A DNA stretch of 64,000 bases from Candidatus Palauibacter denitrificans (GTDB lineage: Bacteria; Gemmatimonadota; Gemmatimonadetes; Palauibacterales; Palauibacteraceae), in the NCBI GenBank assembly GCA_009841015.1, contig VXMQ01000009.1, forward strand, positions 9,942-73,941, written 5' to 3'. Below, one piece after another: positions 1 through 64,000 of the stretch. The number at the start of each line of letters is the position of its first letter. The stretch's first letter is position 1. The notes under the pieces are model-generated. The model worked only from the letters and a program-made list of their open reading frames with translations, ran no database searches and had not been told where the DNA came from. A program made the position numbers and the translations under genes.

Positions 1-1
1 C

Positions 2-2215
2 ATTCGCGGCCTGCTGGAAGTCTCGGACGATGTCGTCGACGGCGAGGTGACGCGACCCGCGGGAATGGTGATCCACGACGGACCCGACCCGTACCTCGTC
101 GTCGCGGCGGACAAGGGGACGGCGAAGAACTCGGATACGGCCAACGAACTCGCGGCGGAAGCGGGCTTCTGGCTCGATGACGCCTTCGCTTCGGGCGGAT
201 CGCAGGGGTACGACCACAAGAAAGAGGGGATCACGGCCCGCGGTGCGTGGGAGTGCGTGAAGCGCCACTTCCGGGAAGCGGACATCGACTACGAGAACGA
301 ACCCTTCACGGCGGTCGGCATCGGAGACATGAGCGGCGACGTGTTCGGCAACGGGATGCTGCTCAGCGAGCAGATCCAACTCGTCGCCGCATTCGATCAC
401 CGCGACATCTTCCTCGATCCGAACCCGGACCCGAAGGCATCGTGGGAGGAGCGGAAACGGCTGTTCGAATTGCCGGCTTCGTCGTGGGCCGACTACGACG
501 CCGAGCTTCTGAGCGAGGGGGGTGGCGTCTACGACCGTACGGAGAAACAGATCCCCCTGTCGCCGCAGATCCGCGAGCGCCTCGCCATCGATCGCGAAGA
601 GATGAACGGAAACGAGTTGATCCGCGCGATCCTGTCGGCGCCGGTCGACCTCCTCTGGAACGGCGGCATCGGCACGTACGTGAAGGCGAGCTCGGAACGC
701 CACGCCGATGTCGGCGACCCGAGCGGCGATCCGACCCGGGTCGATGCGACGGCCATTCAGGCGCGGGTCGTCGGGGAGGGCGGCAATCTCGGCTTCACGC
801 AGCGCGCGCGGGTGGAATACGCGCTGCGCGGGGGGAGCATCAACACCGATGCCGTGGACAATTCCGCCGGGGTCGACATGTCCGACCACGAGGTCAACCT
901 CAAGATCCTGCTGGGCGGGCCGCTCTCGGACGGACGGATCGACTACGGGGCGCGAAACGAGTTGCTCCGCGAGTGCACGGATGAGGTCGCGTGGAAGGTC
1001 CTCCGCAACACGTACAGCCAGAGCCTCGCAATCAGCCTCGACTACATTCGGGCGCGGCGCGGGCCCGCCACGTTCCGCGACGTGATCCAGCGCTTCGAGC
1101 GGGAGGGGATCCTGGATCCGGCGCTCGAATACCTGCCGGCCGGGGAGGAACTCATCGAACGGGAGGACGCCGGAGCGCATCTCACGAGGCCGGAACTCGC
1201 CACCGTGATGGCCTACTCGAAGCTTCATCTCAAGCATGCGCTCACGGAATCGAGCGTATCCCGCGATCCGGCCATGATGGAACTCGTGGAGGACTACTTC
1301 CCGTTCGGGGCGCTGAAGGAGGTCGAAACATCGGACCTCGAGGAGCACCGCCTGCGCCCGAACATCTCGAGCATGCTGCTGACGAACCGGTACGTGGACC
1401 GCATGGGCGCCACGAGCCACATCCGGCTCATGGAGGAGACCGGCCGCGCCGCCGCGACCGTCGCCCGCACGTGGTACGTCGCGTCACGGATCGCGGACGC
1501 CGAGGACCTTTACGAGCGGCTGCGCGTCGCGGATGTCCGGATGCGGAGCGGGGCGCAGAACGAGTGCTACCTCGCGATGGCGGACGCGCTGACGCGCGCG
1601 ACGCGCTGGCTCCTCGAGCGGACCAATCCCGCGGGGCCGATCAGCGAGGCGATCGAATGGCTGCACGAACCCGTGCGCGCGGTCCGCGAAGCCCTGCCGG
1701 AACTGCTTGTCGCCGAGCGGCTGGAACGCTTCGAGTCCACCTGCGCGCTGCACGAGATGGACGGGCTCGATCCGGAGGGCGCGGCGCGGCTCACGACCTT
1801 CCGCTATGTGGACGAGCTGCTGCCGATCGCCAGCCTCATCCGGGAAACGGGCGCCGGCACGCGCGAGGTCGGCGCCGTGTACTTCGGTCTCGCCGAGGAG
1901 ATCGACTTTCCGTGGCTGCGGAGCCGCGTCTACTCGCTGGCCGCGGACGATCCGTGGGATCAGAGGGCGGCGCGCATCCTCGTCACGCGACTCGAACTGG
2001 CGCGGTCGCGCATGGCGGCGCAGGTCATCGCGCGCGCCGAGGGGTCGACGACGGAAGACGCGATGCGGTCCTTCCGCCGCCGGAACGCGGTGGGGTTGAG
2101 CCGGATTCGGAACGTGATCGCCGACGTCCGGAGCGCCGGGGCGGGTCTCCCCGGGCTCGTCGTGGCCGTGGACGCCGTCAACGACCCGGGGATCCTGGAA
2201 CCCCCGGACCGCTGA
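2..2215 (+). CDS. NAD-specific glutamate dehydrogenase, large (Bac_GDH) form; C-terminal ~737 aa, 5' end lies outside the window
   Basis: The frame is open from nt 2, with no stop before the track's GTG at 47. Motifs VVAADKGTA, GGSQGYDHKKEGITARGAWE, GIGDMSGDVFGNGML and GEGGNLGFTQ fit the large NAD-GDH family. Stop TGA at 2213-2215. Confidence 0.9.
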   Translation: MRGLLEVSDDVVDGEVTRPAGMVIHDGPDPYLVVAADKGTAKNSDTANELAAEAGFWLDDAFASGGSQGYDHKKEGITARGAWECVKRHFREADIDYENEPFTAVGIGDMSGDVFGNGMLLSEQIQLVAAFDHRDIFLDPNPDPKASWEERKRLFELPASSWADYDAELLSEGGGVYDRTEKQIPLSPQIRERLAIDREEMNGNELIRAILSAPVDLLWNGGIGTYVKASSERHADVGDPSGDPTRVDATAIQARVVGEGGNLGFTQRARVEYALRGGSINTDAVDNSAGVDMSDHEVNLKILLGGPLSDGRIDYGARNELLRECTDEVAWKVLRNTYSQSLAISLDYIRARRGPATFRDVIQRFEREGILDPALEYLPAGEELIEREDAGAHLTRPELATVMAYSKLHLKHALTESSVSRDPAMMELVEDYFPFGALKEVETSDLEEHRLRPNISSMLLTNRYVDRMGATSHIRLMEETGRAAATVARTWYVASRIADAEDLYERLRVADVRMRSGAQNECYLAMADALTRATRWLLERTNPAGPISEAIEWLHEPVRAVREALPELLVAERLERFESTCALHEMDGLDPEGAARLTTFRYVDELLPIASLIRETGAGTREVGAVYFGLAEEIDFPWLRSRVYSLAADDPWDQRAARILVTRLELARSRMAAQVIARAEGSTTEDAMRSFRRRNAVGLSRIRNVIADVRSAGAGLPGLVVAVDAVNDPGILEPPDR

Positions 2216-2222
2216 TCGGCTC

Positions 2223-2244
2223 GGGCAGCCGCGGGTGGCTGCCC
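2223..2244. terminator. GC-rich hairpin between the convergent gdh and glnA genes (possible bidirectional terminator)
   Basis: gggcagcc (2223-2230) pairs with ggctgccc (2237-2244) around a 6-nt loop. No clear U-tract follows. Confidence 0.35.
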
Positions 2245-2271
2245 GGTGCGTCTACGTCTGGCAGACTGCCT

Positions 2272-3672
2272 CTAGTAGTTGATGTACTGCTCGAGTTCCC
2301 ACTCGGAGACCGACGCCACGTAGTCGCTCCACTCGGCCTTCTTGCGGCTGACGAACTGCTCGAAGATGTGGTCGCCGAGGGCGTCCTTCATGACTTCGTT
2401 CGCCTCGAGTTCCTCCACGGCCTCGCCGAGATTCGCGGGCAGCACCTCGAGTCCGATCCTCGCCCGCTCCTCGTCGGACAGCTTCCACACGTTCGTGTCG
2501 AGCGGTGGGCCGGGATCGATCTGGTTTTCGATGCCGTCGAGGCCGGCGGCGAGCTGGACAGCCGTTGCCAGGTAGCCGTTGCAGGACGGGTCGGGCATGC
2601 GGAACTCGAGCCGCGTTCCGACGCCCCGCTGCTCCGGGATACGGATCATCGGTGAGCGGTTCCGCTGCGACCACGCGATGGAGATCGGCGCCTCGTAGCC
2701 CGGAACGAGCCGCTTGTAGCTGTTCACGATCGGGTTGGTGACCGCGGCGATTGCCCGCGCGTGCTTCTTGAGGCCGCCGATGTAGTGGAGCATGACCTCC
2801 GCCAACTCGTAGTCGGCGTCCGCGTCGTGGAAGATGTTCTTCCCATCCTTGAACAGCGACTGGTGCGTATGCATGCCCGACCCGTTCGCGCCGAAGATGG
2901 GCTTCGGCATGAACGTCGCGTGGAGCCCGTGCGCGAGCGCGACGTTGCGGACGATGAACTTGAACGTCATGAGGTCGTCGGCGGTGCGCAGCGCCTCGCC
3001 GTACTTGTAGTCGATCTCGTGCTGGCCCTCGGCGACTTCGTGGTGCGCAGCCTCGATATCGAGGCCCATCGCCTCCATGGCGGTAACCATCTCGCGCCGC
3101 GCTCGCTCGGCGAGATCCGACGGCGTGAGGTCGAAGTACCCGCCATCGTCGTGGGTGACGAAATTGCAGCTACCGTCCTCGTTCGTCTTGAAGAGGAAGA
3201 ACTCGGCCTCGACGGCGGAGTACATCGTGTAGCCCATCGACTCCGCTTTGGTGACGACGCGCTTCAGAGCCGCTCGCGGGCAGCCGCCGAACGGCTTGTT
3301 GTACGGGCGCCGGACGTCGCAGTACATCTGGGCCACCCGCGCGTCCGGGTTCCCCCACGGGAAGATCCGGAACGTGTCCAGGTCCGGCCTGAGGAGCATG
3401 TCGCTCTCCTCGATGCGCACGTAGCCGGCGATCGACGAGCCGTCGAACATGACCTTCGCGTCGAACCCGTCTTCGAGCTTGCTGGCCGGGACCTCGACGT
3501 TCTTCGCGAAGCCGTTGATGTCGATGAAGATGAGACGAAGGAAGCGGACGTTCAGCTCCTCGCAGAGCTTCAGGATCGCGTCCCGGTCGCCCGAGGCGAC
3601 GGTGCTCCCGTAGTCGTCGTATCGAATGTGCGAGGAGTGTTCACTGGGTGCCGCAAAAACGGCGTCGGACAT
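2272..3672 (-). CDS. glnA: Glutamine synthetase, type I
   Basis: 466-aa ORF with ATG at 3672. Shows the GS beta-grasp and catalytic domain signature (FIDINGF, MFDGSSIAGY, GSGMHTHQS, NSYKRLVPGYEAP). The position of the E. coli adenylylation Tyr reads W (TNVWKLSDEE), so it is probably a non-adenylylated form. Confidence 0.95.
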   Translation of the reverse strand: MSDAVFAAPSEHSSHIRYDDYGSTVASGDRDAILKLCEELNVRFLRLIFIDINGFAKNVEVPASKLEDGFDAKVMFDGSSIAGYVRIEESDMLLRPDLDTFRIFPWGNPDARVAQMYCDVRRPYNKPFGGCPRAALKRVVTKAESMGYTMYSAVEAEFFLFKTNEDGSCNFVTHDDGGYFDLTPSDLAERARREMVTAMEAMGLDIEAAHHEVAEGQHEIDYKYGEALRTADDLMTFKFIVRNVALAHGLHATFMPKPIFGANGSGMHTHQSLFKDGKNIFHDADADYELAEVMLHYIGGLKKHARAIAAVTNPIVNSYKRLVPGYEAPISIAWSQRNRSPMIRIPEQRGVGTRLEFRMPDPSCNGYLATAVQLAAGLDGIENQIDPGPPLDTNVWKLSDEERARIGLEVLPANLGEAVEELEANEVMKDALGDHIFEQFVSRKKAEWSDYVASVSEWELEQYINY

Positions 3673-3769
3673 GGTGCGACCTCCGGGTCACTTGAGGGCG
3701 TACTGAGGGAGGGTTCGTAGGTCCGGTTCCGCAGCTGGCGGTCGGGCACGACCCGTAATGTCGCGAGGC

Positions 3770-3798
3770 ACTATGGGGAGCGGATCGGCCATCGTCAA
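3770..3798 (-). promoter_or_regulatory. Candidate sigma70-type promoter for glnA
   Basis: On the minus strand: TTGACG (3798-3793), a 17-nt spacer, then CATAGT (3775-3770). This would give a leader of roughly 90 nt before the glnA ATG. Pattern match only. Confidence 0.3.
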
Positions 3799-3826
3799 CC
3801 TCGCCGCTCGAACGCGGCAGCGCTTT

Positions 3827-3841
3827 TGCCACGGACTGCTA
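3827..3841 (-). repeat. Copy of the 15-nt motif TAGCAGYCCGTGSCA; its TAG is the PPTase stop codon
   Basis: The minus strand reads TAGCAGTCCGTGGCA. Confidence 0.6.
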
Positions 3842-4489
3842 GGGCCAGCTCCACTGGCGGACGGTTTCGGGCGCCCGGGAGCATGCCACGGCGCCTGTGA
3901 AGCCTTCCCCGGGGAAGAGGTCCATCAGCCACCACGAGCGCCCGTCGAGTCTTCCGCGAATCGTGTCGACTCGGCTCAGCGGACGCGACAGGCCGAGGCC
4001 GGCGGCCTTGAGGATCGACTCCTTCCGGGCCCATATCCGGAAGAACTCCGGCCTGGCCGCCGCGGCGTCCCAGTCGGACCGGAGGCGCCGTTCCTCGGGG
4101 GAGAGGTGATCGCGGGCGAGAGGTCCCGGGTAGCTGAGCGGCCGGATCCGTTCGATGTCGACGCCGATTTCGCCGAACTGGCCCACCGCACAAAGCGCGA
4201 CTCCGCCCGAGTGGCTCAGATTGAAGAAGAACGGGGGAGCGTCGCCGGTCCCGTCACCCCCGGGTGCCGGCACGAGCCTCGGCTTTCCGTGCGCTCCGTA
4301 CTCCAGCGCCAGCTTGCCGGGCGGGACGCCCAGGTACTCGGAGAGGAGACGTCGCAGCGCGATGCGGGCGCGACGGAAGCGGGCGCGCGCCTTCGCGCTC
4401 ACGAGTCGTTCGGCGCGGGCCCGCTCGTCCGGACTCAGAACGGTACGGTCCACGGACTCGCCACCGGCGGAGAGGTCGATCCTCCACAC
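3839..4489 (-). CDS. 4'-phosphopantetheinyl transferase (Sfp/EntD type)
   Basis: HVWRIDL N-terminus, KPRL, FFNLSHSGGVALCAV and IGVDIERI motifs. GTG start at 4489, TAG stop at 3839-3841. Confidence 0.8.
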   Translation of the reverse strand: MWRIDLSAGGESVDRTVLSPDERARAERLVSAKARARFRRARIALRRLLSEYLGVPPGKLALEYGAHGKPRLVPAPGGDGTGDAPPFFFNLSHSGGVALCAVGQFGEIGVDIERIRPLSYPGPLARDHLSPEERRLRSDWDAAAARPEFFRIWARKESILKAAGLGLSRPLSRVDTIRGRLDGRSWWLMDLFPGEGFTGAVACSRAPETVRQWSWP

Positions 4490-4548
4490 GTGAAGGCCGG
4501 ACCCCGGCAGCCCCGGGGGACGTACGCGCGCAGGCCAATCGCCGCCGT

Positions 4549-5577
4549 TCAGAGGGCGGCGTACCAGTCGAGCGTGGACCGAAGACCTTCGGAGAGCGTC
4601 CAGCGGGGCTCGTATCCCAGCCCTTCCCGGGCTTTCGAGATATCCGCATAGGAATGCCGTACGTCACCGGCCCGGAAGCCTTCGTACACCGGTTCCGCGT
4701 CTCCCACGTCCGGCCGCTTCCTCGCGAGTCCCGACTGGATGAGGGCGAACAGCTCGTTCAGCGTCGTCGGGTCTCCCGCGGCGACGTTGTAGACGCCGAG
4801 CGCCGTCTCCTCCCCCGTCGTGGCGGCGAGCAGGTTCGCCTGCACCACGTTGTCGATATAGCAGTAATCCCGGGTCGTCTTCCCGTCCCCATAGATCTGG
4901 CACGGCTCTCCCGCCAGCATCCGCAGGGTCCAGCGCGGTATGACGGCCGCGTAGGGCCCATCGGGGTCCTGCCTCCTGCCGAAGACGTTGAAATAACGGA
5001 GCCCGACGACCTCGAGGTTGTAGCTGCGGCGGTACATCTCCGCGTACAGCTCGTTGACGCGTTTCGTCGCGGCATAGGGGGATGCCGGATTCCCGATGCG
5101 GGCTTCCACCTTGGGGAGGCAGGGCGAATCCCCGTACACCGAACTCGAGGATGCGTAGACGAGGCGGGAGACGCCGGCATCGCGCGCCGCGTCCAGCACG
5201 TTGATGAACCCCTCGACGTTGCGGGCATACGCCTCCTGCGGCTCCTTGACCGATCGGGGCACCGAACCCAGCGCGGCCTGGTGCAGCACGATGTCGACAT
5301 CGTGGCACGCCTCGACAGCGGCGTCCGCCTCGACGACATCCCGCTCTACGAACCGGCAGCGGTCCGCGGGGGCGCCCGAGGCCGCCACGGCGTCGTCGAT
5401 GTTGCGCCGGTGTCCGGTCGAGAGGTCGTCGAGCGCCACGACCTCCTGTCCCAGCGTCAGGAGCCGCTCGACGAGATGGGATCCGATGAAACCGGCGCCC
5501 CCCGTGACCAGCCATCGTCGAGGGGCCGCCGCGAGTTCTTCGCAGGCGAGATCGTAGGCGGTTTTCACGCGCAACAT
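4549..5577 (-). CDS. NAD-dependent nucleotide-sugar epimerase (WbpP/TviC-like UDP-GlcNAc/Glc 4-epimerase family)
   Basis: Internal ATG at 5577 (MLRVKT...), followed by the Rossmann motif VTGGAGFIGSH and the catalytic YAATK. The 206-aa upstream part of track ORF 4549..6195 is Arg/Pro-rich shadow sequence. Confidence 0.9.
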   Translation of the reverse strand: MLRVKTAYDLACEELAAAPRRWLVTGGAGFIGSHLVERLLTLGQEVVALDDLSTGHRRNIDDAVAASGAPADRCRFVERDVVEADAAVEACHDVDIVLHQAALGSVPRSVKEPQEAYARNVEGFINVLDAARDAGVSRLVYASSSSVYGDSPCLPKVEARIGNPASPYAATKRVNELYAEMYRRSYNLEVVGLRYFNVFGRRQDPDGPYAAVIPRWTLRMLAGEPCQIYGDGKTTRDYCYIDNVVQANLLAATTGEETALGVYNVAAGDPTTLNELFALIQSGLARKRPDVGDAEPVYEGFRAGDVRHSYADISKAREGLGYEPRWTLSEGLRSTLDWYAAL

Positions 5578-5748
5578 GTTATGCTTGAGGCGGTGGAAGG
5601 CGGAACCCCTCGCACCGCTCGAAGGCAGCGGGGCATTCGCCACGGCCTGCCGGGCACTTGAAACCCGTCCCCTGTCGGGGGGAGTATGAGGGGGACCGGC
5701 GAAGGAACGCCGGGCGGGTGCGGGCGACCACGGAGTCGGAAAGGCGCC

Positions 5749-6126
5749 ATGGCCGAAGAAGGCATGAACGAGATCCTGAGGAAGAAGGTCTGGAGGAAGC
5801 TCCAGGCTCTCCCGGAGGACAAGCAGTACGAGGTCGTCGATTTCATCGACTATCTCGCATCGAAGTACGCGTCCCGGCCGGCGGCCGGCGCGGATCCGTT
5901 CCAGCACTTCGCCGAATCCGTCCACCGGGGGTTGCGGAGGACGCGGGCCTCGACGACCGCGGTCAAGGGAACGATGAAGGTGCTCGGAGCGGCCGACCGC
6001 GTGATCGACTCGTTCCGCGAAGCCGGGCGCGGATTCCTCGCCGAACTCGAAGCGGGCAACCCCGAACCGGAGCCCCGGGAGGACCGTCCTCCACCCGAGA
6101 AGCGCGAGATCGTCGTCGATCCTTAG
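5749..6126 (+). CDS. Hypothetical small protein with a DUF2281-like N-terminus
   Basis: [19 protein letters not shown] resembles DUF2281. Start taken at the internal ATG ([10 protein letters not shown]). No further recognisable domain. Confidence 0.5.
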
Positions 6127-6138
6127 CAGCCCGTGGCA
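6124..6138 (+). repeat. Copy of the 15-nt motif TAGCAGYCCGTGSCA; its TAG is the stop of the 5749-6126 gene
   Basis: The plus strand reads TAGCAGCCCGTGGCA. Confidence 0.6.
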
Positions 6139-6243
6139 GAATCCCGCGTCAGCGCCGCTCGAACGCAGCGGGGGTTTGCTACAGGCTGCCGGCATGGACT
6201 GCCGGGTGTTTGACGGCGCGCGGGCCGTCGCCTACGATGGCGC

Positions 6244-7710
6244 ATGGAAGCTCCCGTGCCGCGCTCCAGCCGCGAAGCGCTCACCTTTGACGACGTTCTG
6301 CTCGCACCCGGGCACGCGCTCGTCCATCCGGCGGATGTCGATGTCTCCACCCGCCTGACTCCACGCATCCGACTCCAGATTCCGCTGCTCTCCGCCGCCA
6401 TGGACACGGTGACGGAGTACCGCATGGCGATCGCTCTCGCGCGCGAAGGCGGGATCGGCATCATCCACAAGAACATGTCGGTCGAAGCCCAGGCCCAGCA
6501 GGTCGACCGGGTGAAACGGTCGGAGAGCGGGATGATCCTGAACCCCGTCACGCTCGGCCCCGACGCCACCCTGGGCGAGGCCCGCACGCGAATGAGGGAG
6601 TTTTCCATCAGCGGGGTCCCGATCGTGGGCAACGACGGCGCGCTCGTGGGGATTCTGACCAACCGCGACCTCGTTTTCGAGACGGACCTCTCGCGGCCGG
6701 TGCGGGACGTGATGACGAGCGAGGATCTCGTGACCGCGCCCGCCGGAACCTCGCTCGAGGAAGCCGAGGAGATTCTCCGCCGCCACAAGATCGAGAAGCT
6801 CCCCGTCGTGGGAGAGGACGGGCGGCTCGCCGGGCTCATCACGGTCAAGGACATCTTCAAGCGGCGCCAGTTTCCCAACGCGACGAAGGACGGCCACGGA
6901 CGGCTCCGGGTGGGGGCGGCCGTGGGGGCGAGCCGGAACGAACTCGAGCGGGCGCGGGAGCTCGCGAAGGCCGGGGTGGACGTCATCGTCGTCGACACCG
7001 CGCACGGACACTCGGAGGGCGTGCTCGAAGCCGTCTCACGGGTCCGGGAGGCGCTCCCCGACATCGACCTCATTGCCGGCAATGTCGCGACCCGAGAAGG
7101 GGCGGCGGCGCTCGTCGAGCGGGGCGTGGATGCGGTCAAGGTCGGCGTGGGGCCGGGATCCATCTGCACGACCCGCGTCGTCACGGGTGTCGGCGTGCCT
7201 CAGGTCACGGCGATCGAGGACAGCGTGGCGGGGGCGGAGGGCAGGGTGCCCGTGATCGGGGACGGCGGCATCAAGTATTCCGGCGACCTCGTGAAGGCGA
7301 TCGCGGCGGGGGCGGAGACGTGCATGCTCGGGTCGATGTTCGCGGGCACCGACGAAAGCCCCGGAGAGACGTTCCTGCTCGAGGGCCGGCGGTTCAAGGT
7401 GATCCGCGGCATGGGCTCGCTCGCGGCCATGCAGGCCGGCTCGGCGGATCGGTACTTCCAGGAGGGATCGGCCGCGCAGAAGTTGGTCCCCGAGGGGATC
7501 GAAGGCCGGGTGCCCTACAAGGGGCCGGTGTCGGATACCGTGTTCCAGCTCGTCGGCGGTCTTCGCAGCGGCATGGGATACTGCGGCGCCGCCACCGTTG
7601 ACGAACTCCGCCGGGATGCCCGCTTCCTCCGCATCACTTCCGGCGGACTTCGCGAATCCCATCCGCATGATGTCGTGATCACGCGCGAGGCTCCCAACTA
7701 CCACGTCTAG
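6244..7710 (+). CDS. guaB: Inosine-5'-monophosphate dehydrogenase
   Basis: 488 aa with a TIM barrel and a CBS pair. Motifs include [34 protein letters not shown] and GGIKYSGD. Confidence 0.97.
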
Positions 7711-7876
7711 CACCCCGTGATGTGGCGTCCAGCAGGGAGAGGATTCTCGACACCGCACATCCCGTTCGGTACGATATAATCGCGTGTTGTCCGGTCCTGC
7801 TTCCGGAGCGACGCCCTGACGGGGCGGAGGGGCCTGGGGGGTTAGTTGTGGTGCCGAGAAGGGATTCTACCGCCCG

Positions 7877-9589
7877 ATGACCAATCGATCGTCAGAAACC
7901 CGTTTTTGCGTGCGTCTTCAATGGGCCGGGCCGGTGCTCGCGGCGCTTGTGCTGCACGGCTGCGCGTTCACGCAGCGTACACTCGATGGCGGCCCGAGTC
8001 CGGAGACCGTGAACGTTGGGCCGGGGGCGATCGAGGCCGGCAGGGCGGACCCGCCCGAAACCACTCCGGAACCGGGGGATGCCGCCGCGCCGGCGCCGGA
8101 CGACGAGCTGGTGCCGGAGGACCCGGTCGTGCCGGACCCGGTAGACGAGACTGCCGCCGGGCCTACCGTCGCGGAGATTGATCGAGCCGTCCGCGAGATG
8201 CTCGGTGGCGACCCCATGGGGCTGGTTCACGAAGGAGAGGATCCGCGCGTGTTCAAGCTCGAGATGAACGAGCGCGTCCAATCGTGGGTCCACTACTTCC
8301 AGACCGTCATCGGCGAGCGCTTCGCGACCTACCTTGGCCGCAAGACCCGCTACGAGACCATGATTCGCCGTAAGCTGCGCGAGGCGGGGCTACCGCAGGA
8401 TCTCATCTACCTCGCCCTGATCGAGAGCGGCATGAATCCCAACGCCTACAGTCGCGCGAGCGCGGTGGGCCTGTGGCAGTTCATCTCGGGAACGGGGCGC
8501 CAGTACGGCCTCGAAATATCCTACTGGATCGATGAGCGGAGAGATCCGGAGAAGGCGACGGACGCCGCGGTCCGGCACCTCAGGGATCTGTACGACGAGT
8601 TCGGTTCCTGGTACCTCGCGGCGGCGGGCTACAACGGAGGGCCGAACCGGGTCCGCCGCGGGCTTCGCACCGTGCCGGGCGCGACCTTCTGGGATCTCGC
8701 CGACCGGCGTCTGCTGCTGCGCGAGACGCGGGACTACGTGCCGAAGATCATCGCGGCGGCCATGATCGGCCACGATCCCGCGCGCTACGGGTTCCCGGAT
8801 CCGGACAGGGAGACCAGCCCGGAATACGCGAAGGTGCGCGTGCCCGACGCGACGAGCTTCGATGTCCTGGCCGAGGTCGCCGGGACCGACGAGGCGACGA
8901 TCAACCTCCTCAACCCCGAATTCCCGCGCGACGTGACCCCGCCAAACCGGGAGGTCGAAGTGCGGGTTCCGGTCGAGGGGGCCGCCCGGTTCGCGGCGCG
9001 GTATGCCGCCGTGCCGGCGGAAGAGCGGGTGACCTGGACGTTCCACACGGTCCAGCGCGGTCACACGCTGGGGTGGATCGGACAGCAGTACGGGGTCTCG
9101 GTTGCGGCGCTGCGCGCGGCGAACGGCAACCTGAACCCGCGTCGCCTGCAGATCGGCCAGGAACTCGTGATTCCCCGGTCCGCGCGGGCCTCGGGCGCTT
9201 CGATCTCGCGGAGTTCGAGTGCCAGCCCGATCACCGCGCGGACGAACGCCGAGGGGACGACCGTCGTCACCGTGCAGCGCGGACAGACGCTGGACGTGAT
9301 CGCGCAGCGGTACGGCGTGTCGGTGGCGGCGTTGCGGGCCGCGAACGGAAATGTGAATCCGCGCCGTTTGCAGATCGGCCAGGAGCTGCTGGTTCCGAGG
9401 GCCGGCCGGCCGGCCGGAGCCGGGTCCGCGAGCGCCGGCGCCGGGCCGGTGACGATCGTGGTCCGGCCGGGCGATTCGCTATGGCTGATCGCCCGCCGAC
9501 ATTCGGTATCGACCCGCGAGCTTATCGAGTGGAATCGCCTTTCCTCCACCCGGATCCACCCCGGCGATCGGCTTGAGATCCGGCGCTGA
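7877..9589 (+). CDS. Membrane-bound lytic murein transglycosylase (MltD-like) with three C-terminal LysM domains
   Basis: SLT catalytic region (LIESGMNPNAYSRASAVGLWQF, AAAGYNGGPNRV). Three LysM repeats follow, the first two nearly identical. Confidence 0.9.
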   Translation: MTNRSSETRFCVRLQWAGPVLAALVLHGCAFTQRTLDGGPSPETVNVGPGAIEAGRADPPETTPEPGDAAAPAPDDELVPEDPVVPDPVDETAAGPTVAEIDRAVREMLGGDPMGLVHEGEDPRVFKLEMNERVQSWVHYFQTVIGERFATYLGRKTRYETMIRRKLREAGLPQDLIYLALIESGMNPNAYSRASAVGLWQFISGTGRQYGLEISYWIDERRDPEKATDAAVRHLRDLYDEFGSWYLAAAGYNGGPNRVRRGLRTVPGATFWDLADRRLLLRETRDYVPKIIAAAMIGHDPARYGFPDPDRETSPEYAKVRVPDATSFDVLAEVAGTDEATINLLNPEFPRDVTPPNREVEVRVPVEGAARFAARYAAVPAEERVTWTFHTVQRGHTLGWIGQQYGVSVAALRAANGNLNPRRLQIGQELVIPRSARASGASISRSSSASPITARTNAEGTTVVTVQRGQTLDVIAQRYGVSVAALRAANGNVNPRRLQIGQELLVPRAGRPAGAGSASAGAGPVTIVVRPGDSLWLIARRHSVSTRELIEWNRLSSTRIHPGDRLEIRR

Positions 9590-10966
9590 GCCCTCGCGCG
9601 GCGGGCCGGAGAGCGGATAGACGGCCCCACCGCCCGGCTCCCCGGACTCGCTGGCCCCCTGCCGCAGCCCGTTGCGCGTATCGACGATGATCCGCGCCTT
9701 CTCGAGCACGAGACCGTAGTCCACCTGCGGGTGATCCGTGATGACGACCGTCGCGTGGCTCGATGCGAGCAAATCCGCCGTCATGGGCTGCGATTCGAGA
9801 TCTCCGCCCTCGAGCGCCAGCCGGGGTACGAACGGATCATGGTATGAGACCTCGGAGCCCTGCCGCCGCAGAAGCTCGATGACGTCGAGCGCCGGACTCT
9901 CGCGGACATCGCCGACGCCCGGCTTGTACGCGACGCCCAGCAGCAGGACGCGGCTGCCGTTCAGAGGCAGTCGATGCCGGTTGAGCGCCTGCGCGACGCG
10001 GTCCACGACATAACGCGGCATCTCCGCGTTGACCTCGGCGGCGAGTTCGATAAAGCGGGTCCGGTACTGGAGCGTCCGCATCTTCCAGGCGAGGTATTGC
10101 GGGTCGATCGGGAGGCAGTGGCCGCCCAGGCCGGGGCCGGGCGTGAAGCGCATGAAACCGTAGGGCTTTGTCGCCGCCGCCTCCACGACCTCGCCGATGT
10201 CGATCCCGAGACGGTCCGCGATCACCGCCATCTCGTTCACGAGACCGATGTTCACCGCACGGAAGGTGTTCTCCAGCAGCTTTGTGAGTTCCGCGACCTC
10301 GGGCGAGGAAACGCTTACGACCTCGTCGATGACCCGTCCGTAGAGACCGGCGGCGAGTTCGCGGCAGGAGGCGGTCAATCCGCCCACGACCTTCGCCGTG
10401 TTCGTGAAGGTGTAGGTGGGATTGCCGGGGTCGACTCGCTCGGGGCTGAAGGCGAGGAAGAACTCTTCCCCCGCGGTGAGTCCGCCGTGCTCGAGTTCCG
10501 GCTGCAGGAGTTCCCGGGTCGTCCCCGGCCAGGTGGTCGACTCGAGGACGATGAGCTGGCCGGGCCGCAGTCCCTCCCGGATGTGCCCGAGGGCGTCGAG
10601 AATGTGGGAAACGTCGGGGTCCCCGGTCTTCCCGAGCGGCGTGGGAACGCAGATGATGAGGGCGTCCATCTCCCCGAGTCGGCCGAAGTCCGTTGTCGCA
10701 TCGAGGAGGCCGCTCTCGACGGCGGCGGCGACGGCCCGCGCCGGGACATCGCCGATGTGGGAGTGGCCCCGCCTCACCCGTCGCACCACACGCTCGTCGA
10801 TGTCGAACCCCAGCGTCCGGAAGCCGGCGCCGGAGAACGCCGTGACGACGGGAAGGCCGACATAGCCGAGCCCGAGCACGCCCACCCGGGCCGCGCCCGA
10901 CTCGATCTTCTTCCGGAGCACCTCTCTGTGGTTCACCGCGTCCTCCGTTTCGGCGTCACTCCGCAT
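9479..10966 (-). CDS. Nucleotide-sugar dehydrogenase (UDP-glucose / UDP-N-acetyl-aminosugar 6-dehydrogenase family)
   Basis: Internal ATG at 10966. Motifs VGVLGLGYVGLPV and GGHCLPIDP. A ~60-aa low-complexity C-terminal tail runs into the 3' end of the convergent mltD-like gene. Confidence 0.9.
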   Translation of the reverse strand: MRSDAETEDAVNHREVLRKKIESGAARVGVLGLGYVGLPVVTAFSGAGFRTLGFDIDERVVRRVRRGHSHIGDVPARAVAAAVESGLLDATTDFGRLGEMDALIICVPTPLGKTGDPDVSHILDALGHIREGLRPGQLIVLESTTWPGTTRELLQPELEHGGLTAGEEFFLAFSPERVDPGNPTYTFTNTAKVVGGLTASCRELAAGLYGRVIDEVVSVSSPEVAELTKLLENTFRAVNIGLVNEMAVIADRLGIDIGEVVEAAATKPYGFMRFTPGPGLGGHCLPIDPQYLAWKMRTLQYRTRFIELAAEVNAEMPRYVVDRVAQALNRHRLPLNGSRVLLLGVAYKPGVGDVRESPALDVIELLRRQGSEVSYHDPFVPRLALEGGDLESQPMTADLLASSHATVVITDHPQVDYGLVLEKARIIVDTRNGLRQGASESGEPGGGAVYPLSGPPREGSAPDLKPIAGVDPGGGKAIPLDKLAGRYRMSAGDQP

Positions 10967-11456
10967 CCGCCGTCCAGGCGCCCGATCGTCCGCCGCGCTT
11001 CTCGAGGAGCCGAATCGGCCCCAGCGCCATGCCCCGGTCGATTGCCTTGCACATGTCGTACAGGGCAAGCAGGCCGGCCGCGACGCCGGCCATCGCCTCC
11101 ATCTCGACGCCCGTGCGCCACTCCGCCGAGGCCCGCACGCTGAGCCGGTAGCCGGGCGGCGTCTCCTCGGCTTCGAGGTCGACGTCGACCGCGTCGAGCG
11201 GGATCGGATGGCAGAGCGGGACGAGCGTGGACGCAGCCTTGGCCCCCTGGATCGCCGCGAGACGGGCCACGGCGAGCGCCTCTCCCTTTTCGATCTCGCC
11301 TGCCCGGATGGCATCGAGCGTTGCCCGGCGCATCCGAATCCGGCCCTCGGCCACGGCCACGCGCCGCGTGAGCGGTTTCTCGCCCACGTCGACCATTCGC
11401 ACCCGCCCCTCCGAGTCCAGATGTGTCAGTCCATCCACGAAGCTGCCTCCCGTCAC
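10956..11456 (-). CDS. moaC: Cyclic pyranopterin monophosphate synthase
   Basis: 166 aa with MVDVGEK, LVPLCHPI and EMEAM motifs. The GTG start shares GTGA with the holB stop (11453-11456). Confidence 0.93.
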   Translation of the reverse strand: MTGGSFVDGLTHLDSEGRVRMVDVGEKPLTRRVAVAEGRIRMRRATLDAIRAGEIEKGEALAVARLAAIQGAKAASTLVPLCHPIPLDAVDVDLEAEETPPGYRLSVRASAEWRTGVEMEAMAGVAAGLLALYDMCKAIDRGMALGPIRLLEKRGGRSGAWTADAE

Positions 11457-12664
11457 AGACTTCTGAGTACCCCCGCAAACTGCGGTGTTCCCGCCGTTCG
11501 GCCAGTGGAGCGGCCGGCGAAGGCCGCGCTCATCTCTTCGAGCAGGAGGGCCGTCGTCGACTGTGGATTCAGGTTGCGGCTCACCCCTTCCACCGCCGCA
11601 TCGACAGCCCCGAGGGCTTCGAGAACCGCTCCTTCGGCGGGGGCTCCGGCCGCCCCACCGGCGACCCGGCGTCCCGCCCCGCCGCCCCGTTTCACGCGAT
11701 CCGGATCGAGGGCGGCGTCCTCGGCCCCCGCGGCGACGCAGAGCATGTCCCGCAGGCGGATGCGCAGCGCCTCGAGCGCCGGCTCCAGCTCCCCGCGCGC
11801 GCCACGGGCGGAGTAGCGGGACGCGGCGCGGTAGCGCGCCTGCGGGGTACCGTCGAGCGCGGCGGCCAGCAGACCGTCCGCGGCGGCCTCCGATTCGCCG
11901 GCTTCCGCATCGGCGAGCACGCGGGCCCGGTAGACGGCGCCGCCGGCCCGCCGTGCCACGCCCCGCGCCCGGTCCTCGTCGCCGACGCCGAGGTGCTTCG
12001 CCACATAGGCCGCCACGCGTTCGGTCGGGAGCGGCGCCACGCGGAGCGGCACCGTGCGGGACCGGATTGTCGGCAGAAGGGCATCCGGCCGGCTGCTCGT
12101 GAGCACGATGTACGCGAACGGCGGCGGCTCCTCCAGGAGCTTGAGGAAAGCGTTCGCCGCCTCGGGGCTGGCGCTCTGCGGCACCATTCGTTCGGCGTCC
12201 TCGATCACGAACACGGACCGGCGCGCCATCGAGGGACGCCGGGACGCCTGGTCCCGGATGTTCTCCACCGCGGCCACATAGAGCCCCGTGACCGCGTCGG
12301 CGTCCGGACGCGCATGGAGATCCTCCCGCAGGAGGGCGAGACGCTCGTGGCGTTGCGCCTCGATGGCCTCTCTCAGCCTGGCCCGCGAGGCGGCACGCTT
12401 CGGGCGCGGCATTGGGAAGTGGAGATGGACGTCCGGGTGCTCAAGCCGTGCCGCCATGCGGCAGTTCCGACACCCTTCGCACGGTACATCCCCGGCGTCC
12501 GCCACCTCGCACTGGAGCGCACGCGCGAGCCACAGGGCCAGCGAACGCTTGCCGACACCCTCCGGGCCGTGGACGAGCAGCGACTGCGGCAGTCTCCGGC
12601 CCGCGACGGCGCCTGCCAGACGTCGGAGGAGGTCGTCCTGCCCCCACGGGCGCTCGCACTTCAC
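11453..12664 (-). CDS. holB: DNA polymerase III subunit delta'
   Basis: LLVHGPEGVGKRSLA P-loop and the Zn module CEGCRNC. Start placed at GTG 12664, which overlaps the TGA of the upstream M23 gene (GTGA). The track ORF 11453..13015 extends further upstream through overlap sequence. Confidence 0.85.
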   Translation of the reverse strand: MKCERPWGQDDLLRRLAGAVAGRRLPQSLLVHGPEGVGKRSLALWLARALQCEVADAGDVPCEGCRNCRMAARLEHPDVHLHFPMPRPKRAASRARLREAIEAQRHERLALLREDLHARPDADAVTGLYVAAVENIRDQASRRPSMARRSVFVIEDAERMVPQSASPEAANAFLKLLEEPPPFAYIVLTSSRPDALLPTIRSRTVPLRVAPLPTERVAAYVAKHLGVGDEDRARGVARRAGGAVYRARVLADAEAGESEAAADGLLAAALDGTPQARYRAASRYSARGARGELEPALEALRIRLRDMLCVAAGAEDAALDPDRVKRGGGAGRRVAGGAAGAPAEGAVLEALGAVDAAVEGVSRNLNPQSTTALLLEEMSAAFAGRSTGRTAGTPQFAGVLRSL

Positions 12665-13917
12665 GGGCGGCCCCTCAGCCACCGGACCGGATCCACCGCG
12701 CGGGGCCCCACCGCCCCCGGTTCGTAGATCTGGAACTCGATATGCGGCCGGGTGGCGTCCCCGCCCACGTGTCCGATCGCCTCTCCCTCGCCGACCGGCT
12801 GTCCCTCGCGCACCGTGACGTCGCGGAGCTTCTGATAGGACGAGTAGAAGCCTCCGCCGTGGTCGAGGATCACCGTCTGCCCCGAGGCGCGCGCCGCCAC
12901 GGAAGCGACGGTGCCGCGGTCTACCGCGTACACGGGCGTGCCGCGCGGCGCCGCGATCCCGATCCCTTCGCGCGGGATTGTCGTGCGTCCTTCCCGCTCG
13001 GGCCCGAAGCGCCACAGGATCTCGCCCTCGACGGGCCAGGCGAGGCGACCGAGGTCCCCGGTCGTCAACGATGAGATCGATGACGTTCCGGCCGCGCGTT
13101 CCGCCGATCGGCGTCGTTCTTCCAGTCCTCCGATGAGCGCGCGCAGTTCGGCCTCTTCGGCCGCCAGCCGGGCCAGCGTCGACTGCGCCTCGTCGCGGCG
13201 GTCGGCGAAGCGGCGCAACCGCTCCTGCCGCTGCCCCTCCAACCTCTCCAGTTCGTCGTACTCCCGGAGGTGCTCCGCCCGCACCCCGGTGATGCGGGCG
13301 CCTTCCCGGCTCAACCCGCCGCGCTGGTCCGCGAGCCTGCCCTCCAGGTCCCTCACGTCTTCAAGGAGCATGCGGTCGAAGACGGCGACGTCGCGGAGGT
13401 ACCGGTAGCGATTGAGGAGGTCCGAGAACGACCGCGAGGAGAGGAGCACCTCGACGGTGCGGAGGGGGCCGCGCTTGTAGATGTCGCGGAGCCGCGTCCG
13501 CAGCACGACCCGGCGCGCCGTGAGTTCGTCGCGCGTGAGCAGCATCTCGCGCGTCATGGCCGTGAGTTGGTCGGAGAGCGCGAGCACCTGAACGTCGAAC
13601 TCGGCCAGGAGGCTCGCGGAGGCGTCGATCTGGCGTTCGATGTTCACGAGTTCGGCCGAATCGCCGCTGACCTCGCCGGCGATCCCCTGGAGTTCCCGTC
13701 GCAGCCGCTGCCGCTCTTCGCGGATGAGGTCGAGCCGCGCCTGGCTCTCGTCCAGGCGTCGCCGCACATCCGGCGACTCCTGGGCGATCGCACGGGCGGG
13801 CTCTGTCCACGTCGGGCTCGTCGCGACGGCGACGCTCATGGCCGCGACGAGCCGCGCCGTCCACGCACGGCATCGCGCCGGGGCGGGGGGGTGGCACGGG
13901 CTGCTAGGACGGGCCAT
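12661..13917 (-). CDS. M23 (LytM) family peptidase with a long coiled coil, EnvC-like murein hydrolase activator
   Basis: Coiled-coil N-half and a C-terminal M23 domain (GIGIAAPRGTPVYAV, ILDHGGGFYSSY, PHIEFQI). It lies directly downstream of ftsEX. Start is ATG 13917 (14-nt overlap with ftsX) or ATG 13839. Confidence 0.85.
   Translation of the reverse strand: MARPSSPCHPPAPARCRAWTARLVAAMSVAVATSPTWTEPARAIAQESPDVRRRLDESQARLDLIREERQRLRRELQGIAGEVSGDSAELVNIERQIDASASLLAEFDVQVLALSDQLTAMTREMLLTRDELTARRVVLRTRLRDIYKRGPLRTVEVLLSSRSFSDLLNRYRYLRDVAVFDRMLLEDVRDLEGRLADQRGGLSREGARITGVRAEHLREYDELERLEGQRQERLRRFADRRDEAQSTLARLAAEEAELRALIGGLEERRRSAERAAGTSSISSLTTGDLGRLAWPVEGEILWRFGPEREGRTTIPREGIGIAAPRGTPVYAVDRGTVASVAARASGQTVILDHGGGFYSSYQKLRDVTVREGQPVGEGEAIGHVGGDATRPHIEFQIYEPGAVGPRAVDPVRWLRGRP
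13892..13906 (-). repeat. Copy of the 15-nt motif TAGCAGYCCGTGSCA; its TAG is the ftsX stop codon
   Basis: The minus strand reads TAGCAGCCCGTGCCA. Confidence 0.6.
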
Positions 13918-14770
13918 ACGCGCGTCCCACTTCGCGGTGCACGGAGGAGGCGGCGGCGAGCAGGCCGAGAACGGCGGCGGCGGCGACGCCCGCCGCGGTC
14001 CAGGCGTGCGGGAGCCACGCGAGAGACTCGACGGCCACGAAACGCGCCGGGAAGACGATGTACGCGAGTCGCGTGACGCCGAGCGCGAGCAGCCCGCCTG
14101 CGAGCCCGGTGACCGCGCCTTCGAGGAGGAAGGGCCGCTGGATGTACCCCTCCCGCGCACCCACGATCTGCATGATCTCGATCTCTTCGCCGCGCGCGAG
14201 AACGGCCATGCGGACCGTCGTGACGATGAGCAGCACGGCGACGAGCGCGAACCCGCCGCCCAGGGCGAGCGCGATCCCCGCCGCCGCGGTCCGCAGCGCG
14301 AAGAGCCGCTCCACCCACTCGTCGCCGAAGCGCGCCTCCTCGATGAACGGATATGCCGCGAGGGCGCGCGCGGTCTCCGACACCGTTTCCGGTGTGCGGA
14401 AACCTTCCCGCAGCCTGAGGTGAAACGAGGCGGGAAGCGGGTTCACCTGCAGTGCCCCGTAGACGTTCGAGAACTCGACGAGATCGCGCCGCGCCCGCTC
14501 CAGCGCTTCGTCCTTCGAGACGTATCGCACCGATTCCACTGCCGGGAGCGCCTCCAACTCCCGCCGAGCGGCCCGCACCTGTTCCGGGCCGGCGTCGTCG
14601 AGCAGGTAGCCGACGACCTCCACGCGGCGTTCCACGTCGCCGATCGCCCCGCCGATATTGTGCGCGACGAGTCCGAACAGACCGAGGATCACGAGGCTGA
14701 GCCCGACCGCTCCGACGGAGAGGGCGCACAGCAGAGGTGTGCGCCGGAAGCCCGCGAGCGCCTCCCGCAT
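13904..14770 (-). CDS. ftsX: Cell division ABC transporter permease FtsX
   Basis: Internal ATG at 14770 (MREALAGFRR). Four TM segments and a periplasmic loop. Directly downstream of ftsE. Confidence 0.9.
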   Translation of the reverse strand: MREALAGFRRTPLLCALSVGAVGLSLVILGLFGLVAHNIGGAIGDVERRVEVVGYLLDDAGPEQVRAARRELEALPAVESVRYVSKDEALERARRDLVEFSNVYGALQVNPLPASFHLRLREGFRTPETVSETARALAAYPFIEEARFGDEWVERLFALRTAAAGIALALGGGFALVAVLLIVTTVRMAVLARGEEIEIMQIVGAREGYIQRPFLLEGAVTGLAGGLLALGVTRLAYIVFPARFVAVESLAWLPHAWTAAGVAAAAVLGLLAAASSVHREVGRAYGPS

Positions 14771-14775
14771 GGCTC

Positions 14776-15444
14776 TCACGCGGCGGAATCCCCGACGAGT
14801 CGTCCGTCCTGCAGCTCCAGTCGGCGAATCTCGCGGTGCCGGCGCACGAAATCCGCGTCGTGCGTGGCCATGAGCACGGCCGTGCCGAGGCGGTTCAACA
14901 TGCGGAACAGCTCGAACACCCCCCCGGAGGCGTCGGGATCGAGGTTCCCCGTGGGCTCGTCCGCGAGGAGGATGCGCGGTTCCGTGGCGAGGGCGCGCGC
15001 CACCGCGACCCGCTGCCGCTCGCCGCCCGACAGTTCCGAGGGTCTCGAGCTGGCGCGGGCGGCGAGCCCGACCTGACTCAGCAGCCGCTGGACGCGCCCC
15101 GCGATCTCGCGCCGCGGCGTCCCGATGACCTCGAGCGCGAAGGCCACGTTCTCCGCGGCGGTCATCCGTTCCAGCAGCTTGAAGTCCTGAAACACGAACC
15201 CCACGCGCCGCCGCAGCGCGGGGATGTCGCGGCGGCGGACCCGCCTCGAGTTGTAGCGCGAGACCTGAACCTCGCCTTCGGTCGGCCGGGTCTGGAAGTG
15301 GATCAGCTCGAGCACCGTCGACTTGCCCGCCCCCGACGGTCCCGTGAGGAAGGCGAACTCCCCCTTCCGAAGGCGGAACGAAACCCCGCGCAGCGCGTCT
15401 CCGGAGCGCGGGTAGGCTTTCGAGACGTCTCGCAGCGAGATCAT
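14776..15444 (-). CDS. ftsE: Cell division ATP-binding protein FtsE
   Basis: Walker A GPSGAGKST, ABC signature LSGGERQR and Walker B ILLADEPT. ATG 15444 shares ATGA with the pdxA stop. Confidence 0.95.
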   Translation of the reverse strand: MISLRDVSKAYPRSGDALRGVSFRLRKGEFAFLTGPSGAGKSTVLELIHFQTRPTEGEVQVSRYNSRRVRRRDIPALRRRVGFVFQDFKLLERMTAAENVAFALEVIGTPRREIAGRVQRLLSQVGLAARASSRPSELSGGERQRVAVARALATEPRILLADEPTGNLDPDASGGVFELFRMLNRLGTAVLMATHDADFVRRHREIRRLELQDGRLVGDSAA

Positions 15445-16397
15445 CTCGCGACGGCCCGCGCCGCGCAGAATCGGGCACAGAGGTCGATCGCCGCCCGCAT
15501 CGCTCCCGGGTCCGCGATCCCGCGGCCCGCGATATCCATGGCCGTGCCGTGGTCCGGAGAGGTGCGCGGGAAGGGAAGCCCGGCCGTCACGTTCACGCCT
15601 TCGTTCATGGCGATCGTCTTCAGTACCGCGAGACCCACGTCGTGGTAGGGCGTCACGACGAGGTCCGCCTCTCCCGAGAGCGCCTTCAGGAAGACGGTGT
15701 CCCCGGGGAAGATACCGAGGATGTCCAGCGCGGGGTCGGAAGCGAGCCGAGCGAGCGCCGGCGCGAACACCTCGGTCTCCTCGTCGCCGAACAATCCCCC
15801 CTCGCCCGCGTGCGGATTGAGCCCCGCGAAGGCGACGCGGGGCCGTTCGATCCCCCACCAGGCGCGCAGGGCTTCGATCGCGATCCCGGATCTGCGCGCG
15901 AAGAGGTCCGCGTCGAGCACCGACGGGACGTCGCGCAGGGGAAGATGCGCGGTAAGGAGTGCCAGGCGCAGAGATCCGCCGAGAGGTGTGCGCTCGGCGG
16001 ACATCATCATCGTGACCTCGTGCGCTCCGGCCAGCTCCTGGAGGAACTCCGTATGCCCCGGATGCGCGTACCCCGCGGCCCGCAGGGCAGCCTTGCTGAT
16101 GGGTGCCGTGACGATCCCGTCGATCTCGCCTGTCCGCGCCATGGCGACCGCCCGTTCGATGGCCCGCGCCGACAGCAGACCCGCGAGCCTCTCACCGCCG
16201 GCGGGGTCCCAGTCTCCGACCGTCTCCCGGGGCGCCCCCTCCAGACGGTCCTCCAACTCGCCGAGCGACCGCGGCCCCACGAGAACCGGTTCGATCCCGT
16301 CCGCGCCCGAGAACGAGGAGAGCGCCGCCGCGGTCACCTCCGGCCCGATCCCGCGCGGATCCCCCAGCGTGATCCCGAGGCGCGGCATGTGGGTCAT
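15441..16397 (-). CDS. pdxA: 4-hydroxythreonine-4-phosphate dehydrogenase
   Basis: 318 aa with GDPRGIGPE, HTEFL and TSPDHGTA motifs. Confidence 0.93.
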   Translation of the reverse strand: MTHMPRLGITLGDPRGIGPEVTAAALSSFSGADGIEPVLVGPRSLGELEDRLEGAPRETVGDWDPAGGERLAGLLSARAIERAVAMARTGEIDGIVTAPISKAALRAAGYAHPGHTEFLQELAGAHEVTMMMSAERTPLGGSLRLALLTAHLPLRDVPSVLDADLFARRSGIAIEALRAWWGIERPRVAFAGLNPHAGEGGLFGDEETEVFAPALARLASDPALDILGIFPGDTVFLKALSGEADLVVTPYHDVGLAVLKTIAMNEGVNVTAGLPFPRTSPDHGTAMDIAGRGIADPGAMRAAIDLCARFCAARAVAR

Positions 16398-16402
16398 CGT
16401 CC

Positions 16403-17782
16403 TCAGAATCTCACGTCGACGTACGTGTTGGAACGCACCTCCTGGAGGATGATGTCGATCTGCTTGCGGGTACGGAGGCTCTGCCGGATCTGGTCCCGCA
16501 CGTCGTTGAGCTCGATCGGGCCCTCGGGGCGGAACGTCAGGACGTGGACAAGCCCGAACTCGATGGGACCGCCGCGCTGCATCGGCAGCGGCCCGTAGAC
16601 CGTGCCGGGCGTCGGGGCGGTGAGTCCGGATTCGGCGCCCCCGCCCGTGAACTGGCTGACCAGGCTCGCGAGCGAGACGTCGTCGAAGCGGATCGCCTCG
16701 TCGGCCACCCGTCCGCGGAACACGGCCACGAGCCGTTCCGGGTCGGCGCCCGCCCGCAGGCTGTCCGCGATCTGGATCGCGAGCGTCCGGGCCTCCTCGA
16801 CGTCTTCGTCCGTGATCTCGGGGCGCAGGAGGATGTGACGCAGAAAACGCTCCGCCCCCCGCTGGCGCTCGATCTTGATGAAGTGGAGCCCGAACTGCGT
16901 CTGCACCGGTCCCACCGTCTGGCCGGGGCGCGCTCCCCAGGCGGCGTCGCCGAAGGGTTTCACGAGCAGTTCGCGACTCATCCAGCCCAACTCGCCGCCT
17001 TGCTCCCGGGTGCCTTCGTCGTCGGAATGGCGGCGGGCGAGTACCGAGAACTCCTCCTCGTTCACGAAATCGTTCTGAACGCGGACCGTGCGCGCCAGGA
17101 CGCTGTCCCGGGCCGCGCCGCTCGGATTCGGCGTGACCACGAGCCGGTTGAACGAGACGAGCGCGGGGCGCGGCGGCTGGTTCTGCGCGAACTCCTCGAA
17201 GGCGGCTTCGACCTCTTCCTCGCTGACGATGACGGATGGCAGGTCCGAGCGTTGCTCGAGTTCGATCCGGTAGGCCTGGCGCATTCCCTCGGCCTGCGCC
17301 TGCGAGCGCTGCATCTGCCGGAACTGGAGCATGTTCATGCCCGTCTCTTCCACCGCCAGCATCATCTCCTCGTCGGAGGAGAAGTTGGCCCGCGTCTCCG
17401 CGAAGTAGGCGTCCGCCATCTCCGTGACGCGGCCCTCGGGCACCGTAATGCCCGCGTTCCTCGCCTGCTGGAGATAGATGAGATCGTCGATCATCGCATC
17501 GAGCACTTCGCGGGCGAACGCTTCCCAGCCGTCGGTCCCTTCGAGCGGAACGCGCGCGCCGCGGGCCTGCAGCTGGTAGAGCGTGACCTGGATATCGGAC
17601 ATCAGGATCGCCGTGTCGCCTACCACGGCCACGATCCGGTCCAGCGTCTCCACGCCGGCGGGAAACTCCGCCGCCGCCACCGTGTCGGGCGCCGCAGGTT
17701 CGTTCTCCTGCAGCCCGGAGAGCGGCGCGCCGACGGCGAGCCCCGCTGCCAGCAGGCAGGCTCCGGCCCGGAAGGCCTTCAT
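16403..17782 (-). CDS. Periplasmic peptidyl-prolyl isomerase / chaperone (SurA/PpiD-like, parvulin domain)
   Basis: Internal ATG at 17782 gives a signal-peptide-like start (MKAFRAGACLLAAGLAV). A parvulin-type rotamase segment is present (GGELGWMSR..., FGLHFIKIE). Confidence 0.85.
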   Translation of the reverse strand: MKAFRAGACLLAAGLAVGAPLSGLQENEPAAPDTVAAAEFPAGVETLDRIVAVVGDTAILMSDIQVTLYQLQARGARVPLEGTDGWEAFAREVLDAMIDDLIYLQQARNAGITVPEGRVTEMADAYFAETRANFSSDEEMMLAVEETGMNMLQFRQMQRSQAQAEGMRQAYRIELEQRSDLPSVIVSEEEVEAAFEEFAQNQPPRPALVSFNRLVVTPNPSGAARDSVLARTVRVQNDFVNEEEFSVLARRHSDDEGTREQGGELGWMSRELLVKPFGDAAWGARPGQTVGPVQTQFGLHFIKIERQRGAERFLRHILLRPEITDEDVEEARTLAIQIADSLRAGADPERLVAVFRGRVADEAIRFDDVSLASLVSQFTGGGAESGLTAPTPGTVYGPLPMQRGGPIEFGLVHVLTFRPEGPIELNDVRDQIRQSLRTRKQIDIILQEVRSNTYVDVRF

Positions 17783-17804
17783 TCCACCATCGATATCGAT
17801 CACG

Positions 17805-20800
17805 CTAGACTCCTCCGGCGGTCGCCGGAACTCTGGTCTCCTTCGCCTCCGCGCGCCCCGGCGCCGCCAGGATCCCCAGGGCCTCCACCAGCATCGGGAG
17901 GAGGGGCTCCGTTCCCGCCCGTCGCAGGACCAACGATAACGGTTCCAGCCGCCGTACTTCAACGTGCAACTGGCGGTCCGCGAGCGCGTTCGTGAGGAGC
18001 CTGAGGCGCGGCGAGGCCGTCGCTTCGAACGAGATTCGGGCATCCTCGTCGGAGGCCCGGATCCAGTCCGCGCCGATCGACGCCCCGAGAATCCGGAGTT
18101 CCGCCGCCGCGAGGAGACGCGCCGCCGGGGGCGGAAGGCGACCGAAGCGATCCTCGAGTTCCGCGCGAAAGGCCTTCACCTCGTCCCACTTCGTGAGACG
18201 CGCCAGACGGCGATAGAGATGCATCTTCACCGGCGACCCGGCGACGTAGTCGTCGGGGAGGAACGATTCTCCGTCCACGGAGACCCGGGCCCGCGGCGCG
18301 GGGTCCGAGGATTCCCCCTTCAACCGTCTGAGCGTGCTCTCGACGAGCCGCTGCCAGGTCTCGATCCCCACCGCGGTGGCGAAGCCGCTCTGCTCTCCGC
18401 CCAGGAGGTTCCCCGCCCCCCGCAACTCCAGATCCTTGAGCGCGACCTCGTATCCGGAGCCCAGCTCCGTGTGGTGCTCGAGCACGCGCAGCCGCTCCGC
18501 CGCGTCCGGGGCGACATCGGAGGGGACGACGAGATAGCAGTAGGCGCGGCGGTGGGAGCGGCCGACCCGACCCCGCAGCTGGTAGAGCTGGGCGAGGCCG
18601 AAGTTGTGGGCCCGGTGGACGATCATGGTGTTCGCGGACGGGACGTCGAGCCCGTTCTCGATGATGGACGTGCAGATGAGGAGGTCGATCTCGCCGCGGA
18701 CGAAGCGGTGCATGACGTCCTCGAGTTCGCGCTCCGGCATCTGGCCGTGCGCGATGGCGGCCCGCGCTTCGGGCATCAGCCTTTCCACGCGGCTCGCGGC
18801 GGCATGGATCGTCTCGACGCGGTCGTGGACAAAGAACACCTGGCCGCCGCGGTCGAACTCGCGCCGCAGCGCCTCTTCCAGTATCCCGTCATCCCAGGAA
18901 AGCACGTGCGTGATGATCGGCATGCGGTTTCGGGGCGGCGTGCGGATCGTGGAGAGGTCGCGCAGCCCGCCGAGGGCCAGGTGAAGGGTCCGCGGGATAG
19001 GGGTCGCCGTGAGGGTGAGGACATCCACCGTCTCGCGGTACTCCTTCAGCCGCTCCTTCTGGCGGACGCCGAACCGCTGTTCCTCGTCCACGATGAGGAG
19101 GCCCAGGTCGCGGAATCCGACGTCGCGCGAGAGGAGCCGGTGCGTGCCGATGACGATGTCGATGGTCCCGGCTTCGAGGCCCGCGATGACCTCGCGCTGC
19201 TCACGCGGGGTGCGGAAGCGCGACAACCCGTCCACGTGCACGGGGAAGCCCGCGAGGCGCTCGCGGAAGGTGGCGAGATGCTGGTCCGCGAGGATCGTCG
19301 TCGGGGCGAGCACGGCGACCTGCGCGCCGTCCTGCACCGCCTTGAACGCCGCGCGGATCGCGACCTCCGTCTTCCCGAAGCCGACGTCACCGCACACGAG
19401 GCGATCCATCGGGACCGGCGCCTCGAGATCGCGCCGGACGGCCTCCCAGGCGCTGAGCTGATCCGGCGTCTCATCGTAGAGGAAGGCGGATTCCATCTCG
19501 CGCTGCCAGGCGGTCTCGGCCGGGAAGGCGCGGCCGGGCGACATCTTGCGTCGCGCATAGAGTTGGAGGAGTTCGACCGCCGTGGCCTCGATCGCGGCGA
19601 CGGTCCGGCTCCTGAGCTGCTTCCACTTTCGCCGGCCGAGCTTGTGAACCGCGGGCGGCCGGGCGTCGGAGCCGGCGGCGCTCCACCGTTCGATGAGGTC
19701 CAGCCGATAGTGCGGGAGCCTCAGGATCTCGCCGTCGGCGTAGCGGAGCTCCATCGTCTCGATCGTCTCGCCGCGCACCTCGACCCGCTGCAGACCCATG
19801 TAGCGGCCGATCCCGTGCTCCATGTGAACCACGTAGTCGCCGGGTTCGATGGCCGCGATGGATTCGATGGTCGCGGCGCCGCGCAGCCGGACGCGGTGGC
19901 GGCGATACCGTCGCCGGAACACCTCGTGATCCGTGAGGACGAGCAGGGTGCCCGGCACGCCGACTCTGAACCCGCCGCTGAGCGATCCGATGGCGAGGGC
20001 GACATCGCGGGCGAGCGCCGCGCCTCCACGTTCGGTGAGGATCTCCTCGAGCCGCTCGACCTGACCGTCGTTGTCGCAGAAGACGATGAGTCGTTCCCCG
20101 CGCGCCCGCGCCGTGCCGATCTCGGCCACGAGCCGCTTCATGTCGCGGTCTATGGCGGGCGGAGGCTCGACCGGCAACCGAATCGCGGTCGGCCGGGCCT
20201 GACCCGGCGCCGTGAATTCGAGGCGGCGGAAGGCGGCGAGCCGTCGCTCCCCTTCGGAAGGCGGGAGGACGAGAGACTCGGCCGGTTCCGCGCCGGTGCC
20301 GACGCGCTCCCTCGCGTCGCGGACCTCGTCCCACAGGCGTTCGCGCGCCCGAGCCCCCCCTGCCGGGTCGAGCGCCAGCACGAGCGCGGTCGGCGGTAGC
20401 GTCTCGAGGAGGGCACGGCGCTCCACGTCGCCCGGCGCTTCCGGGCCCTGCAGCGCGATCGGAAGGATCTCCACGCTCTCCAGGGTTTCGGTCGAACGCT
20501 GGGTGAGCGCGTCGAAGCGGCGCACCGACTCCACCTCGTCGCCCCACAGTTCGATCCGCAGCGGCGCCGGATGCCCGAACGGGAACAGGTCCACGATCCC
20601 GCCCCGGATCGCGTAGTCCCCGACTTCGCGCACCGTGTGCGTGCGACCGAATCCCATCTCCTCCAGGCGTCGGCCGAGTTCGGCCAGAGGGTGCGAGGCC
20701 CCCCGCCGGATCGTGAGGGCGAGGCTCGTGCCGTGACCGACGGGGATCGGCGCCCGCTCGGCGAGCGCCCGGGCCGTCGTCGTGAGAATGCGGCAGCGTC

Positions 20801-21104
20801 CGCCGAGCAGCGCCCCCATCGCGTCCACGCGCTGGGCCTCGATCTCGATGTGAGGGTCCGCGTCCTCATACGGCAGGGCCTCTCGCTGCGGATAGCAGCG
20901 GGCGCCGCCGGCCCCGAGCGTGAGGAGATCCTCGTGGAGCGCCTCGGCCCGCTCGGGAGTGTCCGCGACGAGGACGATGGGTGTGCCGACCGCCAGATCG
21001 TCGAGTGCGAGCGCAAGCGCGGCGGATCCCGCACCCGGGAGCGGGTGGACGGACGCACGGGCACCACGCCGCGAGAGCGCCTCCGGGATGCCGGCGGCTC
21101 GCAC
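17805..21104 (-). CDS. mfd: Transcription-repair coupling factor
   Basis: 1099 aa with a UvrB-homology N-terminus, CarD-like domain, DEAD/helicase motifs (GDVGFGKTE, DEEQRFG, QLRGRVGRS) and a TRCF C-terminus. Confidence 0.97.
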   Translation of the reverse strand: MRAAGIPEALSRRGARASVHPLPGAGSAALALALDDLAVGTPIVLVADTPERAEALHEDLLTLGAGGARCYPQREALPYEDADPHIEIEAQRVDAMGALLGGRCRILTTTARALAERAPIPVGHGTSLALTIRRGASHPLAELGRRLEEMGFGRTHTVREVGDYAIRGGIVDLFPFGHPAPLRIELWGDEVESVRRFDALTQRSTETLESVEILPIALQGPEAPGDVERRALLETLPPTALVLALDPAGGARARERLWDEVRDARERVGTGAEPAESLVLPPSEGERRLAAFRRLEFTAPGQARPTAIRLPVEPPPAIDRDMKRLVAEIGTARARGERLIVFCDNDGQVERLEEILTERGGAALARDVALAIGSLSGGFRVGVPGTLLVLTDHEVFRRRYRRHRVRLRGAATIESIAAIEPGDYVVHMEHGIGRYMGLQRVEVRGETIETMELRYADGEILRLPHYRLDLIERWSAAGSDARPPAVHKLGRRKWKQLRSRTVAAIEATAVELLQLYARRKMSPGRAFPAETAWQREMESAFLYDETPDQLSAWEAVRRDLEAPVPMDRLVCGDVGFGKTEVAIRAAFKAVQDGAQVAVLAPTTILADQHLATFRERLAGFPVHVDGLSRFRTPREQREVIAGLEAGTIDIVIGTHRLLSRDVGFRDLGLLIVDEEQRFGVRQKERLKEYRETVDVLTLTATPIPRTLHLALGGLRDLSTIRTPPRNRMPIITHVLSWDDGILEEALRREFDRGGQVFFVHDRVETIHAAASRVERLMPEARAAIAHGQMPERELEDVMHRFVRGEIDLLICTSIIENGLDVPSANTMIVHRAHNFGLAQLYQLRGRVGRSHRRAYCYLVVPSDVAPDAAERLRVLEHHTELGSGYEVALKDLELRGAGNLLGGEQSGFATAVGIETWQRLVESTLRRLKGESSDPAPRARVSVDGESFLPDDYVAGSPVKMHLYRRLARLTKWDEVKAFRAELEDRFGRLPPPAARLLAAAELRILGASIGADWIRASDEDARISFEATASPRLRLLTNALADRQLHVEVRRLEPLSLVLRRAGTEPLLPMLVEALGILAAPGRAEAKETRVPATAGGV

Positions 21105-21127
21105 GGTTTGGAGGAACGACGTTCGAA

Positions 21128-23116
21128 TCAGTTCGACGCGCCCGATGTCGCCTCGCTCCCTTCACCGTCCGCGCTCGGGCGGCGCGACCGGCCCGGCGTC
21201 GCCAGGTACAGTTCGATCCCGATCAAGGCGAGCGCGAGCGCGATCAACCAGGGGGCCACGTCCCGCCCCCGCCGCGAGCGAAAGATACCGTTTTCCCACG
21301 CGCTCGCGTCGGGGCCCGCCGTGAATACCGGCCGGCCGGCGAACAGTTCCTCCAGTTCGCGCCGTTCCATCGGTGTCGGGTCGGCCTCCTCCTCCGGCAC
21401 GTTCGCCGCGAAGTGCGTTTCAGCGGCTGTCCCGTCGCTCCCGGTACCCCGCACCGCATACACTCCCGCCGTGAGCGGCGTAAACCGCGCTCCGCCCTCC
21501 ACGGCGCGCACCGTCCCGTCGGGTGATTCCACCTCGCCCGCCCACTCCGGGAGGGCCAGCGGCCGGCCCGCGCCGAAGTCGGCGAAGGGCCACGTCGCCA
21601 GGTGCGACCAGTGCACGAGAAGCGTTTCGAGGAACGGAACCATGGCAGGATGCGCGGGGAGGTCGCTGGCCGTGGCGGTGAGCGGCGAGGCGAGGAGCAA
21701 CGCCATCCGGTCGTTCGAATCCGTGCGAATGAGCCACGGTTCTCCGTCTTCCGTGCGCAGCAGCGCGGTGTCGGCGGCCGACCCGCCGCCGGTCGCGCGA
21801 AGGAGGTAGCGCTGCCGGACCCGGACCCCCGAGAGTGAAAACGCGGCTTCCGGCTCCGCGAGTCCGAGGTCGCCCGATCCCGCATCGACGCGTGCCTGCC
21901 AGGCGATCCCGACCGAAGCCAGTCCCTGGTTGAAGGCCGCGAGATCCACCGGGTCGGCGGGCGGGATGAAGATGACGGTCTCCGCACCCTCCCATGGCGC
22001 GCCGATGCTCAGATCCCCGTCCACGACCGCAACGGCCCCGTTCCCTCCCGTTCCCAGCCGTCCCCCGTCGCGCAGCGTTTCGATCCCGAGTCCGACGAAG
22101 CCGTTTGCGTCGCCATGGAATCGGACGTTGGGGGGAGGTACGACCCGGATCGCGAAGTAGCGCAGATCATCGGCCCGCGCGCCGGCGGGGTCCACCTCCA
22201 GCCGTCCCTCGTGCAGCCCCGGCCCGAGTTCGGGGAGGCCGAGGACGGCGCTCGCTCCCCACGGGGCCCGGGCCGCGCCGGCGAGCCGTCCGTCGAGCTC
22301 AAGGCGGATGTCGGCTTCCGCCGGGGCGTCGTCCGGCGAGTCCGGCGGGGCGGCCGGCCCGGCGCGTGCGCTCCGCACGATGACGCCATGCCCCGTGCCT
22401 GACGGCGCGGTGGTGCCACCGGTGAGTTCGACGTCGACGAGGGCGCCGTTCGGCTCGTCCGGCGGCCGCGGCGCGTAGGCCACGAGGGGGGCGGCGTCGG
22501 TTGCGGCTGCCGGGGCGACCCGCAGAGCGGACGCCTGGAGGTCCGACAGCAACTGGATTTCGCGCCGCCGCTCGCCGTCGGCGGGGAGCGCCGCGGCCGC
22601 ACGAGCCACGACGGCGGCCAGATCGGCCGCGCCGTCGGTCGGCTGGAGCTGCCCGAGGGCCGACGCGGCCCGCCCGGCGGAGACGCCGGCCGCGAGGGGT
22701 TCCCCGACCGTGGGGAAGAGCCACACGCGGTCTTCGGGGCGGGTCGCATCGAGCGCCGACCGGGCAAGCTCCACGAGCGATTCGAACAGGACGCGGTTCT
22801 CGTCCAGCCGCCCTACGCTCGCCGAGTTGTCCACGATGAGCGCAAGGTCCGTCGGCTCGTGGTCGCGGGCGCCGCCACGGCCGATGAGCGGACCCGCTGC
22901 CGCGAGCGCGAGCGCGATCAGGAGTCCGATCCGCACGGCGAGCAGCAGCAGGTCCGAGGCCGCGAGCGACCGCGATCGCGCGTCCTCGGCGCGGCTCAGG
23001 TAGCGGAGCGCCGGGAAGGACACGCGCCGGTCGGTCTGCCGCCGCCGCAGGTGGAGGATGAGCGGCACGACAACGCTCAGCCCGAGCGCCAGCGCCGACA
23101 GGTAGAGGAAGCTCAA
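21128..23116 (-). CDS. BatA-like protein with an N-terminal double-transmembrane domain
   Basis: The N-terminus (MSFLYLSALALGL...HLRRRQ...FPALRYL) fits the N-terminal double-TM (BatA/aerotolerance) signature. TTG start at 23116. It follows a DUF58 gene. Confidence 0.7.
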   Translation of the reverse strand: MSFLYLSALALGLSVVVPLILHLRRRQTDRRVSFPALRYLSRAEDARSRSLAASDLLLLAVRIGLLIALALAAAGPLIGRGGARDHEPTDLALIVDNSASVGRLDENRVLFESLVELARSALDATRPEDRVWLFPTVGEPLAAGVSAGRAASALGQLQPTDGAADLAAVVARAAAALPADGERRREIQLLSDLQASALRVAPAAATDAAPLVAYAPRPPDEPNGALVDVELTGGTTAPSGTGHGVIVRSARAGPAAPPDSPDDAPAEADIRLELDGRLAGAARAPWGASAVLGLPELGPGLHEGRLEVDPAGARADDLRYFAIRVVPPPNVRFHGDANGFVGLGIETLRDGGRLGTGGNGAVAVVDGDLSIGAPWEGAETVIFIPPADPVDLAAFNQGLASVGIAWQARVDAGSGDLGLAEPEAAFSLSGVRVRQRYLLRATGGGSAADTALLRTEDGEPWLIRTDSNDRMALLLASPLTATASDLPAHPAMVPFLETLLVHWSHLATWPFADFGAGRPLALPEWAGEVESPDGTVRAVEGGARFTPLTAGVYAVRGTGSDGTAAETHFAANVPEEEADPTPMERRELEELFAGRPVFTAGPDASAWENGIFRSRRGRDVAPWLIALALALIGIELYLATPGRSRRPSADGEGSEATSGASN

Positions 23117-23132
23117 GCCGGTCCGGCTCCGT

Positions 23133-24074
23133 TCACCCGCCGGCCCGCCGGCGCATGAACTGCCTCAGCGCGAGCCCGATGGGAGTATCCGTCGTGAGGA
23201 GCGCGTAGTCGGCCCCCCAGCGCAGCGCCTCCTTGCGCCAGCCGTCGACCGCCGCCTCGACCGCCTCCCGGTACTGCCTGCGGAGCGCCGCGGAGTTCGC
23301 GCCGAGCTCCTCGCCGGTCTCGGGGTCGAAGAAGATCGCCTCCCCCTCCGCGGGAAGTTCCCGCTCGCCGGGGTCCATGATGTGGAACAGGATCACCTCG
23401 TGGCCGCGGTGCCGGAGATAGCGCAGAGACATCCGCGTCGTCTCCGGGTCCACGAGCAGGTCCGAGATGAGTACGACGAGCCCCCGCCGCTGCAGCCGGC
23501 CGGCGATCTCCTTGAGCGCGGAGCCCGCATCGGTCCGTCCATCGGCGGAGAGGCGCCTGAGTTCGCCCAGCAGCCGGCGCCAGTGGCGGCGCGTCGTGCG
23601 CGGCGCGATGTGCGCCCGCAGCGCCTCATCGAAGGCGATGAGTCCCGTCGCGTCTCCCTGCTGCACGAGGAGCAGCGACAGCGAGGCCGCGAGCAGCCGC
23701 GCGTAGGCGAGCTTGGTCGGAAAGCGCTCTTCGTCCGACACCCAGCCCATCGAGCGGCTCACGTCGACGAGCAGGTAAGCCCGCAGGTTCGTCTCCTCCT
23801 CGTACTGCTTGATGAAGAGGCGATCCGTCTTCGCGTAGGCCTTCCAGTCCAGGTACCGGATGTCGTCGCCGCGATTGTAGGGCCGGTCCTCGGCGAACTC
23901 GGCGGAGAAGCCGCGCTTCGGCGAGTCGTGGAGCCCGATGAGAAACCCTTCGACGATGTGGCGCGCCACGAGTTCCAGGTGCGAAAGGCCCACGATCTCG
24001 CGCGGACTCGCGAGGTCGAGGCGCTGCCGGGAAGCTTCGAGAGCGGAGGTGAGAGTTGCGGTGCCTTCGGTCAT
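23133..24074 (-). CDS. DUF58 family protein (vWA-like, usually MoxR-associated)
   Basis: 313 aa with the GFSAEFAEDRPYNRGDDIRYLDWKAYAKTDRLFIKQYEEE signature. Confidence 0.85.
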   Translation of the reverse strand: MTEGTATLTSALEASRQRLDLASPREIVGLSHLELVARHIVEGFLIGLHDSPKRGFSAEFAEDRPYNRGDDIRYLDWKAYAKTDRLFIKQYEEETNLRAYLLVDVSRSMGWVSDEERFPTKLAYARLLAASLSLLLVQQGDATGLIAFDEALRAHIAPRTTRRHWRRLLGELRRLSADGRTDAGSALKEIAGRLQRRGLVVLISDLLVDPETTRMSLRYLRHRGHEVILFHIMDPGERELPAEGEAIFFDPETGEELGANSAALRRQYREAVEAAVDGWRKEALRWGADYALLTTDTPIGLALRQFMRRRAGG

Positions 24075-24084
24075 CGGAAAAAAC

Positions 24085-24098
24085 TAGCAGCCCGTGGC
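24085..24098 (+). repeat. Copy of the motif TAGCAGCCCGTGGC in the DUF58 / M28 divergent intergenic region
   Basis: The plus strand reads TAGCAGCCCGTGGC, followed by the hairpin GTGGC-ggaggccg-GCCAC. Confidence 0.55.
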
Positions 24099-24159
24099 GG
24101 AGGCCGGCCACACGTCGCGGACTCGCCTTCGGTCCAACGTTCCTCCGGGAAGGAAGCGA

Positions 24160-25614
24160 ATGAAAAGGATACGGGTTCTGGTGCTGGCGCTCGCGGCTTC
24201 CCCCGCGGGACTCTCCGCGCAGGCCGAAGCCGGGACCGGGGCGGCGACCATCACCGCGGGCGACCTGCGGCTCCGCATCGGCGCCCTGGCGCACGACTCG
24301 ATGCGGGGCCGAGCGACGCCGAGCCCGGAACTGGACAAGGCGGCGCGGCACATCGCCCTTCGCTTCGAGGCGTTCGGCCTCCAGCCGGCGGACGGCGACA
24401 GCTACCTGCAGGAGTATCCGCTGACCGCTTCGCGGGCCGGCGCCCCCGCCCGGCAGCTGCTGCAGATCGACGGTCCGGGCGGGGGGACGATCGAGGCGTC
24501 CGACATCCTCCCGGTTCCGGGCGGCCGCGGCCAGGCCACGGGTCCGCTCGCGGTCGTGACGCCCGGCGGCGCGAACCCGCCCGCCGGCGCCGTCGCGGTC
24601 CTGCGGGTCGCGGCCGAGGACACGCGGCAGGGCCTCGAGTCCGTCCGCGGCATCCTCGAAGGTGGGGCGGTCGCCGTCCTGCTCGCGGTCGATGCGCCGG
24701 ACGACTACTTCGACGGCATCCGGCGCTTCTACGAGCGCGAGCGGCTGTCCGTCGGCATGCCGGAGGAACTCGGCGCCCCGGTCGCCCTCGTCCGGACGCA
24801 GGCACTCCCCGAAGCGCTGCGCGCGGCCCTCGCTTCCGGCGCGGGCACGACCGCCTGGGAGGCGAGGGTCCGCACCCACTCCGAATTCCGCGAGGAGAGG
24901 GCCTACAACACCATCGGCTGGATCGAGGGTTCGGACCCCGACCTCCGGGGCGAGTTCATCGTCTTCACGGCCCACATGGATCACGTGGGCGTGGGGCGGC
25001 CCGTCGACGGAGACTCCATTTACAACGGTGCCGACGACGACGCCTCGGGCACCGCGGCGATCATCGAACTCGCGCAGGCGTTCGCGTCGCTGGAAACGCC
25101 GCCGCGCCGCTCCCTCGTATTCATGACGGTGAGCGGGGAGGAGCGCGGACTTCTCGGCTCCGGGTGGTACGCGGAGAACCCGCTGTTTCCCCTCGGGGCG
25201 ACGGTCGCCAACCTGAACATCGACATGATCGGCCGGAACTGGCGCGACACCCTCGTGGCGATCGGCGCCGACGAATCGACGCTCGGCGCGAGCCTTCGGC
25301 AGACGCTGCGGGAGCACCCGGAACTCGGTCTCGAGATGATCGACGACCCGTGGCCGGAGCAGAATTTCTACTTCCGGTCGGACCACTACAGTTTTGCGAG
25401 GAAGGGCGTACCCATTCTCTTCTTCTTCACGGGTACGCACGAGGACTATCACGGCCCCAACGACGAATCGGACCGGATTCTGTACGACAAGACCGCGCGC
25501 ATCACGCGTCTCATCTTTCATCTCGGGCAGCGGATCGCCGATGCCGACGAACGGCCCGAGTGGGATCCGGCCGCATACCGGCGGGTTGTAGAGGGCGGCG
25601 GGCGCCGGGAGTAG
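24160..25614 (+). CDS. M28 family metallo-aminopeptidase, secreted
   Basis: Internal ATG at 24160 gives a signal peptide (MKRIRVLVLALAASPAGLSAQ). Zn ligand context HMDHVG, NGADDDASG and SGEERGLLGS. Confidence 0.88.
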   Translation: MKRIRVLVLALAASPAGLSAQAEAGTGAATITAGDLRLRIGALAHDSMRGRATPSPELDKAARHIALRFEAFGLQPADGDSYLQEYPLTASRAGAPARQLLQIDGPGGGTIEASDILPVPGGRGQATGPLAVVTPGGANPPAGAVAVLRVAAEDTRQGLESVRGILEGGAVAVLLAVDAPDDYFDGIRRFYERERLSVGMPEELGAPVALVRTQALPEALRAALASGAGTTAWEARVRTHSEFREERAYNTIGWIEGSDPDLRGEFIVFTAHMDHVGVGRPVDGDSIYNGADDDASGTAAIIELAQAFASLETPPRRSLVFMTVSGEERGLLGSGWYAENPLFPLGATVANLNIDMIGRNWRDTLVAIGADESTLGASLRQTLREHPELGLEMIDDPWPEQNFYFRSDHYSFARKGVPILFFFTGTHEDYHGPNDESDRILYDKTARITRLIFHLGQRIADADERPEWDPAAYRRVVEGGGRRE

Positions 25615-25678
25615 CCGCGTCCGCGGGGGTCGCCGAATCCGCGGGGTTCGCCGGGGCGCCAGCAGGGGAGTGAGTGAC

Positions 25679-26215
25679 ATGTCGGAGCAGGATCAACAGC
25701 CATACGTGATCGTGGAACGCCGGGCGTCCGGAGTCGTCGCATTCGTGTGCGGCGCCATCGTGGGCGCGGGCGTCGCGCTACTCCTGGCGCCGAAGTCCGG
25801 GCGCGAAACGCAGGCCGACCTGCGCGAGGGGGCTCGTCGGTTGAAGGAGGGGACGGAGGAGCGGCTCACCGACCTCCGGGAAACGCTCGGGGAACGCTAC
25901 GACCGCACGCGCGACCAGGTGGAAACGCGCGTGGACGCCTTCCGCCGGAACGTCGCCGACCGCCAGCATAAGGCGGGGGAGGCGATCAAGGCGGGAAAGG
26001 ACGCGGCCCGGCAGGCTCGCTCGGACCTCGAGGCGCGCGTCGCCGAATCCAGGGAGGTGTACCGCGCGGCGCTGGCCGACGGCGAGGCTCCGGAGGATCC
26101 GCCGGACGAGGGGTCCGGTGACGGATCGGAAGACGGAGCCGGAGATGAGGCGGCCGCCGCGCCGGAGGCCGATGACAGCGCCGGAGAAGCGGACGGCGGG
26201 ACGTCCCGGGTGTGA
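25679..26215 (+). CDS. YtxH-domain protein (general-stress-like, N-terminal TM helix)
   Basis: GAIVGAGVALLLAPKSGRETQADLREG is a YtxH motif. ATG 25679 sits 9 nt after a GGGGAG Shine-Dalgarno. The track starts at GTG 25670. Confidence 0.7.
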   Translation: MSEQDQQPYVIVERRASGVVAFVCGAIVGAGVALLLAPKSGRETQADLREGARRLKEGTEERLTDLRETLGERYDRTRDQVETRVDAFRRNVADRQHKAGEAIKAGKDAARQARSDLEARVAESREVYRAALADGEAPEDPPDEGSGDGSEDGAGDEAAAAPEADDSAGEADGGTSRV

Positions 26216-26218
26216 GCC

Positions 26219-26692
26219 GTGGGCGACCGCGAGGGGGTCCGGGTCATCGCCCGCAACAGGAAGGCCCGCCACGACTACGAGGTGCTCGAGCAGTTCGAAG
26301 CGGGCATCGTGCTGCGGGGGGCGGAGGTGAAGTCGCTGCGCGACGGGAAGGCGAGCTTCGCCGACTCGTTCGGGCGGATCGACGACGGCGAGGCCTGGCT
26401 CCATAATCTCCACATTCCTCCCTACGACAAGGCGACGATCGATGCCCCCGACCCGGTGCGCCGGCGAAAGCTCCTGCTCAGAAGGCGGGAGATCGATCGC
26501 CTGCGCTCGAAGACGCGGGAGAGCGGGCTGACGCTCGTGCCGCTGGACATCCACTTTCGGCGCGGCTTCGCCAAGGTCACGCTGGGGTTGGCGCGGGGGA
26601 AGAAGCACCGGGATCGGCGCGAGGATCTGAAGAGGAAGACGATGCAGCGGGAGGCCGAGAGGGCGAAGAGAGAGGCGGCGCGTGGCGGTTGA
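26219..26692 (+). CDS. smpB: SsrA-binding protein
   Basis: 157 aa with NRKARHDYE, GIVLRGAEVKSLR and a basic C-terminal tail. Confidence 0.95.
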   Translation: MGDREGVRVIARNRKARHDYEVLEQFEAGIVLRGAEVKSLRDGKASFADSFGRIDDGEAWLHNLHIPPYDKATIDAPDPVRRRKLLLRRREIDRLRSKTRESGLTLVPLDIHFRRGFAKVTLGLARGKKHRDRREDLKRKTMQREAERAKREAARGG

Positions 26693-27941
26693 CCGAAGAG
26701 CCGGTCGCGAACGCGACCGCGTCGGCGGGGGACGGCGGATCGTGGTTGCCGCCGTCGTCGTCGCCGCGCAGGTGCCGCTCTCCGGGACCCTGGCGGGGAT
26801 CGCCGCGCAGACGCCCCCGGAGACGGTTCAGGCGGAGGTCTCGGGCCGTACCGTGAGTCTCCCCGTCGCGCGGCACCGGGCCTACTCCGCCGTGACTGCG
26901 GCGGATCTCGCGCTCGCATCGGAGAGCGTCTTCGAGGACGTCACGCGGAACGGTGTATTCCTTCGCGCCCGCCTCCGCGGCGAAGAGGTCGCGTTCGAGG
27001 CGGGATCTCCCTTCTTCCAACACGGCGGACGCGCGGTGCAGCTCGCGAATCCGCCCTACGAGGAAGATGGCGCCTTCTGGCTTCCGGCCGAGTTCGTCAC
27101 GCGGTGGGTGTCGGAGGGACCGCCGCCGGTCGCGGCCGGGCCGGAGGGGTCCCGGGCGCCCGCCTCATCCCCGGAGTCCCCGTCCTCTCCGCCGCCGGAC
27201 CCGTTGCCGGCCCGCGTCGACCCGACGGCGCCGTGGCGCGTGATCATCGACCCGGGGCACGGCGGCCGGGACCCGGGAACGCTGGGCAGCGCGAGCTACG
27301 AGAAGGACATCGTGCTCGCGATCGCGAGGCGACTGTACGACGAACTCGAAGGGCGCGAGATGTTCGAGCCTCACATGACGCGGGACGCGGACGTCTACGT
27401 GGACCTCGACGAACGGTCCCGGTTCGCGGTGGACCGGGCCGGGGATCTCTTCGTCTCGATCCACGCCAACGCGGCGGCGGACGAGCGGGCGCGCGGGTTC
27501 GAGACCATCTTCCTGGGGCAGGCCCGCTCCGAAGAGGCGCGAGAGGTCGCGCTGCGGGAGAACCGTGGCCCCGAAGTGGATGACGCGGCAGGTTCGCCCT
27601 CCGATGTCCAGTTCATCCTCGCGGGACTCGACCGTACCGAGAATCTTGCGGAGTCGCGGCTCTTTGCCGGGTTCGTTCAGAACTCGATCCGAACGGTCCG
27701 GCGCGGCGGGTCCCCCGACCGCGGTGTCATACAGGGTCCGTGGTGGGTCCTTCTCGGGGCGCTCGTGCGCATGCCGTCGGTGATCGTTGAAGTCGGTTTT
27801 CTCTCAAACGGTGAAGAGGAGCGCTACCTGAACGGCACGGAAGGACAGGAAGCGATCGCGCGGGCGATCGCGGATGCGATCGTGGCATACCGCGAGGACG
27901 TGCTGCGCCGGTACGCCCCCGCGCCGGAGCCGGGGTGCTGA
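26682..27941 (+). CDS. N-acetylmuramoyl-L-alanine amidase (Amidase_3, AmiC-like)
   Basis: IIDPGHGGRDPG, SIHANA and VEVGFLSN motifs, with an AMIN-like N-terminal region. Confidence 0.9.
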   Translation: MAVDRRAGRERDRVGGGRRIVVAAVVVAAQVPLSGTLAGIAAQTPPETVQAEVSGRTVSLPVARHRAYSAVTAADLALASESVFEDVTRNGVFLRARLRGEEVAFEAGSPFFQHGGRAVQLANPPYEEDGAFWLPAEFVTRWVSEGPPPVAAGPEGSRAPASSPESPSSPPPDPLPARVDPTAPWRVIIDPGHGGRDPGTLGSASYEKDIVLAIARRLYDELEGREMFEPHMTRDADVYVDLDERSRFAVDRAGDLFVSIHANAAADERARGFETIFLGQARSEEAREVALRENRGPEVDDAAGSPSDVQFILAGLDRTENLAESRLFAGFVQNSIRTVRRGGSPDRGVIQGPWWVLLGALVRMPSVIVEVGFLSNGEEERYLNGTEGQEAIARAIADAIVAYREDVLRRYAPAPEPGC

Positions 27942-28747
27942 GCGCCGGCAGCGATGTGGCCGTGGGGCGCGCGACGCCCGTGAGCCGGCGGGCGGCGCTG
28001 CTCTCCACGCGTCTCGTGGCCCGCGATACCTGGTGGCAGGAGTTCGACTGTCCGGACATCGCGGCCGCCGCGCTCCCCGGGCAGTTCGTCATGCTCGGCG
28101 TCGGACTCGACGAGCCGGGGGCCTGGCTCCTCCCGCGTCCGTTCAGCGTCGGCTGGACGGGCCCCGGCGGCGAGGTCGGCATCCTCCTGCGCGCCTACGG
28201 ACAGGGCACCCGGGCGCTCGCCAGGCTGGAAGTCGGGCAGACCGCCCTCCTCCTCGGTCCGCTGGGTCGCCCCTTCGACACCGCGGGCGCGGATGTCGAA
28301 TGCGTCGCGGGCGGCGTCGGCCTCGCCCCGTTCATCTTCCTCGCGGCGCGCGAGGCGGCGGCGGGGCGGCGCGTGCGGCTCATCTACGGAGAGCGGGATG
28401 CGGGGGCCGTGTTCGACCCCGCGCTCATCGCCCGCCTCACGGATCACGACCCCGAGTTGTTCACGGAAGACGGGAGCGCCGGCCGGAAGGGCCTCGTGAC
28501 CGCCGGTCTCGACCCCGCGTCGCGCGCGCTCCTCCTCGGCTGCGGCCCGACGCCGCTCCTGCGGGCGCTCGCGGCCTTCGCGCGGGAACACGGCCGCCGG
28601 CTCCAGGTCTCGGTGGAGGAGCACATGGGCTGCGGGATCGGCACCTGCCAGGGGTGCGTCGTGCGCGGGGCGGACGGACGCTGGGTGAAGGCGTGCATCG
28701 AGGGCTCCGTCTTCCCCGCGGAGGAACTCGACTGGGGGGCGATCTGA
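27935..28747 (+). CDS. pyrK: Dihydroorotate dehydrogenase (class 1B) electron-transfer subunit
   Basis: FAD/NAD-binding fold and the C-terminal 2Fe-2S motif CGIGTCQGCVV. Immediately precedes pyrD. Confidence 0.9.
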   Translation: MLSAGSDVAVGRATPVSRRAALLSTRLVARDTWWQEFDCPDIAAAALPGQFVMLGVGLDEPGAWLLPRPFSVGWTGPGGEVGILLRAYGQGTRALARLEVGQTALLLGPLGRPFDTAGADVECVAGGVGLAPFIFLAAREAAAGRRVRLIYGERDAGAVFDPALIARLTDHDPELFTEDGSAGRKGLVTAGLDPASRALLLGCGPTPLLRALAAFAREHGRRLQVSVEEHMGCGIGTCQGCVVRGADGRWVKACIEGSVFPAEELDWGAI

Positions 28748-29709
28748 CCCCGGCCGCGGCGTCCCCGGGCCTCGTCCAGCGCGTGTTCGGGGCGGAGTTC
28801 CCGAGTCCCGTGCTCCTGGCCTCGGGCACATGCGGCTACGGGCAGGAATACGCGGATCTCATCCCCCTCGACGAGATCGGAGGGCTCGTCACGAAGGCGG
28901 TGAGCCTCGAGCCCCGCCCCGGGAACCCGCCCCACCGCGTCGCGGAGACGCCCGGCGGGATGATCAACGCGATCGGGCTCGAGAACCCCGGCCTCCGCGG
29001 CTTCATCGCGGAGAAGCTCCCCTGGCTGCGCGAGCACCTTCGTCGCGCGCAGGTGTTCGTGAACGTGGTCGGGCACTCGGCGGAGGACTTCGCCGCCGTC
29101 GTGCGCGGACTCGACGGGGAGGACGGTTTCCTCGGGTACGAGATCAACGTCTCCTGCCCGAACGTGAAGGGCGGCACGATGTTCGGCACCGACGAGCGGG
29201 CGCTGGCCGACCTCGTGACGCGGCTCCGCGGCTGCACGGAGCGGCCGCTCGTGATCAAGCTCACGCCCAACGTCCCCGACGTGGGCGACTTCGCCCGCAT
29301 CTGCGAAGAGGCGGGGGCCGACGGTCTGAGCGCGATCAACACCTTCCCCGGCATGGTCGTCGACATCGGGCGGCGCGAACCGCTGATCGGCAACCGGTCC
29401 GGCGGCGTGAGCGGGCCGGCGATCCTCCCCATGGGCGTCTACGCGACGTGGCGGGCGCGTCAGACGTGCGGGCTTCCGATCATGGGAATCGGCGGCATCC
29501 GCAACGCCGAGGACGCGCTGCAATACATCCTCGCCGGGGCCTGTCTCGTCCAGGTCGGGACGGCGTCCTTCGTCGATCCGGGGGCGGCGGTGGACGTCCA
29601 CGAAGGGATCTCGAAGTTTCTTGCGGCGAACGGCGTCGCGCGCCTCGAGGATCTCGTGGGCGCGCTCCGCTCCCGGCCGGGAACCGGTCCCGCGATTCCG
29701 GCCGGCTGA
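28744..29709 (+). CDS. pyrD: Dihydroorotate dehydrogenase, catalytic subunit (class 1B)
   Basis: LLASGTCGYGQEY, GLENPG, NVSCPN and GGI motifs. No ATG is available. The start is either CTG 28744 (CTGA overlap with the pyrK stop) or GTG 28783. Confidence 0.88.
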   Translation: MTPAAASPGLVQRVFGAEFPSPVLLASGTCGYGQEYADLIPLDEIGGLVTKAVSLEPRPGNPPHRVAETPGGMINAIGLENPGLRGFIAEKLPWLREHLRRAQVFVNVVGHSAEDFAAVVRGLDGEDGFLGYEINVSCPNVKGGTMFGTDERALADLVTRLRGCTERPLVIKLTPNVPDVGDFARICEEAGADGLSAINTFPGMVVDIGRREPLIGNRSGGVSGPAILPMGVYATWRARQTCGLPIMGIGGIRNAEDALQYILAGACLVQVGTASFVDPGAAVDVHEGISKFLAANGVARLEDLVGALRSRPGTGPAIPAG

Positions 29710-31190
29710 TGATTCCCGGCAAGGCCCTGGTCGACCTCGCGTCGGCGCTCTTCGTCGAATGGCACGGCGAGCCGCCGCGGGACATCCGGCCCGTCGCCGC
29801 GGACGGCTCCGCCCGCAGCTACTGGCGTCTCACCGCCCCGGACGGGGCATCCGCCGTGGGCGCCCACGGACCCGACCCGATGGAGAACCGGGCCTTCCTC
29901 TCCTACTCCCGCACGTTGCGCGAACTCGGGCTTCCCGTGCCGGAGGTGTACGGAGCGGACGAAAAATCCGGCGTGTGGCTCCTCGAGGACCTCGGCGACA
30001 CGACCCTCTTCGACGCGATCAAGGAGGCGCGCGATCCGGGATCGGACGCCTTCCCGGACGCCGTCCTCCCCCTCTACCGGCAGGTGCTCGAGATCCTGCC
30101 CCGCTTCCAGGTCGAGGGAGGGAAGCGGATCGACTTCCGCCGGGCCTATCCCCGCGCGGCGTTCGACCGGCAGTCGATCCTCTGGGACCTGAACTACTTC
30201 AAGTACCACTTCCTGAAGCTCGCGCACATCCCGTTCAACGAGGCGGACCTGGAGCGCGACTTCTCGCGGCTCGCCCGCCACCTGCTCGCGTGCGACCGGT
30301 CCCGGTTCCTGTACCGCGACCTCCAGTCCCGCAACGTGATGGTGCGACGGGGGGCGGAGGGTCCGGAACCCTGGTTCATCGACTACCAGGGCGGACGGCG
30401 CGGGGCGCTGCAGTACGACGTGGCGTCGCTCCTCTACGACTCGAAGGCGAATCTTGCGCGCCGGCACCGGGAGGCGCTGCTCGATCACTACATCGGCGTC
30501 CTCGAATCGCATGGGGTCGCGCGGCGCGGCGAGTTCCTCGAACTCTGGCCCGGGTACGTCCTCGTGCGCCTGCTGCAGGCGCTCGGAGCCTACGGTTACC
30601 GGGGGTTCTTCGAACGCAAGCCGCGCTTCCTGCAGAGCGTACCCTACGCGGCGGAGAACCTGCGGGGGCTGCTCAGGGCGGGTCTGCCCGTGGACGTCCC
30701 CGAACTCGAGGGGGCGCTGCGCGCGATCGTCGAGCGCTGGGGCCGCAAGGCGGAGCCGTCGGCGGTCGAGAGGGGGATGGAGGTGACGGTCTCGAGCTTC
30801 CGGTATCCCGGCGGATACCCGGCGGACACGTCGGGTCACGGCGGAGGATACGTGTTCGACTGCCGCGGCCTCCCGAATCCGGGCCGGGAGGAGGCGTACC
30901 GCAACCTCACGGGGCTCGATGAGGAGACGATCGCCTTCATCGCGGCCCGGCCGGAGGCGCAGGAGTTCTGGGAACGGGTGCGGGGAATCGTGGACGCGCA
31001 CATCGCGAACTACCTGGAGCGCGGTTTCCACAGCCTGAGCGTGAGTTTCGGGTGTACGGGGGGACAGCACCGCTCGGTGTACATGGCGGAGCGGCTGCGC
31101 CAGCACCTGAGCGTGCGCTTCCCGGACATCCGCGTGGAGGTCACGCACCGGGAATCGGCCGACTGGCCGCGCCGTCCCGCCCGGGTCTGA
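29709..31190 (+). CDS. Aminoglycoside-phosphotransferase-fold sugar kinase (AmgK-like) fused to a RapZ C-terminal-like domain
   Basis: ATG 29709 overlaps the pyrD TGA. Kinase loop YRDLQSRNVMV and FIDYQGG. The C-terminal ~135 aa (from about nt 30776) match RapZ-C motifs FDCRGLPNPG, TGLD and GCTGGQHRSVYMAE. Confidence 0.75.
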   Translation: MIPGKALVDLASALFVEWHGEPPRDIRPVAADGSARSYWRLTAPDGASAVGAHGPDPMENRAFLSYSRTLRELGLPVPEVYGADEKSGVWLLEDLGDTTLFDAIKEARDPGSDAFPDAVLPLYRQVLEILPRFQVEGGKRIDFRRAYPRAAFDRQSILWDLNYFKYHFLKLAHIPFNEADLERDFSRLARHLLACDRSRFLYRDLQSRNVMVRRGAEGPEPWFIDYQGGRRGALQYDVASLLYDSKANLARRHREALLDHYIGVLESHGVARRGEFLELWPGYVLVRLLQALGAYGYRGFFERKPRFLQSVPYAAENLRGLLRAGLPVDVPELEGALRAIVERWGRKAEPSAVERGMEVTVSSFRYPGGYPADTSGHGGGYVFDCRGLPNPGREEAYRNLTGLDEETIAFIAARPEAQEFWERVRGIVDAHIANYLERGFHSLSVSFGCTGGQHRSVYMAERLRQHLSVRFPDIRVEVTHRESADWPRRPARV

Positions 31191-31240
31191 ACCATGGCCG
31201 TGGGCTGCTTGAGCCAGACGGGGGCGGACGCTTGGAGGCG

Positions 31241-32041
31241 ATGATCTTCGCCGCCGGCCGGGGACGCCGCCTGCGGCCGCTCACGGACGCGACGCCCAAG
31301 GCACTCGTCGACTTCGGCGGCGTCCCTCTGCTGGAGCGCATCGCCGGGAACCTCGTCGCGGCGGGCGCGCACCGCCTGATCGTGAACGCGCATTATCGGG
31401 CCGGGCAGGTGGCGGCGTGGGCGGAGGCGTCTCCGCTGGGCGTCCCGGTGTTCGTGTCGCGGGAAGACGAGGAGTCGCCGGCGCCCCTCGACACGAGCGG
31501 CGGGCTCTTCCACGCCCGGTCGCTGTTCGAGGCGCGGGAACCCTTCCTGCTCCACAACTGCGACGTCGTAACCGAGGTCGACCTCGCCGGGCTGTACCGC
31601 GCCCACCTGGAGGGAGAGGCGCGGGACGGGCGGCTGGCTACGCTCGCGATCGCGGAGCGGGAGACGTCGAGGCCACTGCTGGTGGATGGCCGCGGCGTGT
31701 ACGGGCGCGCGAACCGGGACGAAGGGTGGGAAGTCGTGGCGCGCGAGCCGTCGAGCGCGGACGAGGCCCGGGAGTGCGGCTTCTGCGGCATCCACGCGCT
31801 CTCGCCGAGGGTGTTCGAACGCTACGCGGAAGGAGGCGTCTTTTCGATCATGGATTCGTACATGGACTGGATCGGGGACGGGGAGCACGTCGGCGTGTTC
31901 GACGCGACGGGCGCGGCGTGGTACGACATCGGGACGCCCGAGCGGCTGGACGCCGCGCGGCGCGCGTTCGGGGCGGCATCCGCGGCGGACGGAGCCACCA
32001 CGGTGGGGGCGGATCCCTCGGCGGAGAGGCACGGCGCATGA
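31241..32041 (+). CDS. Sugar-1-phosphate nucleotidyltransferase (MurU-like)
   Basis: Internal ATG at 31241. MIFAAGRGRRLRPLTDATPKALV is the NTP-transferase signature. It lies directly after the AmgK-like kinase. Confidence 0.75.
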   Translation: MIFAAGRGRRLRPLTDATPKALVDFGGVPLLERIAGNLVAAGAHRLIVNAHYRAGQVAAWAEASPLGVPVFVSREDEESPAPLDTSGGLFHARSLFEAREPFLLHNCDVVTEVDLAGLYRAHLEGEARDGRLATLAIAERETSRPLLVDGRGVYGRANRDEGWEVVAREPSSADEARECGFCGIHALSPRVFERYAEGGVFSIMDSYMDWIGDGEHVGVFDATGAAWYDIGTPERLDAARRAFGAASAADGATTVGADPSAERHGA

Positions 32042-33045
32042 AGGCGATCCGCATCAGGGAGCCCGGCGGCCCGGAGGTGCTCGAACTCGTCGAGAGGGAC
32101 GATCCGGTCGCCGGGGCCGGCGAGGTGCTCGTCCGCGTGCGCTGCGCGGGCATCAACCGGGCCGATCTCCTGCAGCGGCTGGGCCGCTATCCGGCCCCCG
32201 CGGACGCCCCGCCGGACATCCCGGGGCTCGAGTTCGCCGGGGAGATCGAGGCGGTCGGGACGGGCGTCGCCGGCTGGTCCGCGGGCGATCGCGCGATGGG
32301 CATTCTGGGCGGCGGCGGCTACGCCGAGCGGGTGGCGGTCCCGGCCGGGCAGCTCCTGCCGGTCCCGCCGACGCTGAACTGGACCGAGGCCGGGGCGATC
32401 CCGGAGGTCTTCCTCACTGCGGCGGACGCCCTCATCGAGCGCGGCCGTCTGCGCCCCGGCGAGACCGTGCTCGTGCACACGGCCGGAGGCGGCGTGGGGA
32501 CCGCCGCCCTGCAACTGGCGCGCGCGAGCGGGGCGGGCGCGATCATCGCCACCGCGTCGGCGGCCAAGCTCGACCGCATCCGCGAAGCCGGACTGCCGCA
32601 CGACCTCACCGTCGACCGCCGGGCCGGCTCCTTCGCCGACGCCGTCGCGCGACACACCGACCGGGCCGGCGCCGACGTCATCCTCGACACCGTCGGCGCC
32701 CCGTACTGGGAGGCGAACATGGCCAGCCTCGCCACCCTCGGCCGCCTCGTCATCGTCGGTGTCATGGGCGGCATGAAGGTCGAGGCCAACCTGCGCACCC
32801 TGATGGGGAAGCGGGCGACCGTCGTCGGCACCGTCCTCCGCGCCCGCTCGAAGGCGGAGAAGGCCCACCTCACGGAGATGTTCGCGACCCGCTTCCTCCC
32901 CGGCTTCACGGCCCCGGAGACCGACCCTTCCCACCTGCGCCCGGTCATCGACCGCGTCTTCCCCCTCGCCGAAGCCGCCGAGGCCCACCGCTACGTCGAG
33001 TCCAACCAGTCCTTCGGCAAAGTCCTCCTCGACATCAATTCATGA
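32038..33045 (+). CDS. NADPH:quinone oxidoreductase (zeta-crystallin / MDR family)
   Basis: ATG 32038 shares ATGA with the upstream stop. Motifs EVLVRVRCAGINRADL, PGLEFAGE and HTAGGGVGTAA. Confidence 0.9.
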   Translation: MKAIRIREPGGPEVLELVERDDPVAGAGEVLVRVRCAGINRADLLQRLGRYPAPADAPPDIPGLEFAGEIEAVGTGVAGWSAGDRAMGILGGGGYAERVAVPAGQLLPVPPTLNWTEAGAIPEVFLTAADALIERGRLRPGETVLVHTAGGGVGTAALQLARASGAGAIIATASAAKLDRIREAGLPHDLTVDRRAGSFADAVARHTDRAGADVILDTVGAPYWEANMASLATLGRLVIVGVMGGMKVEANLRTLMGKRATVVGTVLRARSKAEKAHLTEMFATRFLPGFTAPETDPSHLRPVIDRVFPLAEAAEAHRYVESNQSFGKVLLDINS

Positions 33046-33052
33046 GCAGCCG

Positions 33053-33075
33053 CAGACAGGAGGGGTGCCTGTCTG
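33053..33075 (+). terminator. Weak hairpin after the quinone oxidoreductase gene, at the left island border
   Basis: cagacagg (33053-33060) pairs with cctgtctg (33068-33075) around a 7-nt loop. No U-tract. Confidence 0.25.
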
Positions 33076-33181
33076 TCGCCGCAGGTTCGGCGTGGGTCGT
33101 TGATGCCGCGTTGAGCCCTCGACAGTAGGGTCGACGGATCGCAGACTCCCCTTCACCCACTACCCTAATCTCGGTCAAGCG

Positions 33182-33892
33182 ATGATCGCCTACTGCCTCG
33201 CGGACGTGTTCAACCTGGACCTCTGGCCGCGCCACAAGCCGCCGGTGCAGCCCGAGGTTGAGGAAGGACTTCACGATCTCATCGGTCAGGTGATTTCCGC
33301 AGTGCCATCCGCCACCGAAGTCACCATCCGTCTGTACGGCGGTTGGCACCGGGAGACGCTCACGGCACCGGTGGACATGCGGCACATGATGAGCCGAGCC
33401 ATCGAGAACAATCCCAAGAGATACCGTGCGCAGAGGATTCGGGTTCAACTTGCAGACCACCCGATTTGGGATTCGGCAACCCGCCTCACGCGGTCGTTGG
33501 TCGAATCGCCGATGACACGAGTAAGCGTCCGCCTATCGCCAGCCGAACATTGCGCGTTTCCGCACAGCTGTACGCTTGACGCCCTTAGTAGTTGGTGTTC
33601 GGGCAAGTGCCCCGAGCAAGAGTGCCCGGTCCGGCTACGCCAAGTCGCTCAACGCAGGCGTCAGAAGATGGTGGATACGCTCCTCACGGCCGACGCGATG
33701 GCGATCATACAGGACGGTCGGGCGCACGCCGTCATCATCGCCAGCGACGACGCCGACATGATCCCCGCTCTGCTGGCCCTTTCGGCCTCCGACGTCTCGC
33801 TCACCCACCTTCGCCGTCGCGTCGCGGGTGGTCCGGTGACCCTGTATGATCATGTGTTCGAAAAGACCGGCAGCCACATCAGGAGCTGGTAA
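33182..33892 (+). CDS. NYN (LabA/DUF88-like, PIN-fold) domain protein with a Cys-rich insert; putative nuclease
   Basis: An N-terminal DxxN (CLADVFNL) and C-terminal acidic motifs MVDTLLTADAMAIIQDG and VIIASDDADMIPALL match the NYN layout. Five Cys lie in residues 124-148. The stop is 3 nt before the NACHT gene ATG. Confidence 0.6.
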   Translation: MIAYCLADVFNLDLWPRHKPPVQPEVEEGLHDLIGQVISAVPSATEVTIRLYGGWHRETLTAPVDMRHMMSRAIENNPKRYRAQRIRVQLADHPIWDSATRLTRSLVESPMTRVSVRLSPAEHCAFPHSCTLDALSSWCSGKCPEQECPVRLRQVAQRRRQKMVDTLLTADAMAIIQDGRAHAVIIASDDADMIPALLALSASDVSLTHLRRRVAGGPVTLYDHVFEKTGSHIRSW

Positions 33893-33895
33893 CGC

Positions 33896-36166
33896 ATGGA
33901 CCGATTCGCAGGAATCCGACGTGATGTCGCACCGTTCACGGACCCGGGCTCTGAAATCGAGGTCGGCGAGGGACTGCTACTTTGGCGGAAGGACGGCGTC
34001 GACCATAAGGCGAAGCTGTTGCAGGACCGCGGGCAAGATCTTCCCACTGTCAAGATCGGCAGGGGCGCGGCAATGCCGTATCCGGCCTTTCTTGCCAGCC
34101 ATCACCTGGCCGACCTGCGCAGTTTGGCAGAGTTCATTCTCAAGACGATCCCGCGTTCGGAGACGTACGTTGAGGCACGGGCGAGGCGAGCGGACGAGGA
34201 TGCACCTACCGAATCCTCCGGCACTGGTGAGAAGGCCGAAACTCTCATAGCAGACTTGGCGGACGACGCACCGTATGGGTCGACTCGAATGATCCTCGTT
34301 CGAGGTCCGGCGGGTTCCGGCAAGACGATGGCCCTCAAACACATGACCCGGGCGCGGGCCGACCGTTACTTGACCGGGACTTCAACCGCGCTCTTTTTCT
34401 ACATCGACGCGCAAGGACGTGCGCTATCCCGACTCGACGATGCCATGGCCCGGGATCTGCAGGATCTGCGTTCCCGCTTCTCCTACAACGCTGTACCCCC
34501 GCTAGTGAGACGAGGGCTCCTGGTGCCCGTGATCGATGGCTTTGACGAACTCCTCGGGAGCGGCGGATACGACGAGGCCTTCTCCTCTCTGACGGCGTTC
34601 ATTTCAAAGCTGGATGGGAGCGGTGCCGTTGTGGCGTCAGCCCGTTCGACCTTCTTCGACTACCATAAGTTCCGCGAGAATGCCGACAAGTACGCGCACG
34701 ATGGGAACTTGAACTACGAGGTCGAACCCGTCGAGATCGAGCCCTGGAGCGAGGCAGAGGCGGATGAACTCGTGGCCCTTACGGTGCCGAGTTCGACCGT
34801 GGCCCAGTTCAAGCGATTTCGGGCCGAGCTGGGCGAGTCCAACAAGGCCTTGCTCAAAAAACCGTTCTATGTCTCGCGGATCGCGGAGCTTCTAGAGACG
34901 GGCGACGAGATCGAGTCGCATGAGGCGATACTCGACACGCTCGTCAACGCTTTCCTGCAGCGAGAAAGTCGCCAGAAGTTCTTGGACAAGGACCGCCAGC
35001 CGCTGCTGGACGTAGACGGACATCGGAGGCTGCTCGTCATGCTTGCCGAGGAGATGTGGTGGCTGGAAACTCGGCGACTCGACTTGGAGACCGTAAGAGC
35101 CACGGCCGAACTTCTGCTGGAGGAATTAGGCGTACCCCCCCGTACGGCGTGGCAGGTGATCGGGCGAATGCCATACTACGGCTTGCTTCGCGCCGACGAT
35201 GCGGGCGTCGGACACCTTCAGTTCGAACACGAGACGTTCTACGGGTACTTCCTCGCCGAGGCCTTCAAGCGCTGCATCGAGGGCGAGCGGGGGGAACTCC
35301 GAAGGTTCTTGGCACGCTCCGTGCTTGACGACGCCACGGTCGATGAAGCCATCGGTCGGTACGGCGGAGACGTGGACGCCTGCACGGACGCCGCCATCAA
35401 GATGTGTGAAGTGTTGCGGCGCGGATTGGGAGACAGCGTGGCCCGGCAAAACGCCGGTCGGTTCGTCGCCCGAGCCGTCAAGGCGTGCGGCGAATTGCGG
35501 CCTCGCACGCGATTGAAGCACCTCTATTTTGACCAGGAGGATTTCGGCCAAGCGGCGCTGGTCGAGCCTCATTTCCAGAACTGTTTCTTCGACCGAGTCG
35601 ACTTTACCGCACTCAAGATGGTCCGACCGGCCTTTGGGGAATGCAACATTCAGATGCCGAAGTTGAGTCTAGTGGGCACGCGGCTAGAAGATGCGGATCC
35701 GGGTCTGTTGGACATCGTGACCGGCGTCGAAATCGTCTTGAACGGTGATTCGTCTGGAGAAGCACCGTCGAGGTTGTACGCCCCCGATCAAGTCCGGAAG
35801 ATTCTAGTGCGGCTGGGAATGAAGGGGGAGGACCGCCCCGCGACCGTATCGGAGTATAGTGACCGACAGCAGGCTCGCATACGGCTCGTCGAGCGGTTCC
35901 TTCTCAAGATGGAGCGCCGCTTCTACGTAGCGGAAGAGGACTTCGGCCGCCTGGGCTTGGGGAGCGATCCTGATTGGGATGAGGTGTACGAGCTGCTAAA
36001 GGATCGGAGGGTGGTGAGAATCGAGACTCCGCCCATGTCCGGTCGCCCGAAGCCCCTTGTACGTCTCGGCTATCCCGCAGACTTGATCCGGCGTGGCGAA
36101 AACATCGACGACGGGAGCCGCCCGGCGATCCAGCGCTTCTGGCAAGAATTGTTGGACGTCACCTGA
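33896..36166 (+). CDS. NACHT-type STAND P-loop NTPase with a pentapeptide-repeat-like C-terminal region
   Basis: Walker A ILVRGPAGSGKTMAL, Walker B LLVPVIDGFDELLGS and a following VVASARS segment. The C-terminal stretch FQNCFFDRVDFTALKMVRPAFGECNIQMPKLSLVGTRLEDAD is pentapeptide-like. Confidence 0.8.
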   Translation: MDRFAGIRRDVAPFTDPGSEIEVGEGLLLWRKDGVDHKAKLLQDRGQDLPTVKIGRGAAMPYPAFLASHHLADLRSLAEFILKTIPRSETYVEARARRADEDAPTESSGTGEKAETLIADLADDAPYGSTRMILVRGPAGSGKTMALKHMTRARADRYLTGTSTALFFYIDAQGRALSRLDDAMARDLQDLRSRFSYNAVPPLVRRGLLVPVIDGFDELLGSGGYDEAFSSLTAFISKLDGSGAVVASARSTFFDYHKFRENADKYAHDGNLNYEVEPVEIEPWSEAEADELVALTVPSSTVAQFKRFRAELGESNKALLKKPFYVSRIAELLETGDEIESHEAILDTLVNAFLQRESRQKFLDKDRQPLLDVDGHRRLLVMLAEEMWWLETRRLDLETVRATAELLLEELGVPPRTAWQVIGRMPYYGLLRADDAGVGHLQFEHETFYGYFLAEAFKRCIEGERGELRRFLARSVLDDATVDEAIGRYGGDVDACTDAAIKMCEVLRRGLGDSVARQNAGRFVARAVKACGELRPRTRLKHLYFDQEDFGQAALVEPHFQNCFFDRVDFTALKMVRPAFGECNIQMPKLSLVGTRLEDADPGLLDIVTGVEIVLNGDSSGEAPSRLYAPDQVRKILVRLGMKGEDRPATVSEYSDRQQARIRLVERFLLKMERRFYVAEEDFGRLGLGSDPDWDEVYELLKDRRVVRIETPPMSGRPKPLVRLGYPADLIRRGENIDDGSRPAIQRFWQELLDVT

Positions 36167-36182
36167 TGCAGCCGTGACCGGG

Positions 36183-37163
36183 CTACGAATCGAACCGAAG
36201 CTCCCCGCTCCCGAGTGGCTCAACACCAACTTCGCGAATCCCGTTGCAGATGAGCCCCGCGAGCCAGTGGGCGCGGTGATATCTGAGAGTCTTGCGACCT
36301 CCTTCGGTGAGGTAGGTCACCTTGAGTCGCTGGGTGATGCAATTGAGCTGTGATCGGTCGCTCAGGTCCCACCAGCTGAGTCGCACGAAGCTGACCGCTG
36401 CGAAGACATGACGCCGGTTCTCCAGTATCCTCCTCGATGATTCCGAGTATATCCGCTCGTGGATCCGCTTGGAGAGAGACGTATGCGCCTCACGCAGCGC
36501 GTCAAGGACGGGCGGGCCAGCGCCGAGCGTCATGGTCATGTCCGCCGGAAGACAATCCGTCAGATCCACGACCAACGCACCGCCGTGGAAACGCTTTCGT
36601 AAGCGACCGTCTTCCTGCCTAAGGGTGAGTTGCCTTGCTGCCTTTGAAACCATGTTGCCGACATGGCTGAGGCTTTGAGGCCGCTTGACCTCGACCGAAT
36701 ACTCCATGGTGTTCTTCTTGATTATCACATCTGGACTTTTTTCGTCCTTCTTCAGATTGACGATGACCGGTGCCGTGCCAGCGGCGGCAATCATGGCGCT
36801 AGCCCAAAGTTCACTCTGCGCGCGATAAGCCGCGTGAGGGGTGGTTCCAAGTGCGCCGCCGATTGCGCGTCGGAGAGACGTGACGACCGGGTCAGACCGC
36901 TCGGATCCGAGCATATTGCCGATCACAAAAAAACTCTGCGCGTCGCGAACAGCATGGGCGATTTGCTTGAGTTGGTCAGGTGAAGCCGGGAAAGCCTTGC
37001 CTGAGGGGACTGAGTGCAGCACATCGATGGCCCTAAAGAGGCGGCTGCCAGGGGATACGGAGAACCCTGCCCATTTCTCGATCTTTCTTATCGTGTCGTT
37101 GAGGCGGTCAGCGAGAAGGGGCATCGCTTGGGGTGTAAGCTGTCTGTCGGAGGTCGACGTCAT
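36183..37163 (-). CDS. Hypothetical protein, possible PD-(D/E)xK nuclease fold; last gene of the nine-gene operon
   Basis: Internal ATG at 37163, 31 nt after the DUF499 stop. SPDVIIKKNTMEYSVEVKRPQ fits a D...E-x-K motif. No strong Shine-Dalgarno. Confidence 0.5.
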   Translation of the reverse strand: MTSTSDRQLTPQAMPLLADRLNDTIRKIEKWAGFSVSPGSRLFRAIDVLHSVPSGKAFPASPDQLKQIAHAVRDAQSFFVIGNMLGSERSDPVVTSLRRAIGGALGTTPHAAYRAQSELWASAMIAAAGTAPVIVNLKKDEKSPDVIIKKNTMEYSVEVKRPQSLSHVGNMVSKAARQLTLRQEDGRLRKRFHGGALVVDLTDCLPADMTMTLGAGPPVLDALREAHTSLSKRIHERIYSESSRRILENRRHVFAAVSFVRLSWWDLSDRSQLNCITQRLKVTYLTEGGRKTLRYHRAHWLAGLICNGIREVGVEPLGSGELRFDS

Positions 37164-37194
37164 CGGGCGTGGTATCGCTTGGCGGGGGCTCGGG

Positions 37195-40100
37195 TCAGGT
37201 GGATTTGAGGTCGGGAGCGGTGTCGGCGAGGGCGGCGTCCACGGCGGTGCGTTCCTCGTCCGATACGTTGCCGGTGAGCGTGACGGAGACCTCGAAGCCG
37301 AGTTCGGCGGAGCCGGCGGCGGCGAGGAGACTCGGTGCCCTGTCGGCCAATTCCTGTAGCTGTGCCACATCGAGTTTAGCGGCAGAAGACGGCGGCGGTG
37401 GTGACGGTGGTGCGTCCGTGCGCACTCTTATCTGGAGCTGTCTGGCCTGGTCGTACTCGCAGTTGGGGTCGACGCTTCCGTCCGCCAGCACGAGCCAGTG
37501 CGCGTTGATCGCAGCGCGGATTCCATCCCGCACGAGCCCCCAGGGAAGACTGGTTGCCCGTTCTTGCGAGAGCGCCTGCGCGATGGCGAGACCGTTCGCC
37601 GCGTCGTCTTGCCACGCAGCGGCTCGCATCGCTTCGGAGAGAAGATCTTGCGGCGTGAGCCGGTCCGGCGGCGGGCGTAGCATCGCCTTGTCGTTCAGCG
37701 CCCCAGCGGGCACCGGCTCTTTCCACGACGTGGCGGGTGGATTCGTGAGCCAGACTGTCCCGAGTTCAACGGCCTGCTCCACGGCTTCCAGCACCGTGTC
37801 GGCGGGGCAGGCTGGGACCGTGACCATATCGTCGTAGTGGTCGCGGGGGATCGTCGCGACGTGACCGCCCGCGAAGTAGTTGAGGAGCGTGGCCACCGGC
37901 AGGGCCGAACTGGCCTCGCCGCCGTCGTCGTCGGTCCACAGGCTGGGCAGCACTCCGGGAGCGAGCAGCGCCTCGGGCAGCCGGGTGAGTTCCGCCTTCT
38001 CAGGCAGGACGATCTCGAGCGCCTCATCTCCCGCAGCTTCCGCCTCCACCGATTCGCGCCACCACGTACGAAAGCTGCCGTCGGGCCGCCTCAGCCTAGC
38101 GACGAACAGGCCCTCCCGGACACCAGCCAACACCGTGTCGGTGACGAGCTTCGGCCTCAGTACCTTCGGGAGCCGCGGATGACGCGCGAAGGCGCCCGCC
38201 AACTGGCTGGCGAAACGGGCGTCCTCCCCCTCCTGCCATAGGTCGTATGGCCCCCCGGGAAGGAGGGCCTCGGCGTTCACCGGCGTATCCGTAAGGCGCG
38301 TCTTCTCGTGTCCCTTGATCTCCTCGAAGAGCGGCTGACCGCTGGCGGGGAGTTTGAAGGCGTGAACGCTGTTTTCTGCGTCCACCGTCACGACGATCCC
38401 ATAGGCTTGGCGAATCACGCTTGGCAACTCCGCCTGGGTGTTGCTCTTCTGGCGCCGGAGACGTTGCGACCGCACCGGATCCACCGTTTGGGTCGTGAGT
38501 TGCGATTCGACGTCCTCCCAACCGAGTAGCGCCCGCACTCGCGTGCGTGCCGCATCCAAACCCTCGCGCGACGGCACGGCGATGACCACCGCGTTGCGGT
38601 TCACGCGGGGCCGGTTCGAGCCCGTGGTCTCGTCGAGGAACTGCTTGGCGATTCTGCTCGGTTTTCCCGACTCCGACGCCGCGTCTGGGCCGAGGATCAC
38701 GTACCGGAAGCTGCCGTCGTCGCCGACCTCTCGCGGCGACTTAGGCAACATGTGCACAACGGCCCCGGCGGCGGCCGCGCCGCTCGTAAGAGGCTTCGTC
38801 TTACGGATCAAATCCTCCAGCCGCGCCTCCACCATGTCGTCAGTGACGCGGTCCTTGCATGCCTGGTCGTGCATCTGTTTCAGGTTGGGTGCGTTACCCA
38901 GGCGCCACGACTTGGGGAGGCCCCGCTCGGCCCCGTAGCTGGCTGCGTCGTCCCCGATGTCGGCGTCGTCAAGGAACCAGGAGGTGTCTCGCCAGCGGAG
39001 CAGCCCCTTCTCGAGTTCGATTCTGTCCGGACCCGCGCCGCCCACCAGACGCAGCAACTCGGGGGTGTGCGCCTTCTGGCCCACCGGCTGCGAATAGAGG
39101 AAGATGGCGACGACGGCCTGCTCCGCCTCGCGTTCCGGCTGAAGCGCCGAGCACTCACGCTGCACCTCCCGGGCCTTGTCCAATTCGGCCTCGAGCAGGG
39201 GCACCCATTCCGTCTTCTTGCCCTGCACGGCGTCCGTTGACGCGACGCCCGCGAGTTCCCGCACCGCCTCGGAGACGTTCGCGGAATCGGGTTCAGCGAG
39301 GAGAACGGCCGGACCGACCAGCGGACTCCGGTCCCATGACTCTGCGTCCCGGAGAGCCGTGGCGAGCGTACGCAGAATCCCGCGCGTGCGCTGGAAGCTC
39401 TCGATCTGCGTCCACCGGCTGTACAGAACGTCAGTCACGTCCGGGTGGAACGGAAAGCTGTGCAGGAACCGCTCCTCGGCCTCTTTCGTTCCGCGTCGCG
39501 TCGTTTCGTCAAGCTTGGCGATGCCCTTCACGATCCCGATTACCTGCGGCTTGTAGCTCTGCGGATCGCGGATGCTCTCGGACTCGAAGAAGCGGCGGCG
39601 AAGCACTTCCGCCACGTCCTCCCTCTGCACGGGCTGCACGCCCTCCTCGCGCTGACGGCGAAAGATGTCCGCGATGTCGCGAAGTATCTTCTTGCCAAGG
39701 GCATCGGTCATTCGCGACGGATCCGTGGCGAGGATGGATGCGACGATCGCCGCCCGGTCGATCTTCGTCACGGCCTGCGTGAGGTACTGGAAGAAGTTTC
39801 GCAGGTGCGCCACCCAATCCTCGGCCACCCCCGCCTTGGCGTGGGCGTACATCATGACTTCGTCCAGGAGAATGAGCGTGGCCGTCCCGTCCCGTTGCTG
39901 TCGCTCGATCAGCTTGACGAGGAGGGGCTCGGCCGGCGGCGTGTCGCGCTCCTCGTCCTCGTTGTTCGCGTGCAGCAGGCGCAGGCCCTCCGCCCCCGCA
40001 AGCTGGAACGCGAGCACGCTCCACGGGTGTTTGAGCGTCCGCCGCTCTCCGTCCGGGGCGCGCACGCCCTCAATGCCCTTCTCCACGTCGATCTTGTCGA

Positions 40101-40500
40101 AGCAGAGCGCTGCCGTGGCGGCCTGGGGAAGGCGGGAGTTCGCATGCTCACGGAACTCCCGCACAGCAGCGATGTCCGGCAGCCCGTCGGGGTCGTGGAA
40201 CAGGTGGTGGAGGGTGATGAGCGTGTGTGTCTTGCCGCCGCCATACGTCATCTCGAGCTGGCGGACAGCCTTGGTGTTCTGGCCCGCCAGTCGTCCCGCG
40301 ACATCCCTTACCAGCTCCCGCAGCGCGTGCGTGGGGTAGGTCAGCGCGAAGAACTTCTCCCGATCCTCGTAGATGGGCCGCTTCCCCGCCTCCGTGACCA
40401 CCTCGTGCAGGTCGGCGGCGAACTCGGCCAGCGAGAGCTCCCCCGAACGAAGTTCCGGCTTGAGACGAACGATCTGATGCCAAGGAACGAGATTCGACAT
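37195..40500 (-). CDS. DUF499 family ATPase (COG1483-like AAA+/P-loop protein)
   Basis: Internal ATG at 40500 (MSNLVPWHQIVRLKPEL). Walker A-like EMTYGGGKTHTLITLHHL and Walker B ATLILLDEVMMYA, 1101 aa. The N-terminal layout is typical of DUF499 as I recall it. Confidence 0.85.
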   Translation of the reverse strand: MSNLVPWHQIVRLKPELRSGELSLAEFAADLHEVVTEAGKRPIYEDREKFFALTYPTHALRELVRDVAGRLAGQNTKAVRQLEMTYGGGKTHTLITLHHLFHDPDGLPDIAAVREFREHANSRLPQAATAALCFDKIDVEKGIEGVRAPDGERRTLKHPWSVLAFQLAGAEGLRLLHANNEDEERDTPPAEPLLVKLIERQQRDGTATLILLDEVMMYAHAKAGVAEDWVAHLRNFFQYLTQAVTKIDRAAIVASILATDPSRMTDALGKKILRDIADIFRRQREEGVQPVQREDVAEVLRRRFFESESIRDPQSYKPQVIGIVKGIAKLDETTRRGTKEAEERFLHSFPFHPDVTDVLYSRWTQIESFQRTRGILRTLATALRDAESWDRSPLVGPAVLLAEPDSANVSEAVRELAGVASTDAVQGKKTEWVPLLEAELDKAREVQRECSALQPEREAEQAVVAIFLYSQPVGQKAHTPELLRLVGGAGPDRIELEKGLLRWRDTSWFLDDADIGDDAASYGAERGLPKSWRLGNAPNLKQMHDQACKDRVTDDMVEARLEDLIRKTKPLTSGAAAAGAVVHMLPKSPREVGDDGSFRYVILGPDAASESGKPSRIAKQFLDETTGSNRPRVNRNAVVIAVPSREGLDAARTRVRALLGWEDVESQLTTQTVDPVRSQRLRRQKSNTQAELPSVIRQAYGIVVTVDAENSVHAFKLPASGQPLFEEIKGHEKTRLTDTPVNAEALLPGGPYDLWQEGEDARFASQLAGAFARHPRLPKVLRPKLVTDTVLAGVREGLFVARLRRPDGSFRTWWRESVEAEAAGDEALEIVLPEKAELTRLPEALLAPGVLPSLWTDDDGGEASSALPVATLLNYFAGGHVATIPRDHYDDMVTVPACPADTVLEAVEQAVELGTVWLTNPPATSWKEPVPAGALNDKAMLRPPPDRLTPQDLLSEAMRAAAWQDDAANGLAIAQALSQERATSLPWGLVRDGIRAAINAHWLVLADGSVDPNCEYDQARQLQIRVRTDAPPSPPPPSSAAKLDVAQLQELADRAPSLLAAAGSAELGFEVSVTLTGNVSDEERTAVDAALADTAPDLKST

Positions 40501-40510
40501 GGAGCCTCGC

Positions 40511-40672
40511 CTATGCGAGCAAGTCCACGGACAGGCAACCCTCAACCGCCTCGCGGACGTCTTGCAGAAGTTCGTGGAGTGACTCGCCCTGGGATACGCA
40601 CCCCCGGATAGCCGGCACTTCGGCCCAGTAGCCGCCTTCCTCTGCCCGATGAACAACGATCTTCAGTATCAT
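40511..40672 (-). CDS. HicB-like (UPF0150) small protein, 53 aa; not in the supplied ORF track
   Basis: My own translation is MILKIVVHRAEEGGYWAEVPAIRGCVSQGESLHELLQDVREAVEGCLSVDLLA. GGAGGTG lies 3 nt upstream of ATG 40672. TAG stop at 40511-40513, 10 nt before the DUF499 ATG. The pattern E-x-GGY-x-AEVP-x(3)-GC-x-SQG matches the HicB N-terminal domain. Confidence 0.65.
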   Translation of the reverse strand: MILKIVVHRAEEGGYWAEVPAIRGCVSQGESLHELLQDVREAVEGCLSVDLLA

Positions 40673-40788
40673 GACACCTCCACCTCATCCCGGTCTTGCC
40701 CGGGCTCAACCGGGGTGGCAACCCCCGCAATACCCTAGGGAGCACACGCTTTTTTCGGGTAAGCAACGTCCAGCAAAGTACCGATCGC

Positions 40789-43700
40789 TCAGAAGAGCGA
40801 CCTCTGCGCCGGCGCTGCTCGCGACCCTTGGGAGGATGTTGCCGCGCTCCCGTCGCGCAGGTGGTTCTGCACCGATTCCAGCAGCGCCCGCTCCTCAGAG
40901 CCGCGTTCGGCCAGCTCGATAATGGCCTGCACCACGCTGGCGAACAGTTCGTGCTTCCACAACCCGCGGTCGCTCAGGTAGTTGTTGACGCGGGCCTGTT
41001 CTCCGGTCTTCCAGAGTTGCATGACCCTGTGCACGCAGTCGATGAGCGGTGGGGGCGCGCCATCAGGCATGGGCTGACCCAAGCGAGTGCCGCCCCGTTG
41101 GTTCCAACCCTTAAGGCGCACCGCACTGCCCGAGGTCGGTGCTCCCTCCGAGCTCTCCTCGTCGGACGTGGCGGCCGAGCTCCTCCCCCCGCGGGCGAGA
41201 AGATCATGCCTGCTCGCCAGGTCGGCGTCGGACAGGTTGCACGAGAGCGCGTACAGGATGCACGCGCCGGCGGGGGCCGCCTCCGAGCCGAAATCGTTGC
41301 GGTGCAGCAGGTAGTAGGTCGTGACGTCGTCCAGCTCCGTCGCCTCGCCGTTCCGTTGAGAGAGCAACTGGCCTACGATGAAGCCGACCACCATGCGTCG
41401 GACGTGTCGCAAGAAGTCGGCTACGGTCAGAACCTCACCTGGCCGGTCGGCTCGCTTGACGACCGGATGTCGGCTGAACGCCTCCAAAGCGGGTCCGGTG
41501 GCCGACCACACGAAGTCGGGTCCGCGAATTCCCGCATCCCAGAAGTCGCGTAGCCGTTGCGTGATTCTCTTCCGCATCTCGGAGAGGACGTTACGCTCCC
41601 ATCCGGGACGCCCTGGTGCCGAGCGTTTCCGGCACACGAGCCAAATCGACGACGCGAGAGCGGCGGAGGACATGGCGCGCTGCCGGGTCTGCATCTCGGT
41701 CTGAATCGGCCACGAGCCCGTCACCACGAAGCCCGCCCGGATCAACGCTGACACAAGCGTTTCCCACGCATCTGGGCTCTTGTTCGCGAACACAATGACC
41801 AGCCGCCCATCGTCGCCGAGGGCATCGTGGAAGCGACAGAACGCCCGAGCCATCCCATCTTCGTAGTTGTGCTTGGAAGCTTCCGTGTCCCCCTCGAAAC
41901 GGCTCGCGTCGTCGATGAGTTCGCCGTCGGATGCGCCCGGCTCCCACTTCGGACCCAACGGGTCGGCGAAGGCCGAGTCCGTGACGGACGAGAGACCGTG
42001 TAGAACGCGGCGAAGCCAAACCTGAAAGAAGTCCATCAGGTCAGAGTACGGGATCGCATCGTAGTAAGGCGGGTCCGTGCAAATCACGTCGAGACCGTTC
42101 GGCTGGGCGGCGATCGCGCTCCGGGTCTCAACTTCCACGGAGGGTGCATGCGACCCGGCGGGCAGGACATGGTCAACGCAACGCGCGACCCAATCGAGCA
42201 TGCCCTTGAACCCACCGGTCGTGGCGGACAGCGGGTTCACCTCGCAATAGTCCCATACCATCGGTGGCGCGAAGCGCACGAACGTGTGGCCGAGCTTTTC
42301 TCCGCTATTGTGCCACGAGCAGACCGCACTGCTGTAGTCGGTCAGCTTGCTGAACGCACATGCTAGGTATGCCGTCAACGCCCCCGGCCAATCGTCCAAG
42401 TTGCCGTCCATTTCGGCGCAGACGGAGCGGATCTCGCGTACGAACGTCCCCAATGCGAGCAGTTGACGGCGAGTGAACAGTTTCTCCCAAGAGTCGAGGC
42501 CGTAGCCATCAACCGAAAACGCACGAGAAGCACCAATTCCGGCTTTCGGGGTTGGCTCGTCGGGTGTGCCGAAAGGCACATCCGAATAGAGCGCGTCGAG
42601 TTCGCTCTGGCTCACGCCAGCGGCTTCGATGTCTCGCTCGGTGGGGGGGCGATACTCCTTGCCGGTCTGTCCAGCGAGGACCACGGCCGTCATCCGCGCT
42701 CCCAGTCGTCCCGACCGCCCTTGGGCGCGCAACTCGGCCATACTGGTCACGGCCCCGCAGTTCGGGCACCCGACTCCGCTAGAACTCATCGTGCCAGCGC
42801 CGAGGGATTCGTCGTGTCGCCGCCGCTGAGCGACCGATCCCGATCCCTGCGGCACGTCCGGCTCCACGCCGAACTCGACTCCGCTTCCATCGGCCCGTTT
42901 CGTCATCGTCAAGAGGACACGCTTGGCAGGGTTGGTCTTCTTGCATAGCCAACGCGTCTTGAGGAGCGGGATCTCGGCTCGACAGCCGCCGCACTCGGCG
43001 GTGCGCGCCCACAGATAGGCCACAACCGGCTTGACCACCCAACGCGGGTTGTTGTCGTCCTTCAGGTAGACTTCGTCAAAGTCGGCGTTCAGCGCCTCAG
43101 CCGTTACACGCCCGTCCGCATCCGGCTCGAGCAGACGAGGCACTCGCCGCTTGTATGGCTTGGGTTCCGCCTGCGACGCCCGCGACCGGCCCTTGCGCGG
43201 CACGGGCTCGAACTCGGCGTAGGTGGGGTATCGGGCGGCCAACTTCCGCCTCACGTTCTCTAGTACGCGAAGTCCCCACGCTCGGACGTGCCAGGCGAAA
43301 TCCGCCTTGACGTTGGCGTCGTCTCGAAGCACGGATGAGGAGATCTGCACGTCACCGCCGTCGCGGTGTCCCAGTTCGGCGAGCGCGTTTCTGATCTGAA
43401 CCTTCGTTCGCGCACCGCGCGACTTCACCAACGCGGTAGCGAAGTCGCGGTCTCCGAGCGCGAACTCTGGAAGCGGCCTCTCTTCTCGACCCACCAGCCG
43501 CGGGTAGTGGAGCGTGCAGCGCAGTATAAACCACGCCACGGGATTCAGGTCGGAGGCGAACGTCTCGCACCCAAGCCGCATCGCCTCCAGCGGAATCGCG
43601 CCGCCGCCCGCGAACGGATCCAGCACCCGTGGCGCCCGCCCGCCGAACGCCTCCCGTATCTCCTCCCGCAGACGATCCAACTCGGGATCGGTTTCTCGCC

Positions 43701-43995
43701 CCCAGTGCAGGATGCCGCCCGCCGTCTCCTTGAGTTTTGGATCCTCCCCTCCGCCCCTAAGCTCCTTAGGCACCAACCGCCCCGCGATGCGCCGCCCCAG
43801 CCTGCGCCGTCCCTCGTCGTCACCGGGGTCGGGCAGCAGAGTGGCCAGTAGCATGGCTCGGCTTGCCGCCAGCGGCCTCCGCGCCGGCCATATATGCAGC
43901 GTGGAGATGTGCCCGTGCCGCACGTTCTTCTCATGCACCGAGTCCAACGAGATTTGCCGCAGCGGCAGCGTCGCCTCAGCCAGACGTGCCATCAT
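40789..43995 (-). CDS. DUF1156 domain DNA methyltransferase (COG1743-like amino-MTase with Zn-ribbon inserts)
   Basis: DUF1156 signature HEKNVRHGHISTLHIWPARRPLAASRA, AdoMet motif VLDPFAGGGAIPLEA and catalytic VICTDPPYYD. Cys pairs ECGGCRAE and VGCPNCGAV. ATG 43995 shares ATGA with the KAP stop. The track ORF starts at GTG 44004. Confidence 0.9.
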   Translation of the reverse strand: MMARLAEATLPLRQISLDSVHEKNVRHGHISTLHIWPARRPLAASRAMLLATLLPDPGDDEGRRRLGRRIAGRLVPKELRGGGEDPKLKETAGGILHWGRETDPELDRLREEIREAFGGRAPRVLDPFAGGGAIPLEAMRLGCETFASDLNPVAWFILRCTLHYPRLVGREERPLPEFALGDRDFATALVKSRGARTKVQIRNALAELGHRDGGDVQISSSVLRDDANVKADFAWHVRAWGLRVLENVRRKLAARYPTYAEFEPVPRKGRSRASQAEPKPYKRRVPRLLEPDADGRVTAEALNADFDEVYLKDDNNPRWVVKPVVAYLWARTAECGGCRAEIPLLKTRWLCKKTNPAKRVLLTMTKRADGSGVEFGVEPDVPQGSGSVAQRRRHDESLGAGTMSSSGVGCPNCGAVTSMAELRAQGRSGRLGARMTAVVLAGQTGKEYRPPTERDIEAAGVSQSELDALYSDVPFGTPDEPTPKAGIGASRAFSVDGYGLDSWEKLFTRRQLLALGTFVREIRSVCAEMDGNLDDWPGALTAYLACAFSKLTDYSSAVCSWHNSGEKLGHTFVRFAPPMVWDYCEVNPLSATTGGFKGMLDWVARCVDHVLPAGSHAPSVEVETRSAIAAQPNGLDVICTDPPYYDAIPYSDLMDFFQVWLRRVLHGLSSVTDSAFADPLGPKWEPGASDGELIDDASRFEGDTEASKHNYEDGMARAFCRFHDALGDDGRLVIVFANKSPDAWETLVSALIRAGFVVTGSWPIQTEMQTRQRAMSSAALASSIWLVCRKRSAPGRPGWERNVLSEMRKRITQRLRDFWDAGIRGPDFVWSATGPALEAFSRHPVVKRADRPGEVLTVADFLRHVRRMVVGFIVGQLLSQRNGEATELDDVTTYYLLHRNDFGSEAAPAGACILYALSCNLSDADLASRHDLLARGGRSSAATSDEESSEGAPTSGSAVRLKGWNQRGGTRLGQPMPDGAPPPLIDCVHRVMQLWKTGEQARVNNYLSDRGLWKHELFASVVQAIIELAERGSEERALLESVQNHLRDGSAATSSQGSRAAPAQRSLF

Positions 43996-45341
43996 TCCTG
44001 CCACAGCAGATCGATGTCAGCGCAAATCTCCGCCATCTCCCTGCGCCCGCTGTAGAAGGTGGCCGAACTCCAATTCGCCCGTTCCTCCGCTGTCAAGTGC
44101 TCCTCCCCGTCGGCTGCCGAAAACGTCCAATACCGTTTGATCCTGTCGATGGTCTCTTCTCCAACACCTGGCCATTGGTCGAACTTCAGGAACGCCATCG
44201 CATCCCGATATCCGAGTCGCTCGCGTGCGGCGTCGTGATAAAGTTCGGGTGCCAGGGTTCGCATGACGCACAGCCCAGCGGAAAGGGCCCGGTGGATCTC
44301 GTTCGGGAATCCTCCCTTGCTCCTTTTAAGCAGCGCCAGGTTTAGCATTAGCCGTTCCTGGCTACGAAACGTAAGGTCGTGGACTTGAACGAGACTGTTG
44401 ATTGTCATCGTCGGGTTTTGGCCATGATTCCAAGACAGGCCCATCAGTTCCGCGAGGTGTCGGAGATACCGCGTGTGAGATGTCTCGGGTCCGCGGCTCA
44501 AGATCCTTCGAATGTCGAACCGAAGCTGGAAGAACTTATCCAGATACTGGTCGGCTTTCTCAAGGCCGTATGCCCGCTTCACCATGGCCGCCAACCCCTC
44601 TAGGTGGGTCACGAGCACGAAGCAGATTCCGTCCACGGTGAAGAGGTGCTTGACACGTTCGAGCACGTTCAGGGCGTAGGACGGGCGGCATCGATCCAGC
44701 TCGTCAATCACGAATACCAACGGCGCCTTGCCTTGCTCACCGTCACCCGTGTTGGCGACGGCGGCGGCGAGTGCGTCTCGGAAACCGTCGACACATTCCA
44801 CCTGAGTCGCGGCCTGCTCGAGAGATTCCTCGACAAACGCCTCAATGTCGTCCGTTTCGGCTGACCTCGCGTCCCGTACGTGCTGCTGAAGGTCGGCCAG
44901 CGACAAGAGGCCGCCGGTGCCGGTGCGCAGGGCCGCGTCTGCCACGATGCGGGGCATCGCCCGCACGAGAGGCGTCGCGGTTCGGACGAGAGATGCCTTG
45001 GAGTCTTTCAAGCGAGGGCCGCTCGAATCGGATGCCTTCAGGAGGTGGCCGAAGAGGGGGAAGAACGCGTCGTCGAGGTGATCGTGCTCAAAGGCATCGA
45101 AGTACACGACGGCGTGTCCGCGCTGCCGGAGTAGGCCTGCCCACTGTCTGGCGAATACGGACTTGCCGCTTCCCCAGGGTCCATCGAGAACGATAACGGC
45201 ATGGCCCGCGAGGTCGCCGACGATGTTGGCAAGCCGTTCACCGGGCGCCTTCGCTTGGAAGATATCGGACTTCTCAAACCCGGCGGTGTCACCGATGTCG
45301 AGGGGCCTCGGCGCGAGAAGGAGTTTGGCGGAACGACTCAC
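43992..45341 (-). CDS. KAP family P-loop NTPase
   Basis: Walker A VLDGPWGSGKSVFA and Walker B LVFVIDELDRCRPSYAL. GTG 45341 shares GTGA with the upstream stop. Confidence 0.85.
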   Translation of the reverse strand: MSRSAKLLLAPRPLDIGDTAGFEKSDIFQAKAPGERLANIVGDLAGHAVIVLDGPWGSGKSVFARQWAGLLRQRGHAVVYFDAFEHDHLDDAFFPLFGHLLKASDSSGPRLKDSKASLVRTATPLVRAMPRIVADAALRTGTGGLLSLADLQQHVRDARSAETDDIEAFVEESLEQAATQVECVDGFRDALAAAVANTGDGEQGKAPLVFVIDELDRCRPSYALNVLERVKHLFTVDGICFVLVTHLEGLAAMVKRAYGLEKADQYLDKFFQLRFDIRRILSRGPETSHTRYLRHLAELMGLSWNHGQNPTMTINSLVQVHDLTFRSQERLMLNLALLKRSKGGFPNEIHRALSAGLCVMRTLAPELYHDAARERLGYRDAMAFLKFDQWPGVGEETIDRIKRYWTFSAADGEEHLTAEERANWSSATFYSGRREMAEICADIDLLWQE

Positions 45342-47320
45342 GGCTTCCCGTCGATTCCGAAGTCGTGCGCCAGGGCTGTCAGCAGATCGTCCAAGTCCGA
45401 GGCGTGTGTCCTTGCTTTGAGGTAGTCGTCGTAGCTGGCCTCCGCTTGCTGCACGAGTTCGTCGTAGGTGACGTATCTTGCCCCGATCGCATCGAGTATT
45501 CGACGGTTGCCTTCCGGGTCATCCTGTGGCGTCGGTGCCGCACCGAGAACGGCGACGCACTCCACGTCGCGCGGCTCCCCCTGGTACTTGTCTCGTAAAC
45601 ACTTTTGCAGGGCACGACGGTACTTTTGCAACTGCTTCACGAGATCGGCGGCGTTGACTCGTGCGTCGTATCGCTTCAGTTCCACGATTACATGCTTCCC
45701 CGGCACCGTCTGGAACCTGATGTCAATCCGTCCTCGTCGCTCCTCCTCGCTGAGGCCAGCGTCGATCTTCTCAAACTCCGCACCGACCGTCTCCTCCATG
45801 CGAGGCACCGTCGCAGCCCGTTCCCAGGACGGGTGAAGGAGCCACAGATGGTTGAAGAGGTGCTCCTGCAACGCTCTTTCCAAGGCGTTCGGCACGAGAT
45901 TTCGCAACGCTTGGATCACCTTCAGACGCCCCTCGACGATGTCCCGGTAGCGCGTCGCTTCGATCTCGTCCACTCCGGTCATTAGACGGGCGAGAAGATC
46001 GAAGTCGCCCACCGTCTCAACGTGGTCCAGCGCGCTGAGCATGTCTTTGAGGGCCAACTTCTCAAATGCGAGAATCGACGCACGATACAACTCGTATTTT
46101 CGCTCATCTTCGTCGAGCCGCAGCGCCTCGATCTTGACGAACAGTCGCTTGGCCGTCCGCTGCGTGTCGGGCCCCCTTCGCTCGTACCAGGCCTTCACCG
46201 AAGGGTACTCGAGGGCCCTCTGCACTCCAGCCTGTTTCCGCTTGCGGTCCCACTCGTCCCGAATCGAATGAAGGGCTTGGTTCACGACCGTCTTAACGGC
46301 CACGTATCTTGCGTCGTCCTGCTGGACTCGTTGCCTGCCGCTCGTGATGATGTCGTCGTTGTCATCGTCGAGGAAATCCGCAATGACCTCGCCAACGACA
46401 TACTCGGTGTAAACGCGCGCTTGACGGTATTCGGGGAGCATATCCTCGTGAATCAGCCGGCCGCGGGCCGAGAGGACAACCGCGTTGTTTACGTCGTCCA
46501 GTTGGCTGGGCTTGCGGACGGTGCCGATGAAGCCGCGGATGGCGTGCTCAACGGGCGGGCCTCCATTCGGCGGCAGGATGGGCACAACATTTGGTAGGAC
46601 GCCGGCGCCGTCGCCCGATGGTGCCCTGGAGAAATCCCAGTCATCTGCGGGGTCGCCGAAGTACCAGATGAACTCCATGTCATTGAAGTAGTCGCGGTCA
46701 TCGAGGGTTATCGGGTCACCGTCGATGGACACGTCGAAACCGTGTTTCTCGCCAATAACGCTGAATCGGCGCGCCAAGCGGCGGCGCAGGTGATCTGCGG
46801 CCCAGGAGGGCCGCTTGCGAAGATCCGTAAGGCGGATCAGCGTGCCTCGGTCACTCTCCTCAACGAGGCAATCGATGGGCTCGGGGAAGTAATTCCCGCC
46901 CGTACGGGCGGCCTCCTCGATGTCCCTCGTGTTCATTCGGAACGCGTGTACCGATTCCCCGTCGGAAGTGTGGACGTCAACGGTGTCGGCGATGGAGAAC
47001 GCCGCGAGTTTCCCGATTCCCTTGCGCCCCATGACAGTGCGGCCGTCTGGAGTCTCGGCGTGTTGTAGGCGACGCTTATAGCCGACGGTGAGGAACTTGG
47101 AGTTGATGTCGTGGAGGCTCATGCCGTGTCCGTCGTCGCGGATCCGGATCGAAGGCGTCTGGTGATCGAAGTCGATACGGACCCGGCTCGCGTCGGCGTC
47201 CCATGCGTTAGCAACGAGTTCCGACAGGACGGCAGGTATGTTGCTATAGAGCCCGATGCCCAGGTGTTGGAGAACATCGAGACTAATCGTCATCTGAAAG
47301 GGGCGGTCATCGTGGGTCAT
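45338..47320 (-). CDS. GHKL (HATPase_c, MORC/Hsp90-like) ATPase with a C-terminal PD-(D/E)xK-like module
   Basis: N box LSELVANAWDADAS, G1 IRDDGHGMS and G2 GRKGIGKLAAFS. The C-terminal GRIDIRFQTVPGKHVIVELKRYD fits D...E-x-K. ATG 47320 shares ATGA with the C5-MTase stop. Confidence 0.8.
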   Translation of the reverse strand: MTHDDRPFQMTISLDVLQHLGIGLYSNIPAVLSELVANAWDADASRVRIDFDHQTPSIRIRDDGHGMSLHDINSKFLTVGYKRRLQHAETPDGRTVMGRKGIGKLAAFSIADTVDVHTSDGESVHAFRMNTRDIEEAARTGGNYFPEPIDCLVEESDRGTLIRLTDLRKRPSWAADHLRRRLARRFSVIGEKHGFDVSIDGDPITLDDRDYFNDMEFIWYFGDPADDWDFSRAPSGDGAGVLPNVVPILPPNGGPPVEHAIRGFIGTVRKPSQLDDVNNAVVLSARGRLIHEDMLPEYRQARVYTEYVVGEVIADFLDDDNDDIITSGRQRVQQDDARYVAVKTVVNQALHSIRDEWDRKRKQAGVQRALEYPSVKAWYERRGPDTQRTAKRLFVKIEALRLDEDERKYELYRASILAFEKLALKDMLSALDHVETVGDFDLLARLMTGVDEIEATRYRDIVEGRLKVIQALRNLVPNALERALQEHLFNHLWLLHPSWERAATVPRMEETVGAEFEKIDAGLSEEERRGRIDIRFQTVPGKHVIVELKRYDARVNAADLVKQLQKYRRALQKCLRDKYQGEPRDVECVAVLGAAPTPQDDPEGNRRILDAIGARYVTYDELVQQAEASYDDYLKARTHASDLDDLLTALAHDFGIDGKP

Positions 47321-48543
47321 GCGGCATACTCGTGGATGTGGGCGTGGATGACGTCCCCGATAGCGGCGGCGAGGCCGACTGGCACGGCGTTACCGATGTG
47401 CCGGCCGACGCGGGCGAACCACACCGGGTCACCGGGTGCAGTGAAGGCGTATCTTGCCGGGAAACTCTGCAGTAGAGCTGCTTCGCGGAGGGAAATCGCG
47501 CGGTCCTGCTCCGGGTGGCCGAATCGGCCGCGACCGAAGGAAAAACACCCCGTAGTCAGCGTGGGAGAAGGCTTGTCCCACTCCATGCGCCCGTAGACGT
47601 TCTTGTAGCTGGCGCCCGTGCTTCGCTGGTGGCATGGCGATACAAGGTCTGGATCATCCCATTCGGACCATGTCTTACCGGGCTTCGCCGCGCGGATTCG
47701 CCGGAGGTTTACCGGTGAGAGCCTCGACGAACGGTGCAACCCGTCCTCTGCGTCCACGTCCCCGGCATCAAGAGCGGGCATGTGCGCTATGGCGTCGCGA
47801 ACCGATGCGCGCTCGGCGACCGTGGAGGCCGGAACGTCGATGGGGCCCATCTTGGAGGCAACGACCACAAGGCGGCTGCGATCCTGCGGAACGCCGTAGT
47901 CTGCGGCGTTCACCACTTCGGCCGACACGTCGTATCCTGCGCCCTCCAGTCGCTCCAGAAACCCGTCGAACACCCGCCGCCCAGCGAAAGACCTGAGGCG
48001 CGGCACGTTCTCCATCGATATCACTTCAGGTTTGACAACCCCGATTCGATCCATGAAGAGGTCGACAAGCGACCATTTGTCTCGGGGTTTACCCGGTCCG
48101 GCGCTATAAGAGGAAAAGGGCGTACAAGGAGCACATCCGACCAGAATGCGGCGGGACCCCTCCGGAAAAAGCGATGCGACCTGCTCGCCGGACACCTCCT
48201 CCAGCGGCCGTCCCACGAAGGTCGCCTCGTTGTTCGTTTCGAAGGCGTACCGGCACGTTTCGTCGGCGTCCACTCCCGCGACGACATTGAGGCCGGCCCG
48301 GCGCAGTCCATGGCTCAGGCCTCCGATACCGCAGAAGAGATCGACGACAGCCCACTCGGACACGGTCGATTGAACCACGCTGGATTCTCCCGGGCAGCCA
48401 GGGGACACGGCCTCGCGCGAGAGCGGTTCCCCATCTGGGGCCGGGTCGAGCCGCGCAATCTCAGCTCTCGTGTCATTCACGTCATTCAACCGTCGTTCTC
48501 CGTCGGTCGCTTTCCGAGCAGGTAAGTGCAGAACGCGGCGCAA
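47317..48543 (-). CDS. dcm: DNA (cytosine-5)-methyltransferase
   Basis: Motif I VDLFCGIGGLSHG, motif IV GCAPCTPFS, motif VI SMENVPRL, plus QSFP and GNAVPV. The start is uncertain: TTG 48543 (58-nt overlap with the upstream gene) or GTG 48480 (5 nt after its stop). Confidence 0.93.
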   Translation of the reverse strand: MRRVLHLPARKATDGERRLNDVNDTRAEIARLDPAPDGEPLSREAVSPGCPGESSVVQSTVSEWAVVDLFCGIGGLSHGLRRAGLNVVAGVDADETCRYAFETNNEATFVGRPLEEVSGEQVASLFPEGSRRILVGCAPCTPFSSYSAGPGKPRDKWSLVDLFMDRIGVVKPEVISMENVPRLRSFAGRRVFDGFLERLEGAGYDVSAEVVNAADYGVPQDRSRLVVVASKMGPIDVPASTVAERASVRDAIAHMPALDAGDVDAEDGLHRSSRLSPVNLRRIRAAKPGKTWSEWDDPDLVSPCHQRSTGASYKNVYGRMEWDKPSPTLTTGCFSFGRGRFGHPEQDRAISLREAALLQSFPARYAFTAPGDPVWFARVGRHIGNAVPVGLAAAIGDVIHAHIHEYAA

Positions 48544-49484
48544 GCCGGAATCATGAACGCGGCTTCCGCTCGCCCAAGTCGGTCACTCGTGTCGGCCCCC
48601 CCGTGCCGTACTCCTGGCTCGTTAGAAGCCCACCCGAAGAGCTTCTCCATTGCGGAACAGAATGCCGGGTGAGTGTTCCAGTCCCTCTGCATCGTTTCGA
48701 GAATCGTGCCAAGCGGAGCCTTTCCGGGGACCAAACTCTTCGCCAGAGACTCAACCGCCGAGATACTCTCGTGCACGCTCTCTCGCCATTGCCCATCTCG
48801 CAACAACTCCTCGGCACGCCGCAAGTGCCCGCCCGCAGCAGGGTGCTCAGCCTCTGTAAGGCTCCGGCGCGCTTGCTCGATGGCGTGCCGTTCCTGCGCG
48901 TTGGCGGCGAAAATTATCGTCGGCGAGCCGTCCGTGTCGACGAAGTACGGCACGCCGTCCTCGTTGAACGCCGCCTTGACGTTCTGGATAAACGACGGGG
49001 GGCACTGCTCGTGTCTCATAGCTTCTTCCAGCAGGTCTAGAAGACGATTGCCCGGTGCGCCAACGAAGAATGGCCCAAATGCCTCAAGTACCTTTTCAAC
49101 GGCCGTGCCGCGATGTCCAAGGAAAGCGTCGTGGGCGGCAAGGTTGTCGCTTGAAACGCAGAGGTGCCTTTGTGCAAGCCGGGTGGCGATCTGTTCCCAT
49201 CCGCCCGCGAGAAGAACCGGTGCGTACGTTCCCGTCGCGGGGTCGGCTACGGCTGCTTGGCGTGTGGTTTCGGCGAATAGGCCCCAGAGGCCCAGCCGTA
49301 CGTGAGCTTGCAACTCCGCTGGCCCGGGACGACCGCGCGGTTTCTCCAGTCCGTCTGCCTGCGAGGACGGGGTCTCGCGGGAGTCAGGGCCCACGAAGCC
49401 GTCGGTCATTGAATCGCCGCTCGTAGGCGCGGGGTCCGAGCCGGCCTCGCCGGCACCTGGCCGCCGTCTATCGCCGGTTCTCAT
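48486..49484 (-). CDS. Hypothetical helical protein, HEPN / Abi_C-like C-terminal region (tentative)
   Basis: ATG 49484 shares ATGA with the helicase stop. The C-terminal ESISAVESLAK...FGWASNEPGVRHGG resembles the E-[ST]-x-x-K ... RN-x5-HG layout of Abi_C/HEPN domains, but the Arg position reads Ser. Confidence 0.45.
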   Translation of the reverse strand: MRTGDRRRPGAGEAGSDPAPTSGDSMTDGFVGPDSRETPSSQADGLEKPRGRPGPAELQAHVRLGLWGLFAETTRQAAVADPATGTYAPVLLAGGWEQIATRLAQRHLCVSSDNLAAHDAFLGHRGTAVEKVLEAFGPFFVGAPGNRLLDLLEEAMRHEQCPPSFIQNVKAAFNEDGVPYFVDTDGSPTIIFAANAQERHAIEQARRSLTEAEHPAAGGHLRRAEELLRDGQWRESVHESISAVESLAKSLVPGKAPLGTILETMQRDWNTHPAFCSAMEKLFGWASNEPGVRHGGADTSDRLGRAEAAFMIPACAAFCTYLLGKRPTENDG

Positions 49485-52400
49485 GTCCCGTCCTCCGCTG
49501 CTCCTAGCACTTCGCCGACGGAGATGTTCCAGCGGCTCGTGATCGTTGCGATCAAGCGGTTGAAGGGGTCTCGAATGCATACAAGCTGCGGGTTGGAGGC
49601 CGCGCAACCGTAGACCACGTAGAGCCAGAACTCGTCGCCCAGGTGGCAGGCAGCCCTCCACTCGTTGTCCTCCATGCGAATCTCGGCTCGGCCCGCGCGG
49701 CCCTTGACCTCGATGTGCCGCTTGCTGCCGTCGGGCCGCGTCGCGAGCAGGTCGAAGCCCGGGTAGTCGCCCAGGCCCGCTGCCCGTGCTCCGCTCGGTC
49801 GGGAGACGTCCACCACGGTAGCCCTCCGTGCGCGCTCCCACTCGGAGGCGATGCGCATGGCGGTCGCCTCGACGCGCGCGTCAAAGGCCTCGATGTCTTC
49901 GTCGCCGCGGGGCGGGAGGGCGATCGCCAACGCGCGGAAGCGAGGCTCCCCGGGAACGATCCGTCGCGCTGCGCCCTCGAGTTCCTGGACGGCGACCGAC
50001 CGCTCCAGACGGAGGTTGGCCTGTTCCTGCTTCACAGCGTCCAGGTCTTCCGGGTCTGCGTCGGGGTCGCGCGACAGTGCCGAACGACGGCTGGCGGCCT
50101 CCGCCGCTCGCAGGTTGAGGCTTAGCGTGATTCGCGCCCGGCGCTCGGGAATCGCGTCGCGAACCATCTCGCGCCGGGCCTCGGCCACGCGCTGCGCCTC
50201 CTTGTGCAGGTAAGCGTTTGTTTCCGCGCGCAGGGTGACGGCCCGGGTCGCGAGCGGGACAGTACCAGGGGGCACATGCCGCGCCTCCTGGAGGAACGCG
50301 AGGTATTCGAGAGGCAACGGGGCGATCCGGCCGTCCTCGCCTTGTCGGAGACAGTTGATCCGCTGCTCCAATGTCCGGCGTGCTCGGACATCGGGGGCGG
50401 TCTCATCCTCCGCCTCCTCCAGCACGGCCAGTTCACCGAGGTGAACGAGGTAGGGGTCTTCGGCCTTGGGGTCGATGAAGATCGCCCCGCGCTGGGCGTC
50501 TCTCTCGCAAATCGCCAGGACGCGGGCGCACAGAGCGTCGAAAACGGGTTCGCCGGGGTGGAGCCAGATGCACGGCTCGTCGCCTTCGGGACGCCGCACG
50601 CGCAGGCCGTCTCGGGCCTCGGGCGGATAGGCTTCCAATGCGGGGAGCAGCGGATCCAGCGCGCGCCCGCGGTTTGGAACGAGCGCGAACACATCGTTCA
50701 GGTCGCCGAAAACGTCGAGTCCCAGCAGCGGTGCCGACCGTTCCACGAACCGCAACACCCACGCGGGGAGCAGGTGCAGGTAGCGTTCGCGCTCCATCTC
50801 GCCGCGCAGTGTGCCCAGGCGGCGGGACACGTCGCCGCCTGGACCGTAGTGGTGCGCGTCGTCCTCCTCGATGCCGCGCACCTCATCGCTGCCGAGTCCG
50901 GACATTCGATCGCGCGCCCGCCGCTCCCCCTCGTCCGTCAGCGTGTCGCGCATGTATTCGACTAGCGAACGGTTCTCGAACATCCGCCCGATCACGTCAA
51001 AGACCTTGTCCGACCGCAGCTCCCGGCGGATCGCCTCCAGCCTCTCCAGCAGCACTTTGAGGACGCGTCCCTCCCGCGTGTCGGTGGAGACGAGGTTGAA
51101 GATGCGGACGTCGTGTTCCTGTCCGTAGCGGTGGATGCGACCCATACGCTGCTCGAGACGGGCCGGGTTCCACGGGATGTCGTAGTTCACCATCAACCGG
51201 CAGAACTGGAGATTAATCCCCTCCCCGGCGGCGTCGGTCGCGACCAGGAAGCGGGCGCCGGATGGATCCCGGAAGCGCTCCACCGCCTCCTCCCGCTCGG
51301 GCCAGCCCATGCCGCCGTGGATCGTGGCCACCCGGCCCGCGTGCCCCAACGCCTCCAGACGCCGCACAAGGTAGTCGGCGGTGTCGCGGTGCTCGCTGAA
51401 CACGAGCCACTTCTCCTCCGCGTACTCGGGACTCTCCAGCAGTTCACGCAGCCGCTCGAACTTCGACTCCCGTCCCGAATCGATGAGGTGGCGCGCACGG
51501 TCCCTGAGGTCGCGCAGCGTCTCGATTTCCTCCCGCAGCTCCTCGACGGTGACCGCGACGACCGCGCCGAGTACCGCGTCCTCGTAAGCCTCGCTTCGCT
51601 CTCGTCGCCGGTCGTCGGGCTGGTCATCGGCCGAGTCGAATGTGTCGAAGAAATCCGCATCGAATTGCCGGTCGAGCCCCGCCTGACGCCGTCCGAGCGA
51701 GGCTGCGTCGATGCGCCCAGTCTCGAGATCGGCGATCAATGCCTTGACCTTTTGGATGCGGCGCTCCAGAGACGTGAGCAGCGCCCACGTCGAACTGGCC
51801 AGCCGTCGCTGGAACACGCCCATGGCGAGCTTGACGGCCTGCCGGTTGTCCATGGCCCGGCCGTACGAGCCGAGCAGGTACTCCGTCGTGCGGTCGTACA
51901 GCGCCCGCTCGCCGTCCGGCCCCTCCGTGAGGTCGTAGCCGAACGTGTCGCAGCGGCGGTTGCGGAAGATCGGCTGACCGTTGAAGTCGACCATCTCCTC
52001 CTTGGTGCGGCGAATGAAGTGGCGCGACCGATCCTCGGGCGGGAAGCGCCGCCACGCCTCCTCCGCGCCGAACACGCGGTGGTCCAGGAGCCGCCACAGA
52101 TGATGGTACGGGGAGTCCTTCCCCATGTGGGGCGTGGCCGTCAGGAGCAGGAGGTGATGCGCCGACCACTTGAGGGACGCCCAGTCGGGCTCCGTCGAGC
52201 CCCCGTTCCCGCGCCGGAGGCGCATCCGTCCCGGCGTACCGGACGAACACCCCGCCAAGGCCTCGGCGAGCTTGTAGCGCTGGGTCTTGTCGGTGCGACC
52301 GCCCGAGGTCGTGGCGCTCAGCTTGTGCGCCTCGTCAAAGACTACGAGGTCGTAGGGTGTCGTGCCCGGCTCGGTCAGCCTCCCGAACGCCGCGCCGCCC

Positions 52401-53128
52401 CGCAACGTGTCGAGCGAAACGACAACGCGGTCGCCACCGGATCCGGCGAACGGATTTCCGGCCCGGGCGTCGTCCCCTGACACGATGCGGAAGTCGAGCC
52501 GGAACAGAGTACGGAGTTCGCGCTCCCAGTTGCCCACGAGCCCAGCCGGAGGGACGACCAGCACGCGCCGGATTCGTCCGCGCATGAGCATCTCGCGAAC
52601 GTAGAGTCCGGTCATGATCGTCTTACCCGCGCCCGCGTCGTCCGCGAGCAGGAAGCGGAGTGGTTCCTGTTTGAGCATGTGCTCGTAGACCGCGATCCGC
52701 TGGTGGGGCAGGGGATGGATGCGCGAGATCTCGCTCGCGAATGCCGGATTGAACTGGTAGCCGTGCGTCAGCCGGAGCCCCTCCACAAAGAGGGAGAGCC
52801 GGTCCGGGTCACCGTTGAAGTCGAGGAACGGCGGATCGCGGACGTCCTGGCTCGCCTCTCGGATCACGTGGGTCCCGTCGCCGTATCGGGGGCGGTGCCG
52901 AGCCATGTCCAGCGCATGTTGCTCCTCCAGTTCGTCCAGACGTCGCAACGCGAGTCTCCTCGGGCTAGACTGCCCCGTCTCCCACCGGTGGACCGTGATG
53001 ACCGATACGCCGAGTCGCTTGGCGAAGCCCTCCTGGGTGAGCCTCAACCCGCGTCGAAGGCGACGAACGCGAGCCGGGATCGTCGGGCCTGCCGGGTCCG
53101 AATGCGACGCATCGAAATGTGAGGACAT
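49481..53128 (-). CDS. HTH(XRE)-SNF2 family helicase with a C-terminal DUF3883 (restriction-endonuclease-like) domain
   Basis: Internal ATG at 53128. HTH LRLTQEGFAKRLGVSVITVHRWETGQSSP. Helicase motifs LLADDAGAGKT, VVFDEAHKL, LLTATPHMG and QRMGRIHRYGQ. DUF3883-like GFDLLATRPDGSKRHIEVKGRAG...EFWLYVVYGC. The track ORF extension 53129-53464 is antisense to the Phd gene and was rejected. Confidence 0.9.
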   Translation of the reverse strand: MSSHFDASHSDPAGPTIPARVRRLRRGLRLTQEGFAKRLGVSVITVHRWETGQSSPRRLALRRLDELEEQHALDMARHRPRYGDGTHVIREASQDVRDPPFLDFNGDPDRLSLFVEGLRLTHGYQFNPAFASEISRIHPLPHQRIAVYEHMLKQEPLRFLLADDAGAGKTIMTGLYVREMLMRGRIRRVLVVPPAGLVGNWERELRTLFRLDFRIVSGDDARAGNPFAGSGGDRVVVSLDTLRGGAAFGRLTEPGTTPYDLVVFDEAHKLSATTSGGRTDKTQRYKLAEALAGCSSGTPGRMRLRRGNGGSTEPDWASLKWSAHHLLLLTATPHMGKDSPYHHLWRLLDHRVFGAEEAWRRFPPEDRSRHFIRRTKEEMVDFNGQPIFRNRRCDTFGYDLTEGPDGERALYDRTTEYLLGSYGRAMDNRQAVKLAMGVFQRRLASSTWALLTSLERRIQKVKALIADLETGRIDAASLGRRQAGLDRQFDADFFDTFDSADDQPDDRRRERSEAYEDAVLGAVVAVTVEELREEIETLRDLRDRARHLIDSGRESKFERLRELLESPEYAEEKWLVFSEHRDTADYLVRRLEALGHAGRVATIHGGMGWPEREEAVERFRDPSGARFLVATDAAGEGINLQFCRLMVNYDIPWNPARLEQRMGRIHRYGQEHDVRIFNLVSTDTREGRVLKVLLERLEAIRRELRSDKVFDVIGRMFENRSLVEYMRDTLTDEGERRARDRMSGLGSDEVRGIEEDDAHHYGPGGDVSRRLGTLRGEMERERYLHLLPAWVLRFVERSAPLLGLDVFGDLNDVFALVPNRGRALDPLLPALEAYPPEARDGLRVRRPEGDEPCIWLHPGEPVFDALCARVLAICERDAQRGAIFIDPKAEDPYLVHLGELAVLEEAEDETAPDVRARRTLEQRINCLRQGEDGRIAPLPLEYLAFLQEARHVPPGTVPLATRAVTLRAETNAYLHKEAQRVAEARREMVRDAIPERRARITLSLNLRAAEAASRRSALSRDPDADPEDLDAVKQEQANLRLERSVAVQELEGAARRIVPGEPRFRALAIALPPRGDEDIEAFDARVEATAMRIASEWERARRATVVDVSRPSGARAAGLGDYPGFDLLATRPDGSKRHIEVKGRAGRAEIRMEDNEWRAACHLGDEFWLYVVYGCAASNPQLVCIRDPFNRLIATITSRWNISVGEVLGAAEDGT

Positions 53129-53251
53129 GGCGCCAAGGTCGCCTACCTTCGACCTCTCGTCAAGCCAGGGTCGCGCCCGCTTCGCGTGTAACCTATCATT
53201 TGTTATGTTTCGAGCGACGCTAGATTCACGTGCGCGGCGAAACGGTTGGCC

Positions 53252-53275
53252 GCGATACGGCGAGGCGATACGGCG
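53252..53275 (+). promoter_or_regulatory. Tandem 11-nt direct repeat upstream of the Phd/YefM gene (candidate operator)
   Basis: gcgatacggcg occurs at 53252-53262 and again at 53265-53275 (13-nt period), 26 nt before ATG 53301. Confidence 0.3.
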
Positions 53276-53300
53276 GCTCCACACAGGATCGAGGGAATCG

Positions 53301-53546
53301 ATGCGCACGGTTGAAATCCATGACGCCCGGAAGCACCTGTCCCGCCTCGTCCAGGAGGCGGCGGACGGCGACCCGTTCGTCATCACGCGGGACGGCAGGC
53401 CGTTGGTCGAGGTGGTGTCGATCAGCACGCCGGGGCCCGCGACGGCTCGCCGAACCGGATTCATGGTCGGCGAAATCGCAGTTCCGCCGGACTTCGATCG
53501 AATGGGATCGACGGAGATCGAGGCGCTGTTCGACGCCGATCCGTAG
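53301..53546 (+). CDS. Phd/YefM-family type II antitoxin (VapB-like), no cognate toxin gene
   Basis: MRTVEIHDARKHLSRLVQEAADGDPFVITRDGRPLVEVVSI and a C-terminal VPPDFDRMGSTEIEALF tail. GAGGGA lies 5 nt upstream of the ATG. It is followed only by 16 nt before a convergent gene. Confidence 0.8.
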   Translation: MRTVEIHDARKHLSRLVQEAADGDPFVITRDGRPLVEVVSISTPGPATARRTGFMVGEIAVPPDFDRMGSTEIEALFDADP

Positions 53547-53562
53547 CCTGGCCGGGTCGGGG

Positions 53563-53883
53563 TCAGCCGCCGCTGACGGCGGGGAGGACCACGAGTTCGG
53601 CGCCATCGGTGACGGGGGTGTCCAGGCCGCTCAGGAAGCGGATGTTCTCGCCGTCCACGAAGATGTTCACGTGAGGCCGCAGGTGGCCGCGTTCCGTGAT
53701 CAGGCGGTCGCGGACGCCGGGGTGGGCGGCGCCGAGTGCGGCCAGGATATCCCCGACCGGGGCGGGCGCGCCGGGGACATCGACCGTGGAGCGCCCGCCC
53801 GTGAACTCCGTCAGCGCGGCGGGCAGCGTCACGCGCACGAGGCCGGCGGCAGGCGTCCCGGCGGCCAGCGTCCCTGCGGACAT
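53563..53883 (-). CDS. MoaD/ThiS-family ubiquitin-like sulfur carrier protein
   Basis: 106 aa ending in VLPAVSGG (C-terminal Gly-Gly). ATG 53883 overlaps the upstream stop (TGATG). Confidence 0.8.
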   Translation of the reverse strand: MSAGTLAAGTPAAGLVRVTLPAALTEFTGGRSTVDVPGAPAPVGDILAALGAAHPGVRDRLITERGHLRPHVNIFVDGENIRFLSGLDTPVTDGAELVVLPAVSGG

Positions 53884-55007
53884 CAGCCGGCCCGCGGGGC
53901 GCACGCCTTCACGCAGACCACGGGCGGGAGTCCCTCGCACACGAGCCCCCACGTCGTCCCGTCGTCGCGGGAGGCGTACACCTTGCCGCTGCGGGTGCCG
54001 AAGAACACCTGCCCGGGGGCGAGCGTGTCCAGCGCGTCGCGCAGCACGGTCTCGTACGCGTTCCGCTGCGGGAGTCCCTCGGTGAGCGCCTCCCAGCTCG
54101 TGCCGGCGTTCCGGGTGCGGTAGACGCGCAGCTTCGCCTCGGGCGTACAGCGGAAACCGTCCGATTCGAGCGGGACGATGTAGACGGTGTCGGCGTCGCC
54201 CGGGTGCATCGCCATCGCGAAGCCGAAGTCCGACGGGACGCCGTTGGCGATGTCCGTCCACGAATCGCCCCAGTCGTCGCTCCGGTACAGTCCCCAGTGG
54301 TTCTGCAGGAAGAGCCGTCCCGGGTTCGACGGATGGTGCACGATCTTGTGCACGCACTGGCCGAACTCCGGGTGCTTGTCCGGCAGGAACTCCGCGCGCA
54401 CGCCGTTGTTGCGCGCGGCCCAGTTCGCCCCGCCGTCGTCGCTGCGATACGTCCCCGCCGCCGAGATGGCGATGGTCGCGCGCCCGCCCGGCTCGCCGTC
54501 CGTGATGATGGTGTGCAGGCAGAGCCCGCCGGCCCCCGGCTCCCACCGCTCGCGGTGCGGGTGGTTCAGGAGTCCGTCCACCGCCTCCCACTTCTCCCCC
54601 GCATCGTGCGAGATGAACAGGCAAGCGGGTTCGACGCCGAGCCGGATCACATCGGGTTCGCGGGCAGACCCCGGCTGAATCTGCCAGATGCGTTTGAGGG
54701 ACAGCCCGGAGTCCTCGGGGAAGCTGACCGAACGCTCGGCCGTCCCCGACCAGCTCGCCCCGAAGTCGTCCGAGAAGCGCAGCGTCGTCCCCCAGAAGGG
54801 ACTGTGCGGCGCCGCCCACAGGCGCGACCGGCCGGCCCGGTCGTCGTACGCCATCGCGTAGATTTCTTCTCCCGGGAAGTGGGGGCCGTCCAGCTCCCAG
54901 CCCCCGTCGCCCGCTCCGCCGCCGTCGCGCGGCCGCGCCAGGAAGGCGCCCTTCGTCGTGCCCAGCAGGAGCGTGCCGCCCCCGTTCGTCCCGTTTCCGC
55001 TCGCCAC
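53883..55007 (-). CDS. BNR/Asp-box repeat protein (sialidase-fold beta-propeller)
   Basis: Six Asp-boxes: SDDFGASW, SHDAGEKW, SDDGGANW, SDDWGDSW, TRNAGTSW and SRDDGTTW. Confidence 0.85.
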   Translation of the reverse strand: MASGNGTNGGGTLLLGTTKGAFLARPRDGGGAGDGGWELDGPHFPGEEIYAMAYDDRAGRSRLWAAPHSPFWGTTLRFSDDFGASWSGTAERSVSFPEDSGLSLKRIWQIQPGSAREPDVIRLGVEPACLFISHDAGEKWEAVDGLLNHPHRERWEPGAGGLCLHTIITDGEPGGRATIAISAAGTYRSDDGGANWAARNNGVRAEFLPDKHPEFGQCVHKIVHHPSNPGRLFLQNHWGLYRSDDWGDSWTDIANGVPSDFGFAMAMHPGDADTVYIVPLESDGFRCTPEAKLRVYRTRNAGTSWEALTEGLPQRNAYETVLRDALDTLAPGQVFFGTRSGKVYASRDDGTTWGLVCEGLPPVVCVKACAPRAG

Positions 55008-55105
55008 GATCCGTCCCCTCGTTCTTCACAAGTCGCTTCGCAACCGTAGTACGTCGCTTCGCGGCCGAAGTTGCCGGCGGCCAATGTACCATGCGGGTGC
55101 GGCCG

Positions 55106-55164
55106 GGGTGCGTCGGCCCGCGGCCAGGGTGCGTCGGCCCGCTGACGAGGTTGCGTTGGCCCGC
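55106..55164. repeat. Three tandem copies of a 16-nt motif in a divergent intergenic region
   Basis: gggtgcgtcggcccgc occurs at 55106-55121 and 55127-55142 (identical, 21-nt period). ggttgcgttggcccgc occurs at 55149-55164 (2 mismatches, 22-nt period). Confidence 0.7.
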
Positions 55165-55191
55165 CGACGGCGGGGCCGTATCATCCGGCCC

Positions 55192-55923
55192 ATGCAGGTC
55201 TGGATCGGCACGAGCGGCTACAGCTATCCCGCGTGGAAAGGCAGCTTCTACCCGGAGGATCTCCCCAACAAGGAGATGTTGTCCTTCTACGGGCGCCGGC
55301 TTCAGGCCGTCGAGATCAACAACACCTTCTACCGCATGCCGCGCGAGAGCGTGCTCGAGAACTGGGCCGGGGCGGTGCCCGACGGATTCCGCTTCGCGCT
55401 CAAGGCGTCGCGCCGCATCACGCACTTCAAGCGGTTGCAGAACACGGAAGAAGAGACGGAGTATCTCGTGCAGACGGCGTCGGTGATGGCGGATCGCGCG
55501 GGCGTCATCCTTTACCAGCTTCCGCCCAACTTCAAGCGGGACGATGAACGGCTCGCGCGTTTCGTGGACCAGCTTCCGAACCCCGGTACCTCCGCCTTCG
55601 AGTTCCGGCACGCCTCGTGGTTCGACGAGGCGGTGTTCGACATCCTCCGGGCCCGGAACTCCGCCCTCTGCCTCGCCGAGACGGACGACGGAGACGATGC
55701 GCCTCTCGTCGAGACGGCGGACTGGACCTACCTCCGGCTGCGTCGCAGCGCGTACTCCGCGGAGGAGCTGGAAACCTGGGCCGGGCGGTTGCGCGCTTCG
55801 GGCTGGGGCCGGGTCTACGCCTTCTTCAAGCATGAGGACGCCGGCGTGGGTCCCGCGCTCGCCGAGCAGTTCACCGAGATGATGACGGAGATGACGGGGA
55901 TGGCGGAGAGAGCCCACGCATGA
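55192..55923 (+). CDS. DUF72 (UPF0759, YecE-like) protein
   Basis: Internal ATG at 55192. Motifs IGTSGYSYPAWKGSFYP, INNTFYRMP and YQLPPNF. Confidence 0.9.
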   Translation: MQVWIGTSGYSYPAWKGSFYPEDLPNKEMLSFYGRRLQAVEINNTFYRMPRESVLENWAGAVPDGFRFALKASRRITHFKRLQNTEEETEYLVQTASVMADRAGVILYQLPPNFKRDDERLARFVDQLPNPGTSAFEFRHASWFDEAVFDILRARNSALCLAETDDGDDAPLVETADWTYLRLRRSAYSAEELETWAGRLRASGWGRVYAFFKHEDAGVGPALAEQFTEMMTEMTGMAERAHA

Positions 55924-56705
55924 CCCGCGTCGTCGGCCAACTGCTCCTGATCAACGTCGTCGCCTACGTGTTCACGCGCACGAACCCCGCCCTGATGTCG
56001 GAGCTGTGGCTCGTCCCCGCCCAGGTTCTGACCCGGCCCTGGACGCTCATCACCTACCAGTTCCTGCACGGCGGCATGTCCCACATCTTCTTCAACATGC
56101 TCGCGCTCTTCTTCTTCGGGCCGAAGCTCGAGTCGCTGCTCGGGTCGAAGAGTTTCCTCAGGCTGTACCTGCTGGCCGGGCTGGTGGGAGCCCTCGTCCA
56201 CATCCTCTGGACCATCCCCACGATGTCGCAGGGCACCCTGTACGTGCCGATGGTCGGCGCCTCGGCGGCGGTGTACGGCGTGCTCTTCGGCTACGCGCGC
56301 TACTGGCCGCGCGACCGGGTGATGATCTGGTTCGTCATCCCGGTGCAGGTCCGCTTCCTCGTCATCGGCTTCACCGTGCTCTCCCTGTGGCTGGGCCTGG
56401 GCGGCGTCGGTGGGGGCGTGGCGCACTTCGCGCACCTGGGCGGGTTCCTCGGCGGCTGGCTCTACCTGAGGTGGCGGGCCACGCGCTCCGCCGCGGCGCA
56501 GTTCCGCAAGAAGGCCGAGAGCCCCGGCGTCCGCATGGGAGAGCGGGAGTTGAACGTGAAGTGGGGCCGCATCGAGCCGAGCGCCCTGCATCCCGTGAAC
56601 CGGGCCGAGTACGAGCGCATCGCCGGCAAGCTCAAGGCCGCGGGCTGGTCCGCCCTCACCGACCGCGAACGCACGTTCGTGGAGAGATTCGGCGGTTTCA
56701 GCTAG
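55920..56705 (+). CDS. Rhomboid family intramembrane serine protease
   Basis: FLHGGMSHIFFNM, catalytic GASAAVYG and HLGGFLGG. ATGA overlap with the DUF72 stop. Confidence 0.9.
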   Translation: MTRVVGQLLLINVVAYVFTRTNPALMSELWLVPAQVLTRPWTLITYQFLHGGMSHIFFNMLALFFFGPKLESLLGSKSFLRLYLLAGLVGALVHILWTIPTMSQGTLYVPMVGASAAVYGVLFGYARYWPRDRVMIWFVIPVQVRFLVIGFTVLSLWLGLGGVGGGVAHFAHLGGFLGGWLYLRWRATRSAAAQFRKKAESPGVRMGERELNVKWGRIEPSALHPVNRAEYERIAGKLKAAGWSALTDRERTFVERFGGFS

Positions 56706-56741
56706 CAAGGACTGTCCCGCCGCCTTCCCCGGCCTCGGAAT

Positions 56742-56769
56742 TTGCGAAACAGGTAAAATCCCCTATCTT
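56742..56769 (+). promoter_or_regulatory. Candidate sigma70-type promoter for the leu/ilv cluster
   Basis: TTGCGA (56742-56747), a 16-nt spacer, then TATCTT (56764-56769), 42 nt upstream of the leuA ATG. Pattern match only. Confidence 0.25.
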
Positions 56770-56810
56770 CCGCCGCTTCCGCGTCCTCCAACCCTCCCAG
56801 GGGTGCCGCC

Positions 56811-58397
56811 ATGCAGCACGTCGCGATCTTCGATACGACCCTCCGAGATGGGGAGCAGGCTCCGGGCTTCAGCATGAACGTGAAGGAAAAGCTCCTTCTC
56901 GCGCGCCAGCTCGAACGTCTCAACGTGGATGTGATCGAGGCGGGCTTTCCGGTCGCCTCGGACGGGGACTTCGATGCGGTCAGGAAGATCGCCGAAGAGA
57001 TCCGCGAAGTTTCCGTTACCGGACTCGCCCGCACGAATCCCGGCGACATCCGTCGTTGCTGGGAGGCGCTGCAGGGCGCGGCGAAGCCCAGGATCCACAC
57101 TTTCCTGGCCACGAGCGATATCCATCTCGAGCACAAGCTTCGCGTGTGCCGAGCCGAGGCGCTGGACATGGCGGCCGCGGCCGTCGAACTCGCGCGGTCG
57201 CTCTGCGACGATGTCCAGTTTTCGGCGGAGGACGCGGGGCGTTCCGATCGCGAATACCTGTATCGGGTGGTAGCCGCCGTGATCGAGGCGGGGGCCACAG
57301 TCATCAATCTCCCGGACACGGTGGGTTACTGCATGCCGGACGAGTACGGCGCGATGTTTGCCGGGCTCGCGGATGTGGACGGCATCGAGGGCGTGACGGT
57401 CAGTACGCACACACACAATGATCTGGGCCTCGCCGTCGCCAACTCCCTGGCCGGTGTCCTGAACGGAGCACGCCAGATCGAGTGCGCCGTGAATGGCATT
57501 GGCGAGCGCGCCGGTAACGCCGCGCTCGAGGAAGTCGTGATGGCGCTCCATGTCCGCTCCGGCCTGCTCGGCCTCAAGAGCGGCGTGAATACGCGCGAGA
57601 TCCACCGCGCGAGCCAGTTGCTGGCGAGCGTGACGGGGACGGATGTGCAGCCGAACAAGGCGATCGTCGGAAGGAACGCCTTCGCACACGAAGCCGGCAT
57701 CCACCAGGACGGCGTCCTCAAGTACGCGGGGACATACGAGATCATGACGCCCGAGTCCGTGGGCGTGCCGAAAAACCGGCTCGTGCTAGGCAAGCACTCC
57801 GGGCGTCACGGGCTCGCGGCGCGTTATCGGGAACTGGGCTACGAGCTCGGCGAAGAAGACCTGACACGCGCGTACATGTTGTTCACGAAGCTGGCGGACC
57901 GTAAGGGGACGGTTTACGACGAGGATCTGTTGACGATCGTCAACGTGGGCCTGCCCTCGGTCCCCCGGGCGTACGCCCTCAAGCACTTCCATCTCGTGGG
58001 GCAGGCGGATGCCATCTGCGCGGTCACCATCAGTCTGGAGAGGGAAGGCGTCCTGTACACGGAATCGGCAACCGGAGATGGACCGGTCGATGCCATCGTG
58101 CGCGCGGTGAATCAGATCGTCGGCACGGATGGCAGGGTCCTCGAGTATGCTGCGAAATCGGTGACTCAGGGGAGCGACGCCGTGGGCGAGGTGTTCATGA
58201 ACGTGGATTTCGGCGGCAGGCAGGCGGCGGGGCGCGCGGCCAGCACCGACCTCAACATCGGTGCGGCCCTGTCGTACGTGGATGCGATCAACAGGGCGAC
58301 CCGGCTGGCGTCACGTGACGGTGCGGCCGCCGATCCTCGCGCGACCGTCTCGGACCGGGATCCCGGAGTCGTGGCCGGGCGGCAGCGCGCGACCTAG
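56811..58397 (+). CDS. leuA: 2-isopropylmalate synthase
   Basis: 528 aa with IFDTTLRDGEQ and HTHNDLGLAVAN motifs and a LeuA dimerisation C-terminus. Confidence 0.97.
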   Translation: MQHVAIFDTTLRDGEQAPGFSMNVKEKLLLARQLERLNVDVIEAGFPVASDGDFDAVRKIAEEIREVSVTGLARTNPGDIRRCWEALQGAAKPRIHTFLATSDIHLEHKLRVCRAEALDMAAAAVELARSLCDDVQFSAEDAGRSDREYLYRVVAAVIEAGATVINLPDTVGYCMPDEYGAMFAGLADVDGIEGVTVSTHTHNDLGLAVANSLAGVLNGARQIECAVNGIGERAGNAALEEVVMALHVRSGLLGLKSGVNTREIHRASQLLASVTGTDVQPNKAIVGRNAFAHEAGIHQDGVLKYAGTYEIMTPESVGVPKNRLVLGKHSGRHGLAARYRELGYELGEEDLTRAYMLFTKLADRKGTVYDEDLLTIVNVGLPSVPRAYALKHFHLVGQADAICAVTISLEREGVLYTESATGDGPVDAIVRAVNQIVGTDGRVLEYAAKSVTQGSDAVGEVFMNVDFGGRQAAGRAASTDLNIGAALSYVDAINRATRLASRDGAAADPRATVSDRDPGVVAGRQRAT

Positions 58398-58401
58398 TCC
58401 C

Positions 58402-59529
58402 ATGGACGGGCGCATCCTGTTCCTGCCCGGCGATGGCATCGGCCCCGAAGTCCTCCGCGAAGCGCGACGGGTGCTGGAGGCCATCGGCGAGAGCTTCGGT
58501 CACCGGTTCGAGGTCATCGAGGCTCCGATCGGCGACGACGCGCTGGAGCGTTTCGGAGACCCTCTGCCGGATGAGACCCGATTGCTGGCCGTCGGCGTCG
58601 ACGCCGTGCTTGTCGGGGCCGTGGGGCTCGCCGTGCGCTCGGTGGATGGCGTGCGAGCCGATGCTTCCAGGGGGCTCCTCGCTCTGCGACAGTTGCTCGG
58701 GAATCACGCGAATATCCGGCCTGTCTCGGTCCCGGCGGCCCTCGTCGACCGGTCTCCCCTCCGCCCGGACCGCGTCCGCGGCGTGGATCTGGTGGTCGTC
58801 CGCGAGTTGCTCGGCGGCATCTATTTCGGACGTCCGCGGGGGATTGAGGACGGCGTCGCCTATGACACGGAAGTCTATACCGAAGAGGAGATCCGGCGGA
58901 TTTCCGTGTCGGCGTTCGAACTCGCGCGCACGCGACGGAAGAAGGTGACATCGATCGACAAGGCGAACGTGCTGGAGTCGTCGATCTTCTGGCGTCGCAT
59001 CGCCGAAGACGTATCCCGTGGCTATTCGGACGTCGAGTTCTCCAGCATGCTGGTGGACAACTGCGCGATGCAGTTGATCCATAATCCACGACAGTTCGAC
59101 GTCCTGCTGACGAGCAACATGTTCGGCGACATCCTGAGCGACGAGGCGGCGGTGCTTGCCGGAAGTCTGGGAATGCTGCCGTCAGCGAGCGTGGGCGGCG
59201 TCGTCGGTCTCTACGAGCCGGTACACGGTGCGGCGCCGGACATCGCGGGGCGGGGAATCGCCAACCCCCTCGGCGCAATCCTCTCCGTCGCAATGATGCT
59301 CGAACTCACGTTCGCGCTGTCGGAGGAGGCGGGCGCCGTGCGGGAGGCCGTGAACCGCGTGATTGAGGACGGGTACGGCACGGCGGACATCCGCGCCGCC
59401 GGCGGCCGGGCGCCGGTGTCGACCGCGAGAATGGGTGAGTTGGTCGCCGGAGCGCTGCGCCCGCCGGGTGCGGCGGCGCCGGCAGGCGGGGTGGGGGCGG
59501 ACGGTGGCGCGCGGGGGCAAGCGTGCTGA
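58402..59529 (+). CDS. leuB: 3-isopropylmalate dehydrogenase
   Basis: Internal ATG at 58402. Motifs [10 protein letters not shown] and [25 protein letters not shown]. Confidence 0.95.
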
Positions 59530-61196
59530 ACCGGATCAGCCGCGAGTTAACGCAGCGCCGGGACCGGCCGGCCGCACGCGCGATGCTGTTCGCGGCGGGT
59601 CTGACCGAGGATGATCTGGATCGCCCGCAGATCGGGATCGTCAGCTCCGGGTACGAAGGCAATCCGTGCAACATGCACCTCAACGGTCTCGCCGCGGCGG
59701 CAAGGGAAGGCGTCCGGTCGTCCGACATGATCGGCTTCGTCTCGAACACGATCGGGGTCAGCGACGGAATCTCGATGGGCACGTTCGGGATGCGCTATTC
59801 GCTCCCCTCGCGCGACCTGATCGCGGATTCGATCGAAACGATCGCGTCGGCGCAACACTACGACGGCGTGGTCACGATCATGGGCTGCGACAAGAACATG
59901 CCCGGCGCGATGATGGCCATGAGCCGCCTCGACCGCCCCGCCATGATGATTTACGGCGGGACCATCGCGCCGGGACGCCGGAACGGGGAGCGGCTTGATG
60001 TGGTTTCCTCCTTCGAAGCGCTCGGGCAGCGGCTGGCCGGCGCCATCACCGAGAAGGAGTACCGGGACATCGTGCGCCTGAGTTGCCCGGGCGCGGGGGC
60101 GTGCGGCGGCATGTTCACGGCGAACACGATGGCCTCGACGATCGAAGTCATGGGGATGAGCCTCCCGGGCAGCTCCTCGAACCCTGCGACGAGCGAAGAC
60201 AAGAAGGCGGAGTGCCGGAGGGCGGGACGGGCGATCCGGAACCTGCTCGAGCGGAGCCTTCGTCCGCGCGACATCCTCACGCGCGAGGCGTTCGAGAATG
60301 CGATCACACTGGCCGTGGTGATCGGCGGATCCACGAACGTGGTGCTTCACCTCCTGGCCATCGCGCGCACCGCCGGGGTCGCCCTCACGATCGACGATTT
60401 TCAGCGCATCAGCGATCGCACGCCAGTGCTCGCGGACTTCAGACCCAGCGGCCCCTACGTCATGGAGGATCTGCACCGGATCGGCGGCATGCCGGCCCTC
60501 ATCAAGGTGCTCCTCGCGGAAGGCCTCCTCCACGGCGAATGCATGACCGTCACCGGAAAGACACTGGCGGAGAACGCGGCGGATGCGCCCCCGTTGGGCG
60601 ACGATCCGAGCGTCGTGCACGGCCTGGACGACCCCATCAAGGCTTCCGGGCACCTCCGCATCCTCTACGGCAACGTGGCCGAGGGCGGCTCCGTGGCGAA
60701 GATCACCGGCAAGGAGGGCGAGGTCTTCGAGGGGCCGGCCCGAGTGTTCGACAGCGAGGCCGAGGCGAACGAGGCGATCGGGGAGGGGCGGATCCGAAAG
60801 GGCGACGTGATCGTCATCCGCTACGAAGGCCCGCGCGGCGGGCCCGGCATGCCGGAGATGCTGACGCCGACCTCCATGATCATGGGACGCGGGCTGGGCG
60901 GCGACGTCGCCCTCATCACGGACGGCCGATTCTCCGGTGGCACGCACGGCTTCGTCGTCGGACACATTACGCCGGAGGCGCAGGAGGGCGGCGTCATCGC
61001 CCTCCTCTCCGACGGCGACCGCATACGGATCGACGCGGTCGAGAACACCATAAACGCCGACCTTTCGTCCGCTGAGCTGAGCGGTCGGCGAGAGAAGTGG
61101 ACGGCCCCGCCTCCGCGCGTGGCGTCGGGTGCGCTCCATAGATACTCCCGCACTGTGTCCGCCGCCTCGGAAGGGTGTACGACCGATGGACCGTAA
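59523..61196 (+). CDS. ilvD: Dihydroxy-acid dehydratase
   Basis: 557 aa with [24 protein letters not shown] and [13 protein letters not shown]. The GTG start overlaps the leuB stop. Confidence 0.97.
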
Positions 61197-62970
61197 GATG
61201 ATGGAACTGGAGCGCACCGCCGTACGCACGGTCGGCGAGGCCCCTTTGCCCCGCCGGGAACGAGACCTCACCAGCCGCTCGAACAGGATATCGGGGGCGG
61301 AAGCCGTGGTCCGCTCGCTCGTCGAGGGCGGGGTACGCACGGTGTTCGGATATCCCGGCGGCGCGATCATGCCCGTCTACGATGCCCTCTTCGACCACGG
61401 TCATGAGATACGCCACGTCCTTGTACGCCATGAGCAGGGATCGATACACGCCGCCGAAGGATATGCGCGCGCGTGCGGAAGGACGGGAGTGTGCATTGCC
61501 ACCTCCGGACCCGGCGCGACCAACCTCCTCACGGGCATCGCCGACGCGAAGATGGACAGCACCCCGGTCGTGTGCATTACGGGCCAGGTTCCGTCGAGCG
61601 CCCTCGGTTCCGACGCGTTTCAGGAAACGGACGTGATGTCCGTGAGTGCTCCGCTGACCAAGTGGAACCATCAAATCACGGATCCGGCGGATATCCCGGT
61701 GGTGATCTCGAAGGCCCTCCACCTGGCTCGCAGTGGCCGCCCGGGGCCCGTCCTCGTCGACATCACGAAAGATGCCCAGACCGGCACTCTCGCCTATCGG
61801 CCGCACGAGGAGGAGCACGAGGTCAGGGGGTACGAACCGTTCCCGACGCTGGATGAGGAGCGTGTGGAAGCGGCGTGTCGACTCATCGACCGGGCGAAGC
61901 GACCACTCGTACTCGCCGGCCAGGGCGTCCTGTTGTCGGGAGCGCAGAAGGAACTCAGGGAGTTCGTTGAGAAGGCCGGACTTCCCTTCGCCTGCACCCT
62001 GCTGGGGCTGGGAGCCGTAACGAGCGAACATCCGCTTTATGTGGGGCTGCTCGGCATGCACGGGAACTATGGGCCCAACATAAAGACCGACGAGTGCGAT
62101 CTGCTCGTCGCCGTCGGCATGCGGTTCGACGACCGCGTAACGGGCGACCTCGCCAGGTACGCTCGACAGGCCAAGGTCGTTCACCTGGACATCGATGCAT
62201 CGGAAATCGGCAAGAACGTGCCTGCCGACGTGGAGATCCTGGCCGATGCGAGAGAAGCTCTGGGCGCCATGACGACGCGGGTGCGGGGCAGGTCTCGCAC
62301 GGCATGGCTGGCCGAGTTCGCCGCCTGCGATGCGGTCGAACGGGAGCGCGTGATCGAGAACGACCTGAACCCCGCGTCGCCCGAACTTCGGATGAGCGAG
62401 GCGATGGACCGGCTTGCTGCGCGAACGGGGGGTCGAGCTATCGTCGTCGCGGACGTGGGGCAACACCAGATGGCCGCCGCACGCTACTACGGGTGTCGCG
62501 ACGGCGGGGCCTTCATCACGTCGGGTGGCCTCGGCACGATGGGCTTCGCCCTGCCGGCGGCGATGGGTGTCGGGCTGGCCCGCCGGGATCGCCCCGTGGT
62601 CGCGGTGATCGGCGACGGCGGCTTTCAGATGACTTTGCAGGAACTCGCAACGATCGTCGAGGAGCGGATACCCGTGAAGATCATGATATTGAACAATGGG
62701 TATCTGGGTATGGTTCGACAGTGGCAGGAACTGTTTTTCCGCCGCCGCTATTCCCAGACCGAGCTCACGAATCCGGACTTCGTGGCGATCGCCGAGGCAT
62801 ACGGAATGAAGGGCGGACGGGTGTCGGCGAGGGCCGAACTCGATGCCTCGATCGACGAGATGCTCTCCTCGGCAGCGCCGTTCCTGCTGGAAGTGATCGT
62901 CGAGCGCGAGGAGAACGTCTTCCCCATGGTACCGGCGGGGGCCGGCTGTGCGGAGATTCGTCTCGAATAG
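61183..62970 (+). CDS. ilvB: Acetolactate synthase, large subunit
   Basis: TPP enzyme motifs ([41 protein letters not shown]). Start chosen at ATG 61183. ATG 61195 and ATG 61198 are also possible. Confidence 0.94.
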
Positions 62971-62980
62971 GAGGGGGAAC

Positions 62981-63253
62981 GTGCATGCTCAGTATACGGT
63001 CACGGCCCTGACGGAAAAGGAAAACAGTTCGTTCCTGCGTCTCATTTCGGCCATGGGTCGGCATCGGATCGCCATCGAGAGCTATGCCTGCAGCACCAGT
63101 CGCTCCGGTGCGACATACAAACACGTGCTGACCGTGCGGGCCCGGCCGGAGGGCATGCGCCGCGCCGTCAAGCAGATCGGTGGCTACGTGGGCGTTCTCG
63201 GAATCTGCTATCGCGGGCTGGAAGAGAACGCGAACTCTGAAAAGGCCGGCTGA
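62981..63253 (+). CDS. Small ACT-domain protein, acetolactate synthase small-subunit-like
   Basis: 90 aa. GTG 62981 is preceded by GGAGGGGG. The position between ilvB and ilvC and an ACT-like beta-alpha-beta pattern support the call. Sequence similarity was judged only by eye. Confidence 0.55.
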   Translation: MHAQYTVTALTEKENSSFLRLISAMGRHRIAIESYACSTSRSGATYKHVLTVRARPEGMRRAVKQIGGYVGVLGICYRGLEENANSEKAG

Positions 63254-63287
63254 AGACGCCAGTCGTCCGCAAGGAGGGTTAGGGCCT

Positions 63288-64000
63288 GTGGCAAGGATAC
63301 ATGTCGGCGACGCGGAAGAAGATGTCGTCACGCGGGAAGAGTGGCCGCTCGAGAAGGCGCGCGAGGCGCTGAGGGATGAGACGATCGCCGTGCTGGGCTA
63401 CGGGGTCCAGGGTCCGGGACAGGCGCTCAACCTGAGAGACAACGGATTCCGCGTGATCATCGGACAGCGCACGGGTTCCGACTCCTGGGACCGCGCCGTC
63501 GCCGATGGTTGGGTGGAGGGCGAGACGCTGTTCGAGATCGGGGAGGCAGCCGGCCGGGGCACCATCCTCCAGTACCTCCTCTCCGACGCCGGTCAGATCG
63601 CCTGCTGGGACGAGGTCAAGGCACAACTCGCCCCCGGAAAGTGTCTCTATTTCTCGCACGGGTTCGGCGTCACGTACCGGGAACAGACGGGGATCATCCC
63701 TCCCGGGGATGTCGACGTCGTGCTCGTGGCCCCGAAGGGATCCGGCCTTTCGCTCAGGCGGCTGTTCGTTCAGGGGAAGGGCGTGAACTCGAGTTACGGT
63801 ATCTTCCAGGACGCGACGGGCCGGGCGAGGGAGCGCGTCATCTCGCTCGGCATCGGCGTCGGCTCCGCCTTTCTCTTCGAGACGGATTTCCAGCGGGAAG
63901 TGTGGTCGGACCTCACGGGCGAGCGCGGGATCCTCATGGGCGCGATCGCGGGCGTCTTCGAGGCGCAGTTCGCGGTGCTGCGCAAGAACGGCCATTCCCC
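63288..64000 (+). CDS. ilvC: Ketol-acid reductoisomerase, N-terminal ~237 aa (3' end outside the window); absent from the ORF track
   Basis: My own translation from GTG 63288 (AAGGAGGG lies 9 nt upstream) gives VARIHVGDAEEDVVTREEWPLEKAREALRDETIAVLGYGVQGPGQALNLRDNGFRVIIGQR...LVAPKGSG...EVWSDLTGERGILMG. The frame stays open to nt 64000. Confidence 0.93.
   Translation, partial: MARIHVGDAEEDVVTREEWPLEKAREALRDETIAVLGYGVQGPGQALNLRDNGFRVIIGQRTGSDSWDRAVADGWVEGETLFEIGEAAGRGTILQYLLSDAGQIACWDEVKAQLAPGKCLYFSHGFGVTYREQTGIIPPGDVDVVLVAPKGSGLSLRRLFVQGKGVNSSYGIFQDATGRARERVISLGIGVGSAFLFETDFQREVWSDLTGERGILMGAIAGVFEAQFAVLRKNGHS

Follow-up and report, generated by a model that had tools for sequence, protein, structure and literature searches.

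Organization of the gene pair

We analyzed a 64,000-nucleotide stretch of DNA from Candidatus Palauibacter denitrificans, hereafter referred to as the window, for the content and relationships of two adjacent genes, A and B. The first-pass annotation had placed two ORFs 3 nt apart at 33182–33892 and 33896–36166, and both were found there (Table 1). The TAA stop of gene A (33890–33892) precedes the ATG of gene B by 3 nt, and an AGGAG Shine-Dalgarno sequence for gene B lies within the last codons of gene A, indicating that translation of the two genes is coupled. Among 95 complete pairs from relatives, the median gap from the A stop to the B start was likewise 3 nt, with a 4-nt overlap in 26 of the 95. 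Database homologues numbered 121 for A and 74 for B, and both window proteins could be aligned to relatives over their full length at 74–75% identity without frameshifts. A 9-bp hairpin (approximately 33057–33082) immediately follows the stop codon of the oxidoreductase gene that lies upstream. A promoter scan found no sigma-70-like promoter upstream of gene A, and no Rfam family was found in 32500–37500. The runs that hold the window sequence are all of sponge metagenome DNA, with no transcript data among them.

Table 1. Positions of the gene pair and its features, in nucleotides of the window
Feature	Position	Strand	Description
Upstream region of gene A	33046–33181	+	136 nt; left edge of the low-GC island
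Gene A	33182–33892	+	236 aa, ATG start; predicted NYN/LabA-type nuclease and effector
Insert in NYN domain	33458–33649	+	Residues 93–156 of A (64 residues); four conserved cysteines
Shine-Dalgarno AGGAG for gene B	33881–33885	+	Within the last codons of gene A
Gene B	33896–36166	+	756 aa, ATG start; NACHT STAND NTPase, NLR-like, predicted sensor and switch
N-terminal domain of B	33896–34231	+	Residues 1–112; one helix and a small beta-sheet (model)
NACHT module of B	34238–35230	+	Residues 115–445; nucleotide-binding domain, helical domain, winged helix
Walker A of B	34304–34327	+	G140-x-G-K143-T
Walker B of B	34514–34549	+	D214-G-F-D-E218 (VIDGFDEL)
Helical spacer domain of B	35231–35488	+	Residues 446–531; secondary structure from model
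Pentapeptide-repeat beta-helix of B	35489–35704	+	Residues 532–603; about 12 pentapeptides, three turns; candidate sensor surface
C-terminal alpha/beta domain of B	35705–36166	+	Residues 604–756; candidate second sensor or tether

Gene A encodes a predicted NYN/LabA-type nuclease

The NYN layout that the first-pass annotation had recognized in gene A was present in the protein, with D8-V-F-N11 at the N-terminus, MVDTLLTADAMAI at residues 163–175, and ASDDADMIPAL at residues 187–197. Window A passed the Pfam NYN profile (PF01936) at a borderline 24.3 bits against a cut-off of 24.2, and the profile matched 48 of the 60 A-family members (best E 6.4e-10). Once the insert within the domain was excised, the match became full-domain: positions 3/4–126 of the 145 in the profile aligned in three of the five members tested, with E-values down to 7.1e-11. 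In the family alignments D8, N11, the R50-L-Y-G-G-W55 motif, K162, D165, D171, and D192 were invariant, and S188 and D190 were nearly so. The NYN acidic active-site set, made up of the N-terminal D-x-x-N, a central D, and S-x-D-x-D, is thus conserved.

An AF2 model of A had a pLDDT of 92.4. Comparison of this model with the PDB by Foldseek gave weak Rossmann-like matches only (best E 0.018), and a sequence-profile search of the PDB with the A family found nothing. Fold matches in BFVD included a LabA-like protein (probability 0.99) and an NYN domain protein (probability 0.97), for which the E-values were only about 0.05. Given that no significant PDB match was obtained, the NYN assignment draws upon the Pfam result, the excision of the insert, and the weak BFVD matches. 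By its sequence, gene A encodes a divergent, predicted nuclease of the NYN/LabA type, the product of which would be a metal-dependent NYN-fold endonuclease and most likely an RNase.

Five cysteines had been noted at nt 33551–33625 of gene A, and these were confirmed as residues 124, 130, 139, 143, and 148. Four of them, C124, C130, C143, and C148, are invariant or nearly so among the insert-bearing A members aligned (alignments A1 and A3), and we consider that the four-Cys insert is probably a Zn-binding knuckle. The insert as a whole is absent from one clade of A.

Gene B encodes an NLR-like NACHT protein

B scored 32.5 bits with Pfam NACHT (PF05729; cut-off 26.7), a profile that matched 34 of 48 B-family members at E ≤ 0.001. 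The Walker A and B motifs reported in the first-pass annotation were found as GPAGSGKT (residues 137–144) and LLVPVIDGFDEL (residues 207–218), and they conform to the NACHT patterns G-x-x-x-x-G-K-[ST] and hhhhD-G-[FLY]-D-E, the latter including the extra acidic pair. G140, G142, and K143 were invariant in 48 sequences, and G140 and K143 in all of a larger set of 117; D214, G215, and E218 were invariant in the 48 sequences and in the 117 sequences divided into three groups. The sensor-1 R250 and the winged-helix H445 were conserved in both sets. An AF2 model of B (pLDDT 87.6) had as its best Foldseek matches NLRC4 (E 3.5e-15), NLRP3, and NOD2, with E-values ranging from 3.5e-15 to 1e-11. As modeled, B is a complete NACHT STAND ATPase with an NLR-type fold. 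The catalytic residues, as read from the sequences, are intact in both A and B.

The N-terminus of B had been described as uncharacterized, in keeping with which a profile search of the PDB with residues 1–112 gave nothing significant. This domain contains a conserved F14-x-D16 and conserved A72/L74/A78, but no recognizable catalytic set was found among its conserved positions. The pentapeptide-like stretch noted earlier at 35569–35700 agrees with residues 532–603 or thereabouts. The B-family profile (A2) matched McbG-like, Qnr, and MfpA chains with E-values of 9.4e-12 to 1e-8, and Pfam Pentapeptide_4 matched 33 of the 48 B members, window B by itself being sub-threshold (E 0.017). The model of B contains periodic three-residue strands at 539–600. 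These data identify the repeat region as a real pentapeptide beta-helix, built from tandem repeats of the A(D/N)LXX type. We considered a role for this helix as a Qnr-like DNA mimic; such a role is not supported, because the helix has only about three turns, carries a net charge of -2.2 per 100 aa and so is not notably acidic, and is one domain of an NLR.

A profile search of the PDB with residues 600–756 of B gave nothing significant. Mean pairwise identity was 0.22 in the C-terminal domain compared to 0.39 in the nucleotide-binding domain, which is the least variable part of B; the most variable part is made up of the pentapeptide helix and the C-terminal domain. This variability fits a predicted sensor under diversifying pressure.

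The pair recurs in defense islands and prophages

At approximately 33000 the GC content of the window falls from 0.72–0.75 to about 0.61, and the pair heads the low-GC island that begins here, adjoining an Hma system (HmaB, HmaC). Among 283 neighbor ORFs of 47 loci, PADLOC matches, taken qualitatively, included type I, IIG, and III restriction-modification, as well as mad2/MADS (10 proteins), HmaC, Orf5/SspE/HEC-06, GajB (Gabija), DRT, and PbeA. On IMG/VR contigs the pair adjoins integrases and tail genes. The pair thus recurs in a defense-island and prophage context. No PADLOC v2 or NCBIfam model matched either A or B, so the defense role is argued from context and analogy. Searches by tblastn with window B or a proteobacterial B found no match in PLSDB plasmids or INPHARED phages, no direct or inverted repeats of at least 11 nt flanked the island, and no tRNA was found within the window.

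Linkage of A and B, and a clade of B that lacks A

In genomes identified from A, gene B lay directly downstream in 47 of 49 loci, these coming from at least seven phyla ranging from Gemmatimonadota to Bacteroidota. In metagenome and viral loci identified from B, gene A lay directly upstream in 64 of 79. The two genes are therefore conserved as neighbors, a point upon which the first-pass annotation had depended, as it had upon an NYN match for A, which was likewise obtained. The identity matrices for A and B were correlated (r = 0.89), demonstrating that the two genes co-diverge, and clustering of the family at 50% identity gives 491 or more clusters. No conserved third gene was found, the next largest neighbor cluster occurring in 7 of 47 loci. 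Gene C (36183–37370) was evaluated as a third component and rejected, being present only in the closest relative and being part of the neighboring Hma operon. No A-B fusion protein was found among the best 150 of the 491 family clusters, and so the proposed contact between A and B gains no Rosetta-stone support.

The B tree mixes phyla; for example, Acidobacteriota fall within the Gemmatimonadota, and one copy from Clostridiales groups with prophage copies. This patchy distribution, incongruent with phylogeny, is consistent with horizontal transfer. Two degraded copies were found, one with a frameshifted A and no B (L012) and the other with a split B (L038). An A gene on its own was essentially not seen among the 49 A-seeded and 79 B-seeded loci.

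The B genes that have no linked A form a single clade (support of 100; 10 of the 119 rows of the B tree), which is sister to the clade whose NYN has lost the Cys insert. The B tree therefore holds a three-step series: NYN with the Cys insert, NYN without the insert, and no linked NYN with B intact. According to a comparison of 117 sequences, B of the solo clade retains both Walker motifs, sensor-1, the His of the winged helix, and F14, D16, A72, and A78 of the N-terminal domain. With all of its ATPase residues and its N-terminal signature, B can apparently persist without a linked NYN; it may then generate an output by itself, and A, instead of being the only effector, may have an accessory role. 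A search of the solo clade for a replacement effector gave no common partner, each candidate being seen only twice: JAB-ThiF lies beside B at L073 and L083, and Schlafen-AlbA_2/HATPase_c_4 at L066 and L082.

Proposed mode of action and alternatives

Because the cassette recurs across many phyla in defense islands, it is most likely an anti-phage system that has no existing name. By analogy with characterized systems, we think it reasonably probable that the pair forms a two-gene, horizontally mobile module of the NLR/STAND type, in which a NYN effector supplied in trans brings about abortive infection. The product of gene B would serve as sensor and switch, kept off in an ADP-bound state. A trigger, either phage-derived or induced by infection, would be read by the variable C-terminal part of B (the pentapeptide helix and alpha/beta domain), upon which B would exchange its bound nucleotide at the intact NACHT site and, as a result, oligomerize. 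The product of gene A, as the sole destructive enzyme of the pair and most likely an RNase of the NYN endonuclease fold, would be made in fixed proportion to B through translational coupling. A probably binds B or is recruited by it, and the B oligomer would switch on or concentrate A. Active A would degrade cellular and phage RNA, with the result that the infected cell no longer supports the phage.

A further reading, which we put forward only tentatively, is an 'inflammasome-like' two-component design in which B signals via its own conserved and hitherto undescribed N-terminal domain of approximately 110 residues, with the F-x-D signature, to recruit a free-standing and detachable NYN RNase. 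If this were true, the three-step series on the B tree would imply that the N-terminal domain serves as a general adaptor for output, one that can operate with exchangeable or unlinked effectors, and that bacterial NLR signaling is not tied to fused effectors.

The solo clade also raises the question of whether B is a self-sufficient NLR-like defense protein, with its own N-terminal domain as the output and the NYN as an accessory. That output could be a new type of effector, or an adaptor linking B to host factors or to effectors encoded elsewhere, and the NYN could act as an amplifier, as a second arm, or as a processor of nucleic acid sensed by B. The monophyly of the solo clade, the retention there of the nucleotide-binding and N-terminal residues, and the lack of a shared replacement partner all speak for self-sufficiency, and there is precedent in a bNACHT01-like clade that lacks an effector but still protects (Kibby et al., 10.1101/2022.07.19.500537). 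We nonetheless regard self-sufficiency as rather unlikely. The N-terminal domain has neither a catalytic-looking conserved set nor a homologue, and A is present, coupled, and co-diverging in approximately 81–96% of loci, a stronger linkage than would be anticipated for an optional accessory. Furthermore, B of the solo clade could rely on a nuclease encoded elsewhere, or could be in the course of decay.

The pair might instead be an addiction module, similar to a toxin-antitoxin system, that stabilizes mobile islands, the NYN being the toxin and the NACHT protein an ATP-dependent neutralizer with no dedicated sensing of phage. This is improbable in our estimation, even though it would account for a tight two-gene operon with the nuclease first, for the presence of the pair beside integrases in islands and prophages, and for the degraded copies. 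No antitoxin approaches the complexity of a multidomain STAND protein of 756 residues that includes a variable repeat sensor, the NACHT architecture of B is the one found in switches that respond to a signal, and the neutralizer occurs alone, whereas the toxin without its neutralizer is essentially not seen. As for a housekeeping or regulatory role, in which the NTPase would control an RNA-processing enzyme and conflict with mobile elements would play no part, the NYN/LabA proteins do include non-defense RNases, but the patchy and incongruent distribution, the location in a low-GC island, and the consistent placement among restriction and other defense genes and in prophages make such a role very improbable.

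Relationship to known systems

Bacterial NLR-like proteins are related by evolution to the innate immune receptors of animals and plants, and to our knowledge the effector is a fused domain in almost all of the bacterial ones characterized. Recruitment in trans is the principle of inflammasomes and of resistosome-helper networks, and animal antiviral factors of the fold predicted for A include Regnase-1, N4BP1, and KHNYN. A widespread NLR-like sensor with a separate nuclease would offer a simple bacterial model for effector recruitment in trans, and the NYN RNase would join the list of abortive-infection effectors; the natural series of insert, no insert, and no nuclease represents ready-made material for its dissection. 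A literature search found no published description of a NYN and NACHT two-gene system.

Bacterial NACHT proteins have been shown experimentally to be anti-phage, normally with fused nucleases or other effectors (Kibby et al., 10.1101/2022.07.19.500537, later Cell 2023). B resembles these bNACHT proteins in its central NACHT module with a D-G-x-D-E Walker B, in its C-terminal sensor region, and in its location in defense islands, and nucleases, to which A is predicted to belong, are among their usual effectors. In bNACHT proteins, however, the effector is fused to the protein as an N-terminal or, rarely, a C-terminal domain, and clade 14 has none, whereas here the sole enzyme is the product of a separate, strictly linked upstream gene, and NYN does not appear in the effector list of Kibby et al. 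(10.1101/2022.07.19.500537). The first-pass annotation had considered the configuration uncommon on two grounds. The first of these, the separate nuclease gene, stands; the second, the pentapeptide sensor, does not, as pentapeptide repeats had been named as one type of sensor repeat at the C-terminus of bacterial NACHT proteins (Kibby et al., 10.1101/2022.07.19.500537). What is new is the solo-B clade and its sister clade with the insert-less NYN. B carries no fused effector of the typical bNACHT kind, residues 1–112 being without an enzymatic motif.

The Avs/AVAST proteins, reportedly described by Gao and colleagues in 2020 and 2022, are antiviral STAND NTPases. They are similar to the proposed module in that a STAND ATPase senses a phage protein by its C-terminal domain, oligomerizes, and activates an effector, such as a nuclease, leading to abortive infection. 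They differ in combining a fused effector and a sensor, in most cases TPR-like, in one polypeptide, and in belonging to STAND clades other than the NACHT family of B. The text of a survey published in Nature in 2026 (PMC13581612) contains neither NYN nor pentapeptide architectures. A precedent is provided by the CARD-NLR-like/gasdermin systems, in which an NLR-like sensor recruits in trans effectors that are separately encoded in the operon (PMC10312443; PMC13236601). The protease and gasdermin are recruited there through adaptor domains of the CARD-like type (PMC10312443; PMC13236601), whereas no Death-fold or EAD adaptor was detectable on A or B, and the predicted effector here is a nuclease.

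A shares with the NYN/LabA family (PF01936) the acidic set D-x-x-N, K-x-V-D...D, and S-D-D-x-D. In NTP-dependent conflict systems, Kaur et al. (2020, PMC7159879) described effectors in which a PIN RNase domain has a Zn-binding domain attached, in some cases within the same polypeptide as NACHT. A differs from these in being NYN rather than PIN proper, in having its Cys cluster as an insert within the domain and not in a separate domain at the C-terminus, and in not being fused to an NTPase in the best 150 of the 491 family clusters. The repeat of B has its best profile matches in Qnr, MfpA, AlbG, and McbG, with which it shares the repeat type and the right-handed beta-helix; the Qnr-type proteins, which are DNA-mimic gyrase protectors, have 8–10 turns in a dimer compared to approximately three in B.

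An intact NYN-NACHT gene pair

The window holds a real and intact two-gene cassette, which we predict to be an NLR-type STAND defence module with a separately encoded NYN nuclease as its effector. The first-pass annotation had described an ORF for a NYN-like nuclease (gene A) followed by one for a NACHT STAND NTPase (gene B), and both were found at the coordinates assigned to them. The 3-nt spacing that had been reported separates the TAA stop of A from the ATG of B, all of the motifs quoted are present in the two proteins, and the five cysteines of A were confirmed at residues 124, 130, 139, 143, and 148 (nt 33551-33625). A Shine-Dalgarno sequence for B lies within the last codons of A.

Coordinates of the gene pair, its subfeatures, and its surroundings in the window
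Feature	Position	Strand	Remarks
Hairpin	33057-33082		GC-rich, 9 bp (gcagacagg...cctgtctgt)
Gene A, NYN-type nuclease	33182-33892	+	236 aa
Insert in NYN domain of A	residues 93-156		64 residues
Shine-Dalgarno sequence for B	33881-33885	+	AGGAG
Gene B, NACHT STAND NTPase	33896-36166	+	756 aa
Helical spacer of B	residues 446-531		follows the NACHT module
Convergent last gene of Hma operon	36183-37370
HmaC/DUF499	37195-40656		PADLOC and NCBIfam
HmaB/DUF1156 methylase	40789-44004		PADLOC and NCBIfam

Gene A encodes a NYN domain interrupted by a Cys-bearing insert

The protein encoded by gene A scored 24.3 bits against Pfam NYN (cut-off 24.2), with only residues 148-205 matched; the match is partial because of the insert within the domain. 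Pfam NYN matches 48 of 60 members of the A family, with a best E-value of 6.4e-10. When the insert was excised in silico from five members and these were re-aligned to the NYN model, profile positions 3/4-126 of 145 were aligned in three of the five (E down to 7.1e-11), the match now including the N-terminal strand. Alignments of 41-60 homologues revealed invariant D8, N11, R50-L-Y-x-G-W55, K162, D165, D171, D192, and P195, with S188 and D190 nearly invariant; this corresponds to the NYN/LabA acidic set. The Pfam score, the excision of the insert, and the acidic residues thus uphold, at the level of sequence, the assignment of the first ORF to the NYN family. Of the five cysteines in the insert, C124 and C143 never vary and C130 and C148 hardly do, leaving only C139 unconserved; this pattern points to a likely four-Cys metal site.

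The AlphaFold model of A (pLDDT 92.4) gave only weak Rossmann-like matches against the PDB by Foldseek (best E 0.018), and a sequence-profile search found no PDB relative. Against BFVD the model matched a LabA-like protein and a 'NYN domain protein' with a probability of 0.97-0.99, yet with E-values of about 0.05.

Gene B encodes a complete NLR-like NACHT protein

The NACHT identity proposed for the second ORF is borne out by its Pfam score (32.5 bits, cut-off 26.7), by its motifs, and by its fold. Among 48 B sequences, Walker A residues G140, G142, and K143, the NACHT-typical Walker B D214-G-F-D-E218, sensor 1 R250, and winged-helix F443-x-H445 are all invariant. In a larger set of 117 sequences G140, K143, D214, E218, and R250 remain invariant, and H445 is found in 115. 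The model of B (pLDDT 87.6, pTM 0.77) matches NLRC4, NLRP3, NOD2, and NAIP/NLRC4 complexes with E-values of 3.5e-15 to 1e-10. These data indicate that B is a complete NLR-like NACHT protein.

The pentapeptide-like stretch noted in the first-pass annotation was likewise recovered. Regular 3-residue strands are found at residues 539-600 of the model, the B-family profile matches the pentapeptide-repeat proteins McbG-like/AlbG, Qnr, MfpA, and EfsQnr (E 9.4e-12 to 3e-7), and Pfam Pentapeptide_4 matches 33 of 48 members. The repeat region comprises about 12 pentapeptides, equivalent to three turns. A Qnr-like role as DNA mimic is not supported, there being only three turns and a net charge of -2.2 per 100 aa. 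In NCBIfam the pentapeptide region also weakly resembles HalA, the effector of the Hailong system (E 0.0022), and the family profile matched the solved HalA structure 9nyi (E 6.8e-8); this match probably reflects generic repeat similarity.

The N-terminal 112 residues of B form a helix and a small sheet with conserved F14, D16, A72, L74, and A78. No sequence relatives in the PDB were found for this region or for the C-terminal 150 residues. Sequence variability within B is highest in the pentapeptide and C-terminal regions (mean pairwise identity 0.22) and lowest in the nucleotide-binding domain (0.39), a pattern consistent with C-terminal sensing, without proving it.

A and B form a unit

Conservation as neighbours had been put forward as a test of the pair, and in a scan seeded with A (one genome per species, 49 loci) B was found directly downstream on the same strand at 47 loci, the B homologues being full-length at about 745-790 aa. 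The two exceptions are L012, with A frameshifted and B absent, and L049, a fragment. Carriers belong to the Gemmatimonadota, Acidobacteriota, Beta- and Gammaproteobacteria, Actinomycetota, Bacteroidota, Bacillota, and Thermodesulfobacteriota; the proteobacterial loci include L022 (Achromobacter aloeverae) and L026 (Burkholderia latens). When the neighbouring ORFs were clustered, only the A and B families occurred in 47 loci, the next largest family being present in 7. The reciprocal search with B took in 80 metagenome and 7 IMG/VR loci, and in 64 of the 79 with room for it the gene immediately 5' of B is A. Over 95 complete pairs the median distance from the A stop to the B start is 3 nt; the genes overlap by 4 nt in 26 pairs, and all except one pair lie within 42 nt. 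Pairwise identities of A and B are correlated (r = 0.89). These data indicate that the pair is a unit. Among 1.84 billion representatives, the A family comprises 491 clusters (50% identity) at E <= 1e-30; the best 150 of these are all 151-360 aa in length, so that no fusion to an NTPase was seen among those 150.

Decayed cassettes were also encountered. The L012 remnant is from an uncultured Gemmatimonadales (L012:10001-10710), a Dechloromonas locus (L038:10711-12940) has B split into ORFs of 578 and 165 aa, and at L075 and L078 B starts only at residue 162.

Defence context and mobility

A PADLOC scan of 283 neighbouring ORFs from the 47 genome loci matched type I restriction enzymes, methylases, and specificity subunits; type IIG and III restriction-modification systems; mad2, mad5, HmaC, and Orf5/HEC-06/SspE; and GajB, a DRT reverse transcriptase-helicase, PbeA, and several PDC candidates. 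On one IMG/VR contig (L131) the pair is flanked by two integrase genes, and on another (L133) it adjoins an integrase fragment, a DNA methyltransferase fragment, and tail genes, placing it in the variable, integrase-proximal part of prophages. A tree of 119 B proteins does not follow the taxonomy of the carriers: copies from Acidobacteriota branch within those from Gemmatimonadota, one from Clostridiales clusters with the prophage copies next to a clade from proteobacteria, and one from Desulfobacterales falls inside a Bacteroidota clade.

Proposed mechanism and a lineage without a linked nuclease

The cassette is very probably a defence system, and we consider it rather probable that an NLR-like, phage-sensing B switch activates the coupled nuclease A to abort infection. 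B would be held in an ADP-locked state until a cue from a phage or from infection is bound in its C-terminal part, by the pentapeptide helix and the alpha/beta domain; nucleotide exchange and oligomerisation would follow, and the translationally coupled NYN nuclease would be activated or concentrated, cleaving RNA and aborting infection. What the data establish for the pair are its domains and intact catalytic sites, the linkage and co-divergence of the two genes, their mobility, and their defence context; every functional step in this scheme is inferred.

The B tree bears on the role of A and contains two clades that are new relative to the first-pass annotation. Ten B genes without a linked A (solo B) form a single clade (support 100), whose sister (support 90) consists of 14 B genes paired with an A that lacks the Cys insert (L053, L054, L059, L063, L064, L070, L074, L076, L079, and others); on all other branches A carries the insert. 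The simplest history is that the insert was lost first and the nuclease gene was then lost in one sublineage. The insert-less A proteins are about 165-200 aa and keep every NYN catalytic motif, and the insert is thus dispensable in one lineage. Solo B proteins are of unchanged length and retain every ATPase residue as well as F14, D16, A72, and A78, so B apparently persists, and probably functions, without a linked NYN nuclease. Docking of A by the N-terminal domain of B is unproven, since the signature of this domain is kept where A is gone. The solo clade fits an explanation in which B is self-sufficient and A accessory; with A retained beside B at most loci, we consider this unlikely. That the pair is an addiction or toxin-antitoxin-like module, a reading that would draw on the close coupling of the two genes, is improbable, and a housekeeping role for genes of such mobility and neighbourhood is more improbable still.

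No common replacement partner was found next to solo B at the 10 loci. At two of them (L073:536-1948, L083:2416-3933) a gene with Prok-JAB and ThiF (E1-like) domains lies directly upstream; this domain pair occurs in ubiquitin-like conjugation modules of defence systems, and the gene could be an alternative partner or a mere neighbour. At two others a Schlafen-AlbA_2 and HATPase_c_4 gene adjoins solo B (L066:708-2441, plus strand; L082:514-1944, minus strand), and at L066 its stop overlaps the B start, suggesting an operon.

Comparison with described systems

Among described groups the nearest is formed by the NACHT proteins of bacteria reported by Kibby et al. (10.1101/2022.07.19.500537), whose supplementary discussion includes pentapeptide repeats among the sensor repeats. 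As fused effectors it names RNases (Schlafen, HEPN), DNases, and others, NYN not being among them, and it places the tested genes in operons only rarely, these operons being poorly conserved. PIN RNase domains accompanied by a Zn-binding domain were described by Kaur et al. 2020 (PMC7159879) as effectors of NTP-dependent conflict systems, sometimes fused with NACHT. The CARD-NLR/gasdermin systems (PMC10312443) appear to set a precedent for trans-acting effectors with NLR-like sensors. The main text of a 2026 STAND survey (PMC13581612; bioRxiv 10.64898/2026.01.04.697583), which classifies 589 clades, does not mention NYN, pentapeptides, or operon partners. PADLOC v2 and NCBIfam hold no model for A or B, and we found neither a name nor an experimental test of a two-gene NYN and NACHT module in the literature. 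The cassette is widespread, undescribed, and open to direct testing in laboratory strains.

The genomic island of the window

The window sequence originates from sponge metagenomes, and the nearest relatives of A and B (69-75% identity) are from Candidatus Palauibacter-like Gemmatimonadota. At position 33000 the GC content, 0.72-0.75 up to that point, drops to about 0.61 and remains low until about 49000, indicating that the pair opens a foreign island; the remainder of the island is an Hma system with further defence genes nested inside. The hairpin listed in the table lies directly 3' of the stop of a quinone-oxidoreductase-like gene and coincides exactly with the drop in GC content. It is probably the terminator of this upstream gene, marking the left island border. 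No island-flanking repeat matching the right border near 53500 was found.

The convergent last gene of the Hma operon, for which no family match was found, has its stop only 16 nt from the end of B. There is no terminator-like site on either strand between the two (36166-36183), so transcription of either system may extend into the other. In the closest complete genome (L001:13007-15721) the homologue of this convergent gene is split into pieces corresponding to residues 340-393 and 70-340, and the approximately 1.7 kb between them holds a 585-aa ORF (13165-14922) that is probably an insertion element.

Follow-up and report, generated by a model that had tools for sequence, protein, structure and literature searches.

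Does a tightly packed row of nine genes, with two DNA methylases and four NTPases among its products, represent one new defence system, or does it bring together systems that can still be told apart? The question arises from a 64-kb stretch of DNA of Candidatus Palauibacter denitrificans (hereafter the window, meaning the whole stretch analysed), in which an earlier note, made from the sequence alone, had proposed an undescribed nine-gene system. This proposal has to be given up, as three of the genes form a system already named Hma, the nesting of other genes inside Hma loci has been published, and the middle genes match known families. Most probably, the locus is an Hma frame, hmaA-hmaB-hmaC, which encloses modules separable by sequence and context.

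The trio received the name Hma in PADLOC (Payne et al. 2021, PMC8565338), and is also called the Type-1 DUF499-centred BREX-related (BR) system (PMC12839542). HmaA of Halomonas meridiana, challenged with phage T4, is the sole Hma protein tested, and Halomonas HmaB gave no R-M-like protection of T4 (PMC11232893). The same study, from 2024, places defence genes between the hma genes in ~66.5% of cases, and describes a “defence gene insertion hotspot” in the Halomonas hma locus. A second study of the same year finds that 62.7% of 1,485 Hma systems nest other defence genes in the same orientation, under the concept of “guilt by embedding” (bioRxiv 10.1101/2024.01.29.577857). For comparison with the window, we used 80 loci found with HmaB (L001-L080), plus the further loci L083, L089 and L121-L127.

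Layout of the Row

Every ORF and junction listed in the earlier note was present when the window was re-checked, and its description of a co-directional, tightly packed and methylation-linked defence locus stands: the nine ORFs at 36183-53128 all lie on the minus strand (Table 1). As read from the sequence, the hmaA stop and the ATG of the AbiJ-like gene share ATGA (49481-49484), the C5 methyltransferase stop and the GHKL gene start share another ATGA (47317-47320), the GHKL gene stop and the KAP gene start share GTGA (45338-45341), and the KAP gene stop shares ATGA with the hmaB (DUF1156) start (43992-43995). The C5 methyltransferase starts at either TTG 48543 or GTG 48480, whereas 10 nt separate the sORF (40511-40672) from the hmaC start (40500), and 31 nt separate the hmaC stop (37195) from the ATG of the terminal ORF (37163). 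The first of these junctions is ambiguous: homologues of the AbiJ-like gene begin at residue 26 of the ORF drawn previously, which is ATG 49409, so that its junction with hmaA is either a 4-nt overlap or a 72-nt gap.

Table 1. Positions of the genes and intergenic regions of the locus, counted from the first nucleotide of the window.
Feature	Position	Strand	Basis or remark
Divergent intergenic region, 172 nt	53129..53300	none	between hmaA and Phd/YefM-like gene
hmaA: XRE-type HTH, SNF2 helicase, C-terminal NOV_C/DUF3883 PD-(D/E)xK nuclease, 1215 aa	49481..53128	-	
AbiJ-like protein, C-terminal HEPN-like domain, PADLOC PDC-S32	48486..49484	-	start ATG 49484 or ATG 49409
C5 cytosine DNA methyltransferase, M subunit	47317..48480	-	alternative start TTG 48543
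GHKL-ATPase restriction endonuclease, BbrUII/HgiDII family, R subunit	45338..47320	-	NF050001 equivalog
KAP-family P-loop NTPase, PADLOC PDC-S20	43992..45341	-	stop overlaps hmaB start
hmaB: DUF1156 amino-methyltransferase (DPPY)	40789..43995	-	profiles and motifs
Spacer hmaB-sORF, 116 nt	40673..40788	none	read directly; sole gap >100 nt in the row
HicB-like/UPF0150-like sORF, 53 aa (53 codons)	40511..40672	-	10 nt upstream of hmaC
hmaC: DUF499-family AAA+ ATPase, 1101 aa	37195..40500	-	profiles and motifs
Terminal ORF, unannotated family, PD-(D/E)xK-like motif, 326 aa	36183..37163	-	motif and homologues

Gene spacing suggests that the row is an operon, in which the cargo is probably transcribed together with the frame, and no minus-strand terminator-like sites were found between its genes. 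The divergent region upstream of hmaA, whose position is kept in L121 and L126, is likely the promoter region of the row; a consensus scan of this region found no promoter. A putative internal promoter or regulatory region may possibly lie in the spacer before the sORF, which carries an additional segment of ~45 nt with higher A+T with respect to L121.

The Hma Frame

By their sequence profiles, the helicase, the DUF1156 methylase and the DUF499 ATPase are the HmaA, HmaB and HmaC proteins of an Hma system, and the previous recognition of this trio as an R-M-like set was correct. HmaA matches its PADLOC profile with E 1e-163 and the Pfam families SNF2-rel_dom, Helicase_C and NOV_C, shows the motifs GAGKT (166), DEAH (265) and FDLL..HIEVKG (1125-1143), and keeps the same start in L001, L121 and L126; it also partly matches the BrxHII and DrmD profiles of PADLOC. 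HmaB (PADLOC HmaB E 9e-109; Pfam DUF1156 E 6e-18) carries DPFAGGG (126) and DPPY (641), and partly matches the PADLOC profile of PglXI. HmaC matches PADLOC HmaC (E 2e-70) and DUF499 (E 9e-17), together with the NCBIfam model DUF499_antiphage at E 2e-24, under the model cutoff, and has no match at E <= 0.01 to Pfam's own DUF499 model; its Walker motifs read GGGKTH (A, 87) and LLDEV (B, 211). Nearly all domain calls made previously in the row (HTH, SNF2, NOV_C, C5, GHKL, KAP, DUF1156, DUF499 and HicB-like) were recovered by profiles. Among the three PD-(D/E)xK calls, the one in the HmaA tail stood, whereas those in the GHKL tail and in the terminal ORF consist of motifs and sub-threshold matches only.

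Genes Carried within and after the Frame

The C5 methyltransferase and the GHKL nuclease make up a classical type II R-M pair, because the match of the nuclease to the BbrUII/HgiDII family exceeds the NCBI cutoff (NF050001, 702 bits vs. 550, residues 8-650 on profile positions 1-659), which bears out the idea that the two genes belong together. The nuclease also matches PADLOC REase_II (E 1e-91) and Pfam HATPase_c_3, and contains the Bergerat motifs ELVANAWDA, DDGHGM and GIGKLA, with a C-terminal IDIRF..VELKR segment that weakly matches NucS (E 4e-4). Its partner matches Pfam DNA_methylase (E 9e-51), PADLOC MTase_II (E 2e-78) and TIGR00675 dcm (122 bits vs. a cutoff of 100.65), with the motifs FCGIGG, PC, ENV, QDRSR and GNAVP. 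HgiDII, the archetype of the family, and BbrUII are type IIP R-M systems for GTCGAC (PMC2441816, PMC5867850), and a nuclease of this classical family works with its methylase alone (PMC2441816). GTCGAC occurs 44 times in the 64-kb window vs. 48 expected, and therefore there is no avoidance of the site in the window.

The KAP NTPase matches Pfam KAP_NTPase above the cutoff (E 9e-30) and PADLOC PDC-S20 (E 6e-60), has the Walker motifs GSGKS (A, 57) and IDELDR (B, 212), and gives weak PADLOC matches to PifA, QatA and mad8. Homologues with 39-75% identity lie directly 5′ of DUF1156 genes; most of the loci examined, among them 3/3 random look-ups, have a homologue with 39-51% identity immediately 5′ of hmaB. 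The flanks of distant KAP relatives, in contrast, contain no Hma gene.

The AbiJ-like protein matches PADLOC PDC-S32 with E 2e-35, and Abi_C only with E 0.037 on a Pfam re-scan. Precomputed Pfam records of its homologues list Abi_C or AbiJ_NTD4, which fall below the Pfam cutoffs when re-scanned. The R-H of GVRHG and the SISAVES motif are invariant. In an AF2 model (pLDDT 79), the C-terminal four-helix domain is predicted to be most similar to HEPN structures: the best Foldseek matches are HEPN domains, with probabilities of 0.85-0.97 but E > 0.2, and no Foldseek match of the model had an E-value down to 1e-3. A literature search found no report of a tested PDC-S32 member. With respect to L121, this gene has a dS of 1.41 vs. 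0.47-0.69 for the frame genes, an excess that suggests allele replacement.

The sORF matches the Pfam families UPF0150 (E 4e-6) and HicB_lk_antitox (E 9e-6), narrowly missing the cutoff of each. Both L121 and L126 have an orthologue that is called as a gene (79-82% identity); dN/dS is 0.24, and the sORF is absent from L001-L080. The terminal ORF, which matches nothing in Pfam, PADLOC or NCBIfam, has 31 homologues with conserved QSELW, PD, VEVKRP and DLTDC; the fold of its AF2 model (pLDDT 84) gives only weak and local matches, to Hjc, N.BspD6I and HincII. Homologues are also found away from Hma, on their own in mobile contexts, beside transposase, integrase, Mrr and MTase genes, and the ORF, a predicted nuclease, is probably an independent gene added at the end of the row.

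A Fixed Frame with Variable Content

Among related loci the frame is constant and the cargo changes, at odds with the earlier idea that both gene sets were welded into one unit. HmaA is present in 73 and HmaC in 77 of the 80 loci, always on the same strand and in the order A-B-C. The gap between hmaA and hmaB has a median of 3.1 kb, and is of at least 300 nt in 71/75 loci, whereas the median between hmaB and hmaC is 2.0 kb. Clustering of the cargo ORFs gave 360 clusters, of which 283 are singletons; these ORFs match 389 PADLOC families in the A-B gap and 254 in the B-C gap. One or more of the four cargo families that the window has between hmaA and hmaB occur in 29/80 loci, none of them in 51/80, and all four in 0/80. 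C5 methyltransferase/GHKL pairs occur in either the A-B or the B-C gap of related loci, and in either gene order.

DNA homology to L001, L002 and L121 ends either at the hmaA stop and the hmaB start or within ~12 nt of them. There is no KAP gene in L001, and in L002 the nuclease has been lost and HerA/NurA-like genes are present; together with L003, these loci lack one to three of the four cargo genes, despite being as close to the window as L121 and L126. The four genes are found together in L121/L122 and L126/L127, two closely related metagenomic lineages with the locus at the same chromosomal site, seemingly from Palauibacter-like Gemmatimonadota. Their order in these lineages is M-R-KAP-S32, vs. 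S32-M-R-KAP in the window, and the more distant L089 has M-R-S32. Whether homologous loci ever retain the four middle genes, a point raised in the earlier note, thus has a divided answer: they do in L121/L122 and L126/L127, but not in L001, L002 and L003. For all eight genes shared with L121, dN/dS is 0.11-0.25, which indicates that these genes are functional.

Possible Explanations for the Locus

Could all nine genes nevertheless be a single integrated system, with both methylases, the four NTPases and the nucleases in one machine? Tight packing, four 4-nt stop/start overlaps, the lack of terminator-like sites between the genes, and the same gene set under purifying selection on every gene in L121 and L126 would all fit such a system. 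However, stop and start codons that overlap are ordinary in operons. Moreover, the order of the cargo differs between the window and L121/L126, equally close loci do without one to three of its genes, and more than half of the Hma loci (the 51 mentioned above) have none of the four families. The R-M pair also sits elsewhere between hmaB and hmaC or in reversed order, the PDC-S32 family is also nested in a type I R-M, and the nuclease belongs, over its full length, to a classical type II family that has the methylase as its sole partner (PMC2441816), all of which makes the single machine very unlikely. Even less credible is the idea that the row is decaying or silent, left over from horizontal acquisition and with no defence remaining. 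Its GC content is indeed below that of the flanks (0.60-0.65 vs. ~0.69-0.74), the GC of third codon positions is also lower, and related sites have decayed, with only a truncated DUF499 gene plus a transposase kept in L083, and broken hmaA and hmaB in L125. Against this, the nine ORFs of the row are intact with complete catalytic motifs, and the low dN/dS of the eight genes shared with L121 speaks for selection.

A third explanation, which we consider rather unlikely, is that the modules are separable but the KAP NTPase and the AbiJ-like protein serve this Hma clade specifically, as accessory or back-up effectors triggered once the Hma frame is inhibited or overwhelmed. Of the 8 loci of the genome set with a KAP gene, 6 have it running up to the hmaB start, as do L123, L124 and L125, and the KAP gene of L121 is next to last before hmaB; PDC-S32 homologues are directly 5′ of hmaB in at least 7/10 loci, and also in L089. 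The identities of both proteins to the window copies track that of HmaB (Spearman 0.85 for KAP and 0.77 for S32, n=13 each, with points that are non-independent and uncorrected for phylogeny), so these two families may be long-term partners of Hma and not free cargo. In addition, 47/75 hmaB starts read NTGA, which permits a stop/start overlap with any upstream gene, and auxiliary and back-up effectors have been proposed inside BREX and BR loci (PMC12839542). On the other hand, either family occurs in only ~10% of the related Hma loci, and the use of one slot by two unrelated families could equally reflect position or insertion and not function. No conserved DNA motif was found at this slot 5′ of hmaB. 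PADLOC, in turn, lists PDC-S20 and PDC-S32 as single-gene candidates, and the PDC set derives from genes nested in BREX, DISARM or type I R-M (bioRxiv 10.1101/2024.01.29.577857). That KAP, and perhaps the AbiJ-like protein, would be dedicated fourth and fifth Hma components tied to hmaB in this clade, through their slot directly 5′ of it, their frequent overlap with its start and their divergence in step with HmaB, is similarly doubtful. If true, this would make the clade a subtype of Hma (Type-1 BR) that carries its own abortive or back-up arm, and the terminal ORF, from a wholly unannotated nuclease-like family, would be one more candidate defence gene.

Under the preferred explanation, an Hma frame with separable modules, HmaB would mark the host DNA, HmaC would scan for or recognise unmarked DNA, and HmaA would attack it as an SNF2 translocase that ends in a PD-(D/E)xK nickase. 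These roles come from the literature, in which the Hma mechanism itself is largely a matter of deduction. The XRE HTH at the N-terminus of HmaA may autoregulate the row. Within the frame, the AbiJ-like HEPN protein is a predicted abortive-infection RNase, the R-M pair would act as a type IIP system, in which the methylase is of the m5C type and the nuclease carries a GHKL ATPase domain, and the KAP NTPase is a predicted sensor or abortive-infection protein. The HicB-like sORF in the hmaB-hmaC gap would be an additional small cargo, followed by the predicted nuclease after hmaC. The locus as a whole forms a low-GC island of ~20 kb, located at a fixed chromosomal site. Nesting would keep these defence layers co-inherited and co-expressed, with a frame that persists and a cargo that may turn over through cassette exchange near the boundaries of the frame genes.

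Comparison with Known Systems

Type 3 BREX, DISARM and MADS follow the same general logic, in which a methylase is combined with a large ATPase and an SNF2 helicase. As proposed previously, their hallmark genes are lacking: a scan of ten proteins, those of the row plus a NACHT-like neighbour, detected neither PglZ, DrmB/DUF1998, a PLD-type DrmC nor the full mad gene set. BREX is set aside by the absence of a PglZ match in these proteins, in which the similarities to BrxHII and PglXI are only partial; for DISARM, only the SNF2 core of HmaA matches DrmD/DrmA, worse than it matches HmaA, and no DUF1998 or PLD protein is present among the ten.

Regarding the individual modules, the nuclease matches HgiDII/BbrUII over its full length, with an N-terminal GHKL domain as described for R.HgiDII, and the adjoining m5C methylase has all the canonical motifs; unlike the HgiDII/BbrUII systems, however, the pair of the window is nested inside another methylation-based system. 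The KAP domain, with intact Walker A and B, is common to QatA, PifA and mad8 of MADS, but the partner genes of Qat and MADS are absent around the window gene, whose subfamily differs from other defence KAP NTPases in that most of the Hma loci examined have it immediately 5′ of hmaB. Members of PDC-S32 share weak AbiJ_NTD4 and Abi_C signals with AbiJ-type proteins, although their conserved pair is an adjacent R-H (GVRHG) instead of the usual Rx4-6H. With respect to HicAB toxin-antitoxin systems, the sORF corresponds to a HicB-like N-terminal domain only, and no HicA-like ORF lies adjacent to it.

The closest relative is Hma itself, with which the window shares the three proteins, with strong profile matches, their strand and their A-B-C order. 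The nuclease motif that is essential in Halomonas HmaA (PMC11232893) is also present in the HmaA of the window, which differs by its N-terminal XRE HTH. About half of the Type-1 BR systems have an N-terminal HEPN fusion on HmaC, which is absent from the HmaC of the window. In the published census, a locus counted as Hma with up to three genes separating neighbouring hma genes (bioRxiv 10.1101/2024.01.29.577857), whereas the window has four between hmaA and hmaB, so automatic annotation may miss or split this locus. As in the published cases of genes embedded in Hma, its cargo is closely packed between the hma genes, shares their orientation, and is highly variable among related loci. The HEC-01-like ABC ATPase pair of published Hma, the commonest cargo in the relatives (37/80), is absent from the window, which instead has a HgiDII-type R-M, an AbiJ-like protein, a KAP NTPase and a HicB-like sORF, a set not found among the embedding examples in the accessible parts of the published reports. 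What is new is thus the combination of cargo, in a kind of locus, Hma with embedded defence genes, that is already known; and, unlike the published examples, this set of cargo remains stable throughout a small clade, at a single site of the chromosome.

Gene row and its parts

The nine minus-strand ORFs that the earlier note had listed at 36183-53128 and proposed as one candidate undescribed defence system are all present as listed, and every junction was read directly. Three of them belong to the Hma frame, namely hmaA (SNF2 helicase-nuclease), hmaB (DUF1156 methylase) and hmaC (DUF499 ATPase), and PADLOC matches to HmaA, HmaB and HmaC bear out that the DUF1156/DUF499/helicase trio is the basis of this defence row. 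The genes nested between hmaA and hmaB, which we call cargo, are an AbiJ-like gene (S32), a C5 methylase (M), a GHKL nuclease (R) and a KAP NTPase. Our analysis points to the known Hma frame, into which modules that can be separated are embedded, more than to a single new system. The Walker, methylase, Bergerat and nuclease motifs of the row's proteins are all intact.

Genes of the row in window coordinates, with their best matches
Gene	Position	Strand	Assignment and support
hmaA	49481-53128	-	HTH + SNF2 helicase + NOV_C/DUF3883 nuclease; PADLOC HmaA E 1e-163
S32	48486-49484	-	AbiJ-like HEPN protein; PADLOC PDC-S32 E 2e-35
C5 MTase (M)	47317-48480	-	m5C methyltransferase; Pfam DNA_methylase E 9e-51
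Restriction enzyme (R)	45338-47320	-	GHKL ATPase + nuclease; NF050001 702 bits, cutoff 550
KAP	43992-45341	-	KAP P-loop NTPase; Pfam E 9e-30; PDC-S20 E 6e-60
hmaB	40789-43995	-	DUF1156 amino-MTase; PADLOC HmaB E 9e-109
sORF	40511-40672	-	HicB/UPF0150-like, 53 aa; Pfam E 4e-6, slightly below cutoff
hmaC	37195-40500	-	DUF499 AAA+ ATPase; PADLOC HmaC E 2e-70
Terminal ORF	36183-37163	-	unannotated, PD-(D/E)xK-like motif; no match in any library

True stop/start overlaps were read as ATGA at 49481-49484, 47317-47320 and 43992-43995, and as GTGA at 45338-45341. The longer S32 start, ATG 49484, is preceded by GGAGGA; S32 homologues begin at residue 26 of the ORF as first drawn and the database gene call is 307 aa, so that ATG 49409 is at least as likely. 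With the longer form the first junction overlaps by 4 nt; with the shorter one it is a gap of 72 nt. For KAP, the database gene call of 492 aa exceeds the 449-aa ORF from GTG 45341 by 43 aa and would share 129 nt with the end of the nuclease gene; the shorter form is favoured, since full-length homologues are mostly ~445-460 aa. Downstream of hmaB, the 53-codon sORF ends 10 nt ahead of the DUF499 gene, whose ATG is at 40500, 31 nt separate the stop of that gene (37195) from the ATG of the last one (37163), and the sole spacer above 100 nt in the row is 40673-40788, between hmaB and the sORF. This spacer holds a ~45-nt A+T-richer segment, missing from the orthologous spacer of the related locus L121, followed downstream by two short GC-rich hairpin-like repeats; the segment may serve as a promoter inside the row or as a regulatory element.

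No terminator-like hairpin was found between the row genes on the minus strand, in a scan that is low-powered in such a genome. A consensus scan returned 2 promoter-like matches (1.8 expected) and 6 terminator-like ones (10.6 expected), numbers that speak neither for nor against transcription units inside the row. Searches of the window for tRNA and tmRNA genes and for Rfam families gave no matches.

Nature of the cargo and of the terminal ORF

The GHKL protein matches over its whole length the NCBI equivalog model of the BbrUII/HgiDII restriction-enzyme family. R.HgiDII is a type II enzyme with a GHKL domain at its N-terminus (PMC2441816), and M.HgiDII is the GTCGAC m5C methylase (PMC5867850). 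The second methylase and the GHKL nuclease, which the earlier note had correctly paired and counted as parts of a new system, are therefore a classical type II R-M pair (702 bits to the equivalog). The window contains 44 GTCGAC sites against 48 expected, and with no depletion, avoidance is uninformative for the specificity of the pair.

Precomputed Pfam assignments on record for S32 homologues are Abi_C or AbiJ_NTD4, which fall below Pfam cutoffs on re-scan. The AlphaFold model of S32 (pLDDT 79) has a helical C-terminal domain, and its top Foldseek neighbours are the HEPN proteins 1ufb, 1o3u, 2hsb, 1wol, sacsin and AbiV (probability 0.85-0.97), consistent matches of which none reaches E 1e-3; a profile search against PDB sequences gave nothing meaningful. 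The label “HEPN-like”, proposed earlier for this second gene, is a reasonable one in view of these predicted structural neighbours, and unproven at that E-value. Among protein-search homologues of KAP, one (P0137) carries KAP_NTPase and NOV_C domains together. PDC-S20 and PDC-S32, the PADLOC families of KAP and S32, are named by no paper in the literature searched. The HicB-like sORF was considered as a general Hma feature and rejected, being absent from the best 80 loci found with HmaB (L001-L080).

About 31 homologues of the terminal ORF conserve the signature QSELW..PD..VEVKRP..DLTDC, and no Pfam, NCBIfam or PADLOC model matched the family. In the fold search its structural model (pLDDT 84) had no PDB match at E <= 1e-3; the matches it did give were weak and local, to the PD-(D/E)xK enzymes Hjc, N.BspD6I and HincII. 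Some members follow hmaC or DUF499 genes; other relatives stand alone, beside transposase, integrase, Mrr and N6/N4 methylase genes (members were seen at loci L083-L088). The family is a candidate new defence nuclease.

Frame and cargo across Hma loci

A scan with HmaB over one genome per species yielded 588 relatives, of which the best 80 loci were kept. These 80 are nearly all from MAGs of Gemmatimonadota, Acidobacteriota, Latescibacterota, Chloroflexota, Spirochaetota and Proteobacteria, with HmaB identities of ~56-73% (85% for the two closest), a phylum spread that suggests wide horizontal transfer. HmaA occurs in 73 and HmaC in 77 of these best 80, and the frame genes always share one strand and run A-B-C. 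The gap between hmaA and hmaB has a median of 3.1 kb and measures 300 nt or more in 71/75 loci, and the median hmaB-hmaC gap is 2.0 kb; in the window these gaps measure 5,485 and 288 nt.

What fills the gaps is modular. Clustering by sequence sorts the gap ORFs of the best 80 loci into 360 groups, of which 283 are singletons, and in the two gaps these ORFs match 389 and 254 PADLOC families. The commonest cargo is a ~430-aa ABC ATPase (AAA_21/AAA_15; HEC-01A/PDC-M07A-like), found in 37/80 loci, mostly in the B-C gap, where it accounts for the recurrent length of ~2.0 kb; a ~190-aa partner follows it in at least 12 of those 37. The window has no HEC-01-like ABC ATPase, and its B-C gap holds only the 53-aa HicB-like sORF. 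Any of the window's four cargo families is present in 29 of the best 80 loci, and all four in none. Across these 80 loci the frame of the nine-gene composite is constant, as A-B-C, and its cargo is not.

Within the 80 loci, C5 methylase/GHKL pairs occur 7 times in 6 loci; they lie in one gap or the other, and either gene may come first. The cargo is also found elsewhere: an S32 homologue sits inside a type I R-M system, between hsdS and hsdR, and in 30 metagenome loci KAP relatives with 25-36% identity are flanked by no Hma gene. In an unrelated genome (L090, 6600-8855), a type I R-M operon carries a HicB-like small gene together with an S32 homologue between hsdM/hsdS and hsdR, that is, the window's two small-cargo families in a different frame system.

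The island site and its nearest relatives

The window flanks (to 33036 and from 53469) are ~88-91% identical to those of L001 and L121, which places the island at a fixed chromosomal site in genomes near Candidatus Palauibacter, a genus of Gemmatimonadota. Its GC content is 0.60-0.65 against about 0.69-0.74 in the flanks, and third-position GC is lower too. DNA homology to L001, L002 and L121 ends at or within ~12 nt of the hmaA stop and returns at or within ~12 nt of the hmaB start. Neither direct nor inverted repeats of any note were seen on either side of the island. Frame identity is ~85% in the nearest relatives, and cargo differs from locus to locus.

Gene content of the window and of related loci
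Locus	Content
Window, A-B gap	S32, M, R, KAP
L121/L122 and L126/L127, A-B gap	M, R, KAP, S32; plus the same HicB-like sORF
L001, A-B gap	M, R, gap, S32; KAP absent
L002	KAP fragment, M, then HerA- and NurA-like genes; nuclease and S32 absent
L083 (remnant)	truncated DUF499 gene (901 aa), terminal-ORF homologue, transposase; same chromosomal site
L089 (more distant)	Zeta-like kinase, M, R, S32

All eight genes shared with L121 are under purifying selection (dN/dS 0.11-0.25). The dS of S32 is 1.41, against 0.47-0.69 in the frame genes, so the S32 copy was probably exchanged and not inherited in place.

Two further features border the row. At 53301-53546 (+), divergent from hmaA, lies a gene for an 81-aa protein like Phd/YefM-type antitoxins (Pfam E 2e-10). 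It has no adjacent toxin gene, and its place at the island border is conserved in L121, L126 and L083. Convergent with the row are a 236-aa NYN-domain protein at 33182-33892 (+) and, 3 nt on, a 756-aa NACHT-like STAND NTPase at 33896-36166 (+), with NACHT homologues at the same place in L002 and L126. Neither protein gave a significant PADLOC family, the NACHT-like one having only marginal matches with E above 0.002, and the two are possibly a separate, unclassified defence pair.

The position directly 5′ of hmaB

A KAP subfamily 36-51% identical to that of the window lies directly 5′ of hmaB in seven loci (L003, L009, L011, L029, L123, L124 and L125), and KAP homologues of 39-51% identity have this slot in the majority of the genome-set loci that bear KAP, as do 3/3 homologues checked for context (L123, L124 and the decayed L125). 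In L125 the reading frames of hmaA and hmaB are interrupted and the KAP gene is intact. S32 homologues usually occupy the same slot. The position may be a preferred insertion point, or the two families may have a long-standing accessory relationship with the frame; the data fit either. Identity to the window copies climbs with HmaB identity for both KAP and S32 (Spearman 0.85 and 0.77, n=13 each, on phylogenetically non-independent points). The hmaB start reads NTGA in 47/75 loci, so that any upstream gene is able to end in a stop/start overlap; an actual overlap is seen in the window, L089, L121, L124 and L126, and the overlapping gene varies (KAP or AbiJ-like). No conserved DNA motif marks the slot in the 80 nt 5′ of hmaB across 75 loci (<=0.3 bit per position), and an integron-like or att-like site was rejected on this low information content and the lack of notable island-flanking repeats.

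Proposed mechanism

The core of the mechanism derives from two published studies. HmaA of Halomonas meridiana guards E. coli against T4 and requires its C-terminal nickase domain (PMC11232893), and in the proposed division of labour self DNA is marked by the methylase, scanning falls to the ATPase and restriction to the helicase-nuclease, with extra nucleases within such loci acting as back-ups (PMC12839542). In the window, the row would be co-transcribed from the 53129-53300 region and the HTH of HmaA may autoregulate. The R-M pair would act at GTCGAC, the AbiJ-like protein could have an RNase-based abortive action, and the KAP NTPase may play a sensor or abortive role.

Comparison with known systems

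The window and L121, L126, L001, L002 and L083 form a natural turnover series at one site in close relatives. Across it, cargo has been kept, shuffled, replaced or lost, with breaks near the ends of hmaA and hmaB, which offers material on how embedding happens; in the portions of the Hma and embedding literature available, we found no explanation of that process. The locus also supplies three candidates with clear homologue sets, namely PDC-S32 (AbiJ-like), the hmaB-adjacent KAP subfamily and the unannotated PD-(D/E)xK-like family. It is possible that the limit of three intervening genes in the published census hides Hma loci with larger cargo from automatic calling.

Membership in BREX, DISARM or MADS was rejected, since their hallmark genes were not detected among the ten proteins scanned, the nine of the row and the NACHT-like neighbour. 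The trio is the published Hma, named by the authors of PADLOC after its helicase, methylase and ATPase, with 1,638 instances in 26 phyla (PMC8565338), and renamed in a 2026 study as a Type-1 DUF499-centred BREX-related system (PMC12839542). In the Halomonas study, ~66.5% of hma loci contain gene insertions and the region is termed a defence-gene insertion hotspot (PMC11232893). A preprint of the PADLOC group counts embedded genes in 62.7% of 1,485 Hma systems, in 376 distinct cassettes and co-oriented with the frame in 96.7% of cases, and its 145 “PDC” candidates derive from genes nested within BREX, DISARM and type I R-M systems (bioRxiv 10.1101/2024.01.29.577857). The claim of an undescribed system accordingly fails, both for the trio and for the embedding in Hma loci: what is new is this combination of cargo, and the pattern, defence genes nested in an Hma frame, is already documented.
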